From Patescibacteria group bacterium (GTDB lineage: Bacteria > Patescibacteriota > WWE3 > JAMCXX01 > JBBTUG01): a DNA stretch of 64,000 nt. The notes under the pieces were generated by a model, which was not told the DNA's origin, ran no database searches, and saw nothing but the letters and a program-made list of their open reading frames with translations. The stretch lies in contig JBBTUG010000006.1 in assembly GCA_038063895.1 (NCBI GenBank), forward strand, positions 6,701 to 70,700, read 5' to 3'. Shown here piece by piece: positions 1 to 64,000 of the stretch (the stretch's first letter is position 1; each line of letters starts with the position of its first letter). The position numbers and the translations under genes are program-made.

Positions 1-33
1 GCCTTAAAACGCGGTTGGTTAATTCTCCTCATT

Positions 34-1470
34 TTGGGCGCCGTTTATTTCCTGACTTTTTCGGCGCTCTCAGTCCTGAAACACCGTTCTTTCCATTCGA
101 CCTATCTTGATTTGGGATTGGAAGCTCAATCGGTTTGGAATACGAGCCAAGGGCGGCCTTTACGGGTTTCGTTCGGTGAAAATGGAGAGGAAATATCCGC
201 GCTTTCGTACCATGTCAGCCCCGTTGTTGCTTTCCTGGCGCCTTTATACCGAGTTTGGCCGACTGTTGAGTTGCTGTTAATTATTCAGACCTTAATCCTT
301 ACTTTGGGCGCCGTTCCTCTGTATCTGCTGGCTAAGGACCTTTTGAAATCCCGGTTATTGCCCCTCATTGTGGTGATTTCCTATTTTCTTAGTCCGTCTC
401 TGCAGTGGTCGAACCTAAATGATTTCCACCCCCAAACTCTGGCCACTACCCCACTCCTGTTTCTTTTTTGGTTTTACTACAGAAAAAAATGGTTCTGGTT
501 CTTTCTGATGTTAGTTTTGTCGCTTCTCATCAAAGAAAATATCGCCTTAGTCACGGCCGTTTTCGGACTGTTGATTATATTTTCGAAAATTAAGCCATCC
601 TTTGAGAAACGGGAAACGCTTATTGGTCTGGCAGTTTTTATCCTCTCTTTATTCTGGTTCCTTAGCGCCGTTTATTTAATTATGCCGTTTTTTTCCGGCG
701 GAGCGATGGGGGCTTTGGGACGGTACGAATACTTGGGCCGCACCCCGGGGGAAATTATTTTCCGTCTGGCGACTGACTGGAATTTGGATTTAAAAATTCT
801 ACTGGTGCCGGCTAAAATTAAATATCTGTTTCATCTCCTCGTCTCCGCCGGCTTTTTTTCCCTACTAAGTCCTTTTTATCTGTTGCCCGCCGCGACTGAG
901 CTTATTCTGAACCTCTTTTCCGCCTATAATCCTCAATGGCAGGTAAAGTTCCATTACACGGCCGCGATTACCCCTTTTATCTATATTTCCGCCATTTATG
1001 GGATGAAACGATGCCGAACGTTTCTGGCAAAGAAATCTTTTGTAGCGCCCGTTTCCGAGATCATTATTGCATTTTATCTGGTAGCTATTTCGCTGTTGTG
1101 GAACTACGCGCACAGCCCCTCGCCCCTCGCGAAAGATTTTGATTCCTCTATCTACAAGGTTGCAGACAACGATGTGCAGCGGGAACGGGTTTTGCGAAGT
1201 CTACCGGTTTCGGCTTCCGTCTCCGCGATGAACAATCTTGGGGCGCACCTGGCCAACCGCCGTTACCTTTGGCGGTTCCCGATCGGGATTGAAAAGTCTG
1301 ATTTCATCGTCGTTGATCCGACCCTTCCCGGAACAAACTTTGATCTTTCCCAAATAGGTGCGGGCGAGTTTGATAAGATCTGGGGTCCACTGTTGACCGA
1401 CCAAAGATACGAAATATTTTTCCAGTCAAAGAACCTGTTTATCTTAAAAAGAAACTCTTTGCTAAACTAA
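34..1470 (+). CDS. Polytopic integral membrane protein, DUF2079-like (putative glycosyltransferase-associated); reading frame is open to the window start, so the 5' end may be truncated
   Basis: 478-aa ORF with many hydrophobic helices and an N-terminal 'HRSFHSTYLDLGLEAQSVWN' motif. It sits next to GT4 and GT2 genes. There is no stop codon between position 1 and the first candidate start (TTG at 34). Confidence 0.45.
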   Translation: MGAVYFLTFSALSVLKHRSFHSTYLDLGLEAQSVWNTSQGRPLRVSFGENGEEISALSYHVSPVVAFLAPLYRVWPTVELLLIIQTLILTLGAVPLYLLAKDLLKSRLLPLIVVISYFLSPSLQWSNLNDFHPQTLATTPLLFLFWFYYRKKWFWFFLMLVLSLLIKENIALVTAVFGLLIIFSKIKPSFEKRETLIGLAVFILSLFWFLSAVYLIMPFFSGGAMGALGRYEYLGRTPGEIIFRLATDWNLDLKILLVPAKIKYLFHLLVSAGFFSLLSPFYLLPAATELILNLFSAYNPQWQVKFHYTAAITPFIYISAIYGMKRCRTFLAKKSFVAPVSEIIIAFYLVAISLLWNYAHSPSPLAKDFDSSIYKVADNDVQRERVLRSLPVSASVSAMNNLGAHLANRRYLWRFPIGIEKSDFIVVDPTLPGTNFDLSQIGAGEFDKIWGPLLTDQRYEIFFQSKNLFILKRNSLLN

Positions 1471-1480
1471 GAGACGAAAA

Positions 1481-2683
1481 ATGAAAATAATTTTTATAAC
1501 TTACGATCTGCCTTATCCGTTATCCTCCGGGGGGAAGATTAGGGCTTTCCAGATGCTCAAAGCCCTGTCTGCCCGGTATGAGATTACCCTTTATTCCTAC
1601 GTACGGACGGATCCCGACCCCGGACACCTGACGGAATTGCGGAAATACTGTCGGGAGATTCGGCTTTATCAACGGCAAAAAGTCTGGTCATTGGGCCATT
1701 TTCTCCGGGCAGGTTTCTCGGCGTTGCCGGGAACTATCGCTCACTACGTTTGTCCTAAACTTAAGCAGGATTTACTGACGGAGTTGACTACCGGAGGCTA
1801 CCTGGCAGTTCATTTCGAATCCTATTATTCGAGTCTGTATTTACCGGAGGTAAAGGCGCTTGGGATAAATACCATCCTTGGAACGGAAAATATCGAATAT
1901 GATCTTTATCGTAAATTTGTCCTTAGCCTTCCGTTTATAGCCTTGCCGCTCAAGGCCTTCCTTTATTTTGATCTTGGCAAGATGCGCCGTTTTGAAGAGA
2001 ACTCGTGGCGGTTGGCGGACTCCGTTCTCGCCGTTTCGGAGGAAGAGGCTGCCGTTATCTCAAAGGCGGCCGGAAGAGAGGTTCAAGTAGTCGCCAATGG
2101 GGTGGACATACGCCAGTTTGCCGCTGTTGCCAGAAAAGCCTCCGGGCCCCCGACGGTTATTTTTGTCGGTAACCTAAAATACCTCCAAAACGACCGGGGG
2201 ATTAAAAAATTTCTCTCCGTGACTTTGCCGATAATAAGAAAAGAATGTCCGGACTTAGTAGTTAAAATCGTCAGCAGCCACCGGCCCGCCTGGATTAACG
2301 ATTATCTGTCCGGGATTGAACTGATTATCGATAGTCAAACGCCTTTTTCCGAATTTGCGCCCCGAGCCGACGTGCTGATTAATCCGGTCGAAGTCAAAGG
2401 GGGCACCCGGATAAAATTGCTGGAAGGATTAGCCGCCGGGTTGCCGGTTGTTACTTATAGCTCAAGTCTTTCGGGGTTTGACCGGCTGGTACCGGGACGA
2501 GATTTACTGGTCGCGGAAACGCCGGAAAGTTTTGCGGCCTCGGTTGTCCGGCTTTTGGGTGACGCCGCCTTGCGTGATAAGATAGGCGCGGGTGGCCGGG
2601 AAGTGGCGGTCGGGAATTACAGTTGGGATAAAAGCATGGCTCGCCTTTTGAATATTTACCAAAAACTGATTATCGATGAATAA
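1481..2683 (+). CDS. Glycosyltransferase family 4 (GT-B, 'group 1')
   Basis: 400 aa. C-terminal 'RADVLINPVEVKGGTRIKLLEGLAAGLPVVT' matches the GT4 EX7E/nucleotide-sugar binding region. Embedded in a polysaccharide locus. Confidence 0.7.
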   Translation: MKIIFITYDLPYPLSSGGKIRAFQMLKALSARYEITLYSYVRTDPDPGHLTELRKYCREIRLYQRQKVWSLGHFLRAGFSALPGTIAHYVCPKLKQDLLTELTTGGYLAVHFESYYSSLYLPEVKALGINTILGTENIEYDLYRKFVLSLPFIALPLKAFLYFDLGKMRRFEENSWRLADSVLAVSEEEAAVISKAAGREVQVVANGVDIRQFAAVARKASGPPTVIFVGNLKYLQNDRGIKKFLSVTLPIIRKECPDLVVKIVSSHRPAWINDYLSGIELIIDSQTPFSEFAPRADVLINPVEVKGGTRIKLLEGLAAGLPVVTYSSSLSGFDRLVPGRDLLVAETPESFAASVVRLLGDAALRDKIGAGGREVAVGNYSWDKSMARLLNIYQKLIIDE

Positions 2684-5237
2684 AATATTCTTTAAAATAT
2701 ATCAGTTCGGTTTGGTTATTCTGGTGTTGCTTTTTCCTCTCGCCAACAGCGATCTTTATTATTTTGTTAATCCCAAGCTCTATCCTGCCCGGGCTTTTCT
2801 GGTAGTTTTAATATTATTTTCCGGGTTGGCGCTTATGGCTAATTTACTTAGGAAGAAGAGCGCCGGTTTTATCATCAACGAAATAAAATCCGACCAGTTC
2901 TTAAAGATAGTTTTGGCGCTTTTTGTCGTCCGGGCGGTATCGATTAACATGAGCCGAAATTACCAGGCTAGTTTTCTTCTTCTGGCATTTTTTGCCTCAA
3001 TGATCGCCCTTTATCTGATGCTAAAATATGTTTTTTCACGGGATGGTAAATTTCTATTTAATCTTTATTTAGTTCATCTCCTTGCCGTCGCCCTGATCGG
3101 TTTTTACGGAATAGCCCAAGCCTTGCTTCTGCTCATAGATATTAAACTGCCGGGAGTTTTGCTGGGGGGAACATTCCTCCGAGTCCCGGCGACTTTTTAC
3201 GATGCCAACCATCTGCCGGCTTACTTACTGACTGGTCTGCCGTTTATCCTGGTTTTTGGATGGATGCAGAGAAATAAGATTCTCGGAAGGCTCCTATTGG
3301 GGCTGACCGGACTTTTAGGGGTTGTCGTCCTCTTATCTTTTTCCCGGAGCGGGTTTGCCGGATTTTTTCTCAGTTTTGTCATTATATTCCTGAGTATTGT
3401 CCGTTTCGGTTACTGGCAAAAAGCCGCCCAGTTATTTTCCATCGTTGTGATTATCGCTTTCGTTATCTTTCTCTCCGGCCGGACTCAGTTTTCTTTGGTC
3501 AACCGACTTTTCGGTTCCTTCACTTCGGCAGAGAAGTCAACGGTCGCCCACGTGGCGCTGCTTTACGGCGAGTTTAAAATATTCCTCGACCATCCGGTTT
3601 TGGGTGTCGGGTACGGCAGTTTCAGTGAGTATTTCCGCAGCTCGGAAATCGGGCGGGAGCACGCCGTTGTCGATCCGGCGACCCAGGTTAGGATTCCGCC
3701 GCACAGTCTTTGGCTGGAGGCACTCAGCGAGACGGGGATCGTCGGCTTTTCGCTGTACTTATCACTTTTGCTGCTTATTTTTGAGTCATTGGTGAAAGCG
3801 TTGAGAAAGGTTAGTGGCAAAAAAGACCGCCTATATCTGACGGGATTACTGGCCGGATTTTTAGGTCTGAACCTGGCCAGCATCTTTTATTCTTTCAATC
3901 TCGAATTCTTTTGGTTCTATCTGATTTATTGCTATCTTTACAGCCGGAAAGTTTATCAGACGAAAGAGGCGCTACCGACACCGGCCGCTTTGGAGGAGAG
4001 CGAAAAACTGCCGTGGCGGGAAATCGGCGCAATGTTATTCACCGCGTTATTTTCCGGAATATTTATTTTTTGGGGTTTGGGTTGGGGACACCTACTCAGC
4101 GAGGAAGAGGGGTTAAATGCTTATCTCTCGAAATGGATGTTGCGCCGCTACGAAATGGGCTGGCCAGATTTTTGGATAACGCAGCTTCAGGCTTCCGGCT
4201 GGTTCCAAAAGACGCCGTTTGCCTATTGGCTGGGAACGGTAATGATGTTTCTCTACTACATCACGACTTTTTCGGCTAAATTCTTTCCCGCCTTTTTTGG
4301 CTGGCTGGCAACATTACTGGTTTACCTGCTCGGACGGCGTTTCTTCGGCCGAGGGGTGGCGATTCTTGCCGGGATGATCCTTGTGGCGCTGCCTCTCTTT
4401 TTGTTAAATGTCCGCACAGGCGCGGTTTATCCGATCCTGCTCTTCTACCTGTTGACCTTAGTATTAGCCGCTTCCCGGCTGCGGACTCAACCGACATTGT
4501 GGCTGGCGGCGGGAATCATCCAACTGCTGTTTTTCTTTACCGACCAGCAATTGGCGTGGTGGCCGTTTACGATTTTGAGCCTTTACGGAATCTTTCTTCT
4601 TTTCCGGGCCGGGAAAGCCATTCGCAAACGGGCCTATTTTCCGCTGCTTTGTTTTCTAAGTTACTTAGTCCTGGCGATAGTACCTTTTAGTTTTTGGTAC
4701 CAATCGATGGCCGCCAAATTCGGGGAAGCATTTATCCAAGGATTTCCCCTGACACCGGTGTTAATTTATAGTCCGTTGCTTCTTTTAGTTTTATTATCTT
4801 TAAGTTCCCTCATTCTGGCTTATTGGCTTACGCGCCGTCTCCATTTGTTTAACAGCGTCCGCTCCCGGCTGGTACTCGTTGTTTTCTTAGCCATTTTGGC
4901 TGGAACCGGGAATCTTCAAACGCGGCAGATTTCGCCGGACTACCGGCAACTAAAGCTGGCGGCCGCCAGATATAATGATAATGGCGACGGGAACATGCCC
5001 TTATTGGTGGATCATACCCCTTCCTGGGTCCTTACTTACTACAGCGAAATTCCGATTTGGTGGCGGACCGGACGGACGGACATGGAAAAATCTTTTCTTG
5101 ATGGTAAACTGAATAGCTTCTACGCGATTTTGCCGGGAGCCGACTTCCGGGTAATCCGGCGGCAGTTGGTCGGTCGTCAGATTGGGATTAAGATTGTTGC
5201 CGCGGCCGAAGACTGGGTTTTGGTCAAAAAGTGGTAA
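2676..5237 (+). CDS. Large polytopic membrane protein: N-terminal O-antigen ligase/Wzy_C-like domain fused to a C-terminal GT39/ArnT/PMT-like glycosyltransferase-like domain
   Basis: 853 aa with about 20 predicted TM segments. The central region 'HVALLYGEFKIFLDHPVLGVGYGSF...HSLWLEALSETGIVGF' is typical of the Wzy_C/O-antigen ligase family. The C-terminal half 'FFGRGVAILAGMILVALPLFLL' resembles GT39/GT83. Confidence 0.5.
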   Translation: MNKIFFKIYQFGLVILVLLFPLANSDLYYFVNPKLYPARAFLVVLILFSGLALMANLLRKKSAGFIINEIKSDQFLKIVLALFVVRAVSINMSRNYQASFLLLAFFASMIALYLMLKYVFSRDGKFLFNLYLVHLLAVALIGFYGIAQALLLLIDIKLPGVLLGGTFLRVPATFYDANHLPAYLLTGLPFILVFGWMQRNKILGRLLLGLTGLLGVVVLLSFSRSGFAGFFLSFVIIFLSIVRFGYWQKAAQLFSIVVIIAFVIFLSGRTQFSLVNRLFGSFTSAEKSTVAHVALLYGEFKIFLDHPVLGVGYGSFSEYFRSSEIGREHAVVDPATQVRIPPHSLWLEALSETGIVGFSLYLSLLLLIFESLVKALRKVSGKKDRLYLTGLLAGFLGLNLASIFYSFNLEFFWFYLIYCYLYSRKVYQTKEALPTPAALEESEKLPWREIGAMLFTALFSGIFIFWGLGWGHLLSEEEGLNAYLSKWMLRRYEMGWPDFWITQLQASGWFQKTPFAYWLGTVMMFLYYITTFSAKFFPAFFGWLATLLVYLLGRRFFGRGVAILAGMILVALPLFLLNVRTGAVYPILLFYLLTLVLAASRLRTQPTLWLAAGIIQLLFFFTDQQLAWWPFTILSLYGIFLLFRAGKAIRKRAYFPLLCFLSYLVLAIVPFSFWYQSMAAKFGEAFIQGFPLTPVLIYSPLLLLVLLSLSSLILAYWLTRRLHLFNSVRSRLVLVVFLAILAGTGNLQTRQISPDYRQLKLAAARYNDNGDGNMPLLVDHTPSWVLTYYSEIPIWWRTGRTDMEKSFLDGKLNSFYAILPGADFRVIRRQLVGRQIGIKIVAAAEDWVLVKKW

Positions 5238-5239
5238 GT

Positions 5240-5941
5240 ATGAATAAACTGAAAGAACTATCTGTCTTTTTCCCGATATATAACGAGGAGAAAAATATCC
5301 GTACGACATTCGCGAAAACGTTAGCGGTTTTGCCGACTGTCGCCGAGAAGTTTGAAATTCTCCTGGTTAATGACGGTTCCAGTGACCGGACCGGTAAAGT
5401 TCTCGAAGAACTCGCGGCGGGCAACCCCCTTGTCAGAGTTATTACCCATCCCGTTAACCGCGGCTACGGCGCGGCTTTAAAAAGCGGTTTGTACGGAGCG
5501 GCCTACGAGTGGGTGGCCTTTACCGATTCGGACGGGCAGTTTGATTTTTCGGAAATCACCCGCTTTATCGAAACCCAGGCTAAAACCGGCGCCGATATGG
5601 TTATTGGCTATTATCTTCACCGGGCCGTTCCTTTCTACCGGAAAGTTAATTCTTTCCTTTGGCAATTTACCGTGCTCCTTTTTTTCGGCCTTTCCGTCCG
5701 GGACATTGATTGCGGTTTTAAGCTCTTCCGAAAAAAAGTAATTGAAACCATTCCACCCTTGGAGTCGGAACGCGGAGCGTTTATCAGCACCGAGTTCCTA
5801 ATTAAAGCGAAGAAATCAGGGTTTAAAATGGTCGAAATCGGTGTCCACCATTATCCCGCCACCCGGCCGGGGACAGGGGCGAATCTGAACGTGATTCTCA
5901 AAAGCTTTTCCGACCTGTTCAAACTTCGGCGGCGTTTATGA
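5240..5941 (+). CDS. GT2 polyprenyl-phosphate glycosyltransferase (DPM1/GtrB-like)
   Basis: 'SVFFPIYNEEKNI...LLVNDGSSDRT...AFTDSDGQFD' are GT-A DxD-type motifs. The length (about 233 aa) matches dolichol/undecaprenyl-phosphate sugar synthases. Confidence 0.7.
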   Translation: MNKLKELSVFFPIYNEEKNIRTTFAKTLAVLPTVAEKFEILLVNDGSSDRTGKVLEELAAGNPLVRVITHPVNRGYGAALKSGLYGAAYEWVAFTDSDGQFDFSEITRFIETQAKTGADMVIGYYLHRAVPFYRKVNSFLWQFTVLLFFGLSVRDIDCGFKLFRKKVIETIPPLESERGAFISTEFLIKAKKSGFKMVEIGVHHYPATRPGTGANLNVILKSFSDLFKLRRRL

Positions 5942-7206
5942 ATATCGGGATTATTGGCGGGGGATTAACGGGGCTGACGGCAGCCCTAAGACTGGCGCAG
6001 AAAGGCGAATCCGTAACCGTTTTCGAAAGCTCGGATAGTTGGGGCGGCCTGGCCTCGGCTTATGAAATTATTCCCGGCGTTTTAATCGAGCGTTTTTACC
6101 ACCATATTTTTACCAATGATCGGGATATTCTCTCTCTCTGCGCGGAGCTTAAGATTTCCGGGAAACTGAAAGTTCTTGACGGGAAAACCTCGCATCTTTA
6201 TCAAGGCAAAATTTATCCCCTCGATACTCCGTTGACGGTTTTAAAATTTTCGCCCTTAAGTTTTTTCGACCGGATCCGTTTTGGCCTTGTTACCCTTTAC
6301 CTAAAATTAAAAACCAGTCCGGGATACTTCGACCGGGTAACCGCCGTGGCTTGGCTTGAAAAATGGTACGGGAAAAGGGCCTACGGGATTGTCTGGCAGC
6401 CTTTGCTGCGGGGAAAGTTTGCCGCGGACTACGACAAAATCTCGATGACCTGGTTTTGGGCCCGGGTGAAAAAAAGAACATCGAAGCTGATATATCCGGA
6501 CGGCAGCTTTCAGGTGTTAATTACTGCCTTAACCGAGGAGATTCTCCGGCTTCGCGGAAGTCTCCGGCTGGGGGTTAATTTGGAGAGTGTGATGCCCGAA
6601 GGAAACGGCTGGAAAGTTACTGTAGGGGGTTTTCCCCTGTATTTCGATAAATTGATTACCACGACTTCCCTGCCGACTTTTTTGCGGATGTTTCCGGCCC
6701 TGCCCGTGCTTTACCGGAGTCAGCTCGCTTCGATCAAATATCTGACGGCCCAGGTAATGGTTTTGGTTTTAAAAAACCGTTTAAGCGCCAACTACTGGAT
6801 GAACGTTGGGGAGACGGATTTTCCGTTTCTGGTGGTCGGGGAGCAAAGCAACCTGTTCGGGACGGAGTATTATAAGGGCCGCTCCGTGGTGTATTTAGGC
6901 AACTATCTGATGGATACCGAGGCGCGACTGAAAATGGATGAAAAAGAATTACTGGCTCTTTACGAACCATACTTAAAGAAGATTAATCCGCGATTTGAAA
7001 CAGACTGGGTCGAGAAAGTAGCAAATTTCGTCGGACCTTTCGCCCAGCCGGTCGTTGATTTAGCTTATCGTGATAAGATCCCACCGCTTCCGGTTCCGGG
7101 CTACAGTAACTTATTTCTGGCGACAATGGCTCAAGTTTATCCTTGGGACCGGGGAACCAATTACAGCGTGAAGCTCGCTAATGAGCTGGTCGCGCAATTT
7201 TTTTAA
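5938..7206 (+). CDS. FAD/NAD(P)-binding oxidoreductase (UDP-galactopyranose mutase / protoporphyrinogen-oxidase-like fold)
   Basis: N-terminal dinucleotide-binding motif 'IGIIGGGLTGLTAALRLAQKGESVTVFE' followed by 'GGLASAYE' and 'RFYHHIFTNDRDI'. These resemble UGM/amine-oxidase superfamily motifs. The gene sits between glycosyltransferases. Confidence 0.5.
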   Translation: MNIGIIGGGLTGLTAALRLAQKGESVTVFESSDSWGGLASAYEIIPGVLIERFYHHIFTNDRDILSLCAELKISGKLKVLDGKTSHLYQGKIYPLDTPLTVLKFSPLSFFDRIRFGLVTLYLKLKTSPGYFDRVTAVAWLEKWYGKRAYGIVWQPLLRGKFAADYDKISMTWFWARVKKRTSKLIYPDGSFQVLITALTEEILRLRGSLRLGVNLESVMPEGNGWKVTVGGFPLYFDKLITTTSLPTFLRMFPALPVLYRSQLASIKYLTAQVMVLVLKNRLSANYWMNVGETDFPFLVVGEQSNLFGTEYYKGRSVVYLGNYLMDTEARLKMDEKELLALYEPYLKKINPRFETDWVEKVANFVGPFAQPVVDLAYRDKIPPLPVPGYSNLFLATMAQVYPWDRGTNYSVKLANELVAQFF

Positions 7207-7210
7207 ACAG

Positions 7211-8344
7211 ATGAAAATCGGAATTGATGCCCGTTTTTACAATGAGGCCGGACCGGGCCGTTATGTTAAGAACTTAATTTCCGAACTGGAAAAAATTGAT
7301 TCCGATAATACTTATTTTATTTTTTTAAAAAAATCCAATTACGACAGCTATATTCCGATTAACCCTAAGTTTAAAAAAATCTCCGCCCCCTACCAGTGGT
7401 ATAGCCTCAGTGAGCAGCTTTTGTTTCCTTTTAAAATTCTTTTGAGCGGAGTTGACCTGATGCACTTTACCCAATTCAATATTCCGGTCTTTTGGCCCGG
7501 CCCCTTTATCGTGACCATCCACGACATGATTATGCACGAATACTCCACCGAGAGGGACACCACCCGTTTTCCTTTTATCTATTGTCTGAAAAAAACTATC
7601 TACCTTATTGTTTTCCGGCTTGCCTGTTCCCGGGCCCGGCATATCCTGGTTCCCAGCCTTGCCACCCGCGACGATTTGGTGAATAAACTGAAAATACATA
7701 AAGAGAAAATTACCGTGACTTACGAAGGCGTGGGGGTGGAACCGGTTCAAGCTGAGGATGAGCCCGGAATCTTAGAAAAGTATGGAGTCCGCAGCCCGTA
7801 TCTACTGTACGTCGGGAGCATGTATCCGCACAAAAACTTAGAGCGGCTGATTTCCGCTTTTCAGTTGCTCTTGGGTAAGTTTCATTATCCCGGGAAGTTG
7901 GTGATTATCGGGAAGGAGAGCGATTTTTCCCGGCGTCTGCGCAGTTTAGTGGTCGGATTGGGTTTGGAAAAAGACGTGATCTTTCCCGGGGCGCAGTCTT
8001 CCGATGGTTACCTATCCGACCGGGAAGTTGCCGCTTTTTACCGGCAGGCGCAGTTGTATGTCTTCCCATCGTTAAAAGAAGGTTTCGGTTTGCCGACTCT
8101 GGAAGCGATGCGTTTTGGAATTCCAGTCGCGGCTTCGCGGGTCAGTTGCATTCCGGAGATTTGCGCACAGGCAGCGGTTTACTTCGACCCGGGTTCTCCC
8201 GAAGATATGGCGGAGAAAATCAACGGATTACTTACTGATGAAGATTTACGGAAAAGGCTGATTACGGCCGGCTATTCCCGGGCTGCTGAATTTTCCTGGA
8301 AAACGATGGCGGAGATGACTTTGTCGGCTTACCTCCGTTTGTGA
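7211..8344 (+). CDS. Glycosyltransferase family 4
   Basis: 'MKIGIDARF...' N-terminus and C-terminal 'FPSLKEGFGLPTLEAMRFGIPVAASRVSCIPEI' (the GT4 E-x7-E region). A likely real start at 7211 lies inside the ORF-track ORF 7181..8344. Confidence 0.7.
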   Translation: MKIGIDARFYNEAGPGRYVKNLISELEKIDSDNTYFIFLKKSNYDSYIPINPKFKKISAPYQWYSLSEQLLFPFKILLSGVDLMHFTQFNIPVFWPGPFIVTIHDMIMHEYSTERDTTRFPFIYCLKKTIYLIVFRLACSRARHILVPSLATRDDLVNKLKIHKEKITVTYEGVGVEPVQAEDEPGILEKYGVRSPYLLYVGSMYPHKNLERLISAFQLLLGKFHYPGKLVIIGKESDFSRRLRSLVVGLGLEKDVIFPGAQSSDGYLSDREVAAFYRQAQLYVFPSLKEGFGLPTLEAMRFGIPVAASRVSCIPEICAQAAVYFDPGSPEDMAEKINGLLTDEDLRKRLITAGYSRAAEFSWKTMAEMTLSAYLRL

Positions 8345-8369
8345 TATCCTTCTGTCAGTTGCTTCAACG

Positions 8370-9002
8370 ATGCTTATGATCGGGCGTAGTTACGAAATTG
8401 CTAAGCGGGTGACGGACATTATTATTTCTTTAATATGTTTTCTGTTACTTTCTCCGCTGTTCCTGGTTGTTAGTGTTTTAATTAAGCTGGACGACGGCGG
8501 TAAAGTGATTTATTTCCACGACCGCTGCGGCCGGGGACGGAAAACTTTCCGTCTTTATAAATTCCGTTCAATGGTTGAAAATGCCGATGATCTTCTTTTT
8601 TCGGATCCGAAGTTTCTGGAGCAGCTCCGTAGCGGGGTCCACAAAATTCCGAACGATCCGCGGATTACCCGGATCGGTAAGTTCATCCGGAAATACAGTA
8701 TTGATGAGCTGCCGCAGTTCATCAACGTTTTAAAGGGGGATATGAGCGTGGTCGGACCCCGGGCCTATCGGCCGGACGAGATGCAGAAGTTCGAGCAGGA
8801 CTGCCCCCAGATGGCGGGGGAAATTAACGATATTATGTCAGTCAAGCCGGGGATTACCGGTCTGTGGCAGGTCAGCGGCCGTTCAAAAATACCTTTCGAA
8901 AAGCGGGTCGTAATGGAAGCTTTCTACGCCCGGAAGAAATCGTTGGTCTTAGATTGGATTATAATGTTGAGAACGCCCCTGGCGATTATTGAAGGAGTCT
9001 AG
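8370..9002 (+). CDS. Small monotopic phosphoglycosyl transferase (bacterial sugar transferase, PglC/WbaP C-terminal-domain type); initiating enzyme
   Basis: 'KRVTDIIISLICFLLLSPLFLVVSVLIKLDDGGKVIYFHDRCGRGRKTFRLYKFRSM...DELPQFINVLKGDMSVVGPR' are hallmark motifs of polyprenyl-phosphate hexose-1-P transferases. Confidence 0.7.
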   Translation: MLMIGRSYEIAKRVTDIIISLICFLLLSPLFLVVSVLIKLDDGGKVIYFHDRCGRGRKTFRLYKFRSMVENADDLLFSDPKFLEQLRSGVHKIPNDPRITRIGKFIRKYSIDELPQFINVLKGDMSVVGPRAYRPDEMQKFEQDCPQMAGEINDIMSVKPGITGLWQVSGRSKIPFEKRVVMEAFYARKKSLVLDWIIMLRTPLAIIEGV

Positions 9003-9004
9003 CG

Positions 9005-10849
9005 ATGATTTTAACGGAAACAAAAAAGGGAAACAAAGTAAACAAAAGGAAACTGAAAATGGTATCGGTTATCATAGGTCTCTTGGCCGTTTTCGGCTAT
9101 TTTTTCGCTCTCAGTCCGGTTTTGGCAACGTTACATACCGCAAAACTGCTAACAGCCGATTTCAAATACTTTAAGGACGGAATTATTCTGCAAAATCTTC
9201 CCCAAATGAAAAATGCCATCACCGCCGCCGAAAAAGATGCGAAATCTCTAAAAAATAACTCCCAGCTGCTGGTGTGGCTAAATGTCGTTCCGGTGCTTAA
9301 CGGTTACTACAGTGACCTGGTCAACGGGTCGGAGGCACTTCTGCACGGGGTCCGCGCAGTGGGGTTGGTTCTGGATGCGGCTACGCCTGAGGCCGCCAGT
9401 TTGGGTTTTTCCCCTTCGGGGGCTAAGATTCCGATTTCCGGCCAGGATAGAATTTCCGGCTTGGTTAAAATCGCCCCCCTGCTTAGCGGTCAGTATGAAG
9501 AAATCGCGGCGGAGCTTACGCAAATTCAGAATAGTTTTAACCGGATTGACCCGAATAGATACCCGGAAACCTATTCCGGAAAGCCCCTTCGGGGAATTCT
9601 TACAAGCGTTAGGGATGCTTTGGAAACCGTTGGCGGAAACTCTACCGATCTGAAGGCTTTTCTTGACGCTGTCCCCGAAGTCCTCGGCGCCACCGAGGCT
9701 AAGACTTACTTGGTTCTTTTCCAGAATGATAAGGAGTTGCGTCCGACCGGCGGCTTTTGGACAGCTTACGCGCTCCTTCGGATGGAAAAAGGAAAGATTG
9801 TCAGTATTCAGGCCGGTGATATTTATTTTTTGGATATCGACAACCGTGTGGCTTTTTACCCGACCCCGCCGGCGGTTATCCAAAAATACTTAAAGCTTGA
9901 TAAGTGGTATATCCGAGATACAAATATGTCCCCCGATTTCCGGAAATCGATTGAGCTGTTTAACGAGTTTTGGGCCCGGGTTCCGGGGGTTCCGAAAACG
10001 GACGGCATTTTCGCTATTGATACCGCCTTTGTTCAGGGACTGTTAACGGTTTTAGGAGATATTAAAATACCGAATTACGAAACGTTTACCAGCGAGAATG
10101 TGGTTTATCAGTTGGAGCTGGTGGCAAACGTTTTGGGCAGTCGGGAGGAGAAACGCGGAGGCCGCAAGGATATCATCGGGGTTTTGATGCGGGAGATGAT
10201 GTCGAAAGCTTTCGCCCTCCCGTCCAATCAATACGATAAGATTATCGGGAAAGTAATGGATATGGCCGTGAAGAAACACCTGCTTTTGTATTTTAATAAT
10301 CCTGAAGCCCAGGCGCTGGCGGAGAAATATAATCTGGCCGGGCGGATTAATGATTTCGACGGCGATTATCTTCACGTGAACGATGCGAATTTAGGCGGAC
10401 GGAAAGCGAATATGTATATGAAGGAAGATATAAGCAAAGAGATAAAAATGTTGGGCGGCGGCAAAGAGGTTTTAAGCACGGTGACCGTTGATTATGAAAA
10501 TACCGGCAGTTACAACGCCGATTGGAATACCGGCTATCGGGATTACGTCCGGGTTTATGTTCCGAAAGGCTCCGAGCTGATTTCCGGTTCGGGTTCTTTG
10601 GAAACGATTACCAGCGGCGAAGACTTAGGCCGAACCTACTTCGATGCCTATATGGCCGTCAATCCGTTACAAAAAGCAAAGCTGACTTTAACTTACCGGT
10701 TGCCTTCGGGTCTGATAAAGAACGGACAGCCGTACCAATTGCTTATCCAGAAGCAGCCCGGAACCGACGGGCAGAACTACACGGTTTCTGTTGGAAACAA
10801 GAAAGAAAGTTTTGTTTTAGAGACCGACCGGATTGTGGAAATTAAATAG
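9005..10849 (+). CDS. DUF4012 domain membrane-anchored protein
   Basis: One N-terminal TM helix plus 'FQNDKELRPTGGFWTAYALL', the characteristic DUF4012 E(L)RPTGGF motif. The gene typically neighbours a priming sugar transferase, as it does here. Confidence 0.55.
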   Translation: MILTETKKGNKVNKRKLKMVSVIIGLLAVFGYFFALSPVLATLHTAKLLTADFKYFKDGIILQNLPQMKNAITAAEKDAKSLKNNSQLLVWLNVVPVLNGYYSDLVNGSEALLHGVRAVGLVLDAATPEAASLGFSPSGAKIPISGQDRISGLVKIAPLLSGQYEEIAAELTQIQNSFNRIDPNRYPETYSGKPLRGILTSVRDALETVGGNSTDLKAFLDAVPEVLGATEAKTYLVLFQNDKELRPTGGFWTAYALLRMEKGKIVSIQAGDIYFLDIDNRVAFYPTPPAVIQKYLKLDKWYIRDTNMSPDFRKSIELFNEFWARVPGVPKTDGIFAIDTAFVQGLLTVLGDIKIPNYETFTSENVVYQLELVANVLGSREEKRGGRKDIIGVLMREMMSKAFALPSNQYDKIIGKVMDMAVKKHLLLYFNNPEAQALAEKYNLAGRINDFDGDYLHVNDANLGGRKANMYMKEDISKEIKMLGGGKEVLSTVTVDYENTGSYNADWNTGYRDYVRVYVPKGSELISGSGSLETITSGEDLGRTYFDAYMAVNPLQKAKLTLTYRLPSGLIKNGQPYQLLIQKQPGTDGQNYTVSVGNKKESFVLETDRIVEIK

Positions 10850-10893
10850 TTACCCCGTTTCCGTTTTCTTCCCGCTGTTATACTTAGTTTATT

Positions 10894-11445
10894 ATGCCCT
10901 CATTTCAAGCTGACGGAATCATCGTGAAAAGAATTAATTTCGGCGAGAAAGATAAGATTCTCACTGTGATTACGCGCGATAGTGGAAAAATAAAGACGTT
11001 GGCTAAAGGAATCAGGCGGATTAACAGCCGCCGGGCGGGTAACGTCGAGCTATTTAATTTTGCCCGGCTGCATCTGGCTGTCGGGCGGACTTTTAATATT
11101 TTAACCGAAGCCAAGTTGCTGGAGACTTTCCCGTCGTTTCGGAGTGACCTTAAGAAATCAGCGGCAGCTTTTTATTTTTCCGAATTAGCCGACCGCTTTG
11201 TTCCGGAAGATCAGGAAAACCGGGAGTTATTTTTCATCCTGCTTGCCGCATTCCGGAAGTTAGAGAGCACCCAAAGTATCCAGATGGAGTTTATCCGTGA
11301 GTTTGAGGGCCGATTGCTGGAGCACACCGGTTTTGGCCATGACCGGGAATTTGAGCCCGAAAAACCCTATTTGATGCTGGAGAAAGTGCTGGGAAGGAAC
11401 CTACCTTCCCGCCTTTTTCTAGACCGGGTCTGGGGTATGGAATAA
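10894..11445 (+). CDS. recO: DNA repair protein RecO (short form)
   Basis: N-terminal OB-fold motif 'GIIVKRINFGEKDKILTVITRDSGKIKTLAKGIRR'. 183 aa. Confidence 0.6.
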   Translation: MPSFQADGIIVKRINFGEKDKILTVITRDSGKIKTLAKGIRRINSRRAGNVELFNFARLHLAVGRTFNILTEAKLLETFPSFRSDLKKSAAAFYFSELADRFVPEDQENRELFFILLAAFRKLESTQSIQMEFIREFEGRLLEHTGFGHDREFEPEKPYLMLEKVLGRNLPSRLFLDRVWGME

Positions 11446-11493
11446 ATGGATTAAATAAGCCTGTGCGTATCTTTAACGAATAGCAAACGATCG

Positions 11494-11522
11494 TTGAAAA
11501 AAGTTTAAAGATTAATTATACT
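11494..11522 (+). promoter_or_regulatory. Candidate sigma70-type promoter (TTGAAA-17-TATACT) upstream of the PaaX-like gene
   Basis: 'ttgaaa' at 11494-11499, a 17-nt spacer, then 'tatact' at 11517-11522. Confidence 0.35.
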
Positions 11523-11570
11523 GAGAGCGTAGCAAAGTTATCTTGCGAGAGCAAAGATACTTTAATTGAG

Positions 11571-12167
11571 ATGCCACACTCCATTCTACTAAGTAACTTA
11601 CCGCCTAGCGGCGGGTCTTTAACCCTTCGGGACAAAATTCTTTTGAGTCTTTTGTGTGTTGGGGCGATGGTTGAGACTACTTTAGCTGAAGCGTCTACGC
11701 CACAGACTATTGAATATGCTCTAAGTTCCTTGGAGCGGAAGGAGTTTATTCGAAAGAAGCGAGGTTCGATTAAGAGTACAATTTCTTACCTACTGGCCGA
11801 AAAACTTCTTCGGGCCAGCGGGTCGTATCGCAAGAGATCATTTCAGCTGACCGAGGAAGGGTTGAATACTCTTTTTTCCAAGTTTCCCACCCTTAAGTAT
11901 CGGAAGTTTAATTGGGACGGTCGTTGGCGTGTTGTGATTTATGATATCCGTGAACAGGATCACCGTCTCAGAGACCGGTTAAGAACAAGGCTTAAATCCC
12001 TCGGTTTTAAGTTTATGCAAAAAAGTGTTTGGATCTCGCCATATCCGATGGAAGCGGATCTGGAGGATTTTCTCCGAAAAGAAAATCTTTGGGGAAGAAT
12101 CTTCGTCTTTTCGGCGACTTTGCCGAAAAAGGAAAATCTAAAAATAATCCGATTATTTAATCTTTAA
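11571..12167 (+). CDS. PaaX-like family protein (winged-helix plus PaaX_C-like domain), paralog 1
   Basis: 'WDGRWRVVIYDIREQDHRLRDRLRTRLKSLGFKFMQKSVWISPYP' matches the PaaX C-terminal domain signature (W.G.W..V.Y.IPE..R..R..L...GFG.LQ...WISP). Confidence 0.5.
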   Translation: MPHSILLSNLPPSGGSLTLRDKILLSLLCVGAMVETTLAEASTPQTIEYALSSLERKEFIRKKRGSIKSTISYLLAEKLLRASGSYRKRSFQLTEEGLNTLFSKFPTLKYRKFNWDGRWRVVIYDIREQDHRLRDRLRTRLKSLGFKFMQKSVWISPYPMEADLEDFLRKENLWGRIFVFSATLPKKENLKIIRLFNL

Positions 12168-12249
12168 GGAAACACATACGATCGTGCGGCAAATATTAAG
12201 GGTTAAGAGTGGGAATTAAGGTAGTTAAGTATTGAGTGAAACAAATCAG

Positions 12250-12279
12250 TTGACAGTCGAGAGCCCCTCAGCCTATTAT
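12250..12279 (+). promoter_or_regulatory. Candidate promoter (TTGACA-18-TATTAT) driving the T-box leader
   Basis: 'ttgaca' at 12250-12255 and 'tattat' at 12274-12279. Confidence 0.35.
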
Positions 12280-12284
12280 GTCTT

Positions 12285-12425
12285 TGAAACTTAATATCGG
12301 TGATGAGGGGGTTGGCAGCCCGGAGCCGGAACGATAAAGAGTCTCGCTTCGGTCAGATGAGGCGGGGAACTAGGGTGGAACCGCCCAAGGATGGGTCCCT
12401 ATGCGTAAAAGCATGGGGTTTTTCG
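12285..12425 (+). promoter_or_regulatory. T-box riboswitch leader, glycine-type (T-box sequence plus intrinsic terminator)
   Basis: A canonical T-box motif 'AACTAGGGTGGAACCGCC' lies at 12368-12385. The 'UGGA' bulge fits discriminator U73 of tRNA-Gly. A candidate GGC specifier sits at 12313-12315 in 'uuGGCa'. A terminator hairpin 'ccctatgc/gcatgggg' followed by TTTTT lies at 12397-12423. glyS is downstream. Confidence 0.6.
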
Positions 12426-12469
12426 TTTTGGGGTGGACACTTAAAATTGGAAAGGAGGTGAGAAAAATG

Positions 12470-12688
12470 GGTAATCAAGCGGGTAACCAAGTTGGTGGTC
12501 CATTGGGTGATCGCTGGCTGAATTTCTTCTGGTACCTGGTTATGATTCTGGGGGTTGGTTCTTTAGTGGTATCTGGGTTTAACCAGGAGTTGGGCATGGT
12601 TGGTGTTGGGCTGACCTGTCTTAGCGTTGTTGTCTTCGCCGTCGTAGCTGCAGTCGGACTGGCAACAATAGGACCAATTGAGAAGTAA
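12470..12688 (+). CDS. Small (73 aa) two-TM membrane peptide with a strong SD, located between the T-box terminator and glyS
   Basis: 'ggaaAGGAGGTGagaaaaATG' is a near-perfect RBS. The product has two hydrophobic helices. The ORF-track version (12401..12688) begins inside the T-box terminator, so the start is trimmed to 12470. Confidence 0.4.
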   Translation, partial: GNQAGNQVGGPLGDRWLNFFWYLVMILGVGSLVVSGFNQELGMVGVGLTCLSVVVFAVVAAVGLATIGPIEK

Positions 12689-12707
12689 GAGGTTGAGAGA
12701 CAGCGAG

Positions 12708-12755
12708 GGGATGAAAGGATCTTGTGAAATCGTATGTCATCCCCTCGCTAGAAAC
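12708..12755 (+). other. 13-bp-stem perfect hairpin ('agcgaggggatga'...'tcatcccctcgct') immediately 5' of glyS
   Basis: Inverted repeat seen directly, with a 22-nt loop. It lies between the small ORF stop (12688) and the glyS start. Confidence 0.5.
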
Positions 12756-12792
12756 TATATCATTGGGTTTTTTTAGTGTAAAATTTAACTGT

Positions 12793-14115
12793 ATGGACGA
12801 ACAGACTGATTTAATGAAAAAAATTATTAGCCTGTGTAAACGCCGGGGATTTATCTATCCCGGCAGTGAAATTTACGGGGGGTTGGCCGGGACGTGGGAT
12901 TACGGGCCGCTGGGCACGGAGCTGAAACGCAATATTAAAAATGTGTGGTGGGAAGACGTGGTCCAAAAGCGGGAGGATATGGTAGGGCTCGATGCCGCAA
13001 TTATGATGAACCCGAAAGCCTGGGAGGCTTCAGGGCATGTCGAGGCCTTTACCGACCCGCTCGTCGAATGCAAGGTGTGCAATCAGCGTTTCCGGTCCGA
13101 TAAGCCGAAAGAAATTGAGGCGCACCAGACCGGTCACGAAAAGAAAAAGGAAAAGGTCGACTGGACGCAGCCGCAAAAGTTTAATCTTTTGGTTAAGGCG
13201 TATTTAGGCGTTATTGAAGGTAAGCAGTCCGAGATTTTCCTGCGCGGGGAGATTACCAACGGGGTTCAGGTTAATTTTAAAAATGTTGTTGATTCCACCC
13301 GCGTGAAAATACCTTTCGGCGTGGCCCAGATTGGGAAAGCTTTCCGGAACGAAATTACCCCCGGCAACTTTACCTTCCGCTCCCGGGAATTTGAACAGAT
13401 GGAAACCCAGTTTTACATTAAACCGGAAGCCGGGGAAGCGGAAAAGTGGTTTAACTATTGGAAAGAAGAACGAATGGGCTGGTATCAGCGGCTCGGAATT
13501 AATAAAGATAACCTCCGTTTCCGAGATCACGAACCGGACGAGCGGGCCCATTACGCGACGATGGCCACGGATGTAGAATACAAAGCGCCTTGGGGGTGGG
13601 ACGAGTTTATGGGAATCCACTACCGGGGGGAGTGGGATTTGTCCCGTCACCAGAAGTATTCCGGAGTGAGTTTGACTTATCGGGACCAGGAAACCGGGCA
13701 GACTTTTATTCCGCATGACGTTGAAACCTCCGCCGGGATTGACCGCTCCCTGCTTTTTTTCCTTCTTGACGCTTTTACGGAGGAGGAGAAACGGGTGGTC
13801 CTTAAACTCCATCCCAAACTGGCGCCTTTTAAAGCCGCGGTTTTTCCTCTAGTGGCGAACAAGGAAGACTTGGTTGCCAAAGCCAAAGACGTTTACCACG
13901 CCCTGCAAAGGAAATTTATGGTCGCCTGGGATGCCCGGGGCAATATCGGCAAACGGTACTTTTCCCAGGATGAGATCGGAACCCCCTGGTGTATTACGGT
14001 GGACTATCAGACCTTGCAGGATAACAGTGTAACCATCCGCGACCGGGATACTACCGGACAGGAAAGAGTGAACGCGGACGAATTAAGTACCCTTATCGGT
14101 TCCCGCCTTGAGTAA
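12793..14115 (+). CDS. glyS: Glycine--tRNA ligase (alpha2, single-chain type)
   Basis: 'KRRGFIYPGSEIYGGLAGTWDYGPLGTELKRNIKNVWW' is the class II GlyRS N-terminal signature. Likely start at 12793 or 12814. The ORF-track start at 12724 falls inside the hairpin. Confidence 0.85.
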   Translation: MDEQTDLMKKIISLCKRRGFIYPGSEIYGGLAGTWDYGPLGTELKRNIKNVWWEDVVQKREDMVGLDAAIMMNPKAWEASGHVEAFTDPLVECKVCNQRFRSDKPKEIEAHQTGHEKKKEKVDWTQPQKFNLLVKAYLGVIEGKQSEIFLRGEITNGVQVNFKNVVDSTRVKIPFGVAQIGKAFRNEITPGNFTFRSREFEQMETQFYIKPEAGEAEKWFNYWKEERMGWYQRLGINKDNLRFRDHEPDERAHYATMATDVEYKAPWGWDEFMGIHYRGEWDLSRHQKYSGVSLTYRDQETGQTFIPHDVETSAGIDRSLLFFLLDAFTEEEKRVVLKLHPKLAPFKAAVFPLVANKEDLVAKAKDVYHALQRKFMVAWDARGNIGKRYFSQDEIGTPWCITVDYQTLQDNSVTIRDRDTTGQERVNADELSTLIGSRLE

Positions 14116-14197
14116 CAGGCCATCACCTTAAAATCAGGCTTTTTCCAATATTCAGGTCAGAGTATAAAAGTCCATTTTCATATGGGCTAAATCCCTA

Positions 14198-14226
14198 TTG
14201 ACATCCGGCAATCGTAGGTTTTAAAT
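14198..14226 (+). promoter_or_regulatory. Candidate mraZ (Pmra) promoter TTGACA-17-TTAAAT
   Basis: 'ttgaca' at 14198-14203, a 17-nt spacer, then 'ttaaat'. Confidence 0.3.
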
Positions 14227-14257
14227 GGTAAAGAAGGGTGTAAAAAGGTGAAAAACG

Positions 14258-14680
14258 ATGAAAATGCTTTTGGGGGAGTACCGCCACAGTTTAGTCGAAG
14301 GTAAAAGGATTTCTTTGCCCAAAAAGATCCGGGAAAAGATCGCGGGTGACGCGGTAATCCTATCGAAGGGTTTCGAAAGTTACGTAGCGGGATTTGATTC
14401 TGAACAATGGGAAAAAACGGCGGAAGCCCCTTTAAACATTCCGCTTTATGATGAGCGGGGGCGGACATTGCGACGGCAGTTTTTCGCTTCGGCGGTGTCC
14501 TCCGAAATAGACGAACAGGGGCGGATCCTTCTTCCGGAGAGTCTATTATCTGCGGCTAATATAAAAGGCGGAGAGGTTATAGTCATCGGCGCGGGGGACC
14601 ACTTTGAAATTTGGGATCCGGCGTTGTGGCAGGAACAATCGGAAAAAGTCAGTAAAGAAGTTGTGAGCGGGAATCGGTAA
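14258..14680 (+). CDS. mraZ: Transcriptional regulator MraZ
   Basis: 'MLLGEYRHSLVEGKRISLPKKIREKI' is the MraZ signature. It is the first gene of the dcw cluster. Confidence 0.85.
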   Translation: MKMLLGEYRHSLVEGKRISLPKKIREKIAGDAVILSKGFESYVAGFDSEQWEKTAEAPLNIPLYDERGRTLRRQFFASAVSSEIDEQGRILLPESLLSAANIKGGEVIVIGAGDHFEIWDPALWQEQSEKVSKEVVSGNR

Positions 14681-15564
14681 TGGCCGGGACGTACCACACC
14701 CCAGTTCTTTTAAATGAGGTGCTGAATTTTTTCCGGCCTGGCTTGGAGAAAAAATATATCGATGCCACCTTCGGCTTTGGCGGACATAGTAACGCAATTG
14801 CGGAAAAGGGCGGAACGGTTCTTGGGATTGAAGCCGACGGCGCGGAGATGGGTGTGGTCGGAAAAACCACCGCGGTTAATCCGTCGGTTACCCTGGCCGA
14901 GGGAAATTTTAGAGATATCGGTAGGATTGCGAAAGAGAACGGATTTTTGAGCGTGGCGGGAATTCTTTTCGATCTGGGGCTATCGAGTTGGCAGTTGGAA
15001 ATGTCGGAGCGGGGATTTTCTTTTCAAAGGAATGAGCCTTTAGATATGCGGTTAAATGGTAAGTCGGGGGTTACCGCCGCCGATTTAGTTAACGGTCTGT
15101 ATGAAAATGAGCTTGCAGAACTTTTTAATAAATTTGGGCAGGAGCCTCGAGCTCGACGATTTGCTCGTGTTATTGCTCAGCGACGCCAGATAGAGCCTTT
15201 TAGAAGTGCCGTGGATTTGGCGGGGGTCGTTGAAAAGGCGTCGGGAACAGGAAGAGGAAGGATTCATCCGGCTACCCGGGTGTTTCAAGCGCTTCGGATT
15301 GCGGTTAATCAGGAACTGGAGAATATTTCAACCGCGCTGCCCCAGGCACTTGAACTCTTGGGTAGCGGTGGACGACTGGCTGTTATCAGCTTCCACTCGC
15401 TGGAGGACCGGATTGTTAAGCTTGCCTTTAAAGAGTGGTCTGGCCGGTTTGGGGATGGTGTCCGGATATTGACGCCAAAGCCAATTGTGCCCGGCAGTGC
15501 TGAAATTAGCCGGAACCCGAGATCCCGGAGCGCGAAACTCAGAGTTATGGAGCGAATAATATGA
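14680..15564 (+). CDS. rsmH: 16S rRNA (cytosine1402-N4)-methyltransferase RsmH/MraW
   Basis: 'YHTPVLLNEVLNFF...DATFGFGGHS' and 'FHSLEDRIVK'. Confidence 0.85.
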   Translation: MAGTYHTPVLLNEVLNFFRPGLEKKYIDATFGFGGHSNAIAEKGGTVLGIEADGAEMGVVGKTTAVNPSVTLAEGNFRDIGRIAKENGFLSVAGILFDLGLSSWQLEMSERGFSFQRNEPLDMRLNGKSGVTAADLVNGLYENELAELFNKFGQEPRARRFARVIAQRRQIEPFRSAVDLAGVVEKASGTGRGRIHPATRVFQALRIAVNQELENISTALPQALELLGSGGRLAVISFHSLEDRIVKLAFKEWSGRFGDGVRILTPKPIVPGSAEISRNPRSRSAKLRVMERII

Positions 15565-15944
15565 GCCGACAAAAACGCGAACTGCTACCTTATCAGAAAA
15601 GGGAAAAAATCGCTCCCGGTTCGTCCGGGAGAAACGGGCAGTTTATCACCGTCGGTCTCGTCGTTATATTTATCTGTCTCCAGGTGGTAATTACAAATCT
15701 ATTTTCGGGGAACGGGAGCGAGCTCCGGGATTTGGAGTCAAAAAAATTGAGCCTGGAAAAAACAAATGAGCAGTTTCGGGGGGAGTTGGCGGCGCTTGGC
15801 TCCTTAACTCGGATTCAATCCGCGGCTGTTAACAATTTAAAGATGACTACCAGTACCGACAGATTAGATTACCTCGTTCCTTCGCAATATAGCGCCGCGT
15901 CCGGAAAGGTGCCAACTCCGGCGACGATCGCCGTCCGTCAGTAA
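15561..15944 (+). CDS. ftsL: FtsL/DivIC-like cell-division protein
   Basis: Small bitopic protein with one TM helix followed by a coiled coil, positioned between rsmH and ftsI. Confidence 0.5.
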   Translation: MSRQKRELLPYQKREKIAPGSSGRNGQFITVGLVVIFICLQVVITNLFSGNGSELRDLESKKLSLEKTNEQFRGELAALGSLTRIQSAAVNNLKMTTSTDRLDYLVPSQYSAASGKVPTPATIAVRQ

Positions 15945-15959
15945 GGTCCTACTTCAACC

Positions 15960-17720
15960 GTGTCCAGCTTCCGCTACCAACTATTTAAACTCCTTTTAAC
16001 TGCCGGCGCCTTATTCGTTATTTCCCGGCTTTTTTACATCCAGGTCGCCAGAAACCAATACTACCGTGCGATGGCTGAGAGGGAACATAGTACGACGACA
16101 GAAATTGCTAACCGCCGCGGCCCGGTCTTTACCAGTGATAATTTTCCCTTAGTTCTTGACCGTCCTTCCTACGTCCTTTTTGCTGAACCAAAAAAAGTCA
16201 TCGAAAAAAGAAAAACTGCAGTTTTATTAGCGGAAGTTCTTTCTTTACCGGAGAGCAGTCAAAGCAGCCAAGGCAGCCAAGGCAGCCGGAGTATTGACCC
16301 GAAAGCGCTTGAGGCTACTCTTGAGTTAGATCTGGATTGGGTGGCTTTGGCGAAACGGTTGTCACTGCTGACGAAGGCGGCGATAAATAAACTTGCCCTT
16401 CCCGGGATCGGTTTTGACGAGGAGTACATCCGTTATTATCCGGAAGGGGTAATGGCCTCGTATGTTTTAGGTTTCTCCGGCTTTAATGACCGGGGCGAAC
16501 AGCAGGGTTACTACGGTCTTGAGGGTTACTATAACGGTGAGTTAAGGGGCCGGGTCGGGCGGGTGACTGAGGAAACAGCCGCTTCAGGCCGTCCAATCGT
16601 GATTGGGGACTACCGGTGGACTTCCGCCCAAGACGGGGCCACTCTTCAACTGACGGTGAGCCGGGGACTGCAATTTTTATTGGAAACGAAGATGGCTGAA
16701 GGTGTAGCCAGATACGGAGCCCGGTCGGCTACGGCGATCTTACTTGATTCCGGCAGCGGCGCCGTACTGGGAATGGCTTCAGCCCCTAATTACAATCCGG
16801 ATAACTACGGAGATGTTTTTAAAAAATCGGCCGAAACTCCGGAGGGGTCTATTTCCGATCCAATAGGTTTCCATAATCCGGCGATTGCGGAAACTTACGA
16901 GCCCGGCTCGGTCATTAAGGGTTTAACGATGTCGGCGGCGATTGAAACGGAAACGGTAAAGCCGAGTACTACTTTTGAGGACAAAGGGCCGGTTTTGGTG
17001 GCGGGGCACTCCGTTAACAATTGGGACGGAAAACATCACGGAACGCAGACAATGATCGAGTTGCTCCAAAAGTCGAATAATATCGGCGCAGCCACGGTCG
17101 GGCAGTGGTTAGGAACCAAAGTGCTACGCGAATATTTTCTTAAATTCGGCCTTGGGGCATTGACCGGAATCGATCTCGAAGGAGAAGCCCTCGGTATTTT
17201 AAAAGAAGAAAAAGATTGGGGAGAAATTGACCTGGTCACGGCGGCTTTCGGTCAGGGATTATCGGCAACTCCTTTGCAGGTAGTTAATGCCTACGCGGCC
17301 ATCGCCAACGGGGGCAGCCTGCTCAAACCGTTTATCGTTTCCCGGATTAGTGACAAGGAAGGGGTTCACACGTTAAAATCTACAAAGATACGGCGGGTGT
17401 TAAGTACGGAAACGGCGGTGACGATGCGGGAGATGCTGACCGCGGCGGCGGAAGGTGGGGAAGCCAAGTTCGCAATCCTGAAGAAATATAAAGTGGCCGG
17501 AAAAACCGGCACGGCGCAAATTCCTGTTCAAGGCCGTTACGACGCTAACCGGACTAACGCCACTTTTGTCGGCTTTTTAACCAACAGCCCGCAATACGTT
17601 CTTTTGGTTAAAATTACCGAGCCGACCACTTCTGTTTACGCCGCGGAAACCGCCGCGCCGCTTTGGATGGAGGTCATGCGGGATCTGGCTGTGATTGAGA
17701 AGATCCCGCCGGACAGGTAA
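15960..17720 (+). CDS. ftsI: Peptidoglycan D,D-transpeptidase (class B PBP, FtsI-like)
   Basis: SXXK 'GSVIKG', SXN 'KSNNIGA' and KTG 'KTGTAQ' motifs. Confidence 0.85.
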   Translation: MSSFRYQLFKLLLTAGALFVISRLFYIQVARNQYYRAMAEREHSTTTEIANRRGPVFTSDNFPLVLDRPSYVLFAEPKKVIEKRKTAVLLAEVLSLPESSQSSQGSQGSRSIDPKALEATLELDLDWVALAKRLSLLTKAAINKLALPGIGFDEEYIRYYPEGVMASYVLGFSGFNDRGEQQGYYGLEGYYNGELRGRVGRVTEETAASGRPIVIGDYRWTSAQDGATLQLTVSRGLQFLLETKMAEGVARYGARSATAILLDSGSGAVLGMASAPNYNPDNYGDVFKKSAETPEGSISDPIGFHNPAIAETYEPGSVIKGLTMSAAIETETVKPSTTFEDKGPVLVAGHSVNNWDGKHHGTQTMIELLQKSNNIGAATVGQWLGTKVLREYFLKFGLGALTGIDLEGEALGILKEEKDWGEIDLVTAAFGQGLSATPLQVVNAYAAIANGGSLLKPFIVSRISDKEGVHTLKSTKIRRVLSTETAVTMREMLTAAAEGGEAKFAILKKYKVAGKTGTAQIPVQGRYDANRTNATFVGFLTNSPQYVLLVKITEPTTSVYAAETAAPLWMEVMRDLAVIEKIPPDR

Positions 17721-17729
17721 AGAATAGAT

Positions 17730-19061
17730 ATGAAATTCATTGCTGAAGGCGGTCTCCCGCTTAAAGGAAATATTTCAATTTCCGGATCGAAAAATGCCGT
17801 GATCAAGATGATCGCAGCGTCTTTGCTGACGGAGGAGGAAGTCGTATTAAACAATGTCCCGGAGATCAAAGACGTTGATTTAATAAAAACTATTGCCGCC
17901 AATTTAGGGGTAAAAATCGACAACTCCGCTCCCCACCGGTTGAAACTCAGAGCGGATAATATTCCGACGACCGTCGTTCCCCAAACTTTGGGTTTACCCT
18001 CCCGGTCAAGTGTTATATTCCTCGGTCCTCTTTTGGCCCGTTTCGGGAAAGTGACATTTCCGGAGCCCGGCGGAGACCTCATCGGAAAACGGCCGATCAA
18101 TTGGCACTTATCCTCTCTTTCCCAACTCGGAGCCAAAGTCTCGTATGAAAACGGTATCTACCAGGCCGAAGCCGCGAAATTAACCGGAAGTACAATTGTT
18201 TTTAAGCGGAATACGGTGATGGGAACGGAAAATTGCCTTTTAGGCGCAACCCTGGCTGAAGGCGAGACTATTCTTTCTAATGCCGCCCAGGAACCGGAAG
18301 TGGACGATTTAATTGATTTGCTGAATAAGATGGGCGCGAAGATTACCCGGGTTGAAGACCGGACCATCAAAATTGTGGGAGTGCCCCGCCTTTCCGGCGC
18401 TAATCACGAAGTCCTTCCCGACCGCAACGAGACCGTAACTTACGCGGTAGCGGCGGTGGCTACCGCCGGAGATTTAACTTTAGAGAATGTCCGGCCGGGA
18501 AATCTGACCGCTTTTTTGGCCAAATTGGAAAAAATGGGCGCACATTTTGAAGCCGGGAAAGACACCCTCCGGGTTTGGCGCGATCCCGGCGTGGTCTTAA
18601 ATCCCGTCAGCGTGGAAACGTCGCCGCACCCCGGATTTATGACCGACTGGCAGCAGCCGTTTTGTATTTTGCTGACCCAGTGTAACGGCGAAAGTTATAT
18701 TTACGAGACGATTTACGCTAACCGCTTCGAATACGTTAAGGAGCTGAACCGGATGGGCGCCCAGGTCCGGCTGATGACTCCCGAGCAGCTCGGTCTCCCG
18801 TTTAAATTGGATGATGAAAGTTACGACGTGGCCGCCAACGGCCAGCCACCGATTGTGGCTAAGATAACCGGGCCGACCGCTCTCCAGGGAAAACGGGTGA
18901 GCATCAGCGATTTAAGAGCCGGAGCGACATTGGTAATTGCCGCTTTAACCGCGACCGGAAAAAGCGAGATTTTGGGAATCGACCACATCGACCGCGGTTA
19001 CGAATTTTTCGATGAAAAAATGCGCTCTATCGGTGCGAAACTGGAACGGGTTGAGGATTAG
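17730..19061 (+). CDS. murA: UDP-N-acetylglucosamine 1-carboxyvinyltransferase
   Basis: 'MKFIAEGGLPLKGNISISGSKNAVIKMIAASLL' is the MurA N-terminus. About 443 aa. Confidence 0.9.
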   Translation: MKFIAEGGLPLKGNISISGSKNAVIKMIAASLLTEEEVVLNNVPEIKDVDLIKTIAANLGVKIDNSAPHRLKLRADNIPTTVVPQTLGLPSRSSVIFLGPLLARFGKVTFPEPGGDLIGKRPINWHLSSLSQLGAKVSYENGIYQAEAAKLTGSTIVFKRNTVMGTENCLLGATLAEGETILSNAAQEPEVDDLIDLLNKMGAKITRVEDRTIKIVGVPRLSGANHEVLPDRNETVTYAVAAVATAGDLTLENVRPGNLTAFLAKLEKMGAHFEAGKDTLRVWRDPGVVLNPVSVETSPHPGFMTDWQQPFCILLTQCNGESYIYETIYANRFEYVKELNRMGAQVRLMTPEQLGLPFKLDDESYDVAANGQPPIVAKITGPTALQGKRVSISDLRAGATLVIAALTATGKSEILGIDHIDRGYEFFDEKMRSIGAKLERVED

Positions 19062-19624
19062 TTGCCGGAAAAGGCCATCAACTCCCGCAGTTTGGCGATT
19101 GACCGGTAGACGATTGTGGAGACATTGGTTTCGGAAAGACCCAACTGCGCGGCGATAGTTTTGTTCGTTTGTCCCTCGTAAAATTTTAAGTAGATAATTT
19201 CTTTTTCTCTTGCCGGAAGAGTGGCCAAGATTTCATCGATGTCGTTTTTTAGATCCATCTCCAGATAGCTTTCCTCAGGATCCTTAGTTTTATCCGGGAC
19301 AGTTTCCGCCTCCTGAAAAGGAAGCTTCCGGTTTACTTCCCGCGTGTACTGGCGGTAATAATCGATAAGAGTATTGCCGGCGATCCGGTAAAGCCAGGCC
19401 GAGAAGGAAACGCCCTGCCATTTATAATTGTCGAGGCCGGTGAAAGCCTTTTCGAAAACTTTAGCGGTCAGTTCATCCGCCGTTTCCGCCGGGACGTGGC
19501 GGAGAAAATAACTTTTTATATAGGGATAGTAATGCTCAAAGAGGGGTGCGAAATACTTTTTATCCCGGCGGCATTTTTTAATAAGGTCTTCTTCGAGTGC
19601 CGGATTTAAGGAAATTTTTGACAT
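19058..19624 (-). CDS. ECF-type RNA polymerase sigma factor (sigma-70 regions 2 and 4)
   Basis: Region 2 'FSAWLYRIAGNTLIDYYRQ' and region 4 'LSETNVSTIVYRSIAKLRE'. 188 aa. Confidence 0.8.
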   Translation of the reverse strand: MSKISLNPALEEDLIKKCRRDKKYFAPLFEHYYPYIKSYFLRHVPAETADELTAKVFEKAFTGLDNYKWQGVSFSAWLYRIAGNTLIDYYRQYTREVNRKLPFQEAETVPDKTKDPEESYLEMDLKNDIDEILATLPAREKEIIYLKFYEGQTNKTIAAQLGLSETNVSTIVYRSIAKLRELMAFSGN

Positions 19625-19629
19625 CAGAG

Positions 19630-20481
19630 TTATTCCAAAAAAGTCTGTAGCTTTGTCCGGGGACCACGGATAACGATAGTTTTATATTTTTCCAGTACAG
19701 GCTTTGGTTCTGGGGCGAATACCGGATCCTTAATTTGCGGGCCCTCTTTTTTTAGTAGACTCCGCTCAAGTACATAGGCTCGAGGCTCCGGCAAAGCTTC
19801 CGCTACTTCCTGAACTGCCCGGAGTGGGCAAGGGTAGTAATAATAGGAGGCGTCAAGGATAAATTGTTTGCGGAGGTTACGGCGGACGGAAATCCGGCTT
19901 TGGGGTAGCGCGACCATCTTTGGGACATTATTAATATATTCCTCCGGTATCCGGTAGTAGCGGCCCAGTCCGGCAATGGCCGAGGTATAGAGGTCCTGAG
20001 CGTCAAAAGAAACGGCGGGACATTGAATTACGGTTGTCTTTTCGGTGTTAATAATTTTTGGCAGGACGTTTTCCCCACTCAGGATTAGGAATTTCGGTTT
20101 TGTGATTTCCAGCCAGTATGTCAGGCTCTCGAGATTTCCGATGCCCATTTCCAGGATTAGGATATGGAAATAGGCTTTAGTGGTCAGCCATTGGCGGATA
20201 ATTTTGAAAAGCAGAGGCAGCCATTGCCAGTCGGCCGTCGGGTAGGACGGGCTTCCTAGGATGGTTAACGGAACGGAAAATTCGGATTCGGGTGACTCCA
20301 GGTTCCGCCGGGCCGGATATTTTTCGTGCAGGAGAGTATATACGGCTTCCCGGATAATGCCGGTTGGGCCGGTGCCGAGTACCGCAATCACGTCCGGCCG
20401 ATGTTTACTGATTACGGCACGGCTAAGGAATCTCAAGGCAATTCGCAGGGAACGCCGGGCGAACCGATGAATAACATTCAT
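19630..20481 (-). CDS. Mur-ligase-like protein with a degenerate P-loop (putative pseudoenzyme), co-oriented upstream of the ECF sigma factor
   Basis: 'VIAVLGTGPTGIIRE' aligns to the Mur ligase 'VIGVTGTNGKTTTKE' motif, with GKT replaced by PTG (codons at 20359-20376). 'ILEMGIGNLESLTYWLEITKPKFLILSGEN' aligns to 'vlEvg..l...l....kPdiavitNi..dH' but lacks the His. There is no Mur_ligase_C domain. Confidence 0.45.
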   Translation of the reverse strand: MNVIHRFARRSLRIALRFLSRAVISKHRPDVIAVLGTGPTGIIREAVYTLLHEKYPARRNLESPESEFSVPLTILGSPSYPTADWQWLPLLFKIIRQWLTTKAYFHILILEMGIGNLESLTYWLEITKPKFLILSGENVLPKIINTEKTTVIQCPAVSFDAQDLYTSAIAGLGRYYRIPEEYINNVPKMVALPQSRISVRRNLRKQFILDASYYYYPCPLRAVQEVAEALPEPRAYVLERSLLKKEGPQIKDPVFAPEPKPVLEKYKTIVIRGPRTKLQTFLE

Positions 20482-20558
20482 TCTGTAATTATATAACGTT
20501 TCGCCTCCGTTTTTCTGACAGTGGGGATAAGTGACGGGTCGGAGAGTGGTGCGTTACA

Positions 20559-21977
20559 ATGGTTAACATGCCTGAAACTCTTCCCCGAAATCTAAAACAC
20601 ATTCATTTTGTCGGCATTAAGGGCGTCGGATTAGCTAACCTGGCTCTTTACGCCAAGCAACAGGGAATAAAAGTCACCGGGTCGGACGTGGCGGAAGTTT
20701 TCGTAACCGACTCGGTTCTGGCCGAAAACGGAATAGGTTGGAGCGTGGGCTTTTCCAGAGCGAATATTCCTGGAAACCCTGATTTAGTGATAGCCACGGC
20801 CGGTCACGGCGGTATGACTAATCCGGAAGTCGAAGGCGCAAAAGAAGCGGGTCTGAAGGTCTTAACATACGCTCAGGCGTTAGGCCTATTTATGGAAGGA
20901 AGTTACGGCATCTCGGTTTGCGGCGTCGGGGGAAAAGGTTCGACTTCTTCTCTTTTGGCTGAGGTACTGGTTAGTGCCGGGACGGACCCCAGTTACATTA
21001 TTGGCGTGGCCCGGATTAACCCTCTCGGTTTTGGCGCCCACTACGGGTTGGGGCCGCATTTTGTGGCCGAGGCGGATGATTACGTTGCCTGCCCGTTAAC
21101 GGACCGCCAGCCGAAATTTAATTACCAAAAACCCAAGATGATTATTGTGACTAATATTGAGTACGATCATCCCGACGTCTACCCGAATTTTAAAGCCACG
21201 AAAATAGCGTTCGCCAAGTTTTTTAACGCTCTTCCCGAAGACGGGCTACTGGTGGCCAATATTGATAATGCCGGAGTGAGAGAGGTTTTAAAGCAGTATC
21301 ACGGATGTCTGGCGACGTATGGTTTTTCTCCGGAGGCCGAATATCGAATTACCGGCGACAAACTTTCTCCCAATGAGCAGGACTTTAATGTGGCAGGAAT
21401 CGGTAATTTTCAGCTCCATATTCCCGGCCGCTACAACGTCCTGAATGCTGCTGCGGCGGCCGTGGCCGCCAGTAAACTCGGGCTTAGCCCGGAGAAGATT
21501 AAGGCCGGAATCGGCCAATTTCAAGGAATGTCTCGCCGGTTTGAATTCGTTGCCAAGATCAACTCAATCGATCTCTACGATGACTACGCCCACCATCCCC
21601 AAGAAATTGCCGGTCTGATTGACGCCTCCCGGGAATGGTTTCCGAACCGCCGGCTGATCATAATTTTTCAACCGCATACCTTCAGTCGGACCCGCGCGCT
21701 TTTTGAGGAGTTTGCGGCTGCTTTGGGGAAAGCTGATTTAATTCTTCTGCTCGATATCTACGCCTCCGCCCGCGAGCAGCCGGACCCCGGGGTCAGCAGC
21801 GAAACACTTTCCGGGGCAGTTAAAAAATATAATCAGAATGTTCACTACCTCCCGAAGACGGCGGATCTCACCGATTTCTTAAAAAAGAATAAAAAGTCCG
21901 GGGACGTGGTAATTACGGTCGGGGCGGGAGATATATTCCTGTCGCATCCGGTAATAATTAAGGCTTTAGAAAGATGA
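20559..21977 (+). CDS. murC: UDP-N-acetylmuramate--L-alanine ligase
   Basis: N-terminal Rossmann 'IHFVGIKGVGLANLA', a P-loop variant 'GVGGKGSTSS', and 'IIVTNIEYDHPDVY'. Confidence 0.8.
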   Translation: MVNMPETLPRNLKHIHFVGIKGVGLANLALYAKQQGIKVTGSDVAEVFVTDSVLAENGIGWSVGFSRANIPGNPDLVIATAGHGGMTNPEVEGAKEAGLKVLTYAQALGLFMEGSYGISVCGVGGKGSTSSLLAEVLVSAGTDPSYIIGVARINPLGFGAHYGLGPHFVAEADDYVACPLTDRQPKFNYQKPKMIIVTNIEYDHPDVYPNFKATKIAFAKFFNALPEDGLLVANIDNAGVREVLKQYHGCLATYGFSPEAEYRITGDKLSPNEQDFNVAGIGNFQLHIPGRYNVLNAAAAAVAASKLGLSPEKIKAGIGQFQGMSRRFEFVAKINSIDLYDDYAHHPQEIAGLIDASREWFPNRRLIIIFQPHTFSRTRALFEEFAAALGKADLILLLDIYASAREQPDPGVSSETLSGAVKKYNQNVHYLPKTADLTDFLKKNKKSGDVVITVGAGDIFLSHPVIIKALER

Positions 21978-23026
21978 AAACAGAAATGATTAAACAGCAA
22001 TTAGAAAACTTGTTAGGGCTCGGGAGGGTGGAGATAAATGTGCCGATGGCGGGGAAAACTTATTTCCGTCTCGGTGGGAAAGCCGATTTTTATTTCGAAG
22101 CCCGCAGCCGAGAGGACCTGGAAAAGGCCGTCGGGTGGGCGGAAAATGCCGGAATTACTTATTGTGTTTTCGGTCTGGGCGCGAATTTATTGGTCGGGGA
22201 TCGGGGAATAAGGGGAATAGCAATCAAGGTGGCCAATAATGATTTTGAAATTATCGGTCCTTACGAAAGTAGAGAAGTGGGAGGGGTAGCCGGAAGTTCC
22301 CATTATCAATCCTTTGACACCGCGAAATATTTAAAGTTTGATGATCTCGATACTCCCGAGCCGGCGCCGGATACGCTCGTCAGGGTTGGGGCCGGGGTTT
22401 CTCTTTCTCATCTGATTGGCCTCACACTCAAGCTAGGTTTGACCGGATTGCAGTATTTTTCGGGAATCCCTTCGACAGTTGGTGGTTGTGTTTATAATAA
22501 CGTCCATGGCGGTACAAAACTGTTTGAGCAATTTGTTGACCGGGTGGTTCTTTTAAACAAAAACGGCCAGGTAGAGGAGGTCCCGGGAAAAGAGATGGCG
22601 TTCTCTTACGATTACAGCCGGGTGCAAAAAACGGGTGAGATTGTGGTCGAGGTGTATTTAAAACTTAGCCATGGGGATACGGCCCGGGCAAAAGTTGTCC
22701 GAGAAGAATGGCTGAAAAGAAAGCTTAAGGTTCAACCGCAAATTAATTGTTCCGGCTGCATTTTTAAAAATCTGACCCCGCAGGAGGCGACGCGGATTGG
22801 CGCCCCGACGGTCTCGGCGGGTTGGGTGCTGGATATTGGTTTAGGGATGAAGGGAACCCGGATTGGAGGAGTAGCAATCTCCGAAAAACATGCTAACTTT
22901 TTCGTGAATACCGGTACCGGCACCGCCGCCGACGTTTTGGCTTTAATTAACTTAGCCAAGAAAAAAACAAAGGAAAAGTTTAATTTGGATCTCCAGGAAG
23001 AAATCCAGAAAGTTGGGGAATTTTAA
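21974..23026 (+). CDS. murB: UDP-N-acetylenolpyruvoylglucosamine reductase
   Basis: FAD-binding PCMH N-terminus 'GGKADFYFEARSREDL' and C-terminus 'RIGGVAISEKHANFFVNTGTGTAADVLALI'. Confidence 0.8.
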   Translation: MKTEMIKQQLENLLGLGRVEINVPMAGKTYFRLGGKADFYFEARSREDLEKAVGWAENAGITYCVFGLGANLLVGDRGIRGIAIKVANNDFEIIGPYESREVGGVAGSSHYQSFDTAKYLKFDDLDTPEPAPDTLVRVGAGVSLSHLIGLTLKLGLTGLQYFSGIPSTVGGCVYNNVHGGTKLFEQFVDRVVLLNKNGQVEEVPGKEMAFSYDYSRVQKTGEIVVEVYLKLSHGDTARAKVVREEWLKRKLKVQPQINCSGCIFKNLTPQEATRIGAPTVSAGWVLDIGLGMKGTRIGGVAISEKHANFFVNTGTGTAADVLALINLAKKKTKEKFNLDLQEEIQKVGEF

Positions 23027-23028
23027 TT

Positions 23029-23871
23029 ATGGAAAAGAGGCAACCGATAATCTGGTACTTAGAAAACAAATTTATCCATTCCACGGATGCGAAAATTCCA
23101 ATCACCGATTTAGGCTTACAGCGGGGGTGGGGAGTCTTTGATTTTTTGCGGACCTACTCTGGTCAGCCTTTCCAGCTATCGGTGCACGTTGCGCGTTTTT
23201 TGCGTTCAACCAAAGGATCCTTGATTAATCTCAACAAATCCGCCGAGGAACTTACTCAATTGGTCAACCGATTGATTGCCCGTAACTCGGTGGTTGGGAG
23301 TGTCGGGATAAAGCTATTCGCCACGGCTGGGAATAGCCGTGATGGGCTGACAGGCGGGAAAAAGCCGACCTTTGGGATTATGCTTTTACCTCTCCATCGC
23401 TACCCCCGGGCAACGTATACTCGGGGAATTAAACTTGGTATTTATCGGGAGTTAAGGACAAATCCGGAGGTTAAATCCACCAACTACGCCGCGGTTCTCG
23501 TTAAAATGGCGGTGGAAAAACGCCGGGGTTTTGATGATATTCTTTACGTCGGGACGAATAATGTTGTTTATGAATCCGCCCGCAGTAATTTTTTTGCGTT
23601 GATTAACGGAACTTGGATAACGCCGAAGGAAGGGGTCTTGCCCGGAATTACCCGGAAGCTGGTGATTGGGTTGTCCCGAAAACGTTATCCGGTGAGGGAA
23701 GGGGTGCTGACTTTGGCGCAACTTAAAAAGGCCGGCGAGGCTTTTATCACTTCAACAGAGCGGGAGGTTATGCCGGTGGTGAAGGTGGGCAGCTTTCGCA
23801 TCGGAAACGGCAGGGTTGGGGATAAGACGAAACAACTAATGGCTGATTTTCACCGGTTTACTCTTCAATAA
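23029..23871 (+). CDS. Class IV (fold-type IV) aminotransferase, likely D-amino-acid transaminase supplying D-Glu
   Basis: 'GLQRGWGVFDFLRTYSGQPFQLSVHVARFLRS' is a Dat/IlvE family signature. The gene sits between murB and murD. Confidence 0.65.
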   Translation: MEKRQPIIWYLENKFIHSTDAKIPITDLGLQRGWGVFDFLRTYSGQPFQLSVHVARFLRSTKGSLINLNKSAEELTQLVNRLIARNSVVGSVGIKLFATAGNSRDGLTGGKKPTFGIMLLPLHRYPRATYTRGIKLGIYRELRTNPEVKSTNYAAVLVKMAVEKRRGFDDILYVGTNNVVYESARSNFFALINGTWITPKEGVLPGITRKLVIGLSRKRYPVREGVLTLAQLKKAGEAFITSTEREVMPVVKVGSFRIGNGRVGDKTKQLMADFHRFTLQ

Positions 23872-25283
23872 TGACCCTCCAGGAACTGAAGGATAAAAAA
23901 ATTGCGATTCTCGGATGCTCGATTGAGGGCCTATCCTCAGCTAGGTTTCTTTTAACTCACGGAATCAGTTTTACGGTTTTGGATAAACAGTGTTTGTCTG
24001 AATTAGGAGAAGAAGCCTTACAGTTATCTGGTAACCAATTAATTAATTGGGAACTTGGCGAAAATCATTTAGACCGCCTCGAAGATTTTGAGGTTATCTT
24101 CCGCACTCCCGGTTTTCCTTTGTGGAATCAACGTTTGCAGGCGGCCCTTGCCGCCGGGGCCGAGGTTACTTCCCAGACTAAATTATTCTTTAGTCTCTGT
24201 CCGTGTCCGGTGATCGGAGTTACCGGAACTAAAGGGAAAGGAACAACAGCCACCCTCATTTCTCTGATGCTTAAAAAATCCGGCCGAGATGTTTACCTGG
24301 GCGGGAATATCGGGACTCCTCCGCTTGATTTTCTAGATAAGTTAAATCCCAGTTCCTTTGCGGTTTTAGAATTAAGTTCGTTTCAGCTCGAGGATCTTAA
24401 GGTCAGTCCAAAAATCGCCGTAGTTTTATTGATCACGGCGGATCACCTAGTCTCGCAGTCTTCGGAAAGTCCCAACTATCACAAGACGGTAAAGGAGTAT
24501 GTCACGGCCAAAAAGAAACTGGTTCAGTTTCAAACAATTTCGGATACGGCGGTTATTAGCGCAGATTGGGAAACCAGTTTAGCGATGGAAAAGGAAACAG
24601 CGGCGGAGGCGTATTTTTTCAGCCGACAGCGCGAGGTTAAGCGGGGAACCTTCGTCCAGGATAAAACGATTATTTTTGTTGAACAAGGCAGGAAGGAAGA
24701 TATTATCTCTGTTTCGGAGTTGCTTCTGCGCGGAGAGCACAACTGGGAGAACGTTTGCGCGGCCGTGACCGTCGCAAAATTGTGCAAGGTGGAAAATACG
24801 GCAATTAGCTCGGTGCTTCGGACTTTTAGAGGTTTAGCGAACCGCCTGGAGTTTGTTGCTAGTGCGGGTGGAGTTAATTATTACAATGACTCTTTTTCCA
24901 CGACTCCGGAAACGGCCGTTGCCGCCCTGCGCGCATTTTCTGAGCCGCTGATTATTATTCTCGGCGGATCGGAAAAAGGGTCTGATTATACAGAGCTTGG
25001 CCGGGAACTTCACGAGGCGAAAAACTTAAAAGCCGTTATTCTGATCGGAAATACGGCCGGTAAAATTGAGTCAGCGGTGGTCCGCGCGGGAGGTTTCCCT
25101 CCGAAAATTGAAGTTATAAAAAATCTGCCGGATATGCCGTCAATTGTTTCCGCGGCAGCGAAAATTTCAGCACCCGGAGATGTTGTTCTTCTCTCGCCCG
25201 CCTGCGCCTCTTTCGATATGTTTAAAAATTATAAGGAACGCGGAAATCAATTTACACTGGGGGCTAAAAAAATATGCGCCTAG
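23871..25283 (+). CDS. murD: UDP-N-acetylmuramoylalanine--D-glutamate ligase
   Basis: 'IAILGCSIEGLSSARFL' and a 'GVTGTKGKGTTATLI' P-loop. Confidence 0.85.
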   Translation: MTLQELKDKKIAILGCSIEGLSSARFLLTHGISFTVLDKQCLSELGEEALQLSGNQLINWELGENHLDRLEDFEVIFRTPGFPLWNQRLQAALAAGAEVTSQTKLFFSLCPCPVIGVTGTKGKGTTATLISLMLKKSGRDVYLGGNIGTPPLDFLDKLNPSSFAVLELSSFQLEDLKVSPKIAVVLLITADHLVSQSSESPNYHKTVKEYVTAKKKLVQFQTISDTAVISADWETSLAMEKETAAEAYFFSRQREVKRGTFVQDKTIIFVEQGRKEDIISVSELLLRGEHNWENVCAAVTVAKLCKVENTAISSVLRTFRGLANRLEFVASAGGVNYYNDSFSTTPETAVAALRAFSEPLIIILGGSEKGSDYTELGRELHEAKNLKAVILIGNTAGKIESAVVRAGGFPPKIEVIKNLPDMPSIVSAAAKISAPGDVVLLSPACASFDMFKNYKERGNQFTLGAKKICA

Positions 25284-26827
25284 ATAAACTTCTTGCCGAC
25301 TTCGGAATTACCGAAACAGATGGCGGACCGGAAATTATCGGGATTACTGACGACTCCCGAAAAGTAAAACCAGGATATTTGTTCGTAGCAGTAAAAGGGT
25401 TGGAGCATGATGGGCACAAATACATCGAACAGGCAATTATGGCGGGAGCGTGTGCGGTTGTGTTCGATGTAAAGTCAAAAGTTTCCGCCCAAGGCGGATC
25501 CGCCGAGGGAGGAAAAAGTCAAAAGTCAAAATTTTCAGGCACTATTTTCGTGGGTGTGAGAGGTTCAAGAAAGGCCCTAGGGCTTCTTTGGGCGGCGTGG
25601 TACGGGTATCCGGCCAAATCGTTAAGAGTCATCGGTGTGACCGGGACGGACGGAAAAACAACGACAGCTAACCTTATCTACCACCTGTTGAAATCGGCCG
25701 GAAAAAAAGTTGGCCTAATCTCGACGATCAACGCTCAAATCGGGAACGATAGTTTTGAGACCGGTTTCCACGTGACCAACCCGGAGCCGGAGTTGCTCCA
25801 AAAGTTTTTAAGATTAATGGTTGATCGGGGCACGGAGTTTGCGGTTTTGGAAGTAACCTCGCACGGAATTGATCAGGAACGGATTGCCGGAATCGGTTTT
25901 GAGATTGCCGTGGTTACGAACGTGGCGCGGGAGCATCTCGATTACCACAAAACGTATGAAAATTATCTAAATACAAAAGGGCGTCTACTCGCTTCCGACA
26001 AGGTAAGTATTCTCAATCGGGACGACAGCTCCTTCTCTTATTTAAAGAGTGTTTCCGGAGGCGAGGTGCTCAGCTACGGCATTCACCAAAAAGCTGATTT
26101 TCAAGCCACCAAGGTTACGCTACTTGGGGAATCCGCCGTATTTACCTTGGAGCCCGGTTCCGTTGAAGTAAAAATTAATCTGCCCGGAGAATACAATATC
26201 GCTAACGCTCTTGCGGCGGCGGCCGCGGCCTTCACTGTTGGGCTGAGTGGGAAGCAAGTCGCTGCAGGGCTTCAAAGTTTCCAGACGCTTCCGGGGAGGT
26301 TTGAGGAGATAAAGACCGGACGGGATTTCCGGGTCGTGGTGGATTTCGCGCATACGCCCAACGCGCTTGAGAGTGTCCTGTCTATTAGCCGTAAAATCCT
26401 GATCATACCCACACCCTTAGGGTCAAGGCTTCCCGACCCTAAGGACGAGAAACCGCAAGAGCCAAAATTAATTGTAGTTTTCGGGTGCGCGGGGGAACGG
26501 GACAGTGGGAAGCGGCCGCTGATGGGTGAGATTGCAGGCCGGTTGGCGGATATCTCGATCCTGACCGCGGAGGATCCCCGGCGCGAGGATGTTAACGGAA
26601 TTATTGAGCAAATTGCTGCGGGATGCCAAAAATCGGGTGAGCATATATTTATTAAAGAACCTGACCGGCGGAAGGCGATCGAATTGGCAATAAATATGGC
26701 CAAGGCCGGCGACTTAATTATTATCACCGGCAAGGGGCACGAGAAATCAATGTGCTTCGGGACAACAGAGTATCCGTGGAGTGATCAGGAAGTAGCAAAG
26801 GGTATTTTAGAAAGGAATAACAAATAA
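25274..26827 (+). CDS. murE: UDP-N-acetylmuramoyl-L-alanyl-D-glutamate--2,6-diaminopimelate (or L-Lys) ligase; carries in-frame repeat insertions
   Basis: 'VIGVTGTDGKTTTANLI' P-loop and 'VTNVAREHLDYH'. An 'EDPRRED' motif retains the Arg typical of DAP-type enzymes. Confidence 0.85.
   Translation: MRLDKLLADFGITETDGGPEIIGITDDSRKVKPGYLFVAVKGLEHDGHKYIEQAIMAGACAVVFDVKSKVSAQGGSAEGGKSQKSKFSGTIFVGVRGSRKALGLLWAAWYGYPAKSLRVIGVTGTDGKTTTANLIYHLLKSAGKKVGLISTINAQIGNDSFETGFHVTNPEPELLQKFLRLMVDRGTEFAVLEVTSHGIDQERIAGIGFEIAVVTNVAREHLDYHKTYENYLNTKGRLLASDKVSILNRDDSSFSYLKSVSGGEVLSYGIHQKADFQATKVTLLGESAVFTLEPGSVEVKINLPGEYNIANALAAAAAAFTVGLSGKQVAAGLQSFQTLPGRFEEIKTGRDFRVVVDFAHTPNALESVLSISRKILIIPTPLGSRLPDPKDEKPQEPKLIVVFGCAGERDSGKRPLMGEIAGRLADISILTAEDPRREDVNGIIEQIAAGCQKSGEHIFIKEPDRRKAIELAINMAKAGDLIIITGKGHEKSMCFGTTEYPWSDQEVAKGILERNNK
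26412..26447 (+). repeat. 36-bp palindromic element, copy A (in-frame inside murE)
   Basis: Arms 'ccttagggtc'/'gaccctaagg' with loop 'aaggcttccc'. It encodes PTPLGSRLPDPK. Confidence 0.8.
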
Positions 26828-26829
26828 TT

Positions 26830-28593
26830 ATGTGCGGAATATTTGGTTACATCGGAAATAGAAAACAAGCCGGACCACTCGTACTTGCGGGTTTGAAAAC
26901 ACTCGAATACCGCGGCTACGATAGTTGGGGAATTGCCTGGCTGGACAACGGTTCAATTAAAGTCATTAAAAAGGTCGGAAAAATCGGTCTGGCAGCGCCG
27001 AAATTCCCCCCGTCCTTTCTGGCCTTGGGCCAAACTCGGTGGGCGACACACGGGGGGGTAACGGTGGCAAACGCTCACCCTCATTTTGACTGTCACCGAC
27101 GGGTGGCGATTGTCCATAACGGGATCGTGGAGAATTACCAGGAGATTACAAAGAGCTTTAAAAAAACCCATCTTATCCGTTCCCAGACGGATACCGAAAT
27201 TATCAGTCATCTAATTGAGGAGGAGTTAGTGATTCGGAATAATTTTACGGTGGCAGTGAGAGCGGCTTTCTTACGCTTAAAAGGGCTTAATGCGGTGGTA
27301 GCTTTGGATAAGGATAACCGGCAGTTGGTCGCCGTTAAAAACGGGTCCCCTTTAGCAGTCGGTTTAGGCAAAGAGGAAAATTATCTGGCCTCCGACGCGC
27401 TGGGGATTGCGGAACACACTAAAAAAATAATTTATCTGGGAGATAACGAGTTGGCTGAAATTAGCGGCAAACGGGTTTCCCTTTACGATGTAAAAACCGG
27501 AAAACCGAAAAAAATAAAGATCAGTAAAATTGACTGGCAGCAAAAGGATGAAGGCTTGGGAAAATATCCCCATTACTTAATTAAGGAGGTTTATGACCAG
27601 CCCCGGGTGCTGGCGCGGATTAATAAAGAAGCGGGTGGCGACATCTCTTACTTGTCCCGGTTAATTGCCCGGAGTTTCGGGACCTATCTAATCGGTTGCG
27701 GTTCGGCCGCTTACGCCGCTTTAACCGGAACCTACTTTTTCAGTGAGATCGCGAAAAAGCACGTGAATTTTTCTATCGGGAGCGAATTTACTTTCCAGGA
27801 GCATTTTATTACGCCGAAAAGTCTGATCATCGCCCTTTCCCAAAGTGGTGAGACGGCGGATATCCTCGAAGCGGTAAAAAAAGCCAAAGCTCGGGGAGGC
27901 AAAATTGGCGCTTTAGTTAATGTTCCGGGCTCTTCTCTTTTCCGTCTGGCCGATTATAAAATTCTCATCGGAGCCGGACAGGAACACGCAGTTCTTTCGA
28001 CCAAAGCCTTCACCGGCCAAATCGCGCTTTTATTGCTAACAGCATACAGTTTAGCCGGTCAGGCGGAGTCGGGCCGCAAGGTACTGGCTCGCGCGGTCCG
28101 CTCGTTAAAAATTGTGTTAAATAACCATACTCAGCGTAGGGTTAAAAAATTAGCCGTTATGCTTAAGAATAAGGACCATGTCTACGTTATCGGGCGGGGT
28201 GTTTCTTATCCGGCGGCGCTCGAGGGCGCTTTAAAAATTAAAGAAGACAGTTATATCCACGCCGAAGGTTTTGCCGCGGGTGAGCTAAAACACGGGGTAA
28301 TTGCGCTGATTGAATCGGGAACACCTTGTTTTGTTATAGCCCCACCTGATGAGACTTTCCCTGCAGCGCTGGCGGGGGCGATGGAGATGAAAGCGCGGGG
28401 CGGAATAATAATCGGCCTGGCCGCTAGGAACAACGAAATCTTTGATTATTTTATTGAAGTGCCCGATTGCGGACAGGCGTCGATTATTCCCAATGTAGCC
28501 GTTTTCCAGACTTTAAGTTATTATTTGGCAGTGCTTCGGGGGGCGGATCCGGATAAGCCGAGAAATCTGGCTAAAAGCGTCACCGTGAAGTAA
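26830..28593 (+). CDS. glmS: Glutamine--fructose-6-phosphate aminotransferase
   Basis: 'MCGIFGYIG' N-terminal Cys and two SIS domains. 587 aa. Confidence 0.9.
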   Translation: MCGIFGYIGNRKQAGPLVLAGLKTLEYRGYDSWGIAWLDNGSIKVIKKVGKIGLAAPKFPPSFLALGQTRWATHGGVTVANAHPHFDCHRRVAIVHNGIVENYQEITKSFKKTHLIRSQTDTEIISHLIEEELVIRNNFTVAVRAAFLRLKGLNAVVALDKDNRQLVAVKNGSPLAVGLGKEENYLASDALGIAEHTKKIIYLGDNELAEISGKRVSLYDVKTGKPKKIKISKIDWQQKDEGLGKYPHYLIKEVYDQPRVLARINKEAGGDISYLSRLIARSFGTYLIGCGSAAYAALTGTYFFSEIAKKHVNFSIGSEFTFQEHFITPKSLIIALSQSGETADILEAVKKAKARGGKIGALVNVPGSSLFRLADYKILIGAGQEHAVLSTKAFTGQIALLLLTAYSLAGQAESGRKVLARAVRSLKIVLNNHTQRRVKKLAVMLKNKDHVYVIGRGVSYPAALEGALKIKEDSYIHAEGFAAGELKHGVIALIESGTPCFVIAPPDETFPAALAGAMEMKARGGIIIGLAARNNEIFDYFIEVPDCGQASIIPNVAVFQTLSYYLAVLRGADPDKPRNLAKSVTVK

Positions 28594-28695
28594 GGTAGTA
28601 ATGCCACTAATCTTCTCCACGAATTAACCACGAATGGGAAGATTATTTGTGGACTATTCGTGAAGGGAATTCGTGGCGTTAATTCCAAAAAAACT

Positions 28696-29679
28696 ATGAA
28701 GAATTTTAAAATTACCGTCATTGGTGGGGGCACCGGAACGTTTGTGGTGCTGCGCGGATTAAAAAATTATCCGGTCGACTTAACGGCTATTATTACCGTA
28801 ACCGACAGCGGCGGTTCGACCGGCCGTCTTCGGTCTGAGTTCGGATTTTTACCGGTGGGGGATTTGCGCCAATGCTTAGCGGCTCTGGCCGACGACGACA
28901 ATGAAGCCTTAATAAAGCTTTTAACCTACCGCTTCAATAAGGGAAGGGGAATTAAAGGGCATAATCTCGGCAATCTTATTTTAACAGGGCTGCGCGATAT
29001 TTTCGGCTCAGAGCCGAAAGCGCTGGAGCACGCCGCTTCTCTTTTCCGGATAAACGGAAATGTTCTACCGGTCTCTCTGTCCCAAGCAACGCTTGGCGCT
29101 GTTTATGAAAATGGGAAAAAGCTTATCGGCGAGCACGAGATTGATCAGCCGAGTTTTGGCGGAGGGCTGCGGGTCCGCCGGATTTTTCTCAGACCGGAAA
29201 TAAGCCTTTACGCTAAGGCGGCCAAAGCGATTGAGGATTCGGATTTGATAGTTCTCGGCCCCGGAGATATTTACACCAGTACCTCCCCCTGCCTTCTCGT
29301 CAACGGGATGAGAGAAGCGTTAAATAAATCCCGGGGACAGTTGGTTTACATCGTAAATTTAATGAACCGATATTCCCAAACCCACAATTTTAAAGTTTCC
29401 GATTATATTAGCGAAATTGAAAAGTACGCCTGTCGGCCGGTAGATGTTGCCGTTGTGAATACCGGAAAAATCCCGGCAAAATTTCTTAAGTTTTACCTTA
29501 AAGAACGGGCAACGATACCTCTTGATGATTTAGCGGAGAACGAAAAGGTGCACGTCATCCGTGGGGATTTCGCCCGCCGGCAGTTAATTGAAAAGGTGGC
29601 GGGGGATAAACTTCAGCGGAGTTACTTGCGTCACGACGAGGATAAACTGGCGCGGGCGCTGATTAAGATACTGCTGTAA
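28696..29679 (+). CDS. YvcK/GlmR-like (UPF0052/CofD family) gluconeogenesis factor-like protein
   Basis: 'MKNFKITVIGGGTGTFVVLRGLK' and 'TVTDSGGSTGRLRSEFG' are family signatures. A likely real start at 28696 lies inside the ORF-track ORF 28660..29679. Confidence 0.7.
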   Translation: MKNFKITVIGGGTGTFVVLRGLKNYPVDLTAIITVTDSGGSTGRLRSEFGFLPVGDLRQCLAALADDDNEALIKLLTYRFNKGRGIKGHNLGNLILTGLRDIFGSEPKALEHAASLFRINGNVLPVSLSQATLGAVYENGKKLIGEHEIDQPSFGGGLRVRRIFLRPEISLYAKAAKAIEDSDLIVLGPGDIYTSTSPCLLVNGMREALNKSRGQLVYIVNLMNRYSQTHNFKVSDYISEIEKYACRPVDVAVVNTGKIPAKFLKFYLKERATIPLDDLAENEKVHVIRGDFARRQLIEKVAGDKLQRSYLRHDEDKLARALIKILL

Positions 29680-29680
29680 A

Positions 29681-30835
29681 ATGAAAGAAATGGAAAACGA
29701 AAAGAAAAACATCGGAGTAATATTTGGCGGAATGAGCGCCGAATGCGAGGTATCTTTAGCAACGGGGAGATACGTTTACTCGCTGCTAAATAATAAAAAA
29801 TTTACCGGAACGCCATTTTATTTGGATAAAAAAGGCACTCTTTGGCAGGTTCCAGACAAACTGGTAATCCAAAATACGACGACGGATATCGAGCAGCGCC
29901 TGGAGAAGGACGCGAGCCGGGTAAATTTCGAGGACCTTCCCGGGAAAGTCAGCTGTGTTTTTAATGCGCTGTTGGGCAAGTACGGCGAGGATGGCTGTTT
30001 TCAGGCGATCTTGGAATTGTTGAAAATTCCTTACACCGGTTCAGGAATTCTCGCTTCCGCGTTGGGGATGGATAAAAAAGTCCACAAGAAAATGCTCTCC
30101 GGGGCGGGGTTTTTAGTGGCCAAAGATCTATTAATTCGTAATTCGGAATTCGATATTCGGAAAGTTACGGAAAAAGTTTCCAGGGAAATCGGTTTCCCCT
30201 GCGTTGTGAAGCCGACCCGGGAAGGTTCAAGTATGGGAGTGTCGGTGGTTAAAGAAGAAAAGGGTTTGGAAACAGCGTTCGAGTACGCCTTTAAGTATGA
30301 TCAGGAGGTTCTTGTCGAAGAGTATCTGAAAGGGATGGAGTTTACCTGCGTGGTTTGGGGCAACGACGATCCGAAAGCTATGCTCCCTACCGAAGTCGTG
30401 TTCGAGGGCGATTTTTTTACGTATGAAGGTAAATACATGCCGGGAAAAACCCAGACGATTACGCCCGCCCGGCTTTCGGAAGAGGGCTTGGCCGAGATAC
30501 AGCGCCAATCCGTGGCGATTTATCAGCTGATTGGTTGCCAGGGCTATGGCCGGGTTGACGGCTTTGTCGTTCCTAAGACCCTAAAGGTCGGGGAGCCCAG
30601 ACCTTTAGGGTCTTTGAGTTTGTCTGATATCTCAATTTACATCGCTGAGCCGCACACGGGAACAATTATGGTTCCTTCGTCTTTCGTTTTTCAACAGGCG
30701 GCGAAGTTCCGGATTGATCTGTCCACAGAATTCCATGGAAAAAAAGGTTCGATTCCGATGACCCCGCGCATTTTGGTAACAAAAATTATTGAGTTAGCCT
30801 TCGAAGCGTTTAGCAATAAGAAAGGATTATTATGA
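29681..30835 (+). CDS. ddl: D-alanine--D-alanine ligase (paralog 1; Lys-Tyr retained at the K215/Y216-equivalent position)
   Basis: ATP-grasp motifs 'FPCVVKPTREGSSMGVS' and 'FFTYEGKYMPG' (K at 30431-33, Y at 30434-36). The C-terminus is extended by a repeat insertion. Confidence 0.8.
   Translation: MKEMENEKKNIGVIFGGMSAECEVSLATGRYVYSLLNNKKFTGTPFYLDKKGTLWQVPDKLVIQNTTTDIEQRLEKDASRVNFEDLPGKVSCVFNALLGKYGEDGCFQAILELLKIPYTGSGILASALGMDKKVHKKMLSGAGFLVAKDLLIRNSEFDIRKVTEKVSREIGFPCVVKPTREGSSMGVSVVKEEKGLETAFEYAFKYDQEVLVEEYLKGMEFTCVVWGNDDPKAMLPTEVVFEGDFFTYEGKYMPGKTQTITPARLSEEGLAEIQRQSVAIYQLIGCQGYGRVDGFVVPKTLKVGEPRPLGSLSLSDISIYIAEPHTGTIMVPSSFVFQQAAKFRIDLSTEFHGKKGSIPMTPRILVTKIIELAFEAFSNKKGLL
30577..30612 (+). 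repeat. 36-bp palindromic element, copy B (in-frame inside ddl paralog 1)
   Basis: Perfect 13-bp arms 'gaccctaaaggtc'/'gacctttagggtc' with loop 'ggggagccca'. It encodes KTLKVGEPRPLG. Confidence 0.85.
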
Positions 30836-31884
30836 GCGGCATATTAAGAATTGGTTTATTTATCGGCGGGCTGTCTTCGGAAAAGGAAATCTCTTTGGAA
30901 TCAGGGCGTCACGTCTACAACAGTCTTGACCGGGAAAAGTATGAAGTTCTTCCGATCTTTGTCGATAATGAAGCCCATCTTTGGGAGATTGAGGAGGGGT
31001 TGCTGTGGAAAAATACCACCACAGATCTTAAAGATGCCCTCGGTAGCGGGGGAAGCCGGGTTTACTACGAAGATTTAAGAAATAAGATTGATTTTGCTTT
31101 TATTTGCCTCCACGGAAAATACGGCGAGGACGCCTTCCCGGGACTTTTTGAGATACTGGGAATTCCCAACAACGGCGCCTCCGTTTTGGGAGGAGCATTG
31201 TCAATGGACAAATACCGCCAAAGGATGGTTTTGCAGGCGGCTGGGATCGATACTCCAAAGTATTTTCCAATCGAAAATTCCAAGTTCCAAATTCCAAATT
31301 CCAAAATATTTGATGAAGTAGAAGCTGTGTTAAGTTACCCGGTAATGGTGAAGCCGTCGCGGGAGGGAAGTTCAACCGCACTGCATAAGGTGAATAACCG
31401 GGGAGAACTTGAAGCCGCACTTTCCGATGCCTTTATTTACGATAAAGTCGCCTTGGTCGAGGAAGTTTTGGTCGGAACGGAGTTAACGACATTGGTTTAT
31501 GGCGAAGGCGAAAATATTAAAGCCCTGCCGCCATCGGAACTTCTCCGGGGAGGGGATTTCCTTACCGCCCAGGAAAAATTTCTGCCGGGTGGGGCGCAGA
31601 TGATAACCCCGCCGCGGCTACCTGTGGAAGTAGTTGAGGAGGTAAAGAGAGCAGCGGTGAATACGTTTCAGGCGTTAAGTCTTAAGGTCTATAGCCGGAT
31701 CGATTCATTTTACGTTCCGGGTCGGGGAGTGGTAATTTTGGAGCCGAATAACCCGCCGGCGATGACGCCCTCGACGGCTTTGTGGCTTGAGGCTGCCGAA
31801 GAAAACCTTAACGCTTCCCAATTGTTAGATGATCTGATCCGTATCTCCCTTGTCCTCCACGCCGCCAAACTCGGCCCACTTTAA
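30832..31884 (+). CDS. D-alanine--D-X ligase (Ddl paralog 2; Phe replaces Tyr at the Y216-equivalent position)
   Basis: 'YPVMVKPSREGSSTA' and 'FLTAQEKFLPG' (F codon at 31579-31581). About 350 aa. Confidence 0.75.
   Translation: MSGILRIGLFIGGLSSEKEISLESGRHVYNSLDREKYEVLPIFVDNEAHLWEIEEGLLWKNTTTDLKDALGSGGSRVYYEDLRNKIDFAFICLHGKYGEDAFPGLFEILGIPNNGASVLGGALSMDKYRQRMVLQAAGIDTPKYFPIENSKFQIPNSKIFDEVEAVLSYPVMVKPSREGSSTALHKVNNRGELEAALSDAFIYDKVALVEEVLVGTELTTLVYGEGENIKALPPSELLRGGDFLTAQEKFLPGGAQMITPPRLPVEVVEEVKRAAVNTFQALSLKVYSRIDSFYVPGRGVVILEPNNPPAMTPSTALWLEAAEENLNASQLLDDLIRISLVLHAAKLGPL
31278..31306 (+). repeat. Heptanucleotide tandem repeat (ttccaag/ttccaaa x4) inside the ddl paralog 2 coding sequence
   Basis: Seen directly. 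It encodes 'KFQIPNSKIF'. The unit length is not a multiple of 3. Confidence 0.7.
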
Positions 31885-31885
31885 G

Positions 31886-31914
31886 TTGACAAATTGCCTA
31901 TAGTGTGGTATAAT
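31886..31914 (+). promoter_or_regulatory. Perfect consensus sigma70 promoter: TTGACA - 17 nt - TG-n-TATAAT
   Basis: 'ttgaca' at 31886-31891, the 17-nt spacer 'aattgcctatagtgtgg', and 'tataat' at 31909-31914 with an upstream TGg extended -10. Confidence 0.6.
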
Positions 31915-31919
31915 AAACT

Positions 31920-32420
31920 CAGAGTCTTGAAAAAAGATTCCAAATCCCGAAAGGAGGTGCCATTCGATTATCTTTTTGGCGCTTTATTTGGGAATCCCCA
32001 ATCGGCAAGGGGATTTTGGGAGGTAAGTAACTCCCTAAGACGACGGCCACATTGATGGAACGCCCGTCGCCGAGACAGAAGGAAGCTGCCTTTACGGTCC
32101 GAACTGACTATCAGAGGCATCTGGTGGTTGGTTTGGGAGCACAGAGTTACGAGGATAACTCTGCGGTTAACCGGAAAGGATGGGTCGGATGAGGAAAGCA
32201 TCCCACCTGCTTCTGTCTTGAAGGAAATGGAGAAAGTTCCCGGCTAACAACCCCGTCTCCTAGCCAAGGTTGTTGTTCATTCTAACGTTGGAGAGCCTAG
32301 CGTCCTCGCGCAAAGCTCTATGCACCTTGTATGTTGCCACGATGAATACCGGTAAGGGAGAGAACCGAACGTTGGTCCCAACCCGTGATCCCACAGGGAT
32401 CACCATTCGCAATCGAGGAG
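31920..32420 (+). ncRNA. Candidate about 500-nt structured non-coding RNA or long leader (family unidentified), GC-rich
   Basis: There is no + strand ORF of 60 aa or more between the consensus promoter and the small ORF at 32427. GC content is elevated. Long-range complementary segments are present, for example 'agacagaag' at about 32073 with 'cttctgtct' at about 32207, plus local hairpins such as 'ggaatcccc/ggggatttt'. Confidence 0.35.
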
Positions 32421-32426
32421 GTTGCA

Positions 32427-32768
32427 ATGGGTAACAATTTCGTGGCACGGATCGCCTGGCGTCTGACCAAGGAGCTCGGGCTGACGCTCGAGATTCTTGA
32501 GACAGAAGTCATGCGGTCAGGCGAAGGCCCGGTTTGGAACGCGATTTACGTCCGGGTGAAGCGTATGAATCCCAGTACGTTGGGAATCATCGTTGCCACC
32601 GGTCGTGAGTTCGGTTCCAAATACCCGACCCTTTATCACGTACACTGCGGTACGTACGTGAATAAGTACTGGTCGGGGCGTCATACTCTGCGGGTTCTCG
32701 CCACCACAGCGCTCATATGCAAGATGTATGAGTTGCTGAAGGAGGAGGAGCTGCAGGCGCTGACGTAA
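32427..32768 (+). CDS. Hypothetical 113-aa protein with a strong SD ('gaggagg'), within the GC-rich module
   Basis: 'atcGAGGAGGttgcaATGggt'. The ORF is GC-rich and is followed by an intrinsic terminator. Confidence 0.4.
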   Translation: MGNNFVARIAWRLTKELGLTLEILETEVMRSGEGPVWNAIYVRVKRMNPSTLGIIVATGREFGSKYPTLYHVHCGTYVNKYWSGRHTLRVLATTALICKMYELLKEEELQALT

Positions 32769-32785
32769 CCGTGCTCGCGCCAAAG

Positions 32786-32827
32786 TGCCATGTTGGGGTA
32801 ACCTAACGTGGCATTTTCTTTTTTTAA
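32786..32827 (+). terminator. Rho-independent terminator
   Basis: Stem 'tgccatgttgggg'/'cctaacgtggca' followed by 'ttttcttttttt'. Confidence 0.55.
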
Positions 32828-32958
32828 TAGTAAATTTTCAATCGATTCATCTCATTTATTTTTGTTCGGTACTACTGATCTATTTTCCCCGGTTTTATAA
32901 ACATTTATCTACCAATATATACTTGCTATAGCAGTATGTTTTCGTCATAATCAAAGGG

Positions 32959-33840
32959 ATGAAGATAAGAAAGTGTAAATTAGAAGGTGACTCTAGGGAG
33001 TCCTGCCGCGAGCTCTTCTTAGTTGCCGGCTGGGATATAAAGACTACCAACTCCTTTTCCCGGTTTCTGGCCGAATTGGATGCAACCCCGGCCTCCAAGA
33101 TATTCATCGATTCAATGATCAAGTTTAAAGAAATGTATCCGCCGCTTCGAACCGGTCCCCGTCAGGTTGACTATTTAGGGCTCCTTCGCGGCGAAAATGA
33201 GTATAGGGCAATGAAACGGGCTCAATTTTACCTCAATAAGAAAGACCTTGTGAAGGTTTCCGGTGGACTAGGCGGCAAAAGATTAGTTTTGACAACCCGG
33301 GCCCACCGTATTTTTTACGAAGACTACCCTTTGGCCAAACTACGTCGGGAAAAGTGGAATGGGCTGTGGACAATAGTGATGTATGACTTACCGGAGAAAG
33401 AAAAAAGCTTTCGGGAGTATTTAAGACTAAAGTTAAAAGGACTTGGTTTCGGCAGTCCGCAGGAAAGTGTTCTAATTTCGCCATTGCCAATTGCCGCTCC
33501 GACCCAGGCGTTAATAGAGGGGGAGCAAGCTGAAAGATACGTTTGGGTGGTTTCGGCTCAACGGGTTTTAGGTTTGGACAATCGCGAGGTGGCGGAGAGA
33601 GCGTGGAAACTTGATGAACTTAACATGCTTTATAAATGTCTCTTAAAAGTTTCTCCGGTCGTTAAGGGGAAGAATGATAAGAGTCTTCTCGATGCGTGGC
33701 GCCGCTGCTTTTTAGCGCTGGACAATGTTGACCCGTATCTGCCGCTTGAACTTCTTCCTAAAGATTGGCAAGGAGAGAACTGCCGAAAAGTGGCTGAATC
33801 GTCAGGGTTCGCCGGGTTAATAAAGTCAATTTTTCAGTAA
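32959..33840 (+). CDS. PaaX-like family protein, paralog 2
   Basis: 'WNGLWTIVMYDLPEKEKSFREYLRLKLKGLGFGSPQESVLISPLP' is the same PaaX_C-like signature as the gene at 11571. Confidence 0.5.
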   Translation: MKIRKCKLEGDSRESCRELFLVAGWDIKTTNSFSRFLAELDATPASKIFIDSMIKFKEMYPPLRTGPRQVDYLGLLRGENEYRAMKRAQFYLNKKDLVKVSGGLGGKRLVLTTRAHRIFYEDYPLAKLRREKWNGLWTIVMYDLPEKEKSFREYLRLKLKGLGFGSPQESVLISPLPIAAPTQALIEGEQAERYVWVVSAQRVLGLDNREVAERAWKLDELNMLYKCLLKVSPVVKGKNDKSLLDAWRRCFLALDNVDPYLPLELLPKDWQGENCRKVAESSGFAGLIKSIFQ

Positions 33841-33913
33841 ACCCCATTTTTTTCTACTGCGAATTACTACAATTTCACCTTGCTATAGCTAGTAATATTT
33901 GTAGTAGATATAT

Positions 33914-35383
33914 TTATCTATAAATATCAGGGAGGTCGTTTTCGAAGAGGATCAGAGAGTTGGGTTTGACTAATTGCGGGATTATCTCTTTGGTTGCCTG
34001 ATCGAGGGAGTCAGTGATGAATAATCTCTGACCTATTGTTCCGTTGTTCCATTGTTTCATTGCTGTGGCGTTGCTCCAGCCGCCTTCTCTAATTCCTTGC
34101 AGAAGGGCTGCACGGTTGGTTTTGTTGACGATCACGGCGTAATCAAAATTTTCGGCAATCAGTTCTCCTAACTTTTTATTCTCTTCGAACTGCTGTTTTC
34201 CCAATTCCACTATTCCCGGAGTCACTATTATTTTTGGGTAGTTGGGTAAACGGGTAATCAGTTTTATTGCGGCCCGGGCGCCCTCCGGGTTGCTGCTGTA
34301 GGCGTCATCAATTATTAACGAGTTTTCGGGGCCGTGGATTAGTTGTAAGCGGTGTTCCGGTGGGCTGACCTTGAATAGGCCGTGCCTTATTTCCTCTTCA
34401 GTTAAGCCTAAATATGTTCCTACAGCAATAGCCGCCAGGGCATTGCTGACGTTGTGGTCTGCCGGGAGGTTGAGGGTGTAAGTGTCTTGTTTTACCCTGA
34501 ACTCGGAGGATTCGGGAGAGGATGAAATAATTTCCGCCTGAAGATCGGCTTCAACTCCGTGCGGTTTGCTAATCCGGGAGTAACCTACTTTATTTATTAT
34601 AGTTTTTAGATAGAGTTCTACGCATGGTTGGGAGTACAGATTGAAAACCGCCAAGCCCTCCTCCGGAAGGGATTGAATCAATTCCGATTTAGCTTCCACG
34701 ATATTTTCCAAACTCCCGAACCGCTCCAGGTGCTGATTAGTTATTCCGGTGATAATCCCGATTTTAGGTCGAACCATCCGGCAGAGTTCCGCAATCTCGC
34801 CTTTTTTGTAGGCGCCCATTTCGACGATAAAGACTTCGTGCTCCGGCTTTAATTTCATATTGATGATACCGGCTATGCCGAAAAGCGTATTGTAGCTTTT
34901 TGGAGTCGCCAAAACTTCGTACTTCGTTGCGAGAACAGTTGCTAGGATTTCCTTCACCGTGGTTTTGCCGTAACTGCCGGTAATTCCGATGACCAATAGG
35001 TTTTTGTGTTCCGTGATAATTTTTTGGGCACGGAGAACCGTCCGGCGGCGGTTGATGATTTCGTATGGCCGGAGAACTAGTAAAGATATTAGAAGTAACG
35101 GCTGGGGGAACAGCTGAAGAAGAATAACGATAATTACACCCTTAAGGTCAAGGCTCCCCGACCTTAAGGGTGTGGCCCAGGGCTGAAATAGAAATATGGG
35201 AGCTAGGCTGAGGGCAGTGGCGCATATGAAAAGAAACCTGGCCTTCGAAGTCCACACCAGCGCCTTTTTCTTTTCCAGTCCTAAACGGAACAAATTTTGA
35301 ACGGTCCATTTAATGAAGCGGACTAGGTCGTATTCCAAAACCTGCAGGGCGTAAAGCTGGTTGTAAAGCGGGATGTACCTCAT
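33914..35383 (-). CDS. murF: UDP-N-acetylmuramoyl-tripeptide--D-alanyl-D-alanine ligase, with an N-terminal hydrophobic extension containing a repeat insert
   Basis: 'LLVIGITGSYGKTTVKEIL' P-loop and 'IGIITGITNQHLERFGS'. The start is set at Met 'MRYIPLYNQL' (35383) because the longer ORF overlaps the upstream hydrolase gene. The two genes overlap in an ATGA arrangement. Confidence 0.85.
   Translation of the reverse strand: MRYIPLYNQLYALQVLEYDLVRFIKWTVQNLFRLGLEKKKALVWTSKARFLFICATALSLAPIFLFQPWATPLRSGSLDLKGVIIVILLQLFPQPLLLISLLVLRPYEIINRRRTVLRAQKIITEHKNLLVIGITGSYGKTTVKEILATVLATKYEVLATPKSYNTLFGIAGIINMKLKPEHEVFIVEMGAYKKGEIAELCRMVRPKIGIITGITNQHLERFGSLENIVEAKSELIQSLPEEGLAVFNLYSQPCVELYLKTIINKVGYSRISKPHGVEADLQAEIISSSPESSEFRVKQDTYTLNLPADHNVSNALAAIAVGTYLGLTEEEIRHGLFKVSPPEHRLQLIHGPENSLIIDDAYSSNPEGARAAIKLITRLPNYPKIIVTPGIVELGKQQFEENKKLGELIAENFDYAVIVNKTNRAALLQGIREGGWSNATAMKQWNNGTIGQRLFITDSLDQATKEIIPQLVKPNSLILFENDLPDIYR
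35137..35172 (+). repeat. 36-bp palindromic element, copy C (in-frame inside the murF N-terminal region)
   Basis: Perfect arms 'cacccttaaggtc'/'gaccttaagggtg' with loop 'aaggctcccc'. It encodes PLRSGSLDLKGV in murF. Confidence 0.85.
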
Positions 35384-36105
35384 AAAATAAATTCCGAGAT
35401 TAATTTTGCGACCAGAGCCGGTTGTTCTATAAACGGGAAATGGCCGCACTGCGGGATAATTTTTAAGACCGAGTTTTTTATTCCCCTTTTCATAATCGCC
35501 GCGTCGCGGATGGGAGTTTCGGGATCTTCCTCGCCCCAAATAAGTAACGTTGGAGCCGCAATATTGCTCAACTTAGTCCGAAGGTCCTCTTCCACAATTA
35601 TAGCCATTGTCGCCTTCATCGGACCGGCGGCGCGGTAATCTTCCGATTGGAAGGATTTTGCCAGAGGTTTTTTAATAAATTCGGGAGAATTCGAAAAAGC
35701 TTTCGACATTAGAAGTTTCGTTTGGGTGAGGATGTCGCGGCGGCGGATTCCCGCGCTGTCAATCAAAATCATTTTCTTTACTCCGTTATATTCCAGCGCG
35801 TAGGCGAGTGCAATTTTCCCGCCAACCGAGTGTCCCAATAAAATGGGTGATTCGATTTCCAGTTCCTTAAAAAATTGATTTAATAAGGCGGCGTAATCGC
35901 GGCTGGAAAAAGGGGTTGCCGGAACCGAGCTTTCTCCGAAACCGGGCAGGTCCAAAAAGATCATTTGGAAAGGGAGCGCCGCGAGGTAAGGTTTTAAACT
36001 TTCCCAAATCTGCAGATTAGCTCCCCACCCGTGCAAAAAAACAATTTGTTCTCCGCGCCCGTAAACCTCGAAGTTGATATTCAGTCCCTTGATTGAGATG
36101 TTCAT
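35380..36105 (-). CDS. Alpha/beta-hydrolase fold protein
   Basis: 'VFLHGWGANLQIWE' and the nucleophile elbow 'GHSVGG'. 241 aa. Confidence 0.7.
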   Translation of the reverse strand: MNISIKGLNINFEVYGRGEQIVFLHGWGANLQIWESLKPYLAALPFQMIFLDLPGFGESSVPATPFSSRDYAALLNQFFKELEIESPILLGHSVGGKIALAYALEYNGVKKMILIDSAGIRRRDILTQTKLLMSKAFSNSPEFIKKPLAKSFQSEDYRAAGPMKATMAIIVEEDLRTKLSNIAAPTLLIWGEEDPETPIRDAAIMKRGIKNSVLKIIPQCGHFPFIEQPALVAKLISEFIL

Positions 36106-36119
36106 GAGTCGTCGCCGCT

Positions 36120-36155
36120 CACCTTAAAGATCATGGCTCTTCGACCTTTAAGGTG
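36120..36155 (+). repeat. 36-bp palindromic element, copy D (intergenic, in the 5' UTR of the hydrolase-murF operon)
   Basis: Arms 'caccttaaagatc'/'gacctttaaggtg' with one mismatch, and loop 'atggctcttc'. Confidence 0.8.
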
Positions 36156-36314
36156 TACGTATCTATTCTACCGTTTCCGCCGCCCTTCTGTCACAACGGT
36201 ACGTTTAGGGGAAGAGGTATAAACACGTCGAGGAATCACGTGACGCAATAAGTTAAAAATAAACTCTACAAATTTAACCGCTGATCGGCTGAATATTTTG
36301 TAGAGTCGATGCTC

Positions 36315-36764
36315 CTATAAAGGCATGTTTTTATTACGCCACTTTTCGGCCTGTTCTAAAATCTCGGGAAGATTAATAATTGTTCCCGCCTGAGCCTCTA
36401 ATATGTCGAGTCTTTCCTTAGTTACGAAAGTTTCGGGGTTTGGGCTTTCGATCGTCTCTTGAGTTTGGACATCCACAATTGACCAATGAAGAAGTTGTGC
36501 CAGGCGGGCGATATTGCGCAAGATTCTTTGATAAATCTCTTTATCATAGTCGTAGACATTGATGATGTATTCGCCGTTTTTCAGAAGCGTAAATTCCAGC
36601 GGATCTCTTTCATCACCATGCTTTAGAGAAAACGAACTGATTTCTCCTTTATCTTCCTGGTGTTGAAGGATCTCAAATTCGGGGGAAAGAGCAGCTTGGA
36701 GGTTGCTGTAGGTTAGTCTTCCGCTTGTTTTATCTTTAGTTTGAAGACAATAATCAAGACTCAT
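36315..36764 (-). CDS. Hypothetical cytoplasmic protein (149 aa)
   Basis: ORF with a downstream hairpin-plus-T-run terminator on the minus strand ('actctacaaa'/'tttgtagagt'). No recognisable family. Confidence 0.4.
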   Translation of the reverse strand: MSLDYCLQTKDKTSGRLTYSNLQAALSPEFEILQHQEDKGEISSFSLKHGDERDPLEFTLLKNGEYIINVYDYDKEIYQRILRNIARLAQLLHWSIVDVQTQETIESPNPETFVTKERLDILEAQAGTIINLPEILEQAEKWRNKNMPL

Positions 36765-36850
36765 ACGCCTAAACTAGCTTCTCAAATATTTATTAAAAAA
36801 ACAAGGTGGCAAAAGCTGTAAGCTGTTGCCACCTCGCTAAGACGAACTAT

Positions 36851-37465
36851 TCAATTGTCAAAAACGTCGCACCGAAGGGGATCGGCGTTGGGACGAAGGT
36901 TTTTGTCGAGACTCCAGATCCCTATCAAGAACGAACCACCAGCCTCGCCCTGCAAATCCTGCACCACGAATCTCGATCCGGCACCGTTCTTGGCGAGGTA
37001 TTGTCTAATTTCTTTTTGGCACCCCGCTGATGTCGTTTCATACGACCGAATCGCCGCAAATCCCGTTTGATCTTGCTGGCCGGCATAGAAACGTCCCTTC
37101 AGGACGATTTCCGTGCCGTTGTCATTCGCAAACACCTGCTCCACCAACCAGTAGTCATAGAAAGCGTTCAGGCCACTTTCGATCACTGGCTTGGTAGGTC
37201 GCGACTCGCGGTTCAAATTCACGACGAGTCCTGTTCCTTTGGTGCTCTTCAACTCGGGTTTAGTGGTACTCGTACCAGTGGTCTCTCCTTGAGACTCAGC
37301 TGGCAAAAGCGATGAATAGATCATCGCGACTTCCCTCTTGACCACAACGAGGTCCCAGTCGCCGGTCTTCCAACCGTAGACGGGAAGCGCGATCAGAGTT
37401 GCTACCACTAAAATCGCGAGCCAGATCATGAACACCGTTCCGAGTACGTTCAGAAACTTTTTCAC
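36851..37465 (-). CDS. Hypothetical membrane-anchored extracytoplasmic protein (204 aa)
   Basis: N-terminal signal-anchor 'MKKFLNVLGTVFMIWLAILVVATLIALPV'. No recognisable family. Confidence 0.4.
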   Translation of the reverse strand: MKKFLNVLGTVFMIWLAILVVATLIALPVYGWKTGDWDLVVVKREVAMIYSSLLPAESQGETTGTSTTKPELKSTKGTGLVVNLNRESRPTKPVIESGLNAFYDYWLVEQVFANDNGTEIVLKGRFYAGQQDQTGFAAIRSYETTSAGCQKEIRQYLAKNGAGSRFVVQDLQGEAGGSFLIGIWSLDKNLRPNADPLRCDVFDN

Positions 37466-37731
37466 TTTGCCTCCTCAGGCGTATTCCGTTCTTTGGGCGG
37501 AACACATTTGAATTTGGTTTGTGCGATAAACAATAAAGCCGTTGTTTCAGACTTTGGAGAGGGGCAATTCTTCAGAACCTTGTAACAGCGGCCATTGTTT
37601 CTCTCTCCTCTTATTCGGTTATTAATTTGCTTACCATTATATCATTATACCATAAATAAGGCTTATAGTCAATTGGTAGTTTTAGCTAATAAGTCGGTGA
37701 AGCATGGGGCTGTGAGCTTTTGGGTTGAAGA

Positions 37732-38847
37732 ATGTTATACTTTCCTGGAATGATTCAATTTATCGCCCTCACCCTGTTTTCCTTTATTACCGCGTTTTTA
37801 ATGGCCGGAAAAATTATCGATACCCTTTACCGGTTTAATGTCCGGAAACGTTTAAAAATAGATCTCGATACAATATTGGAAACCCATAAAGCAAAAGTCG
37901 GGGTGCCGTTGATGGGCGGAATTATCGTTATTTTACCGGTTTTGATGATCAACCCGGTTTTTAATTCTGACCGGAACGTCCTGATTCTTTTGACCCTAAT
38001 CTTATTTGCGGGCATTATCGGACTGACTGACGATTTACTGACGGTCTTCGGACACGAGCGGTTGACATTTAGAGTCCGGGAGACCGTAAATCCTCTGGTT
38101 TCTTTTTCGGAATTAAGCTGGCTTTTTTACCGATTGCTTTTAAAACCCTGGCGGATGATAAAAGAATTTTTTCTGGGAATGGGCAGCCAGGCGAGCGGGC
38201 TCCGGGCGCATGAGAAATTTATTTTGGAATTAATAATTGCCGGATCGGCCGCCGCTTTTCTGTACTTTCGGATGGGTTTGAGTTCCGTCTGGCTTCCGGG
38301 CCTCGGTCCAATTAATATCGGAATCGTCTACATTTTATGGGCAACTCTGTTGATGGTCGGTTACGCCAGTGCTTTTGGTTTAACTGACGGGCTGGACGGG
38401 CTTTCCGCCGGAACGCATACCCTAGCTTTTCTGGCATTCGGTATTATTGCCTTCGCCTCCGGTTTATTCCCTTTGGCCTTCTTTTGCGCGACGGTGGTCG
38501 GGGCGGAGCTGGCTTTTTTGTATTTTAATATTTACCCGGCCCGGGTGGAGATGTCTGATGTCGGCACGGTGCCATTAGGGATGGCTTTCGCGCTAGTCGG
38601 TATATTAACCGGCCGGGAAATCCTTTTGCCCGTAATCGGCCTGGTTTTCACGCTGGAGATTCTTTCTAGTTTTTTGCAGGTCGTAGGGGTTAAACATTTT
38701 AAAAGAAAACTGTTTTTAATGGCCCCTCTGCACCACCACTTCGAAAAGTTGGGTTGGCCGGAGACGAAAGTGACAATGCGGCTTTGGTGGCTGGGTGCAA
38801 TCTCTGGCTTAACGGGAATAGTGCTGGCTTTCGCATTTAACCGATGA
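37732..38847 (+). CDS. mraY: Phospho-N-acetylmuramoyl-pentapeptide transferase
   Basis: 'GLTDDL' and 'MAPLHHHFEKLGWPETKVTMRLW'. The start may be at 37750 (MIQFIAL), and the mRNA may be leaderless. Confidence 0.8.
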   Translation: MLYFPGMIQFIALTLFSFITAFLMAGKIIDTLYRFNVRKRLKIDLDTILETHKAKVGVPLMGGIIVILPVLMINPVFNSDRNVLILLTLILFAGIIGLTDDLLTVFGHERLTFRVRETVNPLVSFSELSWLFYRLLLKPWRMIKEFFLGMGSQASGLRAHEKFILELIIAGSAAAFLYFRMGLSSVWLPGLGPINIGIVYILWATLLMVGYASAFGLTDGLDGLSAGTHTLAFLAFGIIAFASGLFPLAFFCATVVGAELAFLYFNIYPARVEMSDVGTVPLGMAFALVGILTGREILLPVIGLVFTLEILSSFLQVVGVKHFKRKLFLMAPLHHHFEKLGWPETKVTMRLWWLGAISGLTGIVLAFAFNR

Positions 38848-40103
38848 CGCTAAAAAAGATTAAGTCCTACCCGAAAAATAATTCGCGCCCGGATTATCCG
38901 CTGTTTTTTCTCCTTTGCCTCCTGCTCATCTTCGGGGTTTTAATGGTTTATAACGCCTCCGTCGTTTACAGCACTAACGTTTTCGGCGGAAAGTACTATT
39001 TTTTGCTTCTCCAGGGACTTTGGGTTTTGCTGGGACTGGTGGCTTTAACGGTCGCGGCGAACTTTGATTATCACCACTATCTTTCCCTCGCGAAGCCTCT
39101 AGCTATCCTGACTTTTATTCTGCTTATTTTTTTAGCTTGGCCAAATTTCCCGGTATTAAACCGGTTCGCGCCTACTCCGCTTTATCATTTATTAACGCCG
39201 CAAACCACGGAATTGCGGGTTTACCGCTGGATTATTGTTAATCCCTCCCCGTTGCCGCCGTTGCCCTTTCTCGGCCGCTTTAATTTTCAACCGACCGATA
39301 TGGCGAAGATTACACTGGTTATTTTCCTGGCGGCCTGGTTGTCACGATTGAAGGGTGATTTGCAATACCGGCGGGGAAAAAGAGACTGGCATACCTTTAA
39401 AATCTTTCTGAAGTTTTTTATTTTTTTTGGAGTCACGGCGCTGCTGACGGTGCTGGAACCGGATTTCGGCACGGCGGTTATTCTTTCGTCCTGTCTATTG
39501 CTGGTTTACTTTTTCGCTGAGTCGCCCCTGTGGTCGTTATTCCTCACTGTCGGTCTTTCCTTCCTTTCCGGAATATTTTTTATTTTAACCTCCGAGTACC
39601 GCCGGGAAAGACTAATGACTTATCTCAGTCACAGCGGTTCGGATCCGCTCTCAACCGGCTATCACCTGCAGCAAGTTCTCATCGCCCTGGGATCCGGCGG
39701 CTTGACCGGGTTGGGGCTTGGCCAGTCACGTCAGAAGTATGAGTATTTGCCGGAAGTCGCGACGGATTCTATTTTTGCGGTGGTTGGGGAAGAGCTGGGG
39801 CTGCTCGGGACCGTCGCCGTAATTCTTATTTTTGTCGGTTTAATCTACCGGTGCATTGATGTTTCTAAAAAAGCTCCGGATGAGTTCGGCCGTCTGCTGT
39901 CAGGCGGTCTGACTGCTTGGCTGGCAATTCAGTTTTTTGTGAATATCGCGGCAATGACCGGCATTTTACCCTTGACCGGAGTCCCGCTACCGTTTATCAG
40001 TTACGGCGGTTCCTCGATGGTGACCAGTTTAATCTCGGTCGGTATTATCCTGAATATCAGTCGCCAGGCCGTCCGTCCAACTTCCCCGGACATCCGGCGC
40101 TAA
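38844..40103 (+). CDS. ftsW: SEDS-family peptidoglycan glycosyltransferase FtsW
   Basis: 'PDFGTAVIL' and 'GLGQSRQKYEYLPEVATDSIFAVVGEELG'. Positioned between mraY and murG. Confidence 0.75.
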   Translation: MTLKKIKSYPKNNSRPDYPLFFLLCLLLIFGVLMVYNASVVYSTNVFGGKYYFLLLQGLWVLLGLVALTVAANFDYHHYLSLAKPLAILTFILLIFLAWPNFPVLNRFAPTPLYHLLTPQTTELRVYRWIIVNPSPLPPLPFLGRFNFQPTDMAKITLVIFLAAWLSRLKGDLQYRRGKRDWHTFKIFLKFFIFFGVTALLTVLEPDFGTAVILSSCLLLVYFFAESPLWSLFLTVGLSFLSGIFFILTSEYRRERLMTYLSHSGSDPLSTGYHLQQVLIALGSGGLTGLGLGQSRQKYEYLPEVATDSIFAVVGEELGLLGTVAVILIFVGLIYRCIDVSKKAPDEFGRLLSGGLTAWLAIQFFVNIAAMTGILPLTGVPLPFISYGGSSMVTSLISVGIILNISRQAVRPTSPDIRR

Positions 40104-40107
40104 TAAT

Positions 40108-41247
40108 ATGGATGACTTAAAAAATCCCCTTAAAATAGTTTTCGTCGGCGGCCACCACACGCCGGCTTTGGCGGTGATGGCCAGTCTTGCGGCGAAACTA
40201 AAGACCGCCGGAAAACCATATAAATTTTATTGGATAGGTCACAAGTATTCGATGTGGGGTGATAAAAAAGAAAGCGCCGAATACCGGGAGGTCACCGCGC
40301 TAAATATTCCTTTCTACGATTTAAAAGCCGGCAAACTTTACCGGACCTACCACCCATTAAAATTACTGCGTCTGCCTTTAGGTTTTCTTCAGGCGCTCCT
40401 TTATATCCGCCGTCTCAGTCCGCAACTAACCGTTTCTTTCGGGGGGTACTTGGCGGTTCCGGTGGCGCTGGTTTCCTGGTTTCGGCGGATTCCGGTATTT
40501 ACCCACGAACAGGCAGTGTCGCCCGGCTTAGCCAACCGTATAATTGCGCACTTTGCCAGAAAAGTCCTGATTTCCTTTCCCGAAAGCCAACAATATTTTC
40601 CGAAAAATAAATCCGTCCTGACGGGCAACCCGCTTCGCAAAGAGATATTTGAAGTTAACCAGCCCATTTCGTTCCCGCTTGATCGGGAAAAATATCCGAC
40701 AATTTATATCACGGGGGGAAAACAGGGGGGACACACAATCAACAGGACCGTCGGCGAAATTCTGCCGGAGCTGCTGAGCCATTTTAATATTATTCACCAA
40801 TGCGGCAGCTCCACCGTGTACGGCGATTTCCAATATTTGGAACTGGAGGCGGGAAAACTTCCCGATTCTTTAAGCGACGGATATATCCTAAAGGATTATT
40901 TTGCTGCTAGTCAAGTCGGATCCGTTTTCGCCAAGGCTGATTTTGTACTCTCCCGGTCCGGGGCAAATATCGTTTCAGAATTGGCGGCACTGGGCAAACC
41001 GGCGGTCTTAATTCCGATTCCGTGGTCCTCTGGCAACGAGCAGGAAAACAATGCAAAGGTTTTGGTTAAAGCCGGCTTGGCCGTTATCCTCCCGCAGACG
41101 GAATTATCCGGAGAGAGACTTTTGAAAACCTGTTTGGAGTTCTCCGGGAGACTAAAGGAATTCATCCCGGAGCGCGCAACGCGGGCACCGGTTGAGCTAA
41201 GCGCGGCCGAAATTATCGCAACCGAGCTTTTTATGGCTATCCGTTAA
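40108..41247 (+). CDS. murG: Undecaprenyldiphospho-muramoylpentapeptide beta-N-acetylglucosaminyltransferase
   Basis: GT28 family; 'IVFVGGHHTPALAV' and C-terminal 'SRSGANIVSELAALGKPAVLIP'. Confidence 0.8.
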   Translation: MDDLKNPLKIVFVGGHHTPALAVMASLAAKLKTAGKPYKFYWIGHKYSMWGDKKESAEYREVTALNIPFYDLKAGKLYRTYHPLKLLRLPLGFLQALLYIRRLSPQLTVSFGGYLAVPVALVSWFRRIPVFTHEQAVSPGLANRIIAHFARKVLISFPESQQYFPKNKSVLTGNPLRKEIFEVNQPISFPLDREKYPTIYITGGKQGGHTINRTVGEILPELLSHFNIIHQCGSSTVYGDFQYLELEAGKLPDSLSDGYILKDYFAASQVGSVFAKADFVLSRSGANIVSELAALGKPAVLIPIPWSSGNEQENNAKVLVKAGLAVILPQTELSGERLLKTCLEFSGRLKEFIPERATRAPVELSAAEIIATELFMAIR

Positions 41248-41255
41248 TTGTCTCT

Positions 41256-42098
41256 ATGACCAAAGCGCTTTTAAATGCCGGAAAACTCTCCCCGCGTTTT
41301 TCTCCCCGACGCCGTTTTGCGCGGCGGGCAGGGCCGGGAAAAGGCCGTAACCGAATAAAATATTTGCTGCTTGGTATTATCGTTCTGGTTCTCTTAATCG
41401 GTGCTTTGATTATTTTAGTCAGCACAAAAAACTTATTGCCGGTCGGAAAAGTAAACTGTAGAGGGGGTTGGGAAGTTACGGAAGCGCAACGCGGAGAGTG
41501 GTGCGCTTTTATTGAAGAAAATATTATTGGCAGGAGCCTGATTTTTTTGGATGAAGCCAAACTTAGAAGCTTAATGAAAACCGCTTTTCCGGCTGTCTCG
41601 AAAATCAGTTTCGAAAAGAACTTCCCGGCGGCGGTTTCTGTAATGATCGCTAAGAGGTTACCGGTATTTTCCGTTTTTGCCGAAGGGGAAGCGACCACCT
41701 CCGCAACAGCGTCCGGTTTCTTTTGGGTTGACGAGACCGGGGCTTTATTTTCGGAAGTGGAGAATCCGGAAATAGTTCCCGCTCTTTATTTCCCCGAGGC
41801 CACAGGATCATCAAACTTCAAGGTGGGCGGGACATTGGATTCCGGATTCTTACGCTTTACCGCTGAAGTGCTCTCAAAACTTAAAGCTGAAGGACTGGAA
41901 AGCGTATTATTGCGTCAAGGCACGGACAATTATTTAAACGTCACTTTGGTCGGCGGGGTAGTGGTTCAATTCAGTCCCCGCAAGCCGGTGGATCCGCAGG
42001 TTACAATCTTGCAATTAATGATTGAGAAATATAGAATGGAAGGGAGGGCGCTTAAGAGAGTTGACTTGCGTTTTCAAGACCCGGTAGTTGAGTACTAA
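41256..42098 (+). CDS. ftsQ: FtsQ/DivIB-like cell-division protein (POTRA)
   Basis: Basic N-terminus, one TM helix and a POTRA-like 'IIGRSLIFLDEAKLRSLM...VSVMIAKRLPV'. Confidence 0.6.
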   Translation: MTKALLNAGKLSPRFSPRRRFARRAGPGKGRNRIKYLLLGIIVLVLLIGALIILVSTKNLLPVGKVNCRGGWEVTEAQRGEWCAFIEENIIGRSLIFLDEAKLRSLMKTAFPAVSKISFEKNFPAAVSVMIAKRLPVFSVFAEGEATTSATASGFFWVDETGALFSEVENPEIVPALYFPEATGSSNFKVGGTLDSGFLRFTAEVLSKLKAEGLESVLLRQGTDNYLNVTLVGGVVVQFSPRKPVDPQVTILQLMIEKYRMEGRALKRVDLRFQDPVVEY

Positions 42099-42135
42099 AA
42101 CTACTCTAAAAGGGTCGAGTTAGGTTTACCTGACC

Positions 42136-43440
42136 ATGTCTAGAGAACGAATAATAACCGGTATCGATATTGGCTCTTCAAAGATCTGCACCGTTATTGC
42201 GCAGCTTTCCGGCGAAGATAAAGTTTCCGTCATTGGCGTCTCTTCTACCCCTTCCCGGGGGATAAAGAAAGGCGTTGTTGTCGGTATCGACGAAGCAGTG
42301 GAAGCGATTGCTAAAAGTTTAGAAGCGGCTGAGCGGATGGCCGGTTACGCTGTCAATGGCGCCTTTGTTTTAGTTGACGGTAGCCATATAGCCTCAATGA
42401 ATTCCAAAGGAGTCGTCGCGGTCGCCCATCAGGATACGGAAATTACGCCCGTTGATGTCTCGCGGGCAACCGAAGCCGCCCAGGCGGTCTCCATCCCCTC
42501 CAGTCAGGAAATGATTCACGTTATTCCCCGCGGTTACATCGTTGATTCCCAGGAAGGGATTAAGGATCCACTGGGGATGAGCGGAATACGTCTCGAGGTT
42601 GAAACCAATATTATTTACGGAGCCGCAGCGGTGATGCGGAATCTCGTCCGCTGTGTCCAGCAGGTCGGGGTTGATGTTGAGGATCTGGTTTACTCAGGCA
42701 TCGCCGGAGCCGAATCGGTTCTTAACGACACCGAAAAAGAATTGGGCACGATTTTAGCGGACATCGGCGGCGGTACTGCTTCGGTGACGATTTTCTTAGC
42801 CGGTAGTCCTATTTATTCGTCAGTGCTTCCGATCGGTGGGCAGAATATTACCAACGATTTAGCCATTGGCCTTCGGACCTCGATTGATAATGCCGAAAAA
42901 ATTAAAATCCGTCTTTCCCAGGAAACCGCGCAACACAACTTAATGACGGGAATTAACAGTGATACTGATTTCACCCCCGTGCTGGCTAAACTGGTTTCCC
43001 AGGAAACAGTCCGGAACGATTTATTGGACGTATCCGATTTGGGTTTGGAAACCGGAAAAGTGGAAAAAAGAATTTTAAATGAAATTATTAGAGCCCGTCT
43101 GAATGAAATATTTTCCCTGATTGCGTTGGAGATAAAAAAGAGCGGACTGGCCGGCAGACTGCCTGGGGGAATCGTAATTACCGGCGGGGCAGCGGAAACC
43201 GTGGGAGTGACGGAAGCGGCTAGGAGCATTTTGAAAATGCCGGTACGAATCGGATATCCGAATGGGGCGACGGGATTGATTGAGGAAGTTCGGGGTCCGG
43301 CCTACGCGGCGTCGATCGGGTTAGTTTTGTACGGGGTGAAAAACGTGACCTCCGGCGGCGGACTTTCCGGGTTGTCTAAAGGAAAGTTCGGTAGTGTGCT
43401 TAAAAAAATAATCGGATTCGTTAAATCCTTATTGCCCTAA
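42136..43440 (+). CDS. ftsA: Cell-division protein FtsA
   Basis: Actin-like ATPase; '[18 protein letters not shown]' and '[15 protein letters not shown]'. Confidence 0.85.
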
Positions 43441-43445
43441 ATCCA

Positions 43446-44510
43446 ATGTTTATTAAACCGGAAATCGAAAAATTCGCGAAAATTAAAGTAGTTGGAGTCG
43501 GCGGCGGGGGTGGAAATGCCGTTGCTTCAATGATTAATACCGGTCTCATTCAGGGGGTTGAGTTCGTTACGGTGAATACCGATAAACAGGCGCTGGCGGG
43601 AAATCCCGCCTTGGCAAAGGTTCAGATTGGCGAGGCGTTAACAAAAGGACTGGGGAGCGGCGGACAGCCGGATATCGGGCGAAAAGCGGCCGAGGAGAGC
43701 GCGGAGAAGTTGCAGGAAGTCCTTAAGGGCTGCGATATGGTTTTTATTACCGGCGGGATGGGCGGGGGAACGTGTACCGGGGCGGCCCCGGTTGTCGCCC
43801 GGATTGCGAAAGAGCAAGGAGCACTGACTGTCGGAGTCGTGACTCGTCCGTTTAATTTTGAAATGTCAAAGCGGGCTTCCCAAGCCGAGGAGGGAATTAA
43901 CCAACTGCGGGAAAAAGTCGATGCTTTAATTACAATTCCGAACCAAAAACTCCTGGATTTAGTTGACAAAAAAATGTCGATTATTGAAGCCTTCCGGATG
44001 GCTGATTCGGTTCTTGGCCAGGGAGTGCAGGGGATTTCCGATCTGATTGTTACGCCCGGACTAATAAACGTCGATTTTGCCGATGTCCGGACGATTATGA
44101 CGAATGCCGGCTCCGCATTAATGGGAATTGGAGAGGCCACCGGTGAAAACCGCGCGACTCTAGCCGCTAAAGCTGCTGTTTCTTCCCCGCTGCTGGAAGT
44201 TTCGATTGACGGAGCAACGGGGCTGTTGATAAATATCTTCGGAGGCAAGGATCTGACAATGCACGAAGTCGACGCCGCGGCCCGGATTATTTCCGAAGCC
44301 GCCGATCCGGAGGCGAACGTTATCTTCGGGGCGACGATCGACGAGAGTTTATCGGAAACGATGCGGGTGACCGTCATCGCGACGGGGTTTTCACTCGGAG
44401 CCGCGAAGGCGATTGAAAAGGCCGCACAGGAATCCTCCGACTCTCTGAAGAAAGAAAAAGAAGAAGATGACTTTTTTGAGATCCCGACATTTATCCGGCA
44501 GAAAAGATGA
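43446..44510 (+). CDS. ftsZ: Cell-division GTPase FtsZ
   Basis: '[14 protein letters not shown]' and the tubulin signature '[16 protein letters not shown]'. Confidence 0.9.
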
Positions 44511-45007
44511 ACAGTAAAAGCAGCGAAAAAATAATTTATCTCGGCATCGGCATCCTGTCCCTTTTTGGAATCCTCTTAACCGCTTTTCTAATTTTTAAAG
44601 CCAGCCGCCTTTCCGGTAATTCCGTCCCCGTCGTCGATTTTTCGAGTGAGCGGGTTTCCACGACTTCAGCCGACTCTCTGCAGGAGGCGTCCCTGAGCGC
44701 CCTCCTCACGCTTGATTTCGGGACCGCTTCAAAGGAAGCGGAAAGGCTGTCGACTTACAGCGGGATAATTGACAATAAGACGACGGCTCTGGACTTTTTA
44801 GCGCAGATTGCGAAAGAAAATAATTTTACTCTGGAGTGGATTGATCAGCCTTTCGGGGCATTTGTGAAGGCAATTTCCGGGATCGTGAATAAGCGGAGTT
44901 TACTTTGGATTTTTTACTATAACGGCCGCTCTGCCCCCATTTCCCCGGATAAACAAGTTCTCCGGGCGGGCGACAGTGTCGAGTTCCGCTACTCTCCGGC
45001 GAATTAA
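44507..45007 (+). CDS. Signal-anchored hypothetical protein (possible DUF4430-like C-terminal domain)
   Basis: N-terminal TM helix and C-terminal '[46 protein letters not shown]'. Confidence 0.35.
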
Positions 45008-45072
45008 TTACCCTCTGCCTTTTTGTTTTTTCCCGTGCACGTCGGGTTAAGTTTTGTTAATATTAGTCTGTT

Positions 45073-47952
45073 ATGAGCAAAATTGAAGCCGTTCCCGATT
45101 TTCCCCTGAATGAAAGAGAAACTCTTGCGGGTTGGAAAAAAGACGGAGTGGAAAAGAAATATTTAGCCAGAAATGAGTCTTCCCCGAAGCGGTTCCGGTT
45201 TATCGATGGCCCAATTACGGCTAATAACCCGATGGGGGTTCACCACGCCTGGGGCCGGACCTACAAAGATTTTTTCCAGCGTTATAAAAATATGCAGGGC
45301 TTTGCCCAGAGGTTCCAGAACGGTTTTGACTGCCAAGGTCTTTGGCTCGAGGTTGAAGAGGAAAAGAGCCGGGGCTTTAATTCGAAGAAAGACATTGAAA
45401 ATTTCGGCTTGGCTAACTTCAGCCATGCCTGCCGGGCCCGGGTCGAGAAATATTCCGCCATTCAAACTGAACAATCGCAGCGGCTGGGGATGTTTATGGA
45501 TTGGGGAAATTCGTATTATACGATGTCCGAGACGAACAACCTTTATATCTGGCACTTTTTAAAAAAATGCAATGAAAAAGGCTGGTTGTATAAAGGCGTG
45601 AACTCGATGCCCTGGTGCGTCCGCTGCGGCACGGCGATTTCCGCTCACGAACTCTCCGACGAAGGTTATAAAATAGTGGAACACGAATCAGTTTACGTGA
45701 AGTTTCCGTTAGTTTCGGACGATTCCAAATCCACGGCAACAAGTCTTCTAATTTGGACAACGACGCCTTGGACGCTTCTCGCCAATGTGGCCGTGGCCGT
45801 GAATCCCGATTATTCCTACGTTAAAATCAGAACGGAAAGCCGGCCGGAAGAGTTATTAATCGTAGCCGAAAACCGTCTTTCCGTAATCCCGGACGGCTAC
45901 CAGGTGCTTGAAAAAATCGCGGGGAAAGACCTGGTTGGGAAGACTTACCGTGGGCCTTTTGATGAACTAGGGGCGCAAAAAGAAGTGCAGCACCGGGTAA
46001 TTGACTGGCCGGAAGTTTCGGAAACGGAGGGAACGGGACTGGTGCACATCGCTCCCGGCGCCGGCGAGGAGGACTTTATATTAGGGAAAAAATTTAAACT
46101 CCCGGTTTTGGCGCCGCTTGATGAGTTTGGGATTTACTTGCCCGGTTACGGCGAATTTACCGGTAAGGATGCCCGCCGGATTAATGCCGAAGTGTTTGCT
46201 TCTCTGGAAGCGAAAAAATTCCTTTTTAAAACCGAAAAAATAAAACACAGTTATCCGCATTGCTGGCGGTGTAAGGAGCCGTTGGTTTTCCGGGTGACGG
46301 AGGAGTGGTTTATTAAGGTTGACCCGATTCGTCCTCTGCTAAAGCAGCTAACTGAAAAGATTGACTGGCGGCCGGATTACGTCGGGAAAAGGATGCAGGA
46401 TTGGTTGTTGAATATGAACGACTGGCCGATCTCCCGCCGGCGATATTGGGGGCTGGCGCTGCCGTTTTATGAATGTCCGAATAATCACTTAACTGTCGTC
46501 GGTTCGAAAGAAGAACTAAGACAGTTGGCGGTGGAGCCGGAAAAGGTTGACCACTTGCCGGAACTGCACCGGCCGTGGATTGATGAGATAAAAATTAAAT
46601 GTCCGCAGTGCGGGACGACAGTGGCCCGGGTGAGTTACGTCGGTGACTGCTGGCTGGACGCGGGGATCGTTTCCTTTTCGACTTTAAAGTACCTCGAGGA
46701 TAAAAGTTATTGGGAGAAATGGTTTCCGGCGGAAATGGTGACGGAATACGTGGCCCAGGTGAAACTTTGGTTTTACTCCCTACTTTTTATGGCCGCGACT
46801 CTTGAAGAAAGAGCGCCTTTTGAGAAAGTTTTTACCGACGGGTATGTGGTGGATGAAAAAGGGGAAGTGATGCATAAATCGAAAGGGAATGCGATCTGGT
46901 TTGACGAGGCGGTGGAGAAGATGGGGGCGGATATTATGCGCTGGGTTTATATGCGCGCCGATAATGCTAAGGATATAAGGTTCGGTTACGGCATTGGTGA
47001 CGAGGCCCGCCGGCGTTTTTTCCTGATTTTATGGAATAGCCTGAAGTTCGTGCTGGATAACCGGGAGGTTGACGGAGTGCCGGTAGGGAAGTTATCGCAG
47101 GGGGTTGGAAAATCACTGCCGGTCCTCGACCGCTGGATTCTATCCCGCCTCAACAGCACGCTAAAGCTGGTGACAGAGGCGAATGATGATTATCACCCCC
47201 AGCCCGGGGCGTTGGCGATTGAAGGTCTGGTAAATGACTTATCCACCTGGTATATAAGGCGCAGCCGCAACCGGGTCGGACCGGCGGCGGAAAATCAGGA
47301 GGATAAAGAGTCTTTTTACCAAACCGCTAATTCCGTTTTTTCGGTTCTGGTCAGGATGCTCTCTCCGTATACGCCTTTCTGGGTCGAGCGGATTTATAAA
47401 TACTTGGGCGGGGAAAAGCTCTCGGTTCATCTTGAAGACTGGCCGGTTGTAGAGGAACTACGGATTGATGCTGAGCTTGAAAAGGAAATGGCGTTAGTCC
47501 GGCAGATTTGCGAGGCGGGTCACGCGGCGCGGAAAGCCGCTAAAATTAAAGTCCGACAGCCACTTGCTTCGCTCGATGTCAAAGTTTCCACCAAAGGTGG
47601 ATCCGCCTTGGGCGGACAAAATTCAAGATTAATAATTTCTGAAGATATAAAAAAACTTGTACTGGCGGAGCTTAACGTGAAACAGCTGAAGTTTACCGAA
47701 GAGGCGGGTCTGAAAGAGATGACGGTGGAATATGATTTGAATATCACTCCTGAACTGAAAGCTGAGGGCGAGGCGCGGGAGCTGATCCGTTCTATTCAGG
47801 AGCTGCGGAAAGAAAAAGGCTGCCGGCTGACGGACAAGATTGTGGTTTCGGCGTCGGCCTGGCCGGAGGCTTTTGAAGCCCTAATTAAGCGGGAAACTTT
47901 AACGGCAGAACTAAAACAGTCCTCCGATCCTCTTTCCATCACAGTTTTATAA
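45073..47952 (+). CDS. ileS: Isoleucine--tRNA ligase (type 2-like; atypical HIGH region 'GVHHAWG', KMSKS as 'MHKSKGN')
   Basis: 'KDFFQRYKNMQGF', 'FDCQGLWLEVE', 'DWPISRRRYWGLALPFYEC' and a zinc-binding 'CPQCG'. 959 aa. Confidence 0.75.
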   Translation: MSKIEAVPDFPLNERETLAGWKKDGVEKKYLARNESSPKRFRFIDGPITANNPMGVHHAWGRTYKDFFQRYKNMQGFAQRFQNGFDCQGLWLEVEEEKSRGFNSKKDIENFGLANFSHACRARVEKYSAIQTEQSQRLGMFMDWGNSYYTMSETNNLYIWHFLKKCNEKGWLYKGVNSMPWCVRCGTAISAHELSDEGYKIVEHESVYVKFPLVSDDSKSTATSLLIWTTTPWTLLANVAVAVNPDYSYVKIRTESRPEELLIVAENRLSVIPDGYQVLEKIAGKDLVGKTYRGPFDELGAQKEVQHRVIDWPEVSETEGTGLVHIAPGAGEEDFILGKKFKLPVLAPLDEFGIYLPGYGEFTGKDARRINAEVFASLEAKKFLFKTEKIKHSYPHCWRCKEPLVFRVTEEWFIKVDPIRPLLKQLTEKIDWRPDYVGKRMQDWLLNMNDWPISRRRYWGLALPFYECPNNHLTVVGSKEELRQLAVEPEKVDHLPELHRPWIDEIKIKCPQCGTTVARVSYVGDCWLDAGIVSFSTLKYLEDKSYWEKWFPAEMVTEYVAQVKLWFYSLLFMAATLEERAPFEKVFTDGYVVDEKGEVMHKSKGNAIWFDEAVEKMGADIMRWVYMRADNAKDIRFGYGIGDEARRRFFLILWNSLKFVLDNREVDGVPVGKLSQGVGKSLPVLDRWILSRLNSTLKLVTEANDDYHPQPGALAIEGLVNDLSTWYIRRSRNRVGPAAENQEDKESFYQTANSVFSVLVRMLSPYTPFWVERIYKYLGGEKLSVHLEDWPVVEELRIDAELEKEMALVRQICEAGHAARKAAKIKVRQPLASLDVKVSTKGGSALGGQNSRLIISEDIKKLVLAELNVKQLKFTEEAGLKEMTVEYDLNITPELKAEGEARELIRSIQELRKEKGCRLTDKIVVSASAWPEAFEALIKRETLTAELKQSSDPLSITVL

Positions 47953-48213
47953 GCACACACATTTATATAGAGGAAACACTCTCGATTAGACTTACGCTTC
48001 GAGCCGAGGGCGAGAAGTTCTCGGCCTGACGGCCTCGAACGGTAACTTTTGGTCCAATCCAAGCGTGTTATGTGAGTAAGCGTGTTTGTCTTATTAATAT
48101 CAATACCAAAAACACCTTGCTATCGCGTGCGTATTTTGTATTGAACAAAAAAAGAAACGCGCACCTTTTTCGGGGTACGCGTTTGTAGAGATACTGATTC
48201 CCTGTTCACCATG

Positions 48214-48849
48214 TTACGTGGAAAACGGATTGGTGATGTTGAACCAGCCGTCAAAGGGATCATCAAAATCCGCAATGAGTACCGCCAAGCCACCAAATAG
48301 TACATTCCATCCGATTAAAACCACCACTGTGGTAATCGGGGTGAATTGCACCATCGCCACCAGTAGTGACGAAAAAAAATTGGTGGAAAATAAAGCTATC
48401 CACAGTGCGGTCGGAAGGCGCGTCGTCGCGATTGCGACCAGTTTTCGCCACCGGTCGACTAGCTCAAGACGCAACTCCGTCGGAGCATACCGGAAAGCTT
48501 CTTCAAAGCCCAATTCGGCTTCTCTCCGCCGGCCATAGAAAGCCTCGCCGAGGTTCGAAAGGCTCCTGCGCAGAGAGTTATCGTTTTTGACCCAACCCCC
48601 CTTGTCCGGAAGAATCATCGTTATAGCGTAGAACTCTTCCAGCTTTTCTCTCGTCCCCGCATGTTGGGAAAGGACGAGAAAAAGTAGGAGGCCGATGACA
48701 ATGCCGATGGGCGTAGCGACGATCGAAAAGAATCCGACCAGCGCTCCGGTATCGGAGCTAATGTCTACCATCGCCCGTAAAACTAATCCGGCCGCAGTTC
48801 CTCCTACCGTGGAAGCTACCGCCAGGACCTTAAGAGGAATGTCTCTCAT
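48214..48849 (-). CDS. Hypothetical 4-TM membrane protein (possibly DUF4239-like)
   Basis: Two N-terminal and two C-terminal hydrophobic helices with a central soluble region. Confidence 0.35.
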   Translation of the reverse strand: MRDIPLKVLAVASTVGGTAAGLVLRAMVDISSDTGALVGFFSIVATPIGIVIGLLLFLVLSQHAGTREKLEEFYAITMILPDKGGWVKNDNSLRRSLSNLGEAFYGRRREAELGFEEAFRYAPTELRLELVDRWRKLVAIATTRLPTALWIALFSTNFFSSLLVAMVQFTPITTVVVLIGWNVLFGGLAVLIADFDDPFDGWFNITNPFST

Positions 48850-48861
48850 TATTGTGCCTCC

Positions 48862-49146
48862 TTAGGACGGGGTGAAAATAAGCAAGCAGAGAGTGACTGT
48901 ACCGACGATGAGCAGCAGCCACTGCGCCCAGCGTCGACCTTTAATTCGGCTACGTTCCGACAGCCAAAAAGTTCCGGCTGTTATCAACCCGCAAGCAAGC
49001 CGGAAAGTCCAGTCACCCTTAAGTCCGATTGCCTGGATTACCCGTGCCGCAAAAACAGGGAACACAAACCCGGCGGCGACGAAAGCGATAACAAAAATAA
49101 CAGGTGCCACGAGTTCCCCAGCAACGCTCCACATCGATTTGCCCAT
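48862..49146 (-). CDS. Small hypothetical membrane protein (94 aa, 3 TM)
   Basis: Hydrophobic ORF immediately upstream of and co-oriented with 48214..48849. Confidence 0.3.
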   Translation of the reverse strand: MGKSMWSVAGELVAPVIFVIAFVAAGFVFPVFAARVIQAIGLKGDWTFRLACGLITAGTFWLSERSRIKGRRWAQWLLLIVGTVTLCLLIFTPS

Positions 49147-49254
49147 AATGCCTCCTTTAGTTGTTTGGTGCCTCTAATATTAAAACTGTATACATTATAG
49201 GACACTAGGTTCCTTTTGTCAAATGGCGGCTTCCTGTAGAATATATAGAGACAT

Positions 49255-50319
49255 ATGTTTAGTTTTTTAAAACGTTTCGATTGGGGATTATTTTTGGCCG
49301 GGGTGCTGTTGTCGGCTTTTGGTCTATTAGTGATATATTCCCTGTCTCCGGCTACGGCCAAGGAGCAGCTGATCTTTTTCGGAATCGGAATTGTTCTTTA
49401 CTTTTTCGCCGCCCTGCTCGATTACCACTACTTCACCAGTTTTTCCTTAATCCTCTATATTCTGATTTTGATCCTTGTCTCGGCCACTCATTTTTTAGGG
49501 GTTACCGTCTTCGGATCCTCCCGATGGCTTTCTGTAAGTGGAATAAATCTTCAGCCCTCAGAGTTATCAAAGTTAGCGGTGATCTTAGCCCTGGCCTCAT
49601 TTCTTTCCTCAGCCCGTTACCAAGCAAACTCCCTCGTTGCTTACCTTTCCTCCGCGCTAATAGTCCTTTTACCGGCGGCCGTCGTCTTTTTTCAGCCCGA
49701 TTTAGGGACGGCCCTAGTTATTCTGGCGATTTGGGTTGGGATGGTCTTTACCGCCGGCGTCAATTTTAAGTTTATTATGACTTCTCTCGGGTCGTTAGTT
49801 ATCCTCGCCATTCCTTTTTGGCTGGTCCTAAAAGACTATCAACGCAGCCGTTTTTTAACTTTTTTCAGTCCGACTTCCGATCCACTGGGAGCGGGCTATA
49901 ATGTGATTCAATCGATTATTGCTGTCGGGTCGGGGGGAATCTTCGGTCGAGGTTTCGGGCGTGGGACGCAGTCGCACCTTAAATTCCTGCCCGCTAGGCA
50001 CACCGATTTTATTTTCGCCAGCCTGTCGGAAGAGTGGGGTTTAATTGGCGGCTTGATTCTTCTTATCCTGTTTTTATTTTTAGCCTACCGGATAATTAAG
50101 ATTTTAGGCCAGGCGCCGGATAATTTAGGCCTGCTGATCGCCGCTGGGGTTCTCACGATGCTTTTTTTCCAAACGACAGTGAATATCGGGATGAACTTAG
50201 GCTTAATGCCGATTACCGGTATTCCTCTGCCACTTATCTCGTCGGGGGGCAGTTCCTTGGTTATGACCCTTTTTTGCCTGGGCTTAGTGCAGTCTATTGC
50301 TCTCCGAAGAAAGATATAG
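49255..50319 (+). CDS. rodA: SEDS-family protein RodA-like (second SEDS paralog)
   Basis: 'PDLGTALVILAIW' and 'GFGRGTQSHLKFLPARHTDFIFASLSEEWGLIGG'. A candidate promoter TTGTCA...TAGAAT lies at 49216-49242. Confidence 0.7.
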   Translation: MFSFLKRFDWGLFLAGVLLSAFGLLVIYSLSPATAKEQLIFFGIGIVLYFFAALLDYHYFTSFSLILYILILILVSATHFLGVTVFGSSRWLSVSGINLQPSELSKLAVILALASFLSSARYQANSLVAYLSSALIVLLPAAVVFFQPDLGTALVILAIWVGMVFTAGVNFKFIMTSLGSLVILAIPFWLVLKDYQRSRFLTFFSPTSDPLGAGYNVIQSIIAVGSGGIFGRGFGRGTQSHLKFLPARHTDFIFASLSEEWGLIGGLILLILFLFLAYRIIKILGQAPDNLGLLIAAGVLTMLFFQTTVNIGMNLGLMPITGIPLPLISSGGSSLVMTLFCLGLVQSIALRRKI

Positions 50320-50336
50320 TACTATAGCAAGAGCCT

Positions 50337-50741
50337 ATGGTTAAAAAAGCCGTAAAAACAACTAAAACAGTTAAAAAAGAGGTAAGAAAGGCCGTGGTCA
50401 AACTGGTTAAAAAGGCGCCGGCAAAGTCCGCCTGGGCAGTGGTTCCTCTTTCCGGGACGCAATTACGGGTTCACGAGGGCGATGTTTTCACCATCGACCG
50501 GGTCGGCCCGGAAGTTGGAAAGAGCTTTGAAGTAACTAAGGTTTACCTGGTCAACAACGGCACAGAGTTGAAAATCGGCCAGCCGGAAGTTGCGGGAGCG
50601 AAAGTCGTCTTTGAGGTTCTTGGAGACGAGCGGGGTGAAAAAATTGACGTTTTTAAATTTAAAGCCAAGGCTCGATACCGTAAACGCCACGGCCACCGTT
50701 CCGCTCTATCAAAAGTTAAAGTGATTAGTATTAGTGGCTGA
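50337..50741 (+). CDS. rplU: 50S ribosomal protein L21 (with a possible Lys-rich N-terminal extension)
   Basis: Core 'AVVPLSGTQLRVHEGDVFTIDRV...KFKAKARYRKRHGHR'. If the core starts at GTG (about 50430) the extension is absent. Confidence 0.8.
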   Translation: MVKKAVKTTKTVKKEVRKAVVKLVKKAPAKSAWAVVPLSGTQLRVHEGDVFTIDRVGPEVGKSFEVTKVYLVNNGTELKIGQPEVAGAKVVFEVLGDERGEKIDVFKFKAKARYRKRHGHRSALSKVKVISISG

Positions 50742-50754
50742 TTATTTTTAAACT

Positions 50755-51006
50755 ATGGCCCACAAAAAAGCCGGCGGGAGTAAAGCCCGACAAAAAAGTA
50801 ATAAAGAAGGAAAACGTTTAGGCGTAAAGCTTTTCGGCGGTCAGGTGATTAAGACCGGCCAGATAATTTTGCGCCAACACAGTGCGGTTTTTAAAGCCGG
50901 GGAGAATGTTGGGGTCGGCCGCGATTACACCATTTACGCTTTAAAAGACGGTGTTGTTAAGTTTACCCAAATCGCCGATAACCACAGCCGAGTCTCCGTA
51001 GTCTAA
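50755..51006 (+). CDS. rpmA: 50S ribosomal protein L27
   Basis: '[30 protein letters not shown]'. Confidence 0.9.
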
Positions 51007-51032
51007 TTTATCCTTAACATCCGATAAAAAAA

Positions 51033-51068
51033 CACCCTAAAGGTCGGTGGAGGTTGACCTTCAGGGTG
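51033..51068 (+). repeat. 36-bp palindromic element, copy E (intergenic, at the rpmA 3' end; terminator-like)
   Basis: Arms 'caccctaaaggtc'/'gaccttcagggtg' with one mismatch and loop 'ggtggaggtt'. It is followed by 'taaatgttttt'. Confidence 0.75.
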
Positions 51069-51080
51069 TAAATGTTTTTC

Positions 51081-52406
51081 TCAACGATCCTCTCTCGGGC
51101 AGTCATCGAACGCAGGGTTCGAGCATACCGTCATCCGCCTTCCCATCTTCATTGGTGCGTGGCAGAACGGACACTGTCCAAGTCCCGTATTAACTTTCGG
51201 CGTCTTAATTCGTTGGCTGCCGACCGGAACGTAAGGAACCCCAAGATTCCACATCCCCGGCTGTGCAACTGACTTCGGACACAGGTGGTTCGCGAAAGCA
51301 AAGTCGCAGCCAGGGCATTGCCACTCTGAGGGGCGGGCAGGAAAGCCTTCCCGTTGATATTTCTGGTAAGTCGCAATCGCCAATTTCAGGCTGACCAGCG
51401 TTTCTTTCCAGAGCCGTGAATCGAAGGGAATGGGTATCTTTTCGAGGCGCATCGGATTGAGGGTTAGTCGGTGGACCCACAACGAAACGTTCTCCGCTTT
51501 AATCCCAAGTCCGGAAAAAGCCTGCATTGCCCAGCTGGCATACAGCGCTAATTGGAGCTGACAGTCCTGATGGTCCAGCTCGGAGTGGATATCGATGCCG
51601 GTCACTTTGTGGTCGATGATCCGGACCGAATACTGGCCGTCGTGCTCAGTGAGAATAACGAGATCAACGGCTCCGTTTAATCCCCATTTTTCTCCCTCAG
51701 TCATCGTGAGGCCGGTACCGGAAAGCAGCCAGTTGAGGTCAATAACCGGGAGACGCATCTCCGCGTCCCACCAGACCAGCTTCGTACCGCTGCGGGCTAA
51801 GGCTTCTCCGTAGGCTTTGACAGACACCATCTGGTGATGATGCCAAAGGAAACGGATAACCTGCTCCAGGTAGTAACGCATCGTCGGAATTTCCCAATCG
51901 TTTTGGGTGCCTATTCTGTGCCGGAAAAACTTTTCATCCGTAAACTTTCCTAAGATGTTGCTCAACCCCCACCGCGTCCGAAAAAATCCGACTTCGCTTA
52001 GTGACTTTTGTTCGGACAGCTGACGGGCGAGGTGGTAAACGGTACCGAAAGCGTTGCCCGGAGAGCTGGGTTGGCATGGATGTTCTTTCCGCAGCTGGTA
52101 GGCAAGCGGACAACCAAATCCCAGCATCTGAACCGCGAGCGTCGGGGTCATCCGGTTTGCCGGCCGGTGTTTTAATATCACCTCGCTGGTCGGTATGCAG
52201 TTTTCGCAAAGCCGTGATTTCGGCGCTTTCTTCCGAGGCAAGCCCGGTAAACTTTTTCCGGGTAAATAAAGGCGGCCGGTTCGTAAAGAGAAATTCCCAC
52301 AGCGGGCGCAAACCGCCGGGTGGTTCCAATTCCGGGATCTGACTAAAGCCGGCTTACGCATCGCTAAATGCGGCTGCATAAGCACCAGTTGTGTCGCTAA
52401 AGTCAT
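51081..52406 (-). CDS. PD-(D/E)xK (RecB/Cas4-like) nuclease family protein with Fe-S-type cysteine cluster
   Basis: 'GAVDLVILTEHDGQYSVRIIDHKVTG' supplies nuclease motifs II and III. 'QLQLALYA' is the RecB-family QhxxY motif. The N-terminus has 'CARCG' and the C-terminus 'CPGCDFAFANHLC'. Confidence 0.5.
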   Translation of the reverse strand: MTLATQLVLMQPHLAMRKPALVRSRNWNHPAVCARCGNFSLRTGRLYLPGKSLPGLPRKKAPKSRLCENCIPTSEVILKHRPANRMTPTLAVQMLGFGCPLAYQLRKEHPCQPSSPGNAFGTVYHLARQLSEQKSLSEVGFFRTRWGLSNILGKFTDEKFFRHRIGTQNDWEIPTMRYYLEQVIRFLWHHHQMVSVKAYGEALARSGTKLVWWDAEMRLPVIDLNWLLSGTGLTMTEGEKWGLNGAVDLVILTEHDGQYSVRIIDHKVTGIDIHSELDHQDCQLQLALYASWAMQAFSGLGIKAENVSLWVHRLTLNPMRLEKIPIPFDSRLWKETLVSLKLAIATYQKYQREGFPARPSEWQCPGCDFAFANHLCPKSVAQPGMWNLGVPYVPVGSQRIKTPKVNTGLGQCPFCHAPMKMGRRMTVCSNPAFDDCPREDR

Positions 52407-52437
52407 CTCACCTCCTTAACCCTTAAATTGTCGGGTG

Positions 52438-53016
52438 CTAATATTTTGCGTGAGCGATAAATGAAAAACTGTTTGGCGGCCAAAGGCGAACAAGACTGCG
52501 GCCGATAATTTCGCTTTTGGTTACCGCGCCCCATGTTCGGGAATCGGAGCTAACCGCGCGGTTATCACCGAAGACGACGTAGGAGTCCGCCGGGACCGTG
52601 TATTTCGTTTGATTTGGCATTGCGGTTTTACCTTCGGTGACCATTCCTGGTTCGAGATAGTCCTCTTTCAACTGGTAGCCTTGGGGATGGGTGGCATTAT
52701 AGATATAGACTTTTCCGTCACTAATCGTGACGCTCTCTCCCGGCAGACCGATCACTCTTTTAATGTAGTCGCGGTGTGGCGGCTCGGGAGATTTGAAAAT
52801 AATAACGTCGCCGCGTTGCGGATTTCTAAAGCGGTAAGTAACTTTATCGGTCAGGAGATATTCGCCATTTTTAAAATCCGGCAACATCGAGTTGCCGTAG
52901 ACCTCGTGCAACTGGGCAACAAAGACGTTCACGACGATAAAGAGCGCGAACGCCAAAACGACGGTTTCGAGGATATCGCTGATAAAGAGATAAAGGTCGT
53001 GAAATATTTTTTTCAT
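52438..53016 (-). CDS. lepB: Signal peptidase I
   Basis: 'YGNSMLPDF', 'RGDVIIFKSP', 'KRVIGLPGE' and 'VFGDNRAVSSDSR'. The start is trimmed to MKKIF to avoid the tRNA. Confidence 0.8.
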   Translation of the reverse strand: MKKIFHDLYLFISDILETVVLAFALFIVVNVFVAQLHEVYGNSMLPDFKNGEYLLTDKVTYRFRNPQRGDVIIFKSPEPPHRDYIKRVIGLPGESVTISDGKVYIYNATHPQGYQLKEDYLEPGMVTEGKTAMPNQTKYTVPADSYVVFGDNRAVSSDSRTWGAVTKSEIIGRSLVRLWPPNSFSFIAHAKY

Positions 53017-53020
53017 AGGC

Positions 53021-53097
53021 TTGGTGCGCATGCCTGGAATCGAACCAGGGACCTCTACGATGTGAACGTAGCGCTCTAACCATCTGAGCTACATGCG
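53021..53097 (-). tRNA. tRNA-Val (anticodon CAC), CCA encoded
   Basis: Reverse complement folds as a cloverleaf: acceptor GCGCATG/CATGCGC, D-arm GCTC-AGATGGTTA-GAGC, anticodon stem CTACG with loop TTCACAT, T-arm CCTGG-TTCGATT-CCAGG, discriminator A, then CCA. Confidence 0.85.
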
Positions 53098-53117
53098 CTT
53101 AAGAATAAATGGTGTCA

Positions 53118-53140
53118 ATGAAACAATGAAACGATGAAAC
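53118..53140 (+). repeat. Tandem 'ATGAAAC' octamer-spaced repeat (x3) forming overlapping mini-ORFs (MKQ, MKR, MKP...)
   Basis: 'atgaaacaatgaaacgatgaaacc'. Each TGA stop overlaps the next ATG (ATGA). Confidence 0.6.
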
Positions 53141-53224
53141 CATTCTCCCCTGTAGAATTATAATTCCCCTTCCGTATTAACTCAACCCGAAAATCGGCGG
53201 ATTTTGCTATAATTTTGAAGAATA

Positions 53225-54514
53225 ATGAACCTTCGCGTTAAAAAAGTGGCCGGGAATACGTTGTTCCAATTAGCTGGAAAGGCGGTTTCAATCACCTGTT
53301 CGCTGCTGGCGACGGCGTTAATTACCCGCCGGTTTGGTGAGAATGGCTACGGCCTGTTTGCCCTAATGACGACTTTCGCCGCCTATTTCTACCTGGTGGT
53401 GGATTTCGGCATTAATGCCATCGTGATCCGGGCGGTGACGGAAAATAAGGAAAAGATCGCCGATTACTTCCGCAACCTCTACACTTTCCGTTTTTTGTTC
53501 TCTTTAGTTATCTTTTTAGTTGTTCTTTGCCTTCTGCCCCGGATTAATTTTAAAACCTCCGAACTCAGTCTTGTCCGGTGGGGGATTGCGATCAGTTTAT
53601 TTACGGTTATTTCCCAATCCCTTTATATCTCCGCCAACGCGATCTTCCAAAAAATATCCCGCTACGATCTTTCCAACCTCGCCTTAACCGCCGGAAATAT
53701 TCTGGCCCTACTGCTGACCCTTCTCTTCCTTTTCCTAGGCAAAGATTTGCTGTGGATGGTAGGGGCGACGGTAGTGGGAGCCTTTTTGTCCGTGGCTTTT
53801 TCCTTTGCGCTGATCCGGCCTTTCGTGCACTCCCTTCGGCCGTCGTTCGAGACGAAAGTGTGGAAAGAAATATTACTGCCGTCCTTGCCGGTAGGACTGG
53901 GGCTAATCACGATGGTGATTATGGCCAAGACGGATATGTTTTTGCTCTCAACAATTACTTTGCCCTCAGCTTTGGGCTATACTAACGGCCAGGCTTTAGG
54001 CTTCTACGGTCTGGCCTACAAAGTTTTTGAGACCGCCCTGGTTTTCCCGACCTTCTTTATCAACGCCCTCTACCCGTTACTCTTGGAGGATCATTTTTCC
54101 GACCGGGAGAAACTTAAAAACACCGTGAAGAAATCGGCTCTGTTTCTCTTTCTCATCGGGCTGGTGGCAGCTATTGTAGGCATTATTTTCGCCCCCTTTG
54201 CTATTACGGTTCTGGGTGGGAGCCGTTTCTTACCCGCCGTCGCGCCGCTGCAAATTCTCCTGCTGTCGCTGCCGATCTTCTTTCCTTCGGCTCTGTTTGT
54301 CTGGCTGTTAGTTACGCTAGGGCGGGAAAAATATCTGCCCTTAATTTACGCGTTCGGATCCGTATTTAATATCGCCGGCAATCTGTATTTTATTCCCCGT
54401 TACGGTTTTCTCGCTTCCGCGTGGCTGACCGGAATTACGGAAGTAATTGTTACCGTTTTGACGGCCTATTTATCTTTAAAAATACTTTTTGCCAAGGAAG
54501 GTTCCCGTGCTTAA
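53225..54514 (+). CDS. wzx: Polysaccharide flippase (Wzx/MOP superfamily)
   Basis: 429 aa with about 12 TM segments. The N-terminus 'LRVKKVAGNTLFQLAGKAVSITCSLLATALITRRFGENGYGLFAL' is a polysaccharide_synt signature. An extended -10 'TGcTATAAT' at 53205-53213 suggests a leaderless transcript. Confidence 0.7.
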   Translation: MNLRVKKVAGNTLFQLAGKAVSITCSLLATALITRRFGENGYGLFALMTTFAAYFYLVVDFGINAIVIRAVTENKEKIADYFRNLYTFRFLFSLVIFLVVLCLLPRINFKTSELSLVRWGIAISLFTVISQSLYISANAIFQKISRYDLSNLALTAGNILALLLTLLFLFLGKDLLWMVGATVVGAFLSVAFSFALIRPFVHSLRPSFETKVWKEILLPSLPVGLGLITMVIMAKTDMFLLSTITLPSALGYTNGQALGFYGLAYKVFETALVFPTFFINALYPLLLEDHFSDREKLKNTVKKSALFLFLIGLVAAIVGIIFAPFAITVLGGSRFLPAVAPLQILLLSLPIFFPSALFVWLLVTLGREKYLPLIYAFGSVFNIAGNLYFIPRYGFLASAWLTGITEVIVTVLTAYLSLKILFAKEGSRA

Positions 54515-55427
54515 TCCCCTGATATCCATTGTTATTGCCTCAAGCCGAAAAGATAGGAATAAGCTTTCGGCGTGTTTGGATTCCATTTACAAGGGATCTT
54601 TTCCGGCTGCTTCTTTTGAAGTTATTGTTGTCGACAGCGGGGCGGGGGACGAGGCAAAAGATTATCTTTTGGAGACAGCGAAAAGTCGCCCCAACCTTGT
54701 GCCTGCCTTTCCCGGCTTTGGTAATATCGGTCCGGCGCGGGCGCGAAATATTGGGATTAAGCTGGCCAAGTCGTCCTTGGTGGCTTTCACAGATGATGAT
54801 ATTTCGGTTGATCCGCAATGGCTGGAAAAGATTACTAAGGCTTTTCTTGAGCATCCCGAAGTGGCCGCTGTTGGCGGAATGACTTTGCCCCCGGACTCCT
54901 TGAGGCGAAATCCGTTTGCCGAATACGAATCGTCTATCTACCAACGCTATCTGAAAAATGGTTGCGCGGGCAGTTACTTATCAACGACGCGGGACGAGCA
55001 CCCGGTATTTACCGGCAATATTGCTTATCGGAAGGAGGTTTTAGAAAAAGCCGGGGGTTTCAGCGAAAATTTTCCGCCTTTTGTCTATGGGGAAGATGGG
55101 GATTTAAAGGAACGGGTGCTAAAAATGGGCGGCCGGTTTTTGTACATCGACTCGGTAAATTACCACAATACGGAGTACAGTCTCGCCAGCTTTTGGCAAA
55201 AAGAGGAGAAACGGGGGGCGGGGATTTTGCGCTATCGGAAAGACCACTACGGGACGTCTAGGCTTACACCTTTAAGATCGGGGAGCCGTGACCTTAAAGG
55301 TGTTTTGCATATGGTTATGAACTTAATACACCTTAAAGGTGTAAAAAATATTATGGGTATGTTTATTCTGGGTTTGGCGGTTGTCGCCCGACAAGTGGGG
55401 AAAATTCGTTACTATGGAAAAGTCTAA
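54489..55427 (+). CDS. GT2 family glycosyltransferase (3' end altered by palindromic-element insertions)
   Basis: 'ISIVIASSRKDRNKLSACLDSI...FEVIVVDSGAGDE...AFTDDDISVDPQW'. The C-terminal roughly 50 aa are encoded by repeat copies F and G. Confidence 0.6.
   Translation: MPRKVPVLNPLISIVIASSRKDRNKLSACLDSIYKGSFPAASFEVIVVDSGAGDEAKDYLLETAKSRPNLVPAFPGFGNIGPARARNIGIKLAKSSLVAFTDDDISVDPQWLEKITKAFLEHPEVAAVGGMTLPPDSLRRNPFAEYESSIYQRYLKNGCAGSYLSTTRDEHPVFTGNIAYRKEVLEKAGGFSENFPPFVYGEDGDLKERVLKMGGRFLYIDSVNYHNTEYSLASFWQKEEKRGAGILRYRKDHYGTSRLTPLRSGSRDLKGVLHMVMNLIHLKGVKNIMGMFILGLAVVARQVGKIRYYGKV
55267..55342 (+). repeat. 36-bp palindromic element copy F (55267-55302) plus a solo arm G (55329-55341), in the 3' end of the GT2 ORF
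   Basis: Arms 'cacctttaagatc'/'gaccttaaaggtg' with loop 'ggggagccgt'. A solo 'caccttaaaggtg' follows. Together they encode TPLRSGSRDLKGV...HLKGV. Confidence 0.8.
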
Positions 55428-56538
55428 AATTCTTTTTACCGACCATACTCCTTTCGTCGGTGGGGCGCAGCTGGCGCTTCTCCGTCACCTCCGGCACCTG
55501 TCTCGGGATCGGTATACCCCTTTCGTTGCCTGTTCCGACGCGGTTCCTCTGTTTGTTGAAAAGTTACGGGCGGCTGAAACTGCAACCACGATTTTAGCCT
55601 TTCCCAAATTGAAGTTACTCGGTCTCCCGTCAGTAGCTAACCTCATTAAAATCACTTGGGAGCTTTGTATAATAATCCGGAAGGAAAAGATTGACGTTAT
55701 CGTAGCCAATACTGAGCGGGCGGCCTATCCGTCTCTTTTGGCGGCGAAACTAACTGGCCGGCCGTTTATTTTGTGGGTTCGGGATTTTGAGTACGGGCAG
55801 AAGATGTTTGCCTTCTTGGCATTTTTTAGTTCGGACGTGGTTTTCGTTTCCCGGGCCCTGAAAAATTATTATCACAGTGATAAGGGACACGTTGTTTATG
55901 TCGGCACCGAAGTACCGCAATCCACTACAACCGCTGATACAACCCATTACCCCCTGATTCACATCGGCTTCGCTGGTCGGCTGGTCGCCTGGAAAGGCGC
56001 GCAAGTCCTAATTGAGGCGGCCCGGTTGCTGAAAGAGGAGAACTTTCTTCCCGGTGGCTGGCAGATAGTTATTGCCGGCTCGGGGGAAAATCAGGCGGGG
56101 TCGAATGAGATGGAGCTTCACCAAATGGTGGAAAGAGGGGGTTTGCAGACTGTTATTAAATTTTCCGGTTTTAGAGAACAGATGACTGAGTTTTACGAAT
56201 CACTGGACATTTTTGTCCACCCGTCAATTAAGCCCGAACCATTCGCTACGGTAGTCGTGGAGGCGATGGCCTTGGGGCTTCCGGTTGTAGCGAGTAACGC
56301 CGGGGGAACGCCGGAAATAATAAAGGACGGGGAAAACGGCTTCCTCTTTCCGAGCGGAGACGCCCAATCTCTCACGGGACAGCTGAAAATATTATTATTG
56401 GATAAGGAGTTACGGAAAAGAATTGGGGAGAATGCGCGCGAAACTGTGCACTCGGAATTTACGGAAGAGAAGGTGACCGGGCAGATGGAAACTATATATG
56501 GAGAGGTTCTCCCCGCCGGGTGGCGGATCGAACGGTAA
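55414..56538 (+). CDS. Glycosyltransferase family 4
   Basis: 'HPSIKPEPFATVVVEAMALGLPVVASNAGGTPEIIKDGENGFLF' is the GT4 E-x7-E region. The start is set at MEKSKILF. Confidence 0.7.
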   Translation: MEKSKILFTDHTPFVGGAQLALLRHLRHLSRDRYTPFVACSDAVPLFVEKLRAAETATTILAFPKLKLLGLPSVANLIKITWELCIIIRKEKIDVIVANTERAAYPSLLAAKLTGRPFILWVRDFEYGQKMFAFLAFFSSDVVFVSRALKNYYHSDKGHVVYVGTEVPQSTTTADTTHYPLIHIGFAGRLVAWKGAQVLIEAARLLKEENFLPGGWQIVIAGSGENQAGSNEMELHQMVERGGLQTVIKFSGFREQMTEFYESLDIFVHPSIKPEPFATVVVEAMALGLPVVASNAGGTPEIIKDGENGFLFPSGDAQSLTGQLKILLLDKELRKRIGENARETVHSEFTEEKVTGQMETIYGEVLPAGWRIER

Positions 56539-56547
56539 TTAGTGGCT

Positions 56548-56575
56548 ATGAAACAATGAAACAATGAAACCATGA
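56548..56575 (+). repeat. Tandem 'ATGAAAC' repeat (x3) forming three overlapping mini-ORFs (MKQ*, MKQ*, MKP*) whose last TGA overlaps the ATG of the downstream gene
   Basis: 'atgaaacaatgaaacaatgaaaccATGAgaatt'. ATGs at 56548, 56556, 56564 and 56572, with a TGA overlapping each next ATG. Confidence 0.6.
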
Positions 56576-57750
56576 GAATTACTAAGGCATTTCTCTACAT
56601 TTTTATTTTATCGCTGACCCTTGGACAACTGGGCAGTTACCGGTTTGGGGAGGGTGTGGTTTATATCTCGGATTTACTGCTGGCGGCTTTAATCGTCATC
56701 TGGCTGCTGGAAAGTTTTTTGGTTATCCGTTCCTTAAGACTTGAGCGTAAGGGGATTTTTATCTTTTTGTTCGGGGTGGTTTCCCTCCTAACCCTTCTTA
56801 ATGCCACCAGGTTTTTCAGCTCCGCCGAAATTATTACTGGCAGTTTGTACTGGTTCCGTTGGGTCGCTTATGCGCTTGTTTATTTCCTGGTTCGGGATTT
56901 AATCACCAAAGGAGAAAAGATTCGTGAGCCGATCATATTTCTTTTAATTGTTGACGGCCTTTTTCTGGCTCTGTCTGGTTTTATCCAATTGGCGGTTATT
57001 CCGGATTTCCGCCTCCAGGCGGTGGAATCAGGCTGGGACCCACACAAAAACCGTCTGCTTTCGACCTTTTTCGACCCGAATTTTACCGGGGCTTTTTTGT
57101 CTTTAACTTTGAGTTTAGTCATCAGCCGGCTTTTTTCGCCGGGGCGAAAATTGCTCTACGTTGTGGCTTTACCAGTTCTTCTATTAGCCCTTCTCCTAAC
57201 CTTCTCCCGCAGTGCCTGGCTGATGTTCGGCGTGATTATCCTGGTCTTCGGCCTTCTCCGTTCCCGTTGGCTCTTATTGCTCGCCGTTTTTCTCGCTTTC
57301 TCCGCCTACTTTTTCGTGCCCCGGGTGCAGACCCGACTTTCGGGGGTAACGGATCCGGCCGATTCCGCTCACTTTCGGCTCATCTCGTGGAATAATACTT
57401 TGAAAATCGCCGGCGACTATCCGCTCAGTGGCGTCGGGTTTAATCTTTTCCGCTACGCCCAGGCTGATTACGGCTTCTTCGGTTTTCGCGATCCCTCGGG
57501 AGGGCACGCCGGGGCCGGTTCCGATTCCAGCTGGCTTTTGGTTCTCGCTACCACCGGTGTTTTCGGGTTTCTAATTTTCAGTCTGCTATATTTACGTCTT
57601 TTATTGGAAAGCTGGAAGGCTCGAGGCACTGTCGTTGGTTTGGCGCTTCTGGCGGCTTTAGCGGGATTAGTAGTCGAAACCAACTTCATCAATGCTCTTT
57701 TTTATGTGCCCATAATGTCATGGGTCTGGCTTGTGGCAGCGCTTCTATAA
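56572..57750 (+). CDS. O-antigen ligase/polymerase-like (Wzy_C family) membrane protein
   Basis: 392 aa and polytopic. 'LTFSRSAWLMFGVIILVFGLL' and 'YPLSGVGFNLFRYAQADYGFFGFRDPSGGHAGAGSDSSWL' are Wzy_C-like. Confidence 0.6.
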   Translation: MRITKAFLYIFILSLTLGQLGSYRFGEGVVYISDLLLAALIVIWLLESFLVIRSLRLERKGIFIFLFGVVSLLTLLNATRFFSSAEIITGSLYWFRWVAYALVYFLVRDLITKGEKIREPIIFLLIVDGLFLALSGFIQLAVIPDFRLQAVESGWDPHKNRLLSTFFDPNFTGAFLSLTLSLVISRLFSPGRKLLYVVALPVLLLALLLTFSRSAWLMFGVIILVFGLLRSRWLLLLAVFLAFSAYFFVPRVQTRLSGVTDPADSAHFRLISWNNTLKIAGDYPLSGVGFNLFRYAQADYGFFGFRDPSGGHAGAGSDSSWLLVLATTGVFGFLIFSLLYLRLLLESWKARGTVVGLALLAALAGLVVETNFINALFYVPIMSWVWLVAALL

Positions 57751-58233
57751 GTCAAAATTCAAAAATGTCTCCTGTCATCCTGAGGAGTCAACGACGAAGG
57801 ATCTCTGACCTTGTGTCAGGCTTTCAACTGATTCCAATCTCAATAAAATCCGGGTTAGTTTCTTGAATTAGTCTCATCTTTTTTTGTCTGGTCCATCCTT
57901 TTAGTTCTTTCTCTCGCGCTATGGCTTCAAGCGGGTTGTTGTAATTTTCAACGTATATCAGTTTGTTAATGTTGTATCTCTTTGTAAATCCATCAACCTT
58001 TTTATTTTTGTGCTCCCAAATTCTTCGGCTAAGATTACTTGTTATTCCGATGTAAAGTGTTGCGGATAGGTTGGTGAGGATATAGACATAGAACGTTTTG
58101 TCCATTTAGTTAAGTTTAAGCACTAGGACGCCCATTCGGGCGAGATCCTTCCCTTCCTTCGGCCCTTGGCGAAGTCCGGTCAGGATGACTTAAAGTCACT
58201 TTTTAATTTTGAATTGAACTTTTGAATTTTGAC
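57751..58233 (+). mobile_element. Candidate small inserted unit: GIY-YIG gene bounded by compound inverted repeats (14-bp outer 'GTCAAAATTCAAAA', 10-bp inner 'GTCATCCTGA')
   Basis: The outer inverted repeat lies at 57751-57764 and 58220-58233 as its reverse complement. The inner repeat lies at 57774-57783 and 58180-58189. 'TTTTGAC' tandem repeats occur at the right end. Confidence 0.3.
57824..58105 (-). CDS. GIY-YIG nuclease domain protein (93 aa)
   Basis: 'FYVYILTNLSATLYIGITSNLSRRIWEHK' contains the GIY...YIG motif and the conserved Arg/Glu. Confidence 0.7.
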   Translation of the reverse strand: MDKTFYVYILTNLSATLYIGITSNLSRRIWEHKNKKVDGFTKRYNINKLIYVENYNNPLEAIAREKELKGWTRQKKMRLIQETNPDFIEIGIS

Positions 58234-58253
58234 TTTTGACTTTTGAATTAGTC

Positions 58254-59012
58254 TTAAAATGTGCGACTGAAGTACACCGTCCGATACACGTCCGTCTTAT
58301 TGCCGGCGATGTCTTCCGCCTCAATGGTTAACTTATTTTCCCCGTCCTTCAGCGAGTAAAGAATCTTAAAGTTGCCCAGCTCGTCCACCACCGCCTGCAA
58401 CTCGTTAACCCGGATCGTCGTATTCGGATCGGTCTTGCCGGCGACCTTGATCTCGCTTTCTTTCTGGTTAAAGGTTGCCCGGTCGGCGGGTTCCAGCAGG
58501 CTTAAAACCGGGGCCTTCTTCTTGTAAATCACCGTGACTACCCGGGACGGCCTACTCTCCGCCCCGCCTTCAATGGAGGCTTTGACGTAAAACTTATTTT
58601 CCCCGTCGGAAAGCGAAATGCTTTCGAAGGAGAAAGTGCCCTCCTTATCAACAACTCGCTTTTCCAATTGTAGGTCATTCACGAAAAGAGTGACGGTCAC
58701 ACCCGGATCGGCGTAACCGGAAATATTTATCGATTCGGCTTTGGTGGCCGTCGGGAGGCTGGTTAGGCGGGGCGAGGCCGGGGTTATTATTCTACTGCGA
58801 GCCGGTGTTGAGGCGTTGCCGGAGAAGCTGATGGTTTTCCAAAAAGTGTCGATGTTGGAGATTATGGCGAGGCCCCAAAAATACATAGCGGCTAAAACGG
58901 CCAGAACAATTAGGAAGCGGAGGCCGATTTTCCGGAACAGCTCCATTTCGGTCGAGATTTCTTTCTTGGCCGGACTGCTGGGGCGATGGAGGTGATAATT
59001 TCCCGCTTTCAT
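58254..59012 (-). CDS. Membrane-anchored extracellular protein with two Ig-like (Big-like) repeats
   Basis: One TM helix, then the repeated units 'ISGYADPGVTVTLFVNDLQLEKRVVDKEGTFSFE' and 'VAGKTDPNTTIRVNELQAVVDELGNFKI'. Confidence 0.45.
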   Translation of the reverse strand: MKAGNYHLHRPSSPAKKEISTEMELFRKIGLRFLIVLAVLAAMYFWGLAIISNIDTFWKTISFSGNASTPARSRIITPASPRLTSLPTATKAESINISGYADPGVTVTLFVNDLQLEKRVVDKEGTFSFESISLSDGENKFYVKASIEGGAESRPSRVVTVIYKKKAPVLSLLEPADRATFNQKESEIKVAGKTDPNTTIRVNELQAVVDELGNFKILYSLKDGENKLTIEAEDIAGNKTDVYRTVYFSRTF

Positions 59013-59090
59013 TTACACTCTAACTCTACCAAACTCCTCCCCCAACTTCCACAACTTGACATTTATGGCTTAATTCAGTAACATGACAAT

Positions 59091-59690
59091 ATGGTCAAAT
59101 TAGTGAATCAGACAATATTTACTGCTCTATTAAAGGAGAAACAGCTCCTAACCTTTACGGCGGCGGACATCTGCGCTCTTTTCGGAGTCAGCGCGGTGGC
59201 AACAGCAGGGTTACTCAACCGCTACACAAAAAGAGGACTTATTCTCCGGATAAAACGGGGGTTTTACGTGTTGGCCGAGGCTTTACCGCCCGATGTTTAC
59301 CTCGCAAATAAAATTTACAGCCCTTCATATATCTCGCTCGAATTTGCATTGTCGTATCACGGGGTTATTCCCGAGACCGTTTACGAAATTACTTCGGTTA
59401 CGACGAAGGCCACCCGTCGGCTGGAAACCCTGGGAAAGGTATTTTCTTATCGGAGAATTAAGAAGTCTGCGTATACCGGGTATGGGACCGAGAAACAAGG
59501 TACAGCCAGTTTTTTTATCGCCGACGCCGAGAAAGCTTTCGTGGATACAAATTACTTCCGGATAATAAACGCGCAGGAACCCTTATCCCGGTTTCATAAG
59601 GATAAAATCAACCCCGAAAAAGCCTTATACTACGCAAAACTGTTTAATAACCTGAAATTGACCAGCATTATTAAAACAACCCTTCAATGA
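59091..59690 (+). CDS. abiEi: Type IV toxin-antitoxin / abortive-infection AbiEi-family antitoxin (transcriptional regulator)
   Basis: 'RGLILRIKRGFYVL...SPSYISLEFALSYHGVIPE' is an AbiEi_4 signature. The gene overlaps the downstream AbiEii. Confidence 0.7.
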   Translation: MVKLVNQTIFTALLKEKQLLTFTAADICALFGVSAVATAGLLNRYTKRGLILRIKRGFYVLAEALPPDVYLANKIYSPSYISLEFALSYHGVIPETVYEITSVTTKATRRLETLGKVFSYRRIKKSAYTGYGTEKQGTASFFIADAEKAFVDTNYFRIINAQEPLSRFHKDKINPEKALYYAKLFNNLKLTSIIKTTLQ

Positions 59691-60451
59691 TTAATATTGA
59701 AACACTTGAAAAATTAGCGCGGCAGACTCAGACTAGTGTGTTTCCGAACGTTGTTCGTGAGTATTTTCAGCACGTATTTTTGGCCGAGCTTTACAGGTTA
59801 CCGGAGGCGGGGCGAATCCTTTTTAAAGGTGGTACGGCGCTTCGCGTGGTTTATAACAGTCCGCGTTTTTCGGAGGATTTGGATTTTTCCCTTTTTAGTA
59901 CTCCTTTAAAAAAGGTTACCTCTTTCGTTGAGGACTTATTTGTCCAAGTATTAACTGAGATGGAAAATGCCGGAATAAGGGTTGAACTCGGCGATAAACT
60001 CGGATCGACCAGTGGGGGATATTTTGGTCTGGCCACTTTCCGTATGTTTGAATACCCATTGATCAGTGTGGAATTGAATGTATCGGCGCGAAATATCAGG
60101 GACGTAATTGGGGAAATTGACAGCGTAGCGAACAACTTTGTACCCACCTATACAATTATGCATCTGCCGCAAAAAGAGATCGTTGAAGAAAAAGTTTTTG
60201 GGGCGCTTCGGGATCGTAAAAAACCCCGGGATTTCTACGATTTATATTTTATTATGCGCAGTAACCTTCTTTCCCACGACCAAAAAAAACGATTATCCGG
60301 ACTAAAAGAGCAGATAGTTAGGGATGCAAAAGCTATTAATTTTCGCACCGAGCTTGGGGTATTTTTACCGGCGGATCAGCAGGCGATTATCCGTGATTTT
60401 CCCGCAACACTTGCGCGCGAGCTCAATCGACAGTTAAGCACTTTGAGTTGA
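59687..60451 (+). CDS. abiEii: AbiEii/AbiGii-family nucleotidyltransferase toxin (DUF1814)
   Basis: 'LFKGGTALRVVYNSPRFSEDLDFS' is the NTase motif. Confidence 0.75.
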   Translation: MINIETLEKLARQTQTSVFPNVVREYFQHVFLAELYRLPEAGRILFKGGTALRVVYNSPRFSEDLDFSLFSTPLKKVTSFVEDLFVQVLTEMENAGIRVELGDKLGSTSGGYFGLATFRMFEYPLISVELNVSARNIRDVIGEIDSVANNFVPTYTIMHLPQKEIVEEKVFGALRDRKKPRDFYDLYFIMRSNLLSHDQKKRLSGLKEQIVRDAKAINFRTELGVFLPADQQAIIRDFPATLARELNRQLSTLS

Positions 60452-60502
60452 TAATGGCTGTAAATTATTGACAATATATAATAAGTACGTTATAATGTAC
60501 GT

Positions 60503-60865
60503 ATGGATACTAAAACCACCCTCTCGATCTCCCAAGCCCGCAAAGTCATTTTTTCAATCGCCGAAAAAGTCCAAAGGCCTGGCGCTTACTACACTCTGAC
60601 TGAAAAAGGCCGACCGAAGGCTGTCGTTATGTCGGCGCAGGAATTCGAAAATTGGCAAGAGACTCTAGAGGTAATGCAGGAATTTCCGGATTTAAAAAAG
60701 GATATTGTCGAAACGGAATCGGCTGTTAAAAGCGGTGAATACAAAAGCTGGACGACTTTGACGACCCTTTTGGGCCGGGAAGGCTTCGTTGTCGCCGAGA
60801 ATACTCCGAAAAGGTATGCAGTTCCAACTACGACTAAAACCAAGCGCGCAAAAAGAGTTAGATAA
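60503..60865 (+). CDS. Phd/YefM-family type II antitoxin
   Basis: 'ISQARKVIFSIAEKVQRPGAYYTLTEKGRPKAVVMSAQEFENWQETLEVM'. Confidence 0.65.
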   Translation: MDTKTTLSISQARKVIFSIAEKVQRPGAYYTLTEKGRPKAVVMSAQEFENWQETLEVMQEFPDLKKDIVETESAVKSGEYKSWTTLTTLLGREGFVVAENTPKRYAVPTTTKTKRAKRVR

Positions 60866-61067
60866 ACTGGAGAAAACAGCCCGTTATAAGGTTCTGGCGG
60901 CTTTTTCGGAAATCGCTAAGGACCCTTTTGTCGGGAAGAAATTGGAAGGGGAGTTTCGCGGCTGCTACTCTTACCGGGTTTGGCCTTTTAGGATTATTTA
61001 CCTCATCTACAAAAAAGAGCTCCTCGTTCTCGTTATCCGCATCGGTCACCGCCAAGGCGTTTATTGA
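60816..61067 (+). CDS. RelE/ParE-family type II toxin
   Basis: 'FRGCYSYRVWPFRIIYLIYKKELLVLVIRIGHRQ'. The start is set at MQFQ and overlaps the antitoxin 3' end. Confidence 0.65.
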   Translation: MQFQLRLKPSAQKELDKLEKTARYKVLAAFSEIAKDPFVGKKLEGEFRGCYSYRVWPFRIIYLIYKKELLVLVIRIGHRQGVY

Positions 61068-61107
61068 TATATTTTCAGGTCATGCGGTAATATTTAAGAA
61101 CGGAGGT

Positions 61108-61911
61108 ATGACGGAGAACATCTTTGAGAAAATCAAGAATATTAATGAATACGGGCAGGAATTTTGGAGCGCCCGTGATTTGTATAAATTACTTGGTTAC
61201 ACCGAATACGGGAAGTTTCTTCCGGCTATAGAGCGGGCAAAGGAAGCCTGCAAAAACAGTGGGCAGGGTGTAGAGGTGCATTTCGCTCACCTGAGCGATA
61301 TGGTTCCCATTGGCTCCGGAGCCGAAAGGTCTGTTGAAAATTTCTCTCTTTCCCGCTATGCCTGTTACCTTATCGCCCAAAACGGTGATCCGCGGAAAGA
61401 AGAGATTGCCAGGGCGCAGACTTATTTTGCGATCCAAACTAGGCGCCAGGAGGTGCAGGAACTGCAAATTGAGGACAGCAAACGCGTATTTCTGCGGGAT
61501 GAGATGAAGGAACACAATAAGGAATTGGCCCAGGCGGCCAAATCCGCTGGTGTTATTAACCATGCCAATTTTCAGGACTTCGGATACATGGGACTTTACG
61601 GGGGTTTAAGGCAAAAAGACATTCATTCCAAGAAGAAACTTAATAAAACTGATGCAATTTTAGACCATATGGGAAGTGAAGAACTCGCGGCTAATCTATT
61701 CCGGGCCACGCAAGCCGCGGCTAAACTTAAGCGGGAAAATATTTTCGGCCAGAGAAATGCCAGCCTGGCCCACTTTAATGTTGGGAAGAAGGTCCGTCAG
61801 ACAATTAGAGAATTGGGCGGCACGATGCCGGAGCATTTACCAACCCCGGAAAACGTAAAAGAATCTAGAAAGCGCCTTAAAAAATCCCCAGGAAAGTTAT
61901 TGTCAACTTAG
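61108..61911 (+). CDS. DinD-like DNA-damage-inducible protein (BRO-N/KilA-N-type N-terminal domain)
   Basis: 'YGQEFWSARDLYKLLGYTEY...SRYACYLIAQNGDPRKEEIARAQTYFAIQTRRQE' matches the DinD family. A strong RBS 'aacggaggt' precedes the ATG at 61108. Confidence 0.5.
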   Translation: MTENIFEKIKNINEYGQEFWSARDLYKLLGYTEYGKFLPAIERAKEACKNSGQGVEVHFAHLSDMVPIGSGAERSVENFSLSRYACYLIAQNGDPRKEEIARAQTYFAIQTRRQEVQELQIEDSKRVFLRDEMKEHNKELAQAAKSAGVINHANFQDFGYMGLYGGLRQKDIHSKKKLNKTDAILDHMGSEELAANLFRATQAAAKLKRENIFGQRNASLAHFNVGKKVRQTIRELGGTMPEHLPTPENVKESRKRLKKSPGKLLST

Positions 61912-62116
61912 TTAATCTCCCAGCCAATTACCCTAGCAAAGAAACAACCTGCCTCGCTGGTCATCGACTCTGAGGCTCAGACTCGAAGAGCAGGCGGGTG
62001 AAGCAATTCTGCAACCCAACTCGAAATATGAGGGGGAAAGGGGTAGAATTATAATAGGCTTAGGAATTCAAAATCATTTTCAAATGAGGTTGGTATTGTT
62101 AGCATGGTCAACTATA

Positions 62117-64000
62117 TGAATACAATATTTGAACAACTTACAGATTTATTAAAAAAAGACGAGCGCCTTGTTTCGCAAGACGACGTATTGTTGAAAAATC
62201 AAACACAGGAATTGGCGCGCAAGAATGATCCGGCGCTCTTAAAACTTTTACTTTCCGACAAAACGATAAAACAGCACTTCCTTTTTGAGGTAGAAAAAAC
62301 GCTGATTTTTGATAAAGAAAAGTTTGTCCGCTTTATCTCCAACAAACAATTTTTGCCGGATTCTTATACTGCTTTCAAAAACAAAATTGGTTTAACTGCT
62401 GGTGATGAGTATGTGAGCGAAAACAAAGAAGTGGTTTTGGTATGGCCTTACAAAGACTGTGTTTTGGAAGGCGGAATGACAAAAGAAGATCAAAAAAGAG
62501 ATGAGATTTTTTATAACGAAACATTAGCGCCGGACGACATCAATCGCTTGCTTGACGCCAAAGTTTTTACCAATTTTAAGCGGTTAGACAAAAAAGGCGA
62601 ACACAAGCTGGACGGTTTCAAGCGCGATGAAAAAGGCACGATTAAAGATAATTTGATTATTAAAGGCAATAACCTACTCGCGCTCGCTTCGCTCAAAAAA
62701 GAATTCGCCGGAAAAGTTAAACTGATTTATATTGATCCGCCGTATTATTTTTCTGAAAAGAAAGATGGAGATACCTTTGCGTATAATTCAAATTTCATAC
62801 TTTCTACCTGGCTAGTTTTTATGAAAAATCGGTTAGAAATTGCCAAAAAACTTCTAGACAAGGAAGGTTCAATATTCGTGCAGATCTCTGATGATGGGGC
62901 TTCTTATTTAAAATTACTAATGGATCAGGTTTTTGGCGTAGAAAATTTTGTAAATGTTATTAGTGTCAGAATGAAAAATATTGCTGGCGCGAGTGGTGGT
63001 GGTGAAGATAAAAAATTAAAGAAAAACATTGAGTTTATATATATTTATTCTTGCAATGAATCTTATTTCAAACCTTTTAATAATATTTACGATTACAAAG
63101 AATTATATGAAGTGGTACAAGAATACAAAGAAAATGAAGTGAGTTGGAAGTACACCTCTGTTTTGTATGACGAGGGTTCAAAGAAATATATAGCACTAGC
63201 AAAAGATGGCGATGGGAATGATATTAAGATATATAAAAGAGTAAATCCTATTTTTAAATCAGTAAATCAAATATCAAAAGAAGAGAAAATATCAGAAAAG
63301 GATGCATATTATAAGTATTCGGATAAAATATATACAACAGCAATGCCGCAGAGTTCTATTAGATTAAGAGTCATGGATGTTCTAGGAGAAAGGGTTAATG
63401 ATGCTGATTTATTTTCAATTGAATATGTCCCGAGGAGTGGAAGAAATAAAGGTAGACCTTACGAACAATTTTATAAAGGTGAAAAACTCAGACTTTTTTC
63501 TTGGCTACGAGATGTTTCTGTGAAAAAAGATGGATTAATTCTTAAAAAAGAATTACAGGGTACATATTGGGACGGATTTAATTTAAACAATCTATCAAAA
63601 GAAGGGAGAGTCCAATTAGAGAATGGGAAAAAACCAGAAGCTTTGCTCCGGAGAATAATTGATATGGCGACAGAAGAAGGCGAAACTGTTTTGGATTACC
63701 ATATTGGTTCGGGGACAACTTGTGCTGTGGCGCACAAAATGGGAAGAAAATACATTGGAATGGAGCAAATTGACGATCAAATGAATAAATCCATAGAAAG
63801 ACTTCATAATGTAATAAACGGAGATGATAGTGGTATATCAAAATCAGTGGATTGGAAGGGAGGAGGAGATTTTGTATATATGGAACTTGCCAAGTGGAAT
63901 GAAGAGTGGATTGAAAAAATTGAAAAAGCTAAGACCGGAAAAGAACTTGCCAAACTTTGGGATGAGATGAAAGAAACCGCCTTTTTAAGCTACAAAGTAG
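62117..64000 (+). CDS. Beta-class DNA N6-adenine/N4-cytosine methyltransferase (Type III Mod-like), 3' truncated by the window end; AT-rich (horizontally acquired)
   Basis: Motif IV 'KLIYIDPPY' lies upstream of motif I 'VLDYHIGSGTTCAVAHKMGRKYIGME'. The frame is still open at 64000. GC content is markedly lower than in the rest of the window. Confidence 0.65.

Follow-up and report, generated by a model that had tools for sequence, protein, structure and literature searches.

The DNA studied here is a stretch of 64,000 nucleotides of contig JBBTUG010000006.1 (assembly GCA_038063895.1) from a bacterium of the Patescibacteria (CPR), and this whole stretch is called the window below. On the plus strand, a glycine T-box core and its terminator are followed, in this order, by an ORF of 73 amino acids, a perfect 13-bp hairpin and glyS (Table 1).

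Table 1. Features of the glyS leader region, in coordinates of the window.
Feature	Position	Strand	Details
T-box leader promoter	12250-12279	+	TTGACA, 18-nt spacer, TATTAT; 11/12 matches
Ultrashort Stem I	12297-12329	+	C-stem UCGGU/GCCGG, K-turn bulge GAU, tandem GA/GA, 3-bp GGG/CCC, 8-nt terminal loop
Linker and Stem III	12330-12371	+	12-nt linker with the purine string AAGAG at its end; 10-bp Stem III at 12342-12367; AA-CU
Discriminator and expression platform	12372-12429	+	antiterminator 12372-12400; competing terminator 12397-12418, U-tract to 12429
Small-ORF cassette	12450-12688	+	SD GAAAGGAGGTGA at 12450-12461; CDS 12467-12688, stop 12686-12688, 73 aa
Perfect 13-bp hairpin	12702-12749		arms 12702-12714 and 12737-12749; 22-nt loop
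Sigma70-type promoter	12754-12782	-	-35 TTTACA 12782-12777; 17-nt spacer; TGA; -10 TATAGT 12759-12754
glyS, dimeric-type glycine--tRNA ligase	12793-14115	+	ATG at 12793; 440 aa; NCBIfam NF003211, 584 bits; Pfam HGTP_anticodon

Transcription of the leader was predicted to start at about 12286, and conservation between the window and its relatives ends just upstream of the K-turn. The terminal loop of Stem I, GUUGGCAG, presents the specifier GGC (12314-12316) followed by a purine, A (12317). No Stem II and no IIA/B pseudoknot were found, the gap between Stem I and Stem III being only 12 nt. The elbow-docking platform made of distal interdigitated T-loops is also absent, with only 3 bp and the 8-nt loop above the K-turn. 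Stem III shows compensatory changes between the window and a relative (L001), and its flanks agree with the 5'-RRRxG / AA-3' motif defined in PMC7583486 (AAGAG, 10-bp stem, AA). The T-box core AACTAGGGTGGAACCGCC lies at 12368-12385. The antiterminator fold consists of the A1 strand AGGG (12372-12375), the 7-nt bulge UGGAACC (12376-12382), helix A2 (GCCCA-AGGA-UGGGU) and the 3' strand of A1, CCCU (12397-12400). This last strand is common to A1 and to the terminator, which reads CCCUAUGC-GUAAAA-GCAUGGGG followed by UUUUUCGUUUU.

The first-pass annotation had described a canonical glycine T-box with a terminator. The glycine specificity was borne out by the specifier with its following A and by the UGGA bulge, which is matched by the U73 of a tRNA-Gly(GCC) on a CPR contig bearing the same class of T-box (L104); this tRNA belongs to a relative, and no tRNA-Gly gene was found in the window itself. 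The core and the terminator are present too, but the element is not canonical: with its minimal architecture, it scored 30.7 bits against RF00230, below the gathering score of 93, with a local match at E=6.5e-5, and a scan of the whole window did not report it. When the window was shuffled 100 times, the pattern K-turn + GGCA + T-box core was never matched. An alternative Stem I/II proposed by Rfam and MFE folding from 12223-12310 (CCCCTCA/TGAGGGG) was rejected: it shares sequence with the promoter, L001 does not conserve it, and it is at odds with the position of the promoters, which abut the K-turn throughout the class. From these sequence features, we conclude that the glycine T-box is real but stripped-down and that it apparently controls the small ORF ahead of glyS, tRNA binding and read-through being its predicted steps.

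The glyQS and glyS T-boxes of Bacilli (RF00230; B. subtilis, G. kaustophilus, O. iheyensis) resemble this element in many respects: GGC followed by a purine, a basal K-turn, no Stem II or IIA/B, a Stem III flanked by RRRxG and AA, a 7-nt bulge with UGGA for U73, an antiterminator/terminator switch with a U-tract, and GlyRS downstream. They differ in having an internal specifier, whereas that of the window is in the terminal loop of a Stem I reduced to the K-turn, 3 bp and an 8-nt loop. Also, the window T-box lacks the distal elbow-docking platform (PMC7583486), its class reaches only 30-54 bits in Rfam against the gathering score, and a coding cassette stands between the switch and glyS. A long Stem I platform is held to be necessary for fast tRNA capture in transcriptional T-boxes, and forms with a truncated Stem I need Stem II (PMC7583486). 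A T-box with neither elbow platform nor Stem II, whose tRNA-sensing function is putative, conflicts with these current generalisations. The ileS T-boxes of actinobacteria have an ultrashort Stem I and, as far as they are covered in the summary given in PMC7583486 (Sherwood et al., 2015), are translational and sequester the SD. Within the scope of that summary, they share with the window a Stem I that is a short hairpin devoid of an elbow-docking motif; the window element differs from this class II in that it has no Stem II S-turn or IIA/B pseudoknot, is specific for glycine and ends in an intrinsic terminator with no sequestration of the SD.

This layout extends beyond the window. More than 118 metagenomic elements, including some from CPR and from human-gut glyQ, were collected with regex anchors and then folded sequence by sequence. 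The search pattern fixed GGCA, so its invariance across the matches is not independent evidence, whereas the paired columns of Stem I were left free. Among 86 distinct sequences, the 3-bp stem of Stem I was 92.6% paired with double changes at 3/3 pairs, and the covariation score of the K-turn hairpin reached 0.612, against 0.194 after shuffling (0/500 reached 0.612) and at most 0.225 in slid controls. Both the C-stem and the NC stem of the K-turn covary. Of 64 class members, 55 have a promoter with at least 9/12 matches in the 60 nt preceding the K-turn, against 3 when a control window was examined; the median gap from the -10 to the C-stem was 9 nt. Stem III was recognized in 57/63 members, and a terminator hairpin followed by a U-run in 55/63. 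These elements are located upstream of glyS, glyQ-like and SHMT-like genes. Other members scored 35-54 bits in Rfam; since the scores of the class, window included, stay well under the gathering threshold, it has probably been missed by threshold-based annotation in human-gut genomes and CPR. No account of a T-box in CPR turned up in the searchable literature.

The first CDS after the switch had been noted as a small two-TM ORF with a near-perfect SD, and the analysis agrees. Among 55 starts compared in the window, this ORF has the strongest SD duplex (-18.7 kcal/mol; next -12.8, median -5.5), and its SD is unpaired in the MFE fold. AlphaFold predicted two helices for the protein, at residues 12-38 and 40-67 (pLDDT 66). 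Homologues P0002 (84%), P0003 (72%) and P0004 (E=9e-10) are each encoded immediately before a GlyRS of 440 aa, and conservation of the helical core reaches P0004. The family is tiny, and its position is always between the minimal T-box and glyS. Indels are in-frame, pN/pS is 0.28-0.33 and the differences by codon position are 8/3/14, 14/8/28 and 15/11/28, which indicates purifying selection (Fisher p = 1e-3 to 2e-7). On this comparative evidence, the small ORF is a real gene, and the selection acting on its protein means that the product matters. At synonymous sites the ORF has diverged anomalously little (pS 0.26 vs 0.88 in glyS, p=3e-20). The small ORFs gave no significant family in Pfam, NCBIfam, PADLOC or PHROGs. 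An extended version of 91 or 95 aa starting inside the terminator (P0001) was discarded, as the extension is not conserved and L150 has an in-frame stop.

The glyS gene itself has no SD (-1.8 kcal/mol, against the window median); starts without an SD are usual in this genome, and the same 440-aa start is called in relatives. Its ATG lies 104 nt after the stop of the small ORF and about 365-375 nt past the terminator, very near the 370 nt first estimated. No plus-strand promoter with at least 10/12 matches and no terminator was found between the ORF and glyS. The first-pass annotation had offered two readings, a peptide-glyS bicistron under T-box control or an ORF forming part of an extended regulatory leader. 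The bicistron is the best reading, because no credible plus-strand promoter or terminator separates the two genes and because all family members keep them in synteny, and we infer that they are co-transcribed. The extended leader is weakened by the purifying selection on the ORF and by the lack of a ribosome-controlled terminator after it.

The arrangement was also expected to be unusual, and it is indeed a minority one, as glyS comes immediately after the T-box in 38 of about 55 related loci. Conservation of the ORF proved to be partial: it is kept in four lineages, but in a close relative (L059) it is absent, the same T-box standing directly before the same glyS-proximal module, and in L110 an unrelated ORF takes its place. 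The small ORF is thus dispensable in L059 and replaceable in L110. The L110 ORF was considered as a homologue of the window ORF and rejected, with no BLASTP match and a blastn match of only 10 nt. In different CPR lineages this slot is filled by at least five unrelated small ORFs, each preceded by an SD of the AAGGAGGTG type. The slot ORFs of the other CPR lineages, together with that of L042, are practically free of glycine (1 Gly in 295 residues, P ~1e-8). Six relatives (L005, L074, L067, L136, L071, L094) carry two glycine T-boxes in series where the window has a single one. In L005 and L074 the second of them sequesters the entire SD of the small ORF (ddG 10.6 to 12.5 kcal/mol), which makes the ORF itself a regulated target in these lineages. 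Taken from its distribution, the small gene seems to behave as a lineage-restricted, exchangeable cassette within the leader.

It may be asked whether the translation of the ORF is what matters, and not its product. Ribosomes on the ORF would then act in cis by melting the hairpin, by shielding the leader from Rho or RNases, or by passing to the SD-less glyS, so that the status of tRNA-Gly would control glyS translation through translational coupling. The recurrence of unrelated ORFs with SDs of one type in the slot would be explained in this way. The masking of an ORF SD by the translational T-box of L005 and L074 agrees with it too, as does L136, where the 3' arm of the hairpin adjoins the ATG of glyS. 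ORFs free of glycine are also what is expected if ribosomes must complete them when charged tRNA-Gly is scarce, and in the window the contrast between the SD of the ORF, by far the strongest, and a glyS without SD points the same way. However, the protein of the window family is under purifying selection with a helical core kept to P0004, and it is rich in glycine (17.8%), the opposite of the Gly-free group. The distance from its stop to glyS is long, the hairpin leaves the ATG unoccluded, SD-less starts are normal in this genome, and glyS does without such an ORF at L059 and at 38 other loci. We thus regard this explanation as unlikely for the window and prefer a cassette whose protein product is selected.

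The 13-bp hairpin is the sole conserved structure between the ORF and glyS. Its perfect stem had been correctly noted, but at 12708-12755, about 6 nt too far to the right. It has a fold z-score of -3.4 and is kept in five lineages, with a compensatory change from C-G to U-A in L001; in L059 this position is taken by another hairpin. Several roles were considered for it and rejected. As a terminator it has no U-tract on either strand, AGAAACUAUAUC following on the plus strand and GUCUCUCAACC on the minus strand, and the terminator scan gave no call. As a repeated element it matches nothing in the window other than its own two arms. A single-sequence fold showed a helix that sequesters the start codon, but the consensus fold of five relatives lends it no support, and a minus-strand ORF of 39 aa starting in the hairpin has a frame that is not conserved between the window and L001, as judged by eye only.

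Just downstream, the predicted sigma70-type promoter of the minus strand has 10/12 matches and an extended TG. From its predicted start, at about 12747, transcription would run through the hairpin towards the small ORF, leaving glyS behind. Within the clade defined by GlyRS identities of at least 77%, all six lineages keep the hexamers and their spacing of 17-18 nt, while the sequence of the spacer varies; about 68 other distinct regions upstream of glyS were compared, and none has the promoter. It is retained in L059, which lacks the ORF. No conserved RNA structure or pairing was found at the two promoter blocks, and a search of the window for a terminator on the minus strand gave none. Together, the hairpin and these two downstream blocks best fit the 5' stem-loop and the promoter of a conserved antisense transcript, the RNA and its role being predicted from sequence.

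The blocks extend a few nucleotides past the hexamers, so a plus-strand role, for example as an A/U-rich initiation region of glyS, may overlap with the promoter. A purely plus-strand function would go further: the hairpin and the blocks would serve to process or stabilise the mRNA, mark where a separate T-box/small-ORF transcript ends, contain an internal promoter or enhance glyS initiation, and the minus-strand match would be incidental. The size of the conserved blocks (about 10-12 nt, more than bare hexamers) and the A/U-rich, unstructured character of the region before the ATG, as SD-independent initiation would have, are consistent with this, as is a weak plus-strand match in the window (ATGTCA-18-TATCAT, 9/12). 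Yet this match is absent in relatives, no U-tract follows the hairpin on the plus strand, and the blocks show no conserved RNA pairing. Two blocks with a fixed spacing, a variable spacer and a TG extension fit a promoter, and on the minus strand only. This alternative appears rather unlikely, and the antisense promoter remains our reading of the blocks.

Altogether, we propose, with a probability of about 0.6, that a minimal glycine T-box controls an ORF-glyS bicistron in which the small gene is an exchangeable cassette facing a convergent antisense RNA. The near-consensus promoter would initiate transcription and the RNA would fold at once into the T-box. The 8-nt loop of the K-turn hairpin would offer GGC-A to the anticodon of tRNA-Gly(GCC); after it would come the linker ending in purines, Stem III and the antiterminator, whose UGGA bulge would pair with the uncharged U73-CCA end. 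Uncharged tRNA-Gly would thus stabilise the antiterminator, and otherwise the terminator at 12397-12418 would form. Read-through would yield a single transcript for an efficiently initiated two-helix membrane protein of 73 aa and then for the SD-less glyS. By base-pairing with the 3' portion of the small-ORF message, the convergent antisense RNA would modulate or process the leader transcript.

The convergent promoter also invites comparison with the type I toxin-antitoxin modules txpA/RatA and bsrG/SR4, in which an antisense RNA overlaps the 3' end of the toxin mRNA. The locus would then encode a membrane toxin induced by tRNA-Gly starvation, with the antisense RNA as antitoxin. The resemblance lies in a small hydrophobic ORF with an exceptional SD, and in a conserved convergent promoter whose predicted RNA covers the 3' end of the ORF message. 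The presence or absence of the ORF, its exchange for an unrelated one between identical flanks and its low synonymous divergence, suggesting recent exchange, would suit such a module, as would the very narrow distribution of the family. Nevertheless, the protein has no sequence relationship with these toxins and no similarity to known toxin or defence families in the databases searched, and 73 aa with two helices is larger than type I toxins usually are. L059, which has no ORF, has kept the antisense promoter, and a T-box-controlled promoter shared with an essential gene is atypical. With both the toxicity and the antisense RNA putative, we consider a toxin improbable. A leader peptide that senses glycine by stalling and sets a downstream terminator, layered on the T-box, is very improbable: the ORF does have 13 Gly codons (17.8%, against a background of ~7-8%), five of them within the first 14 codons, but no terminator follows it, the hairpin has no U-tract, purifying selection acts on the peptide, and the enrichment is not conserved, the Gly-rich N-terminus being shorter in L001 and L003 (8.5% Gly in the L003 ORF) and nearly gone in L150, and the positional analogues being Gly-free.

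Preferring the T-box-controlled bicistron at this locus, we advance a wider reading only tentatively, as something rather short of probable. The elements would form an undescribed and widespread class of transcriptional T-boxes with only two contacts to tRNA-Gly, the GGC loop and the UGGA bulge. In CPR, this switch would have repeatedly captured small-ORF cassettes wired to tRNA-Gly charging, some through a second, SD-masking T-box on Gly-free ORFs, and the clade of the window would have paired its cassette with an antisense promoter. If true, a terminator-type glycine T-box without platform or Stem II would define a minimal tRNA-sensing unit, and at about 130 nt the element is compact enough to be taken directly into in vitro studies of antitermination, binding and structure. 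Also, the small membrane-protein genes that recur ahead of glyS and behind a glycine T-box, in some cases under a translational T-box of their own, point to an unrecognised link of tRNA-Gly charging to small-protein expression or to translational coupling, in organisms where most genes have no SD. Tandem T-boxes and T-box-controlled operons are a known arrangement, to which the six relatives with two glycine T-boxes in series and the SHMT-like genes controlled by the class conform; unlike known tandems, the second T-box of these relatives works at the level of translation, and its target is a small non-enzymatic ORF.

The window, part of a Patescibacteria (CPR) genome placed in the Microgenomates group, carries, in this order, DUF4012, recO, a PaaX/Cas2-like gene, the leader region, glyS, mraZ, rsmH, ftsL and a PBP, and relatives of its glycyl-tRNA synthetase (GlyRS) were found in species-representative genomes labelled Roizmanbacteria, Levyibacteriota, Daviesbacteria and similar. 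The PaaX/Cas2-like gene, which precedes the leader at 11571-12167, encodes a protein with a PaaX central / Cas2-like domain (Pfam PF20803, E = 8.5e-22). Every feature listed by the first-pass annotation, namely a glycine T-box, a terminator, a small ORF, a hairpin and glyS, was found in the sequence, although the hairpin had been placed about 6 nt too far to the right. Two aspects had been missed: the T-box is built on a minimal plan that is widespread and probably unannotated, and the hairpin is probably, judging from sequence, part of an antisense transcription unit.

Features of the glyS leader region (window coordinates)
Feature	Position	Description
Conserved 33 nt	12297-12329	C-stem UCGGU/GCCGG, bulge GAU, tandem G.A/A.G, 3-bp stem, 8-nt loop
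T-box core AACTAGGGTGGAACCGCC	12368-12385	Folds into helix A1 (AGGG), 7-nt bulge UGGAACC, helix A2 and A1 3′ strand CCCU
Terminator with U-tract	12397-12418	Competes with the antiterminator for CCCU of A1
Small ORF	12467-12688	73 aa
Hairpin	12702-12714 and 12737-12749 (arms)	
glyS	12793 (start)	440 aa; NCBIfam glycine--tRNA ligase, 584 bits

The T-box is real, though it is not the canonical one described by the first-pass annotation. The Rfam T-box model stayed below its gathering score in the scan of the whole window, and a local scan gave 30.7 bits (gathering score 93; E = 6.5e-5), with a confident alignment of the 3′ half and posterior probabilities of 0.2-0.3 in the 5′ half. When the window was aligned with the loci of small-ORF homologues (L001, L002, L003), a conservation boundary appeared just upstream of CGGTGATGA, and a near-consensus promoter lies directly before CGGTGATGA in the window and in L001. 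The upstream helix drawn by both Rfam and the MFE fold was therefore rejected, being promoter DNA and not RNA. The conserved 33 nt form a K-turn hairpin that displays a glycine codon in its terminal loop, the 8-nt loop GUUGGCAG of this Stem I holding GGC and then A. On its 3′ side, a linker of 12 nt with AAGAG at its end, followed by a Stem III of 10 bp and AA, matches the RRRxG-Stem III-AA discriminator signature, and Stem II and IIA/B are absent between Stem I and Stem III in the window.

Glycine T-boxes with such an ultrashort Stem I (K-turn, 3 bp and 8-nt loop) and no Stem II were searched for in public metagenomes with a pattern whose only fixed parts were TGA, GGCA, GAGC and the T-box core. 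At least 118 loci matched, and the 5′ strand of the K-turn directly adjoins in nearly all of the matches listed. Covariation was evaluated on 86 distinct sequences, in columns left free by the search pattern: 92.6% of the 3-bp stem cells were paired, double changes occurred at 3/3 pairs, and Stem I scored 0.612 vs 0.194 after shuffling (0/500 shuffles reached the observed value; slid controls ≤0.225). A sigma70-type promoter (≥9/12, many 11-12/12) was present within 60 nt upstream in 55 of 64 members, compared with 3/64 for the control window. The median gap from the -10 to the C-stem is 9 nt, too short to accommodate a longer Stem I. Stem III was present in 57/63 members and a terminator with a U-run in 55/63; the six members tested with Rfam scored 35-54 bits, all below 93. 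In L020, L038, L044, L064, L136 (first T-box) and L148, Stem III is missing and the T-box core follows the K-turn hairpin after a linker of 19-23 nt (AAUUAAGAAGCAAUU). Many CPR members (L005, L039, L042, L060, L073, L074, L079, L104, L140, L147) share a conserved UGGAU(A/U)AUCA-like motif within the loop of Stem III; the motif supplies a second UGGA, for which pairing with the 3′ end of the tRNA is conceivable in principle. At the glyS T-box of the relative L012 (2350-2375; 73% GlyRS identity), Stem I is a deviant hairpin, GATGAAGAGGTTGACCTGCGAGC, without a GGN codon in its loop.

In CPR, the gene downstream of these T-boxes is the dimeric glyS. By eye from translation, many human-gut contigs have a glyQ-like gene (GlyRS alpha subunit), and L128, L134, L071 and L094 an SHMT-like gene. 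Gut contigs of the first kind include L036, L041, L066, L095, L097, L115, L133 and L149; in these the T-box comes with a TTGACA-17-TATAGT promoter, and its terminator is long. The CPR contig L104, which bears a T-box of the class, also encodes a tRNA-Gly(GCC) with discriminator U73, in agreement with the GGC specifier and the UGGA bulge.

According to a 2020 review (PMC7583486), transcriptional T-boxes require the tRNA-elbow docking platform of a long Stem I, ultrashort Stem I's of translational T-boxes bind tRNA only together with Stem II, glycine T-boxes manage without Stem II owing to strong GGC:GCC pairing, and Stem III is indispensable. A glycine T-box lacking both this platform and Stem II is not described in the 2024 glycyl T-box survey or in the TBDB paper, and no paper linking T-boxes with CPR was found in the literature searched. 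The class is likely previously undescribed. The value of these data lies mainly in this minimal T-box class and in the recurrence of T-box-wired small ORFs.

The small ORF is a real gene. Its homologues are P0002 (84%), P0003 (72%) and P0004 (E = 9e-10), the last recovered when 1.84 billion representatives were searched exhaustively with a profile, which found only two clusters in total, and each is directly followed by a 440-aa GlyRS gene and preceded by the same T-box. Differences by codon position were 8/3/14, 14/8/28 and 15/11/28, indels were in-frame, and pN/pS was 0.28-0.33 with a synonymous excess (p = 1e-3 to 2e-7). AlphaFold modelled a two-helix hairpin, and no known family matched in Pfam, NCBIfam, PADLOC or PHROGs. 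The Shine-Dalgarno (SD) sequence is the strongest in the window (-18.7 kcal/mol; window median -5.5), and glyS is SD-poor (-1.8), like most genes in the window. A 91-aa gene-caller version (P0001; region 12401-12466), starting inside the T-box terminator, was discarded: the extension is not conserved, as L150 has an in-frame stop. A bicistron in which the T-box controls peptide and glyS, one of the two readings of the first-pass annotation, is the best-supported interpretation, and the leader-peptide alternative is disfavoured.

The conservation of the ORF next to GlyRS and behind the T-box is only partial, and the ORF acts like a cassette. In L059 (77% GlyRS identity) the T-box is near-identical and the glyS-proximal module is kept, with the small ORF missing; in L110 (80%) an unrelated 64-aa two-helix ORF is flanked by the same SD block on one side and by the same hairpin on the other. 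Between the window and L001, pS was 0.26 in the small ORF vs 0.88 (saturated) in the adjacent glyS (p = 3e-20), which suggests either recent exchange of the cassette or an additional constraint at the nucleotide level. Among the matches listed, glyS lies 45-185 nt from the T-box core in 38 of about 55 class loci with this GlyRS type, and some 17 carry inserts. Among the inserts are small hydrophobic ORFs, at least five of them unrelated to one another, and each of these has an SD of the AAGGAGGTG type. Other inserts include a GIY-YIG-like gene (by eye, N-terminal motif) and SHMT-like genes. The GIY-YIG-like ORF (105 aa) lies between the glycine T-box terminator and glyS in L043 (oriented segment 362-679). 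An extra insert of ~80 nt with two hairpins separates the T-box terminator from the small-ORF SD in L003 (about 60-140) and L150 (750-840). In L042 (oriented segment 645-700), the full glyS comes after what looks like a piece of its own 5′ end (MENLMEKIVSLCKRR...), which may point to a local duplication.

A second glycine T-box, lacking a U-tract, occurs in L005 and L074, and its 3′ strand pairs with the small-ORF SD over the full length of the latter (ddG 10.6 to 12.5 kcal/mol vs the SD-open fold); the masking is weaker in L067 and L136. From these predicted pairings, the small ORF of such lineages is a direct translational target of tRNA-Gly sensing. In all four loci the terminator-type copy comes first and the SD-sequestering copy second (at about 293 and 458 in L005); the second specifier of L136 is GGA. 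Two glycine T-boxes also precede the SHMT-like gene and glyS in L071 and L094. Across 295 residues, the small ORFs of L005, L074, L067, L136 and L042 together have a single Gly (P about 1e-8 at 7%), as expected if they must be translated during tRNA-Gly limitation. Together with the hairpin adjoining the glyS ATG in L136, this pattern makes translational coupling to glyS attractive for the Gly-free group. Such coupling is much less compelling in the window, because the stop codon of the small ORF is 104 nt from the glyS ATG, its SD is unpaired in the MFE fold and its protein sequence is conserved; the window family is, moreover, rich in Gly, which makes up 17.8% of the window ORF.

Between the small ORF and glyS, conserved RNA structure is confined to the hairpin. 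This hairpin is kept in five lineages, with a compensatory C-G to U-A change, and no U-tract adjoins it on either strand. Directly 3′ of it come two blocks that hardly vary, (A)ACTATATC and TAGTGTAAA, and the 8-9 nt between them differ in sequence with the overall spacing retained. Read on the minus strand, the blocks give a -35 TTTACA, a 17-18 nt spacer, an extended TG and a -10 TATAGT (10/12). This arrangement was found in 6/6 lineages with at least 77% GlyRS identity, including the ORF-less L059, and in 0 of about 68 other distinct glyS upstream regions; no comparable plus-strand promoter was found before glyS. Transcription starting at ~12747 on the minus strand would yield an RNA antisense into the small ORF, with the hairpin at its very 5′ end, and we prefer to read the hairpin as probably the 5′ end of this predicted RNA. 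No minus-strand terminator was found in the window; in L150, a terminator-like hairpin lies at the start of the small ORF.

What the first reader, a model, noticed from the sequence alone, without database searches (positions are those of the whole stretch)
19058..20481. P-loop-dead Mur-ligase-like protein co-transcribed with an ECF sigma factor, antisense within the dcw cluster
The 283-aa product aligns to the Mur ligase central domain. 'VIAVLGTGPTGIIRE' aligns to 'VIGVTGTNGKTTTKE', and 'ILEMGIGNLESLTYWLEITKPKFLILSGEN' aligns to the Mg/substrate region. However, the Walker-A lysine (GKT to PTG) and the TNI..DH histidine are lost, and the C-terminal domain is missing. Catalysis is therefore unlikely, although precursor binding could be retained.
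The gene lies immediately upstream of an ECF sigma factor and in the same orientation. No anti-sigma gene is recognisable. The pair sits between murA and murC on the opposite strand.
The hypothesis is that a pseudo-Mur ligase acts as a sensor for UDP-MurNAc-peptide (or another cell-wall precursor), or as an anti-sigma module coupling peptidoglycan precursor status to an envelope-stress sigma factor.
Basis: inference. Interest (0 to 1): 0.65.

Follow-up and report, generated by a model that had tools for sequence, protein, structure and literature searches.

The report
Dead MurF copy paired with sigma factor
A shrunken, catalytically disabled copy of the cell-wall enzyme MurF is always encoded directly in front of one particular alternative sigma factor inside the cell-wall gene cluster of many Patescibacteria (CPR bacteria), which suggests an undescribed kind of sigma-factor partner that may link transcription to cell-wall precursor synthesis.

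Summary
Window 19630-20481 (-) encodes a 283-aa protein ("X"). Its stop lies 5 nt before an ECF-type sigma gene (19058-19624, -), and the pair sits antisense between murA and murC.

Profile and fold searches show that X derives from MurF. It has lost the Walker-A Gly-Lys, the Mg-site His and about 80 residues of the central domain. A genuine MurF lies at 33914-35539.

X is under purifying selection (dN/dS about 0.09) and belongs to a family of about 70 clusters at 50% identity, all from Patescibacteria.

- Every X gene with readable downstream sequence is followed by this sigma clade.
- 26 of 27 testable members of the sigma clade are preceded by X.
- The genes overlap or nearly touch, and no classical anti-sigma gene is present.
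- A sister pseudo-MurF family (X2, 257 aa) shows murA-X2-sigma-murE on one strand.

Most likely X is this sigma's dedicated binding partner, probably an anti-sigma. I found no description of it in the literature. I class it as a new variant of a known kind, interest about 0.65.

The parts
19630..20481 (-). Gene X: 283-aa MurF-derived pseudoenzyme (mini-MurF)
   Evidence: - The ORF is listed.
- MurF homology is shown.
- dN/dS is 0.09 against the 81%-identical orthologue in L103.
19058..19624 (-). ECF-type sigma factor (sigma-2 plus sigma-4, 188 aa), always downstream of X
   Evidence: - Pfam and NCBIfam assign it to ECF-type sigma factors.
- It is adjacent to X in all loci examined.
19625..19632 (-). 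X stop codon (TAA) plus the 5-nt spacer before the sigma ATG; a tight junction suggesting translational coupling
   Evidence: - The sequence is shown.
- The spacing is -10 to +24 nt in 27 of 29 loci.
20488..20493 (-). Perfect TATAAT -10 hexamer 6 nt upstream of the X start codon; a housekeeping-type promoter giving a leaderless or near-leaderless mRNA
   Evidence: - The hexamer is seen.
- A similar hexamer lies 4-16 nt before the ATG in 25 of 28 X loci, against 9% of random positions.
20401..20475 (-). N-terminal basic amphipathic helix (residues 3-27), shared with short CPR MurFs and with X2
   Evidence: - The AF2 secondary structure shows the helix.
- R9, R13, L16 and L19 are nearly invariant.
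20359..20376 (-). Degenerate P-loop GTGPTG (residues 36-41) in place of MurF GSxGKT
   Evidence: Column counts are. The translation was checked.
20278..20310 (-). Family-specific loop RRNLESPESEF (residues 58-68), replacing the MurF 'N-x-N-N-E-I-G' substrate loop. E62 and E67 are invariant; R58, R59, N60 and F68 are nearly so
   Evidence: X2 has a different conserved loop here (WWD-x-S).
20149..20151 (-). E111, the retained counterpart of the Mur-ligase Mg-binding Glu (E in 53/70, Q in 11, D in 5)
19633..19896 (-). Reduced C-terminal domain (residues 196-283). It keeps R196 and D210-x-x-Y213-x-x-x-P217 of the MurF 'GR ... DDSYNANP' motifs. It lacks the MurF E-L-G...H motif and the last 55 or so residues
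19058..19061 (.). 4-nt convergent overlap of the sigma and murA stop codons, leaving no intergenic space for terminators
   Evidence: At least 7 other loci show the same overlap of about 3-4 nt.
17730..19061 (+). murA, the conserved neighbour. It is convergent with sigma in the X lineage and directly upstream and co-directional in the X2 lineage
20559..21977 (+). murC, divergent from X. A TACAAT hexamer overlaps the first ATG, so the real start is probably 20568
33914..35539 (-). The genome's genuine MurF, with intact GSYGKT, NQH and DDAYSSNP motifs. X is therefore an extra copy and not the only MurF

Best explanation
X is a catalytically dead, miniaturised descendant of a CPR-type MurF. It has been retained as the dedicated protein partner of one Patescibacteria-specific clade of ECF sigma factors.

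The two genes form a two-gene operon transcribed from a housekeeping-type -10 promoter as a leaderless or near-leaderless mRNA. Translation of sigma is probably coupled to that of X, so the two proteins would be made together in fixed proportion.

I infer that X binds the sigma factor in the cytoplasm and gates its access to RNA polymerase. The most likely mode is a soluble anti-sigma of a new structural class. The effector would be linked to peptidoglycan precursor synthesis, either a nucleotide or muropeptide ligand or contact with the Mur enzyme machinery. This would tie the sigma regulon to the state of the cell-wall (dcw) pathway in which the module is embedded.

**Shown:** MurF descent; loss of the catalytic residues; purifying selection; strict two-way co-occurrence and close gene spacing with sigma; embedding in the dcw cluster; and, from rough neighbour-joining trees only, a probable single origin together with the sister family X2.

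**Inferred:** physical binding to sigma, the inhibitory direction, and the nature of the signal.
For: **1. MurF descent and loss of catalysis**
- Supported.
- A genuine MurF is present elsewhere in the window.

**2. X is a functional gene**
- There are about 70 family clusters at 50% identity. 68 hits score E<1e-30, and a clear length and score gap separates them from true MurFs.
- dN/dS is 0.09.
- New family-invariant residues appear that are not in MurF: E62, Y80, W123.

**3. Coupling to sigma**
- Sigma is directly downstream in 12 of 12 distinct X loci from genomes.
- In a sigma-centred metagenome scan, 26 of the 27 best sigma homologues with readable upstream DNA have X directly upstream. 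None of the 50 more distant ECF sigmas does.
- Stop-to-start distance is -10 to +24 nt in 27 of 29 loci.

**4. No other regulator**
- The gene after sigma is convergent (murA or a CofD/YvcK-like gene), and there is no conserved third gene.
- One sigma outside the X/X2-linked clades (L046) has a classical membrane anti-sigma downstream.

**5. Common origin and co-evolution**
- X and X2 are monophyletic against MurFs in 99 of 100 neighbour-joining bootstraps.
- Their sigmas form sister clades.
- X2 loci read murA-X2-sigma-murE in 4 of 4 informative cases.
- Pairwise distances of X and sigma correlate at r=0.96, and the partial r controlling for MurA is 0.73. This is weak evidence.

**6. Promoter**
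- The promoter looks housekeeping-type, not ECF-type: TATAAT 6 nt before the ATG, and a similar hexamer in 25 of 28 loci. This fits post-translational control of sigma rather than autoregulation.

**7. Precedent**
- A Mur-ligase fold sits on a bacterial-type RNA polymerase as PAP11. It appears as Foldseek hit 8r6s_Q and is described in PMC11561172.
Against: - No direct test of X-sigma binding was possible.
- X has none of the features of known anti-sigma domains: no ASD helix bundle, no zinc motif, no transmembrane segment, and no Pfam hit.
- X lies upstream of sigma, whereas most anti-sigma genes lie downstream.
- In the X2 lineage the pair is inside the mur operon and overlaps murE. This fits a role in the Mur enzyme machinery equally well.
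- For the precursor-sensing step: the UDP-binding N-domain is absent, and the former substrate loop has become acidic. That argues against binding an anionic UDP-muropeptide at the old site.
- The mirror-tree statistic is crude.
- The trees are neighbour-joining only, and long-branch attraction between the two fast-evolving families cannot be excluded.
Confidence: 0.55

Rival explanations
1. X is a non-catalytic accessory of the peptidoglycan-precursor machinery. It might act as a scaffold or regulator that docks on MurE, MurF or MraY, or compete with MurF for substrate. On this view the sigma gene is only a co-transcribed neighbour that controls cell-wall genes, with no direct X-sigma contact.
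For: - The module always sits among mur genes: murA, murC/B/E, or next to mraY or a CofD-like gene.
- In the X2 lineage the pair is inside the operon murA-X2-sigma-murE, with sigma overlapping murE.
- X keeps the Mur-ligase invariants E111, R196 and D210.
- Its N-terminal helix is shared with the short CPR MurFs.
Against: - Coupling to sigma is stricter than coupling to any mur gene. Some X loci have no mur gene beside the pair except a GT4/mraY-like gene (L002), yet sigma is always there.
- Gene overlaps of 1-10 nt with sigma are the rule.
- X2 and X share only the N-terminal 135 or so residues, so a common Mur-machinery interface would have to lie there.
Confidence: 0.2
2. X is a positive RNA-polymerase accessory factor, a PAP11-like or Crl-like subunit. 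It would bind the sigma holoenzyme or the beta-prime clamp and be needed for this sigma to work, rather than inhibiting it.
For: - The MurE-like PAP11 binds the beta-prime clamp of plastid RNAP. It appears among the fold matches as 8r6s_Q and 9epc_Q and is described in PMC11561172.
- The obligate co-occurrence and co-translation of X and sigma fit an obligate co-factor as well as an inhibitor.
Against: - PAP11 contacts RNAP through C-terminal elements absent from bacterial MurE, and it derives from MurE, not MurF. It is an independent case, not a homologue.
- As far as I know, co-transcribed partners of ECF sigmas that have been characterised are overwhelmingly inhibitors (general knowledge, not tested here).
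Confidence: 0.15
3. X is still an enzyme: a minimal ligase or transferase with altered chemistry that does not need the canonical P-loop.
For: - E111, R196, D210 and Y213 are retained.
- One subclade keeps a Lys in a GEGKTG loop.
- Purifying selection is strong.
Against: - The MurF-invariant P-loop Gly and Lys are lost. The Mg-site His and the C-domain E-L-G...H motif are deleted in 69 or 70 of 70.
- About 80 residues of the central domain are missing. In Mur ligases generally (background knowledge) this part contributes to the ATP site.
- The residue at the former Lys position varies freely (Q, P, E, S, N). That is unlike a catalytic site.
Confidence: 0.04
4. X is a decaying murF pseudogene remnant or an annotation artefact with no function.
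For: It has no Pfam hit and is annotated 'hypothetical protein' in the source MAG.
Against: - The reading frame is intact at similar length in about 70 clusters at 50% identity across diverse Patescibacteria.
- dN/dS is 0.09.
- It has family-specific invariant residues.
- The AF2 model is confident.
Confidence: 0.01

Closest known systems
MurF (UDP-MurNAc-tripeptide:D-Ala-D-Ala ligase), in particular the short MurF form of other CPR bacteria (P0014-P0017, P0082-P0086)
   Same: - It is the evolutionary parent of X and shares the same fold (Foldseek top hits 3zl8, 2am1, 4qf5, 1gg4).
- The alignment is colinear.
- Shared elements include the N-terminal helix, the 'RRN' and 'PLTILG' motifs, and E111, R196, D210-x-x-Y, P217.
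- Both sit in the dcw neighbourhood.
   Different: - X has no Walker Gly-Lys and no Mg-site His.
- It lacks about 80 central-domain residues and about 55 C-terminal residues.
- The substrate loop is replaced.
- X scores far below the family cut-offs: TIGR01143 gives 15 bits against 288.6, and there is no Pfam hit.
- The genome has a separate intact MurF.
ECF sigma / anti-sigma pairs (for example RpoE-RseA, SigW-RsiW, SigM-YhdL/YhdK)
   Same: - It is a two-gene, co-transcribed and tightly spaced (probably translationally coupled) unit of an ECF-type sigma and a faster-evolving partner.
- It is associated with cell-envelope genes.
   Different: - The partner is a soluble enzyme-derived alpha/beta protein, not an anti-sigma-domain helix bundle with a membrane anchor.
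- It lies upstream of sigma.
- The promoter looks housekeeping-type rather than autoregulated.
- Binding has not been shown.
[quoted passage not shown]
   Same: - It is a Mur-ligase-fold protein recruited to a bacterial-type transcription machine, apparently without a role in peptidoglycan synthesis.
- It is a structural match in Foldseek (8r6s_Q, 9epc_Q).
- It is described as binding the beta-prime clamp and possibly clashing with sigma (PMC11561172).
   Different: - PAP11 derives from MurE, is full-length with added C-terminal elements, and is eukaryotic and nuclear-encoded.
- It is a stable core-associated subunit rather than a sigma-linked operon partner.
- It is an independent recruitment.
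MurT of the MurT/GatD lipid II amidotransferase
   Same: It is a Mur-ligase-fold protein (central plus C-terminal domain, no N-domain) re-used for another job as one half of a two-protein complex. It ranks high among the fold and sequence matches.
   Different: MurT keeps the P-loop and ATP-dependent chemistry and pairs with a glutaminase, not with a sigma factor.

Membership tests
Mur ligase family / MurF | Mur-ligase central-domain fold followed by a Rossmann-like C-terminal domain | tested here: met
   The AF2 model has pLDDT 82. The Foldseek top matches are MurF structures at E 8e-8 to 7e-6 and probability 1.0, but TM-scores are only about 0.5 because parts are missing. The profile-versus-PDB alignment is colinear.
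Mur ligase family / MurF | ATP-binding P-loop G-x-x-G-K-T/S | tested here: not met
   MurF has G and K in 66/66 sequences. X has GTGPTG. The family column aligned to K is T (49), S (8) or P (8). In the alternative register, K appears in 4/70.
Mur ligase family / MurF | Mg-binding Glu and His of the central domain | tested here: not met
   The Glu is kept (E111; E in 53/70). The His column (H in 66/66 MurFs) is a gap in 69/70 X sequences.
Mur ligase family / MurF | C-terminal domain motifs (G-R ... D-D-x-Y-N-x-x-P; E-L-G ... H) | tested here: not met
   R196 (R in 55, K in 14), D210 (70/70), Y213 and P217 are kept. The second Asp, the Asn and the whole E-L-G...H segment are lost.
Mur ligase family / MurF | Scores above the curated family thresholds (Pfam Mur_ligase_M and Mur_ligase_C; NCBIfam TIGR01143) | tested here: not met
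   There is no Pfam Mur-ligase hit even at E<=1. TIGR01143 gives 15.1 bits against a cut-off of 288.6.
ECF (group IV) sigma factors (the downstream gene) | Sigma-2 and sigma-4 domains only, about 180-200 aa, above the family threshold | tested here: met
   Sigma70_r2 scores 1.3e-13 and Sigma70_r4_2 scores 2.1e-12. TIGR02937 gives 111.8 bits against a cut-off of 42.9, and no equivalog-level family is reached.
Classical ECF anti-sigma factors (anti-sigma domain, ASD) | N-terminal helical anti-sigma domain, often with a zinc motif H-x3-C-x2-C, and usually a transmembrane helix | tested here: not met
   X has no anti-sigma Pfam family. Its fold is alpha/beta Mur-ligase. No hydrophobic segment is apparent by eye in the sequence or the model; no topology predictor was run.
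Classical ECF anti-sigma factors (anti-sigma domain, ASD) | Co-transcription and strict co-occurrence with the cognate sigma | tested here: met
   12 of 12 genome loci and 26 of 27 sigma-centred loci show the pairing. Spacing is -10 to +24 nt.
Classical ECF anti-sigma factors (anti-sigma domain, ASD) | Direct binding that occludes the core-binding surfaces of sigma-2 and sigma-4 | not testable with these tools
No multimer predictor or experiment was available.
PAP11-like RNAP-associated Mur-ligase proteins | MurE orthology and binding to the beta-prime clamp of RNA polymerase | tested here: not met
   X derives from MurF, not MurE. RNAP binding could not be tested. The resemblance is one of fold and theme only.

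The most novel reading that the evidence does not exclude
The pseudo-MurF clade (X and X2) is a new structural class of cytoplasmic anti-sigma factor. It would work as a receptor for a peptidoglycan-precursor signal, such as a UDP-MurNAc-peptide, D-Ala-D-Ala, or the occupancy of the Mur/MraY machinery. Releasing or capturing its ECF sigma would give Patescibacteria direct feedback control of the dcw cluster from inside the cluster.
Probability: 0.2. Interest if true: 0.85.

Novelty: new variant of a known kind. Interest (0 to 1): 0.65.

Why it matters
Patescibacteria (CPR) make up a large share of bacterial diversity, are mostly uncultivated, and have very few recognisable regulators. Almost nothing is known about how they control cell-wall synthesis and division.

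A conserved module in which a disabled cell-wall enzyme is married to a sigma factor, inside the cell-wall gene cluster, would be one of the few lineage-wide regulatory circuits identified in this group.

- It would add an enzyme-derived, soluble partner class to the repertoire of ECF sigma regulation.
- It would be a bacterial parallel to the unexplained MurE-like subunit of plastid RNA polymerase.
- It makes a concrete question testable with two small recombinant proteins: does a cytoplasmic peptidoglycan-precursor signal gate a sigma factor?

Tried and rejected

- Pfam gave no meaningful hit for X. NCBIfam gave only a sub-threshold murF match.
- The afdb50 fold library was unavailable.
- Rfam found no RNA family near the locus; the only hit in the window is a tRNA at 53025-53098.
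- Literature searches found no description of such a module. The terms covered Mur ligase or MurF with sigma or anti-sigma, ECF sigma in CPR, Parcubacteria and Microgenomates, and pseudoenzyme.

**Leads that did not pan out**
- I looked for a natural X-sigma fusion among all family hits and found none. All are 223-304 aa or are contig fragments, apart from one chimera, P0013.
- I looked by eye for an ECF-type promoter (AAC ... CGT) upstream of X in the listed upstream sequences (12 loci, 28). I saw only a housekeeping-like -10 close to the ATG.
- The strict sigma-70 scan does not call a -35/-10 pair for X because the -35 is poor.

**Ideas rejected**
- The antisense orientation is not central to function, because X2 loci are co-directional.
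- X is not the organism's only MurF; an intact MurF lies at 33914-35539.
- The closest true MurFs (P0016, P0017) have no sigma neighbour.

**Evidence kept but weighted lightly**
- The mirror-tree correlation is weak evidence.
- A first tree script timed out. A second produced invalid distances and was repeated with a cap.


Full report
**What is in the window.** On the minus strand, an ORF of 283 aa (X, 19630-20481) ends 5 nt before an ORF of 188 aa (19058-19624). The second ORF is an ECF-type sigma factor. It has Sigma70_r2 and r4 domains and scores 111.8 bits on TIGR02937 against a cut-off of 42.9, but it reaches no equivalog-level family.

On the plus strand the pair is flanked by mraZ, rsmH, an ftsL-like gene, a PBP and murA on one side. 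On the other side are murC, murB, a class IV aminotransferase, murD, murE, glmS, a CofD/YvcK-like gene and two ddl genes. Further on come murF (minus strand), mraY, ftsW, murG, ftsA and ftsZ. An identical protein is recorded from a 'Patescibacteria group bacterium' MAG as a hypothetical protein.

**X is derived from MurF.** Pfam sees nothing in X, and NCBIfam gives only a sub-threshold murF match. Homology searches nevertheless settle the question.
- phmmer finds a dozen 262-304-aa relatives and then true MurFs at E 5e-10 to 3e-5.
- A profile of 12 family members searched against 1.84 billion representatives finds 68 proteins below 1e-30. All are about 220-300 aa. After a clear gap come hundreds of 400-450-aa MurFs, each matched in two stretches.
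- Against PDB sequences the best hits are MurF 2am1, 3zm5 and 3zl8. The alignment is colinear: X 14-77 with MurF 86-149, X 106-139 with 154-189, and X 160-281 with 270-397.
- The AF2 model (pLDDT 82, pTM 0.62) is matched first by MurF structures, then by MurT, folylpolyglutamate synthases and other Mur ligases.
- The closest true MurFs are the short MurFs of other CPR bacteria. These start directly at the helix before the P-loop and sit in the canonical dcw position, with no sigma nearby.

**What was lost and what was kept.** I compared columns that are at least 80% conserved in 66 MurFs with 70 X-family representatives.

| Feature | State in the X family |
|---|---|
| Walker Gly and Lys | Lost (X has GTGPTG; the former Lys position varies: Q, P, E, S, N) |
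| Invariant Asn of the 'NNE-I-G' loop | Replaced by Glu, within a strongly conserved acidic loop R-R-N-x-E-x-P-E-x-E-F |
| Mg-site His | Column deleted in 69/70 |
| About 80 residues of the central domain | Absent |
| C-domain E-L-G...H segment and last 55 or so residues | Absent |
| E111 | Kept (E in 53/70) |
| R196 | Kept (R or K in 69/70) |
| D210 | Kept (70/70) |
| Y213, P217 | Kept |

One subclade keeps a Lys in a loop one residue shorter, GEGKTG. The window also encodes an intact MurF at 33914-35539 with GSYGKT, NQH and DDAYSSNP motifs. X is therefore an extra, non-catalytic paralogue. It is not decaying: against an 81%-identical orthologue, dN/dS is 0.09, compared with 0.04 for sigma and 0.03 for murA (dS is near saturation, so the values are approximate).

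**The pairing with sigma is strict in both directions.**
- All 12 distinct X loci from genomes have this sigma immediately downstream on the same strand. They carry MAG labels of WWE3, Doudnabacteria, Saccharibacteria and Patescibacteria. L103 adds one more.
- A metagenome scan seeded with the sigma returned 80 loci. Of the 30 best, mostly at 40% identity or more, 26 have X directly upstream. Three have no upstream sequence on the contig. One, L046 (38% identity, from a high-GC organism), instead has a classical membrane anti-sigma downstream. None of the other 50 more distant ECF sigmas has X.
- The X stop and the sigma start overlap or lie within 24 nt in 27 of 29 loci.
- The next gene is convergent: murA in about 20 loci and a CofD-like gene in 6. 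There is no conserved third gene and no other anti-sigma candidate.
- X evolves faster than sigma, with mean p-distances of 0.60 and 0.51. Their pairwise distances correlate at r=0.96, with a partial r of 0.73 after controlling for MurA. This is a crude measure.

**A sister family shows the same module in the sense orientation.** The profile search also surfaced 257-aa proteins (X2) with a different degenerate P-loop, such as GWYGT, and a different conserved loop, W-W-D-x-S.
- In all four X2 loci with downstream sequence the order is X2-sigma-murE on one strand.
- murA is directly upstream where the contig reaches that far. L099 reads mraZ-rsmH-DivIC-PBP-murA-X2-sigma-murE.
- X and X2 group together to the exclusion of MurFs in 99 of 100 neighbour-joining bootstraps, and their sigmas form sister clades.
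- By alignment, X and X2 share only the first 135 or so residues. X2 seems to keep more of the central domain and to lack the C-domain.

The module is therefore probably old within Patescibacteria. The antisense orientation is a lineage feature, not the point of the system. Whatever the shared function is, it probably resides in the N-terminal part: the basic helix, the degenerate P-loop, RRN plus the family-specific loop, W87 and W123.

**Expression.** A perfect TATAAT lies 6 nt upstream of the X start codon (20493-20488). A -10-like hexamer lies 4-16 nt before the ATG in 25 of 28 X loci, against 9% of random positions. murC shows the same layout on the other strand. This indicates a housekeeping-type promoter and a leaderless or near-leaderless mRNA. 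Sigma translation is probably coupled to X translation. I saw no ECF-type promoter. If that is right, sigma is not mainly controlled by autoregulation, and control would more plausibly fall to a protein partner (inference).

**Interpretation.** The best-supported reading is that X is the dedicated protein partner of this sigma clade, most likely a soluble anti-sigma of a new structural type. The inferred steps are binding to sigma, the inhibitory direction, and the signal. The UDP-binding N-domain is gone, as it already is in the parental short MurFs. The old substrate loop is now acidic. On the other hand, residues that in Mur ligases contact the nucleotide (R196, D210; assignment from the general Mur-ligase literature, not tested here) are kept in X, though apparently not in X2.

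The rivals are:
- a non-catalytic accessory of the Mur machinery, with sigma merely co-transcribed;
- a positive, PAP11-like RNAP co-factor;
- residual enzymatic activity;
- a functionless remnant, which is excluded by the conservation data.

**Comparison with known systems and novelty.** X descends from MurF but fails four of the five membership features listed above, so it should not be filed as a MurF. The operon logic is that of an ECF sigma/anti-sigma pair, but the partner has no anti-sigma domain. The nearest thematic precedent is PAP11, the MurE-like subunit that sits on the beta-prime clamp of plastid RNA polymerase. PAP11 is an independent recruitment from a different Mur ligase. Full-text searches found no description of a Mur-ligase-like sigma partner or of this CPR module, and public annotation calls X hypothetical. 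I rate it a new variant of a known kind. Interest is about 0.65 because the genomic evidence is unusually clean while the mechanism is still untested.

**Limits.**
- No interaction or ligand test was possible.
- The trees are neighbour-joining on short, divergent sequences.
- Taxon labels of the MAGs are those of the depositors.
- Some start codons in the metagenomic loci were chosen by alignment.
- Counts come from the loci the tools returned, not from a complete survey.

Noticed in passing
L099:5001-5774, L100:666-1439, L101:139-915, L102:4001-4795 (proteins P0115, P0138, P0098, P0122): A second pseudo-MurF family (X2, about 257 aa) has a degenerate P-loop such as GWYGT and a W-W-D-x-S loop. 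It is always followed by an ECF sigma and then murE on the same strand, with murA upstream where the contig reaches. It is sister to the X family.
   Followed up: partly
window 33914-35539 (-): The genuine MurF has intact catalytic motifs. Its first 170 or so residues are hydrophobic and look like transmembrane segments, in place of the usual N-terminal domain. The listed TTG start overlaps the neighbouring hydrolase ORF, so the real start is probably an internal Met (about residue 53).
   Followed up: no
proteins P0014-P0017, P0082-P0086; loci L015-L017: The MurFs of other CPR bacteria that are closest to X are 420-440 aa. They begin directly at the helix before the P-loop, so they appear to lack the N-terminal domain of canonical MurF.
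   Followed up: no
window 20531-20568 (+) and 20488-20493 (-): Both divergent genes have a -10 hexamer 6-8 nt before an ATG. TACAAT overlaps the first ATG of murC, so murC probably starts at 20568. Leaderless transcripts may be common in this lineage.
   Followed up: partly
window 19058-19061: The sigma and murA stop codons overlap convergently by 4 nt, and several other loci show the same overlap of about 3-4 nt. The two transcripts must overlap at their 3' ends, so antisense interference between the dcw operon and the X-sigma operon is possible.
   Followed up: no
window 26830-29679: glmS is followed by a CofD/YvcK-like gene inside the dcw cluster. In one subclade of X loci (L002, L007, L008, L013, L018, L026) the CofD-like gene, rather than murA, is the convergent neighbour of sigma.
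   Followed up: partly
window 29681-30835 and 30832-31884; 23029-23871: There are two tandem D-Ala-D-Ala ligase genes, and a class IV (D-amino-acid type) aminotransferase lies between murB and murD.
   Followed up: no
window 11571-12167 and 32959-33840: Two PaaX-like genes (PaaX_M, the Cas2-like central domain) flank the cell-wall cluster.
   Followed up: no
window 62000-64000: GC content drops to 0.345 from about 0.48 elsewhere. One ORF of at least 651 aa starts near 62.0 kb and runs off the end of the window. This may be acquired DNA.
   Followed up: no
L011, L024, L032, L035, L038-L043 (proteins P0011, P0023): One subclade of X keeps a Lys in a shortened loop (GEGKTG). Its sigmas have a different N-terminus, MDLKEEEKL... 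instead of MSKISLDP..., which hints at co-variation of the two partners.
   Followed up: no
L009:6845-7445: The sigma gene downstream of X is split into two frames in this MAG contig. This is either a frameshift or an assembly error.
   Followed up: no

Follow-up and report, generated by a model that had tools for sequence, protein, structure and literature searches.

Candidate REP-type hairpins and a RAYT-type transposase in a groundwater Patescibacteria bacterium

REP elements are short dispersed palindromes that are known, together with REPINs and RAYT transposases (TnpA-REP), from E. coli and Pseudomonas (Nunvar 2010; Bertels & Rainey 2011, PMC3116915; Messing 2012, structure 4ER8). REPs of 20–40 bp have also been found inside the ORFs of several species and were read as tolerated insertions in loops or linkers, essential genes included (Di Nocera et al. 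2013; PMC3733652). The same work describes CGTC repeats, RPE-4 and RPE-6 among them, as lacking an association with transposase genes. A preliminary description of the locus studied here held that in-frame palindromes were known only from the long RPEs of Rickettsia, a view that the published 20–40 bp intragenic REPs contradict. Intragenic insertion of short REPs is thus not new in itself; the family presented here carries neither the GTAG nor the CGTC tag. We consider it probable (roughly 80%) that a groundwater bacterium of the Patescibacteria (CPR) has a REP/RAYT system and that these 36-bp palindromes are its REP-type hairpins.

A family of 36-bp hairpins in and between genes

The window, i.e. 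the whole 64,000-nucleotide stretch of DNA that was analysed, contains six 36-bp hairpins with 13-bp arms and a 10-nt loop as well as one solo arm, with zero expected by chance. All six copies are located where the preliminary description had placed them. A degenerate pattern search recovered five of them (0 expected from 100 shuffles); it missed the copy at 26412, whose right arm is degenerate and which was seen directly. A covariance model built from the six copies and run on the window with speed filters off returned exactly these copies at 48.7 to 60.2 bits, followed by the solo arm (55329–55341) at 11.5 bits. Stem pairing in the six-copy family is 96%. Four stem pairs carry changes on both sides, with a covariation score above that of all 500 shuffles, and folding as single-stranded DNA yielded −7 to −17.8 kcal/mol (z-scores −3.7 to −7.9). 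With 36 bp, a 13-bp stem and a 10-nt loop, the hairpins fall within the 20–40 bp range of the imperfect palindromes called REPs, and their 13-bp arms are themselves quasi-palindromes. The element ends read (T)A-CACC...GGTG-T(A). At gathering thresholds, Rfam reported only tRNA in the window and no match to the element.

Four window copies lie in frame within genes that Pfam assigns to MurE, Ddl, a Mur ligase and a GT2 glycosyltransferase, and both the open host ORFs and the peptides given for them earlier proved correct. The plus-strand copy at 26412–26447, with loop AAGGCTTCCC and the degenerate right arm, resides in murE (25274–26827, plus strand) and encodes MurE residues 380–391, TPLGSRLPDPKD. 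The copy at 30577–30612 (minus strand) has GACC...GGTC ends and a palindrome extending to 19 nt per arm; it encodes residues about 300–311, KTLKVGEPRPLG, of ddl paralogue 1 (29681–30835, plus strand). A perfect 14-bp-stem hairpin at 35137–35172 (plus strand) lies in the gene for a MurF-like Mur ligase (33914 to about 35383, minus strand), where the encoded TPLRSGSLDLKGV separates two hydrophobic N-terminal segments. The fourth, at 55267–55302 (minus strand), encodes TPLRSGSRDLKGV near the 3′ end of the GT2 gene (54507–55427, plus strand). This 3′ end also houses the solo arm, a 17-bp perfect palindrome, TACACCTTAAAGGTGTA, at 55327–55343 that encodes HLKGV; the next gene follows approximately 70 nt downstream.

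The remaining two window copies are intergenic. The hairpin at 36120–36155 (plus strand) belongs to a 5′ leader, as proposed earlier, namely that of the minus-strand abhydrolase/murF-like operon, and sits between a promoter-like site (36194–36165) and the start codon at 36105. The hairpin at 51033–51068 (minus strand) lies between rpmA (L27) and a convergent 441-aa gene, 27 nt past rpmA and 13 nt from the stop codon of the convergent gene (gene positions from locus L030), and thereby occupies a classic REP and terminator position. The terminator position noted for it in the preliminary description accords with the convergent gene ends and with the A run and the T-rich stretch that bracket the hairpin, but a simple terminator scan did not call it because its loop exceeds 8 nt.

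The family extends beyond the window. Four further copies, which bear out the proposed dispersal, were found on other contigs from the Hainich, the site of the window's MAG; three of these four (loci L051 and L083) are tied to that MAG only by site, coverage range and the identical family. The window MurE is identical to that of the Patescibacteria MAG GCA_964357555.1 from Hainich groundwater assemblies. One further copy shows a double compensatory stem change, CCCGGAAGG / CCTTCCGGG, and three are inside ORFs, namely an aminotransferase and two membrane proteins, so that the suspected bias towards peptidoglycan genes did not hold. Across all ten copies, which occupy unrelated sites, arms and loop share a mean identity of 86%, and neither a GTAG nor a CGTC tetranucleotide was present in any of them. 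Seven of the ten are intragenic and three intergenic; the family is therefore not predominantly extragenic as REPs are. In unbiased sequence, six copies were seen in approximately 84 kb. Soil metagenomes contain related GACC-arm hairpins, most of which lie between genes.

All seven coding copies are read in a stop-free frame, in agreement with the avoidance of the stop-containing frame noted before, and for five of the seven just one stop-free frame is possible. Both orientations relative to transcription are used, in unrelated proteins and at unrelated positions. In the AlphaFold model of MurE the insert falls within residues 378–398, a stretch devoid of secondary structure in which residues 381–386 have a pLDDT below 50. 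The model thus places the insert in a low-confidence loop, compatible with the surface loop that had been anticipated.

A RAYT-type transposase and its association with the hairpins

The same MAG encodes a Y1/HUH tyrosine transposase of 232 aa, P0121 (L049:8834–9532; Pfam Y1_Tnp), outside the window on contig CAYHLR010000034.1, which occurs in the same samples. On every contig carrying it, the gene is seen once between a LysM gene and nrdG-nrdD-nrdR, and a sister species has a 43% identical homologue at the equivalent LysM - RAYT - nrdG - nrdD - nrdR position. On these contigs of two species, the gene therefore appears to be a single-copy, vertically inherited gene at a conserved locus, as would be expected of a RAYT. 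The AlphaFold model of P0121 (pLDDT 84.5) matched best, among PDB entries searched with Foldseek, the E. coli RAYT in complex with a REP hairpin (4ER8, E = 2.5e-5); the TnpA proteins of IS608 and ISDra2, with the same HUH/Y1 fold, came next (hits 2–24). H90 and H92 of the motif C-(L/F/P)-M-P-N-H-(F/Y)-H and the tyrosine of RY(I/V)HL are invariant in 26 homologues, so that HUH motif and catalytic tyrosine reside in a Y1 fold as in other RAYTs. The RAYT equivalog NF047646 was the sole NCBIfam family matched by P0121, with 46.2 bits against a cut-off of 80 bits; by this score, the protein seems too divergent for equivalog status. For this RAYT-type transposase, binding and cleavage of the hairpins are predicted by analogy.

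A solo arm (L049:8807–8823, same motif as TACACCTTAAAGGTGTA) 12 nt upstream of the start codon is all that flanks the RAYT gene in the window's MAG; the closest full hairpin lies at a distance of 6.8 kb. The sister-species gene carries an arm variant, TAGACCCTTAGGGTCTA, at the matching upstream position. In other lineages, hairpins with NACCYTWARGGTN arms occur beside, and even within, the genes of P0121 relatives. Among 86 loci (589 kb in total) fetched by hairpin pattern alone and searched by tblastn with the ORF of locus L079, same-arm hairpins flank or sit inside RAYT homologues at nine independent places, L010 and L021 being counted as one. Locus L079 contains a complete unit consisting of a hairpin (928–963), a 237-aa ORF (1007–1720; Pfam Y1_Tnp at 31.2 bits, cut-off 23; best NCBIfam match REP_Tyr_transpos) and a second hairpin (1720–1755). 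At the eight places other than L010/L021, the arm is inside the RAYT homologue in six cases and 24–33 bp away in two. The nine places, L079 included, display the REPtron arrangement, in which hairpins flank the RAYT gene.

Age of the copies, proposed mechanism and alternatives

The MurE insert is missing in MurE homologues of 79%, 74% and 61% identity, and the alignment that had been suggested earlier thus points to a genuine insertion. The Ddl2 paralogue likewise has nothing at the position of the Ddl1 insert. At the three other coding sites, sister species carry related segments, which are non-palindromic and of the same length at the Ddl1 and GT2 sites and similar at the MurF-like site. In the preliminary description, non-palindromic orthologous segments were to be taken as a sign of ancestral protein sequence. 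They were indeed found, in part, at these three sites, but they are decayed copies of the element: the sister-species Ddl1 (L103) retains 21 of 36 nucleotides and 4 of 13 stem pairs, the MurF-like orthologue on L103 still shows the loop and part of the right arm (TCGGGGAGTTTTAACTCTAACGGTG), with a 6-bp duplication, and the GT2 orthologues (77% and 74% identity), of equal length at 306 aa, each have a decayed copy, whose left arm is intact in P0242. Such remnants denote an old insertion rather than absence of insertion. Taken together with the MurE copy that close homologues lack, they speak for a long period of activity. The window copies match each other at 27–31 of 36 nucleotides and their positional orthologues at only 14–21, a greater likeness among themselves than simple old insertion followed by neutral drift predicts. 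The sister species retains its RAYT, yet no intact hairpin was detected in the 28 kb read, of which 21.6 kb were covered by covariance model and repeat scan and 6.7 kb by inverted-repeat scan only. Presence/absence polymorphism or a transposition event among strains, for which the preliminary description had proposed to look, was not seen either, all assemblies with the loci carrying the copies.

By analogy with E. coli TnpA-REP and IS200/IS605, the RAYT would bind the hairpin where replication forks expose single-stranded DNA, cut at its foot and re-join it elsewhere, so that copies could spread and possibly be replaced. As the genome is densely coding, most insertions would land in genes. 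Purifying selection would then spare only those whose length is a multiple of three (36 bp being 12 codons), whose frame is free of stops and whose position is a tolerant loop or linker; such a filter may account for the in-frame pattern without an adaptive role of the peptide. Hairpin-templated (quasipalindrome) correction, RAYT recognition or a combination of the two might uphold perfect stems with compensatory changes.

Could the hairpins, above all their 13/17-bp palindromic arm, instead be functional sites under selection whose likeness reflects shared function rather than recent copying? They might serve a dimeric DNA-binding protein, possibly the RAYT as a regulator, or form RNA or DNA structures controlling transcription, mRNA decay or replication. 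Not one nucleotide of the GT2 solo arm differs among three species with a third-codon identity of only 59%, and an arm 12 nt upstream of the RAYT start codon recurs in two species, each with its own variant. Near-perfect window palindromes with similar loops beside decayed positional orthologues, one copy in a 5′ leader and another at a convergent gene end fit function as well. We nevertheless regard this explanation as unlikely, given that copies occur in both orientations at unrelated positions of unrelated proteins, that orthologous copies decay freely in sister species while the host genes are kept, and that the strong link to a transposase family argues for mobility as the origin. Selected function is compatible with the REP/RAYT explanation as a later exaptation. 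Much less probable are minimal MITEs, in which a DDE insertion sequence (e.g. IS630/Tc1-like, TA-duplicating) would have lost its interior, and the two 13-bp terminal inverted repeats left over would be moved in trans by its transposase. The arms do look like terminal inverted repeats, and there is a weak flanking signal with TA directly 5′ in six and T directly 3′ in eight of the ten copies. TA is not cleanly duplicated on both sides in most copies, however, and a length of 36 bp falls well short of the sizes known for MITEs (see the review PMC10969869). Moreover, none of 112 fetched loci contained a DDE transposase with CACCYTWAAGGTC ends, and the arms are instead closely associated with Y1/HUH transposase genes. 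Hardly credible, finally, is an ancestral protein sequence that is palindromic by chance, or local template switching at each site without movement. The same-length segments at the Ddl1 and GT2 sites of sister species might suggest it, but they are recognisable as decayed copies of the same element, three copies are intergenic, and arms and loop are shared by ten unrelated sites with zero expected. The empty MurE site in homologues of 79% and 74% identity and the common 10-nt loop, which local palindrome formation cannot produce, contradict it.

The REP/RAYT explanation can tentatively be extended to a joint reading that we think rather doubtful, comprising a third REP superfamily, RAYT-dependent upkeep of in-gene copies and an operator-like 17-bp palindrome. 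The NACCYTWARGGTN hairpins would then stand beside GTAG and CGTC, be common to CPR and Chloroflexota-like bacteria and have their own RAYT clade; at old sites, RAYT-dependent replacement or gene conversion would actively restore in-gene copies to a master sequence, and the system would not be mere junk in a minimal CPR genome. If true, this would explain how copies remain perfect over spans that bring synonymous sites close to saturation, and would likewise explain the lack of variation in the solo arm between species and the retention of the RAYT gene at one syntenic locus.

Comparison with known REP and palindromic elements

The elements behave as selfish or semi-selfish DNA, as had been supposed. 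They are not the distinct, possibly undescribed element envisaged in the preliminary description but a new family of REP elements: because a matching transposase is encoded in the same genome, they do not form a new class. The earlier observation is thus confirmed and its interpretation partly supported.

Like the REPs of E. coli and Pseudomonas, the hairpins are short dispersed imperfect palindromes of 20–40 bp with compensatory stem variation among copies and with copies at convergent gene ends; a Y1/HUH transposase whose best match is 4ER8 resides at one syntenic locus, and hairpins flank the transposase gene, here in related lineages. In contrast to those REPs, they lack a GTAG guide tetranucleotide, their arms are quasi-palindromic, and seven of ten copies are in genes. 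They are singletons instead of the inverted doublets of REPINs, the P0121-type RAYT measures about 230 aa with a C-terminal extension compared with 165 aa for the 4ER8 chain, and the host is a CPR bacterium. A search of the literature available to us returned no paper on RAYTs in CPR.

The intragenic GTAG/CGTC REPs of Opitutus terrae, Thauera, Xanthomonas and others, and RPE-4/RPE-6 of Rickettsia conorii (PMC3733652), resemble the 36-bp hairpins in lying wholly within ORFs, in adding a short peptide, in having essential genes among their hosts and in being read as tolerated in loops or linkers. Tag and stem sequences differ between the two. Whereas those REPs are mostly intergenic and over half of their intragenic inserts are dimers or clusters of 20–30 aa, intragenic copies are the majority here and consist of single 12-codon units; unlike the CGTC repeats, they have a cognate RAYT-type gene in the same MAG. 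RPE-1 and related elements (about 100–150 bp; Ogata et al. 2000, 2002) are likewise in-frame palindromes in housekeeping genes of a small genome at surface-compatible positions. They are set apart by length and insert size, being roughly four times longer and encoding 30–50 aa as opposed to 36 bp and 12 aa. With the TnpA proteins of IS200/IS605 (IS608, ISDra2), P0121 shares the HUH/Y1 fold and, by prediction, the recognition of hairpins, which in those proteins are subterminal and in single-stranded DNA. Those transposases are carried inside multi-copy insertion sequences, whereas here the gene occupies one conserved chromosomal position across species, multiple copies being seen of the 36-bp hairpins alone.

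A hairpin family in coding and intergenic DNA

All six 36-bp palindromes of the preliminary description are present where it had placed them, starting at 26412 in murE, 30577 in ddl paralog 1, 35137 in a murF-like gene, 55267 in the GT2 gene and, between genes, at 36120 and 51033. A degenerate pattern search recovered five of the six and none in 100 shuffles; the sixth (26412), whose right arm is degenerate, was identified by direct inspection. When the whole window was searched, with the speed filters off, by a covariance model derived from the six copies, exactly these six came back (48.7 to 60.2 bits), followed by the 13-bp solo arm at 55329 with 11.5 bits. Pairing in the 13-bp stem amounts to 96%, four pairs carry changes in both partners, and none of 500 shuffles reached the covariation score. 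Folding energies of the copies as single-stranded DNA range from −7 to −17.8 kcal/mol (z-scores −3.7 to −7.9). The elements are a repeat family under hairpin constraint. CRISPR was excluded by the absence of arrays and by unique flanks, and a restriction-site palindrome by the variable arm centers (CTTAAG, CCTTAGG, CTAAAG).

The reading frames of the four coding copies remain open and yield the peptides quoted previously; by Pfam, the host genes encode MurE, a D-Ala-D-Ala ligase, a Mur ligase and a GT2 glycosyltransferase. Further copies were sought by scanning metagenome contigs with the arm pattern and then with the covariance model; the arm-pattern scan did not return the window's own contigs although the pattern matches them. 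Other Hainich contigs yielded four additional copies, which have the CACC arms and the loop of the window's copies. One lies between genes, another encodes TPLGSRLPDPKGV in a class I/II aminotransferase and two lie in membrane protein genes; in one of these two, the stem shows a double compensatory change (CCCGGAAGG / CCTTCCGGG). The elements are not restricted to peptidoglycan genes. Altogether, seven of the ten copies are intragenic. Every coding copy is read in a stop-free frame, as had been suggested, and for five of the seven just one such frame is available. As 36 bp correspond to 12 codons, the in-frame, stop-free pattern is the expected residue of purifying selection on random insertions.

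Age and decay of the coding copies

The MurE segment is a genuine insert missing from the closest homologs (79%, 74% and 61% identity). It is located between the middle and the C-terminal domain, in a hypervariable loop, and in the empty-site comparison for a clean target-site duplication this loop proved hypervariable in all homologs. Residues 378-398 of the AlphaFold model (pLDDT 84.1) are devoid of secondary structure, with pLDDT values below 50 at 381-386. Insertions seem to have been filtered by frame and by loop. The Ddl2 paralog has nothing at the position of the Ddl1 insert, and the Ddl1 ortholog of a syntenic sister-species locus (L103, GCA_041643115.1) contains a segment of equal length, the DNA of which is a decayed element that matches at 21 of 36 nucleotides and has 4 of 13 stem pairs left. 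In the sister ortholog of the MurF-like ligase, the loop survives together with a portion of the right arm. GT2 orthologs (77% and 74% identity) are equally long (306 aa) and carry a decayed copy, the left arm being intact in one of them. Hence the MurE copy is younger and the other three are older than the species splits; insertion took place at different times. A covariance-model search detected no intact copies in the relatives L101, L102 and L103, and presence/absence polymorphism of copies was not observed.

The old copies of the window (Ddl1, MurF-like and GT2) are near-perfect palindromes. They share 27-31 of 36 nucleotides and 7-8 of 10 loop positions with their paralogs, compared with 14-21 nucleotides and 0-5 loop positions with their positional orthologs. 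Third-codon identity between the window's and the compared species is approx. 59%. The old copies might have stayed homogeneous through gene conversion, through selection acting on every copy or because elements re-inserted at old sites. Every base of the GT2 solo arm is identical across three species, which suggests constraint at the DNA level.

A second family of in-frame palindromic inserts measures 30 bp, i.e. 10 codons (TCCGCCCAAGGCGGATCCGCC...), and has four window matches at up to three mismatches (0.01 expected). One at 25484-25513 encodes SAQGGSAEGG in the N-terminal region of MurE (model pLDDT below 50), another at 47587-47616 separates the anticodon-binding and C-terminal domains of ileS, and the family also occurs at L102:1715-1735. 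In the 79% identical MurE (P0002), the same element resides at a different site, the loop holding the window's 36-bp element. MurE homologs of this CPR lineage contain other patchy short inserts (columns 22-36 and 94-113 of MurE alignment A1). SASMIRIIE is inserted near the N-terminus of P0002, P0006, P0007 and P0009, with the variant PALMIQTIE in P0013, and P0008 has a 20-aa insert. Such patchiness points to frequent repeat-derived insertions in MurE proteins of the lineage. Elsewhere in the window, four independent assemblies (L001, L002, L004, L005) end at 28660 in the glmS-cofD spacer, which contains an imperfect inverted repeat (approx. 28620-28690, AATTAACCACGAAT ... ATTCGTGGCGTTAATT); strain variation or a repeat could account for the shared break. 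The right end (59091-64000) is a variable defense and toxin island with a GC content down to 0.40. Genes for AbiEi/AbiEii, Phd/YefM, ParE and Bro-N proteins are followed there by a type III restriction-modification methylase gene, a gene for a Dam-like methylase and one for a Res helicase. The gene content of the island differs between L029 and L030; a GIY-YIG ORF, for instance, was called only in L030 and L031.

Association with a RAYT transposase

Two pattern scans, of genome contigs and of metagenome contigs, yielded related hairpins. Many have the same arms (G/A/C-ACCYTWARGGTC) and different loops and come from Anaerolineales MAGs and soil metagenomes, where they are mostly intergenic. Several single matches in unrelated MAGs (Treponema, Arenibacter, Ignavibacteriales) are non-palindromic and probably due to chance. 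What looked like two copies in Moraniibacteriota is a single one, read twice on overlapping contig ends (L010 and L021) and located inside a gene for a REP-associated tyrosine transposase (RAYT). Loci L043 and L019 each have two hairpins approx. 800-950 bp apart; they are not transposase units because the genes in between encode an uncharacterized membrane protein (L043) and a GT2 (L019). A Candidatus Leptovillus affinis MAG carries the related hairpin AACCCTTAGGGTC-N10-GACCCTAAGGGTT twice, 68 bp apart and with matching flanks (L007:6647-6748), a tandem duplication of the element plus its surroundings.

At locus L079, two same-arm hairpins bracket a 237-aa ORF with a third copy within it. The ORF matches Pfam Y1_Tnp (31.2 bits, cut-off 23) and the NCBIfam entry "REP-associated tyrosine transposase". 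Queried by tblastn with this ORF, the collected sequence revealed homologs at nine places among the 86 loci (589 kb) retrieved solely through the hairpin pattern, L010 and L021 being one place. Of the other eight RAYT places, six have an arm within the gene and two have one 24-33 bp away. Among the nine is a Hainich contig (L049, CAYHLR010000034.1) from the same MAG as the window, which occurs in the same samples and encodes the 232-aa RAYT P0121. Its gene is flanked by a LysM gene and nrdG-nrdD-nrdR, and the sister species has a 43% identical homolog at the equivalent locus. A perfect palindromic arm is positioned 12 nt upstream of the RAYT start codon in the window's species (TACACCTTTAAGGTGTA) as well as in the sister species (TAGACCCTTAGGGTCTA). 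The repeat is linked to a Y1/HUH transposase, which was seen at one syntenic locus. The HUH histidines H90 and H92 and the tyrosine of RY(I/V)HL are invariant in 26 homologs. The best PDB fold match of the P0121 AlphaFold model (pLDDT 84.5) is 4ER8 (E. coli RAYT in complex with a REP hairpin), followed by the TnpA proteins of IS608 and ISDra2; this required a fold search, as PDB sequence and profile searches gave merely marginal matches to ISDra2 TnpA.

Many RAYT genes of this clade contain an arm within their own coding sequence, read as NPKG(L) and conserved near residue 70, sometimes repeated near residue 170 or 190; P0121 itself is devoid of this in-gene arm. Full hairpins inside RAYT genes are found at L079:1188-1222, L044:6481-6516 and, in the Moraniibacteriota MAG, L010:6320-6352 with L021:27-59. 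Two metagenome contigs harbor dense arrays of 13-bp arms around RAYT homologs (L069:16-1700 with 25 arms, L061:1490-2510 with 14), spaced by approx. 18-24 bp and thus forming chains of short-loop hairpins.

Based on the hairpin-RAYT association, the presence of P0121 in the same MAG, the upstream arm, the invariant HUH and tyrosine residues and the fold match to 4ER8, the 36-bp elements and P0121 are a REP/RAYT system. By analogy with the biochemistry of E. coli TnpA-REP and IS200/IS605, the RAYT would recognize the hairpin in single-stranded DNA, cut at its foot and re-join it elsewhere. The preliminary description was right about a real family with in-frame insertions; what it took for a distinct and possibly undescribed element is a REP/RAYT system with intragenic REPs, not a new class of element.

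Relation to known REP/RAYT systems

To our knowledge, work on REP/RAYT systems has dealt almost exclusively with Proteobacteria. Proteobacterial REPs are extragenic, and whether their role is selfish, commensal or beneficial is debated. MAG GCA_964357555.1, named "Patescibacteria group bacterium" at NCBI, contains a protein identical to the window's MurE, so the host is a CPR bacterium; the same MurE was found in Hainich groundwater assemblies (well H41). A REP/RAYT pair in such an organism widens the host range of these systems. Most copies are encoded in core genes (MurE, Ddl, MurF-like ligase) as 12-residue loops, which illustrates the filtering of repeats by length and reading frame where intergenic space is scarce. 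They provide one concrete source of short lineage-specific insertions in MurE, Ddl and MurF-like proteins and caution annotators and structure modelers that such 12-aa loops are repeat-derived. Since the positional orthologs have decayed in sister species, the system is tractable for asking whether RAYTs maintain old copies.

Literature searches for a link between RAYTs and Patescibacteria/CPR gave false positives only, and full-text searches with the arm sequences only unrelated primers. REPs of 20-40 bp inside ORFs have been reported from several species, most numerously from Opitutus terrae and Rickettsia conorii (RPE-4, RPE-6), and were interpreted as tolerated loop insertions (Di Nocera et al. 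2013, PMC3733652). The earlier assumption that only long RPEs insert in-frame is therefore wrong. In contrast to those REPs, the family described here is hosted by a CPR genome, lacks GTAG or CGTC tags, has quasi-palindromic 13-bp arms and consists of single 12-codon units that are mostly intragenic.
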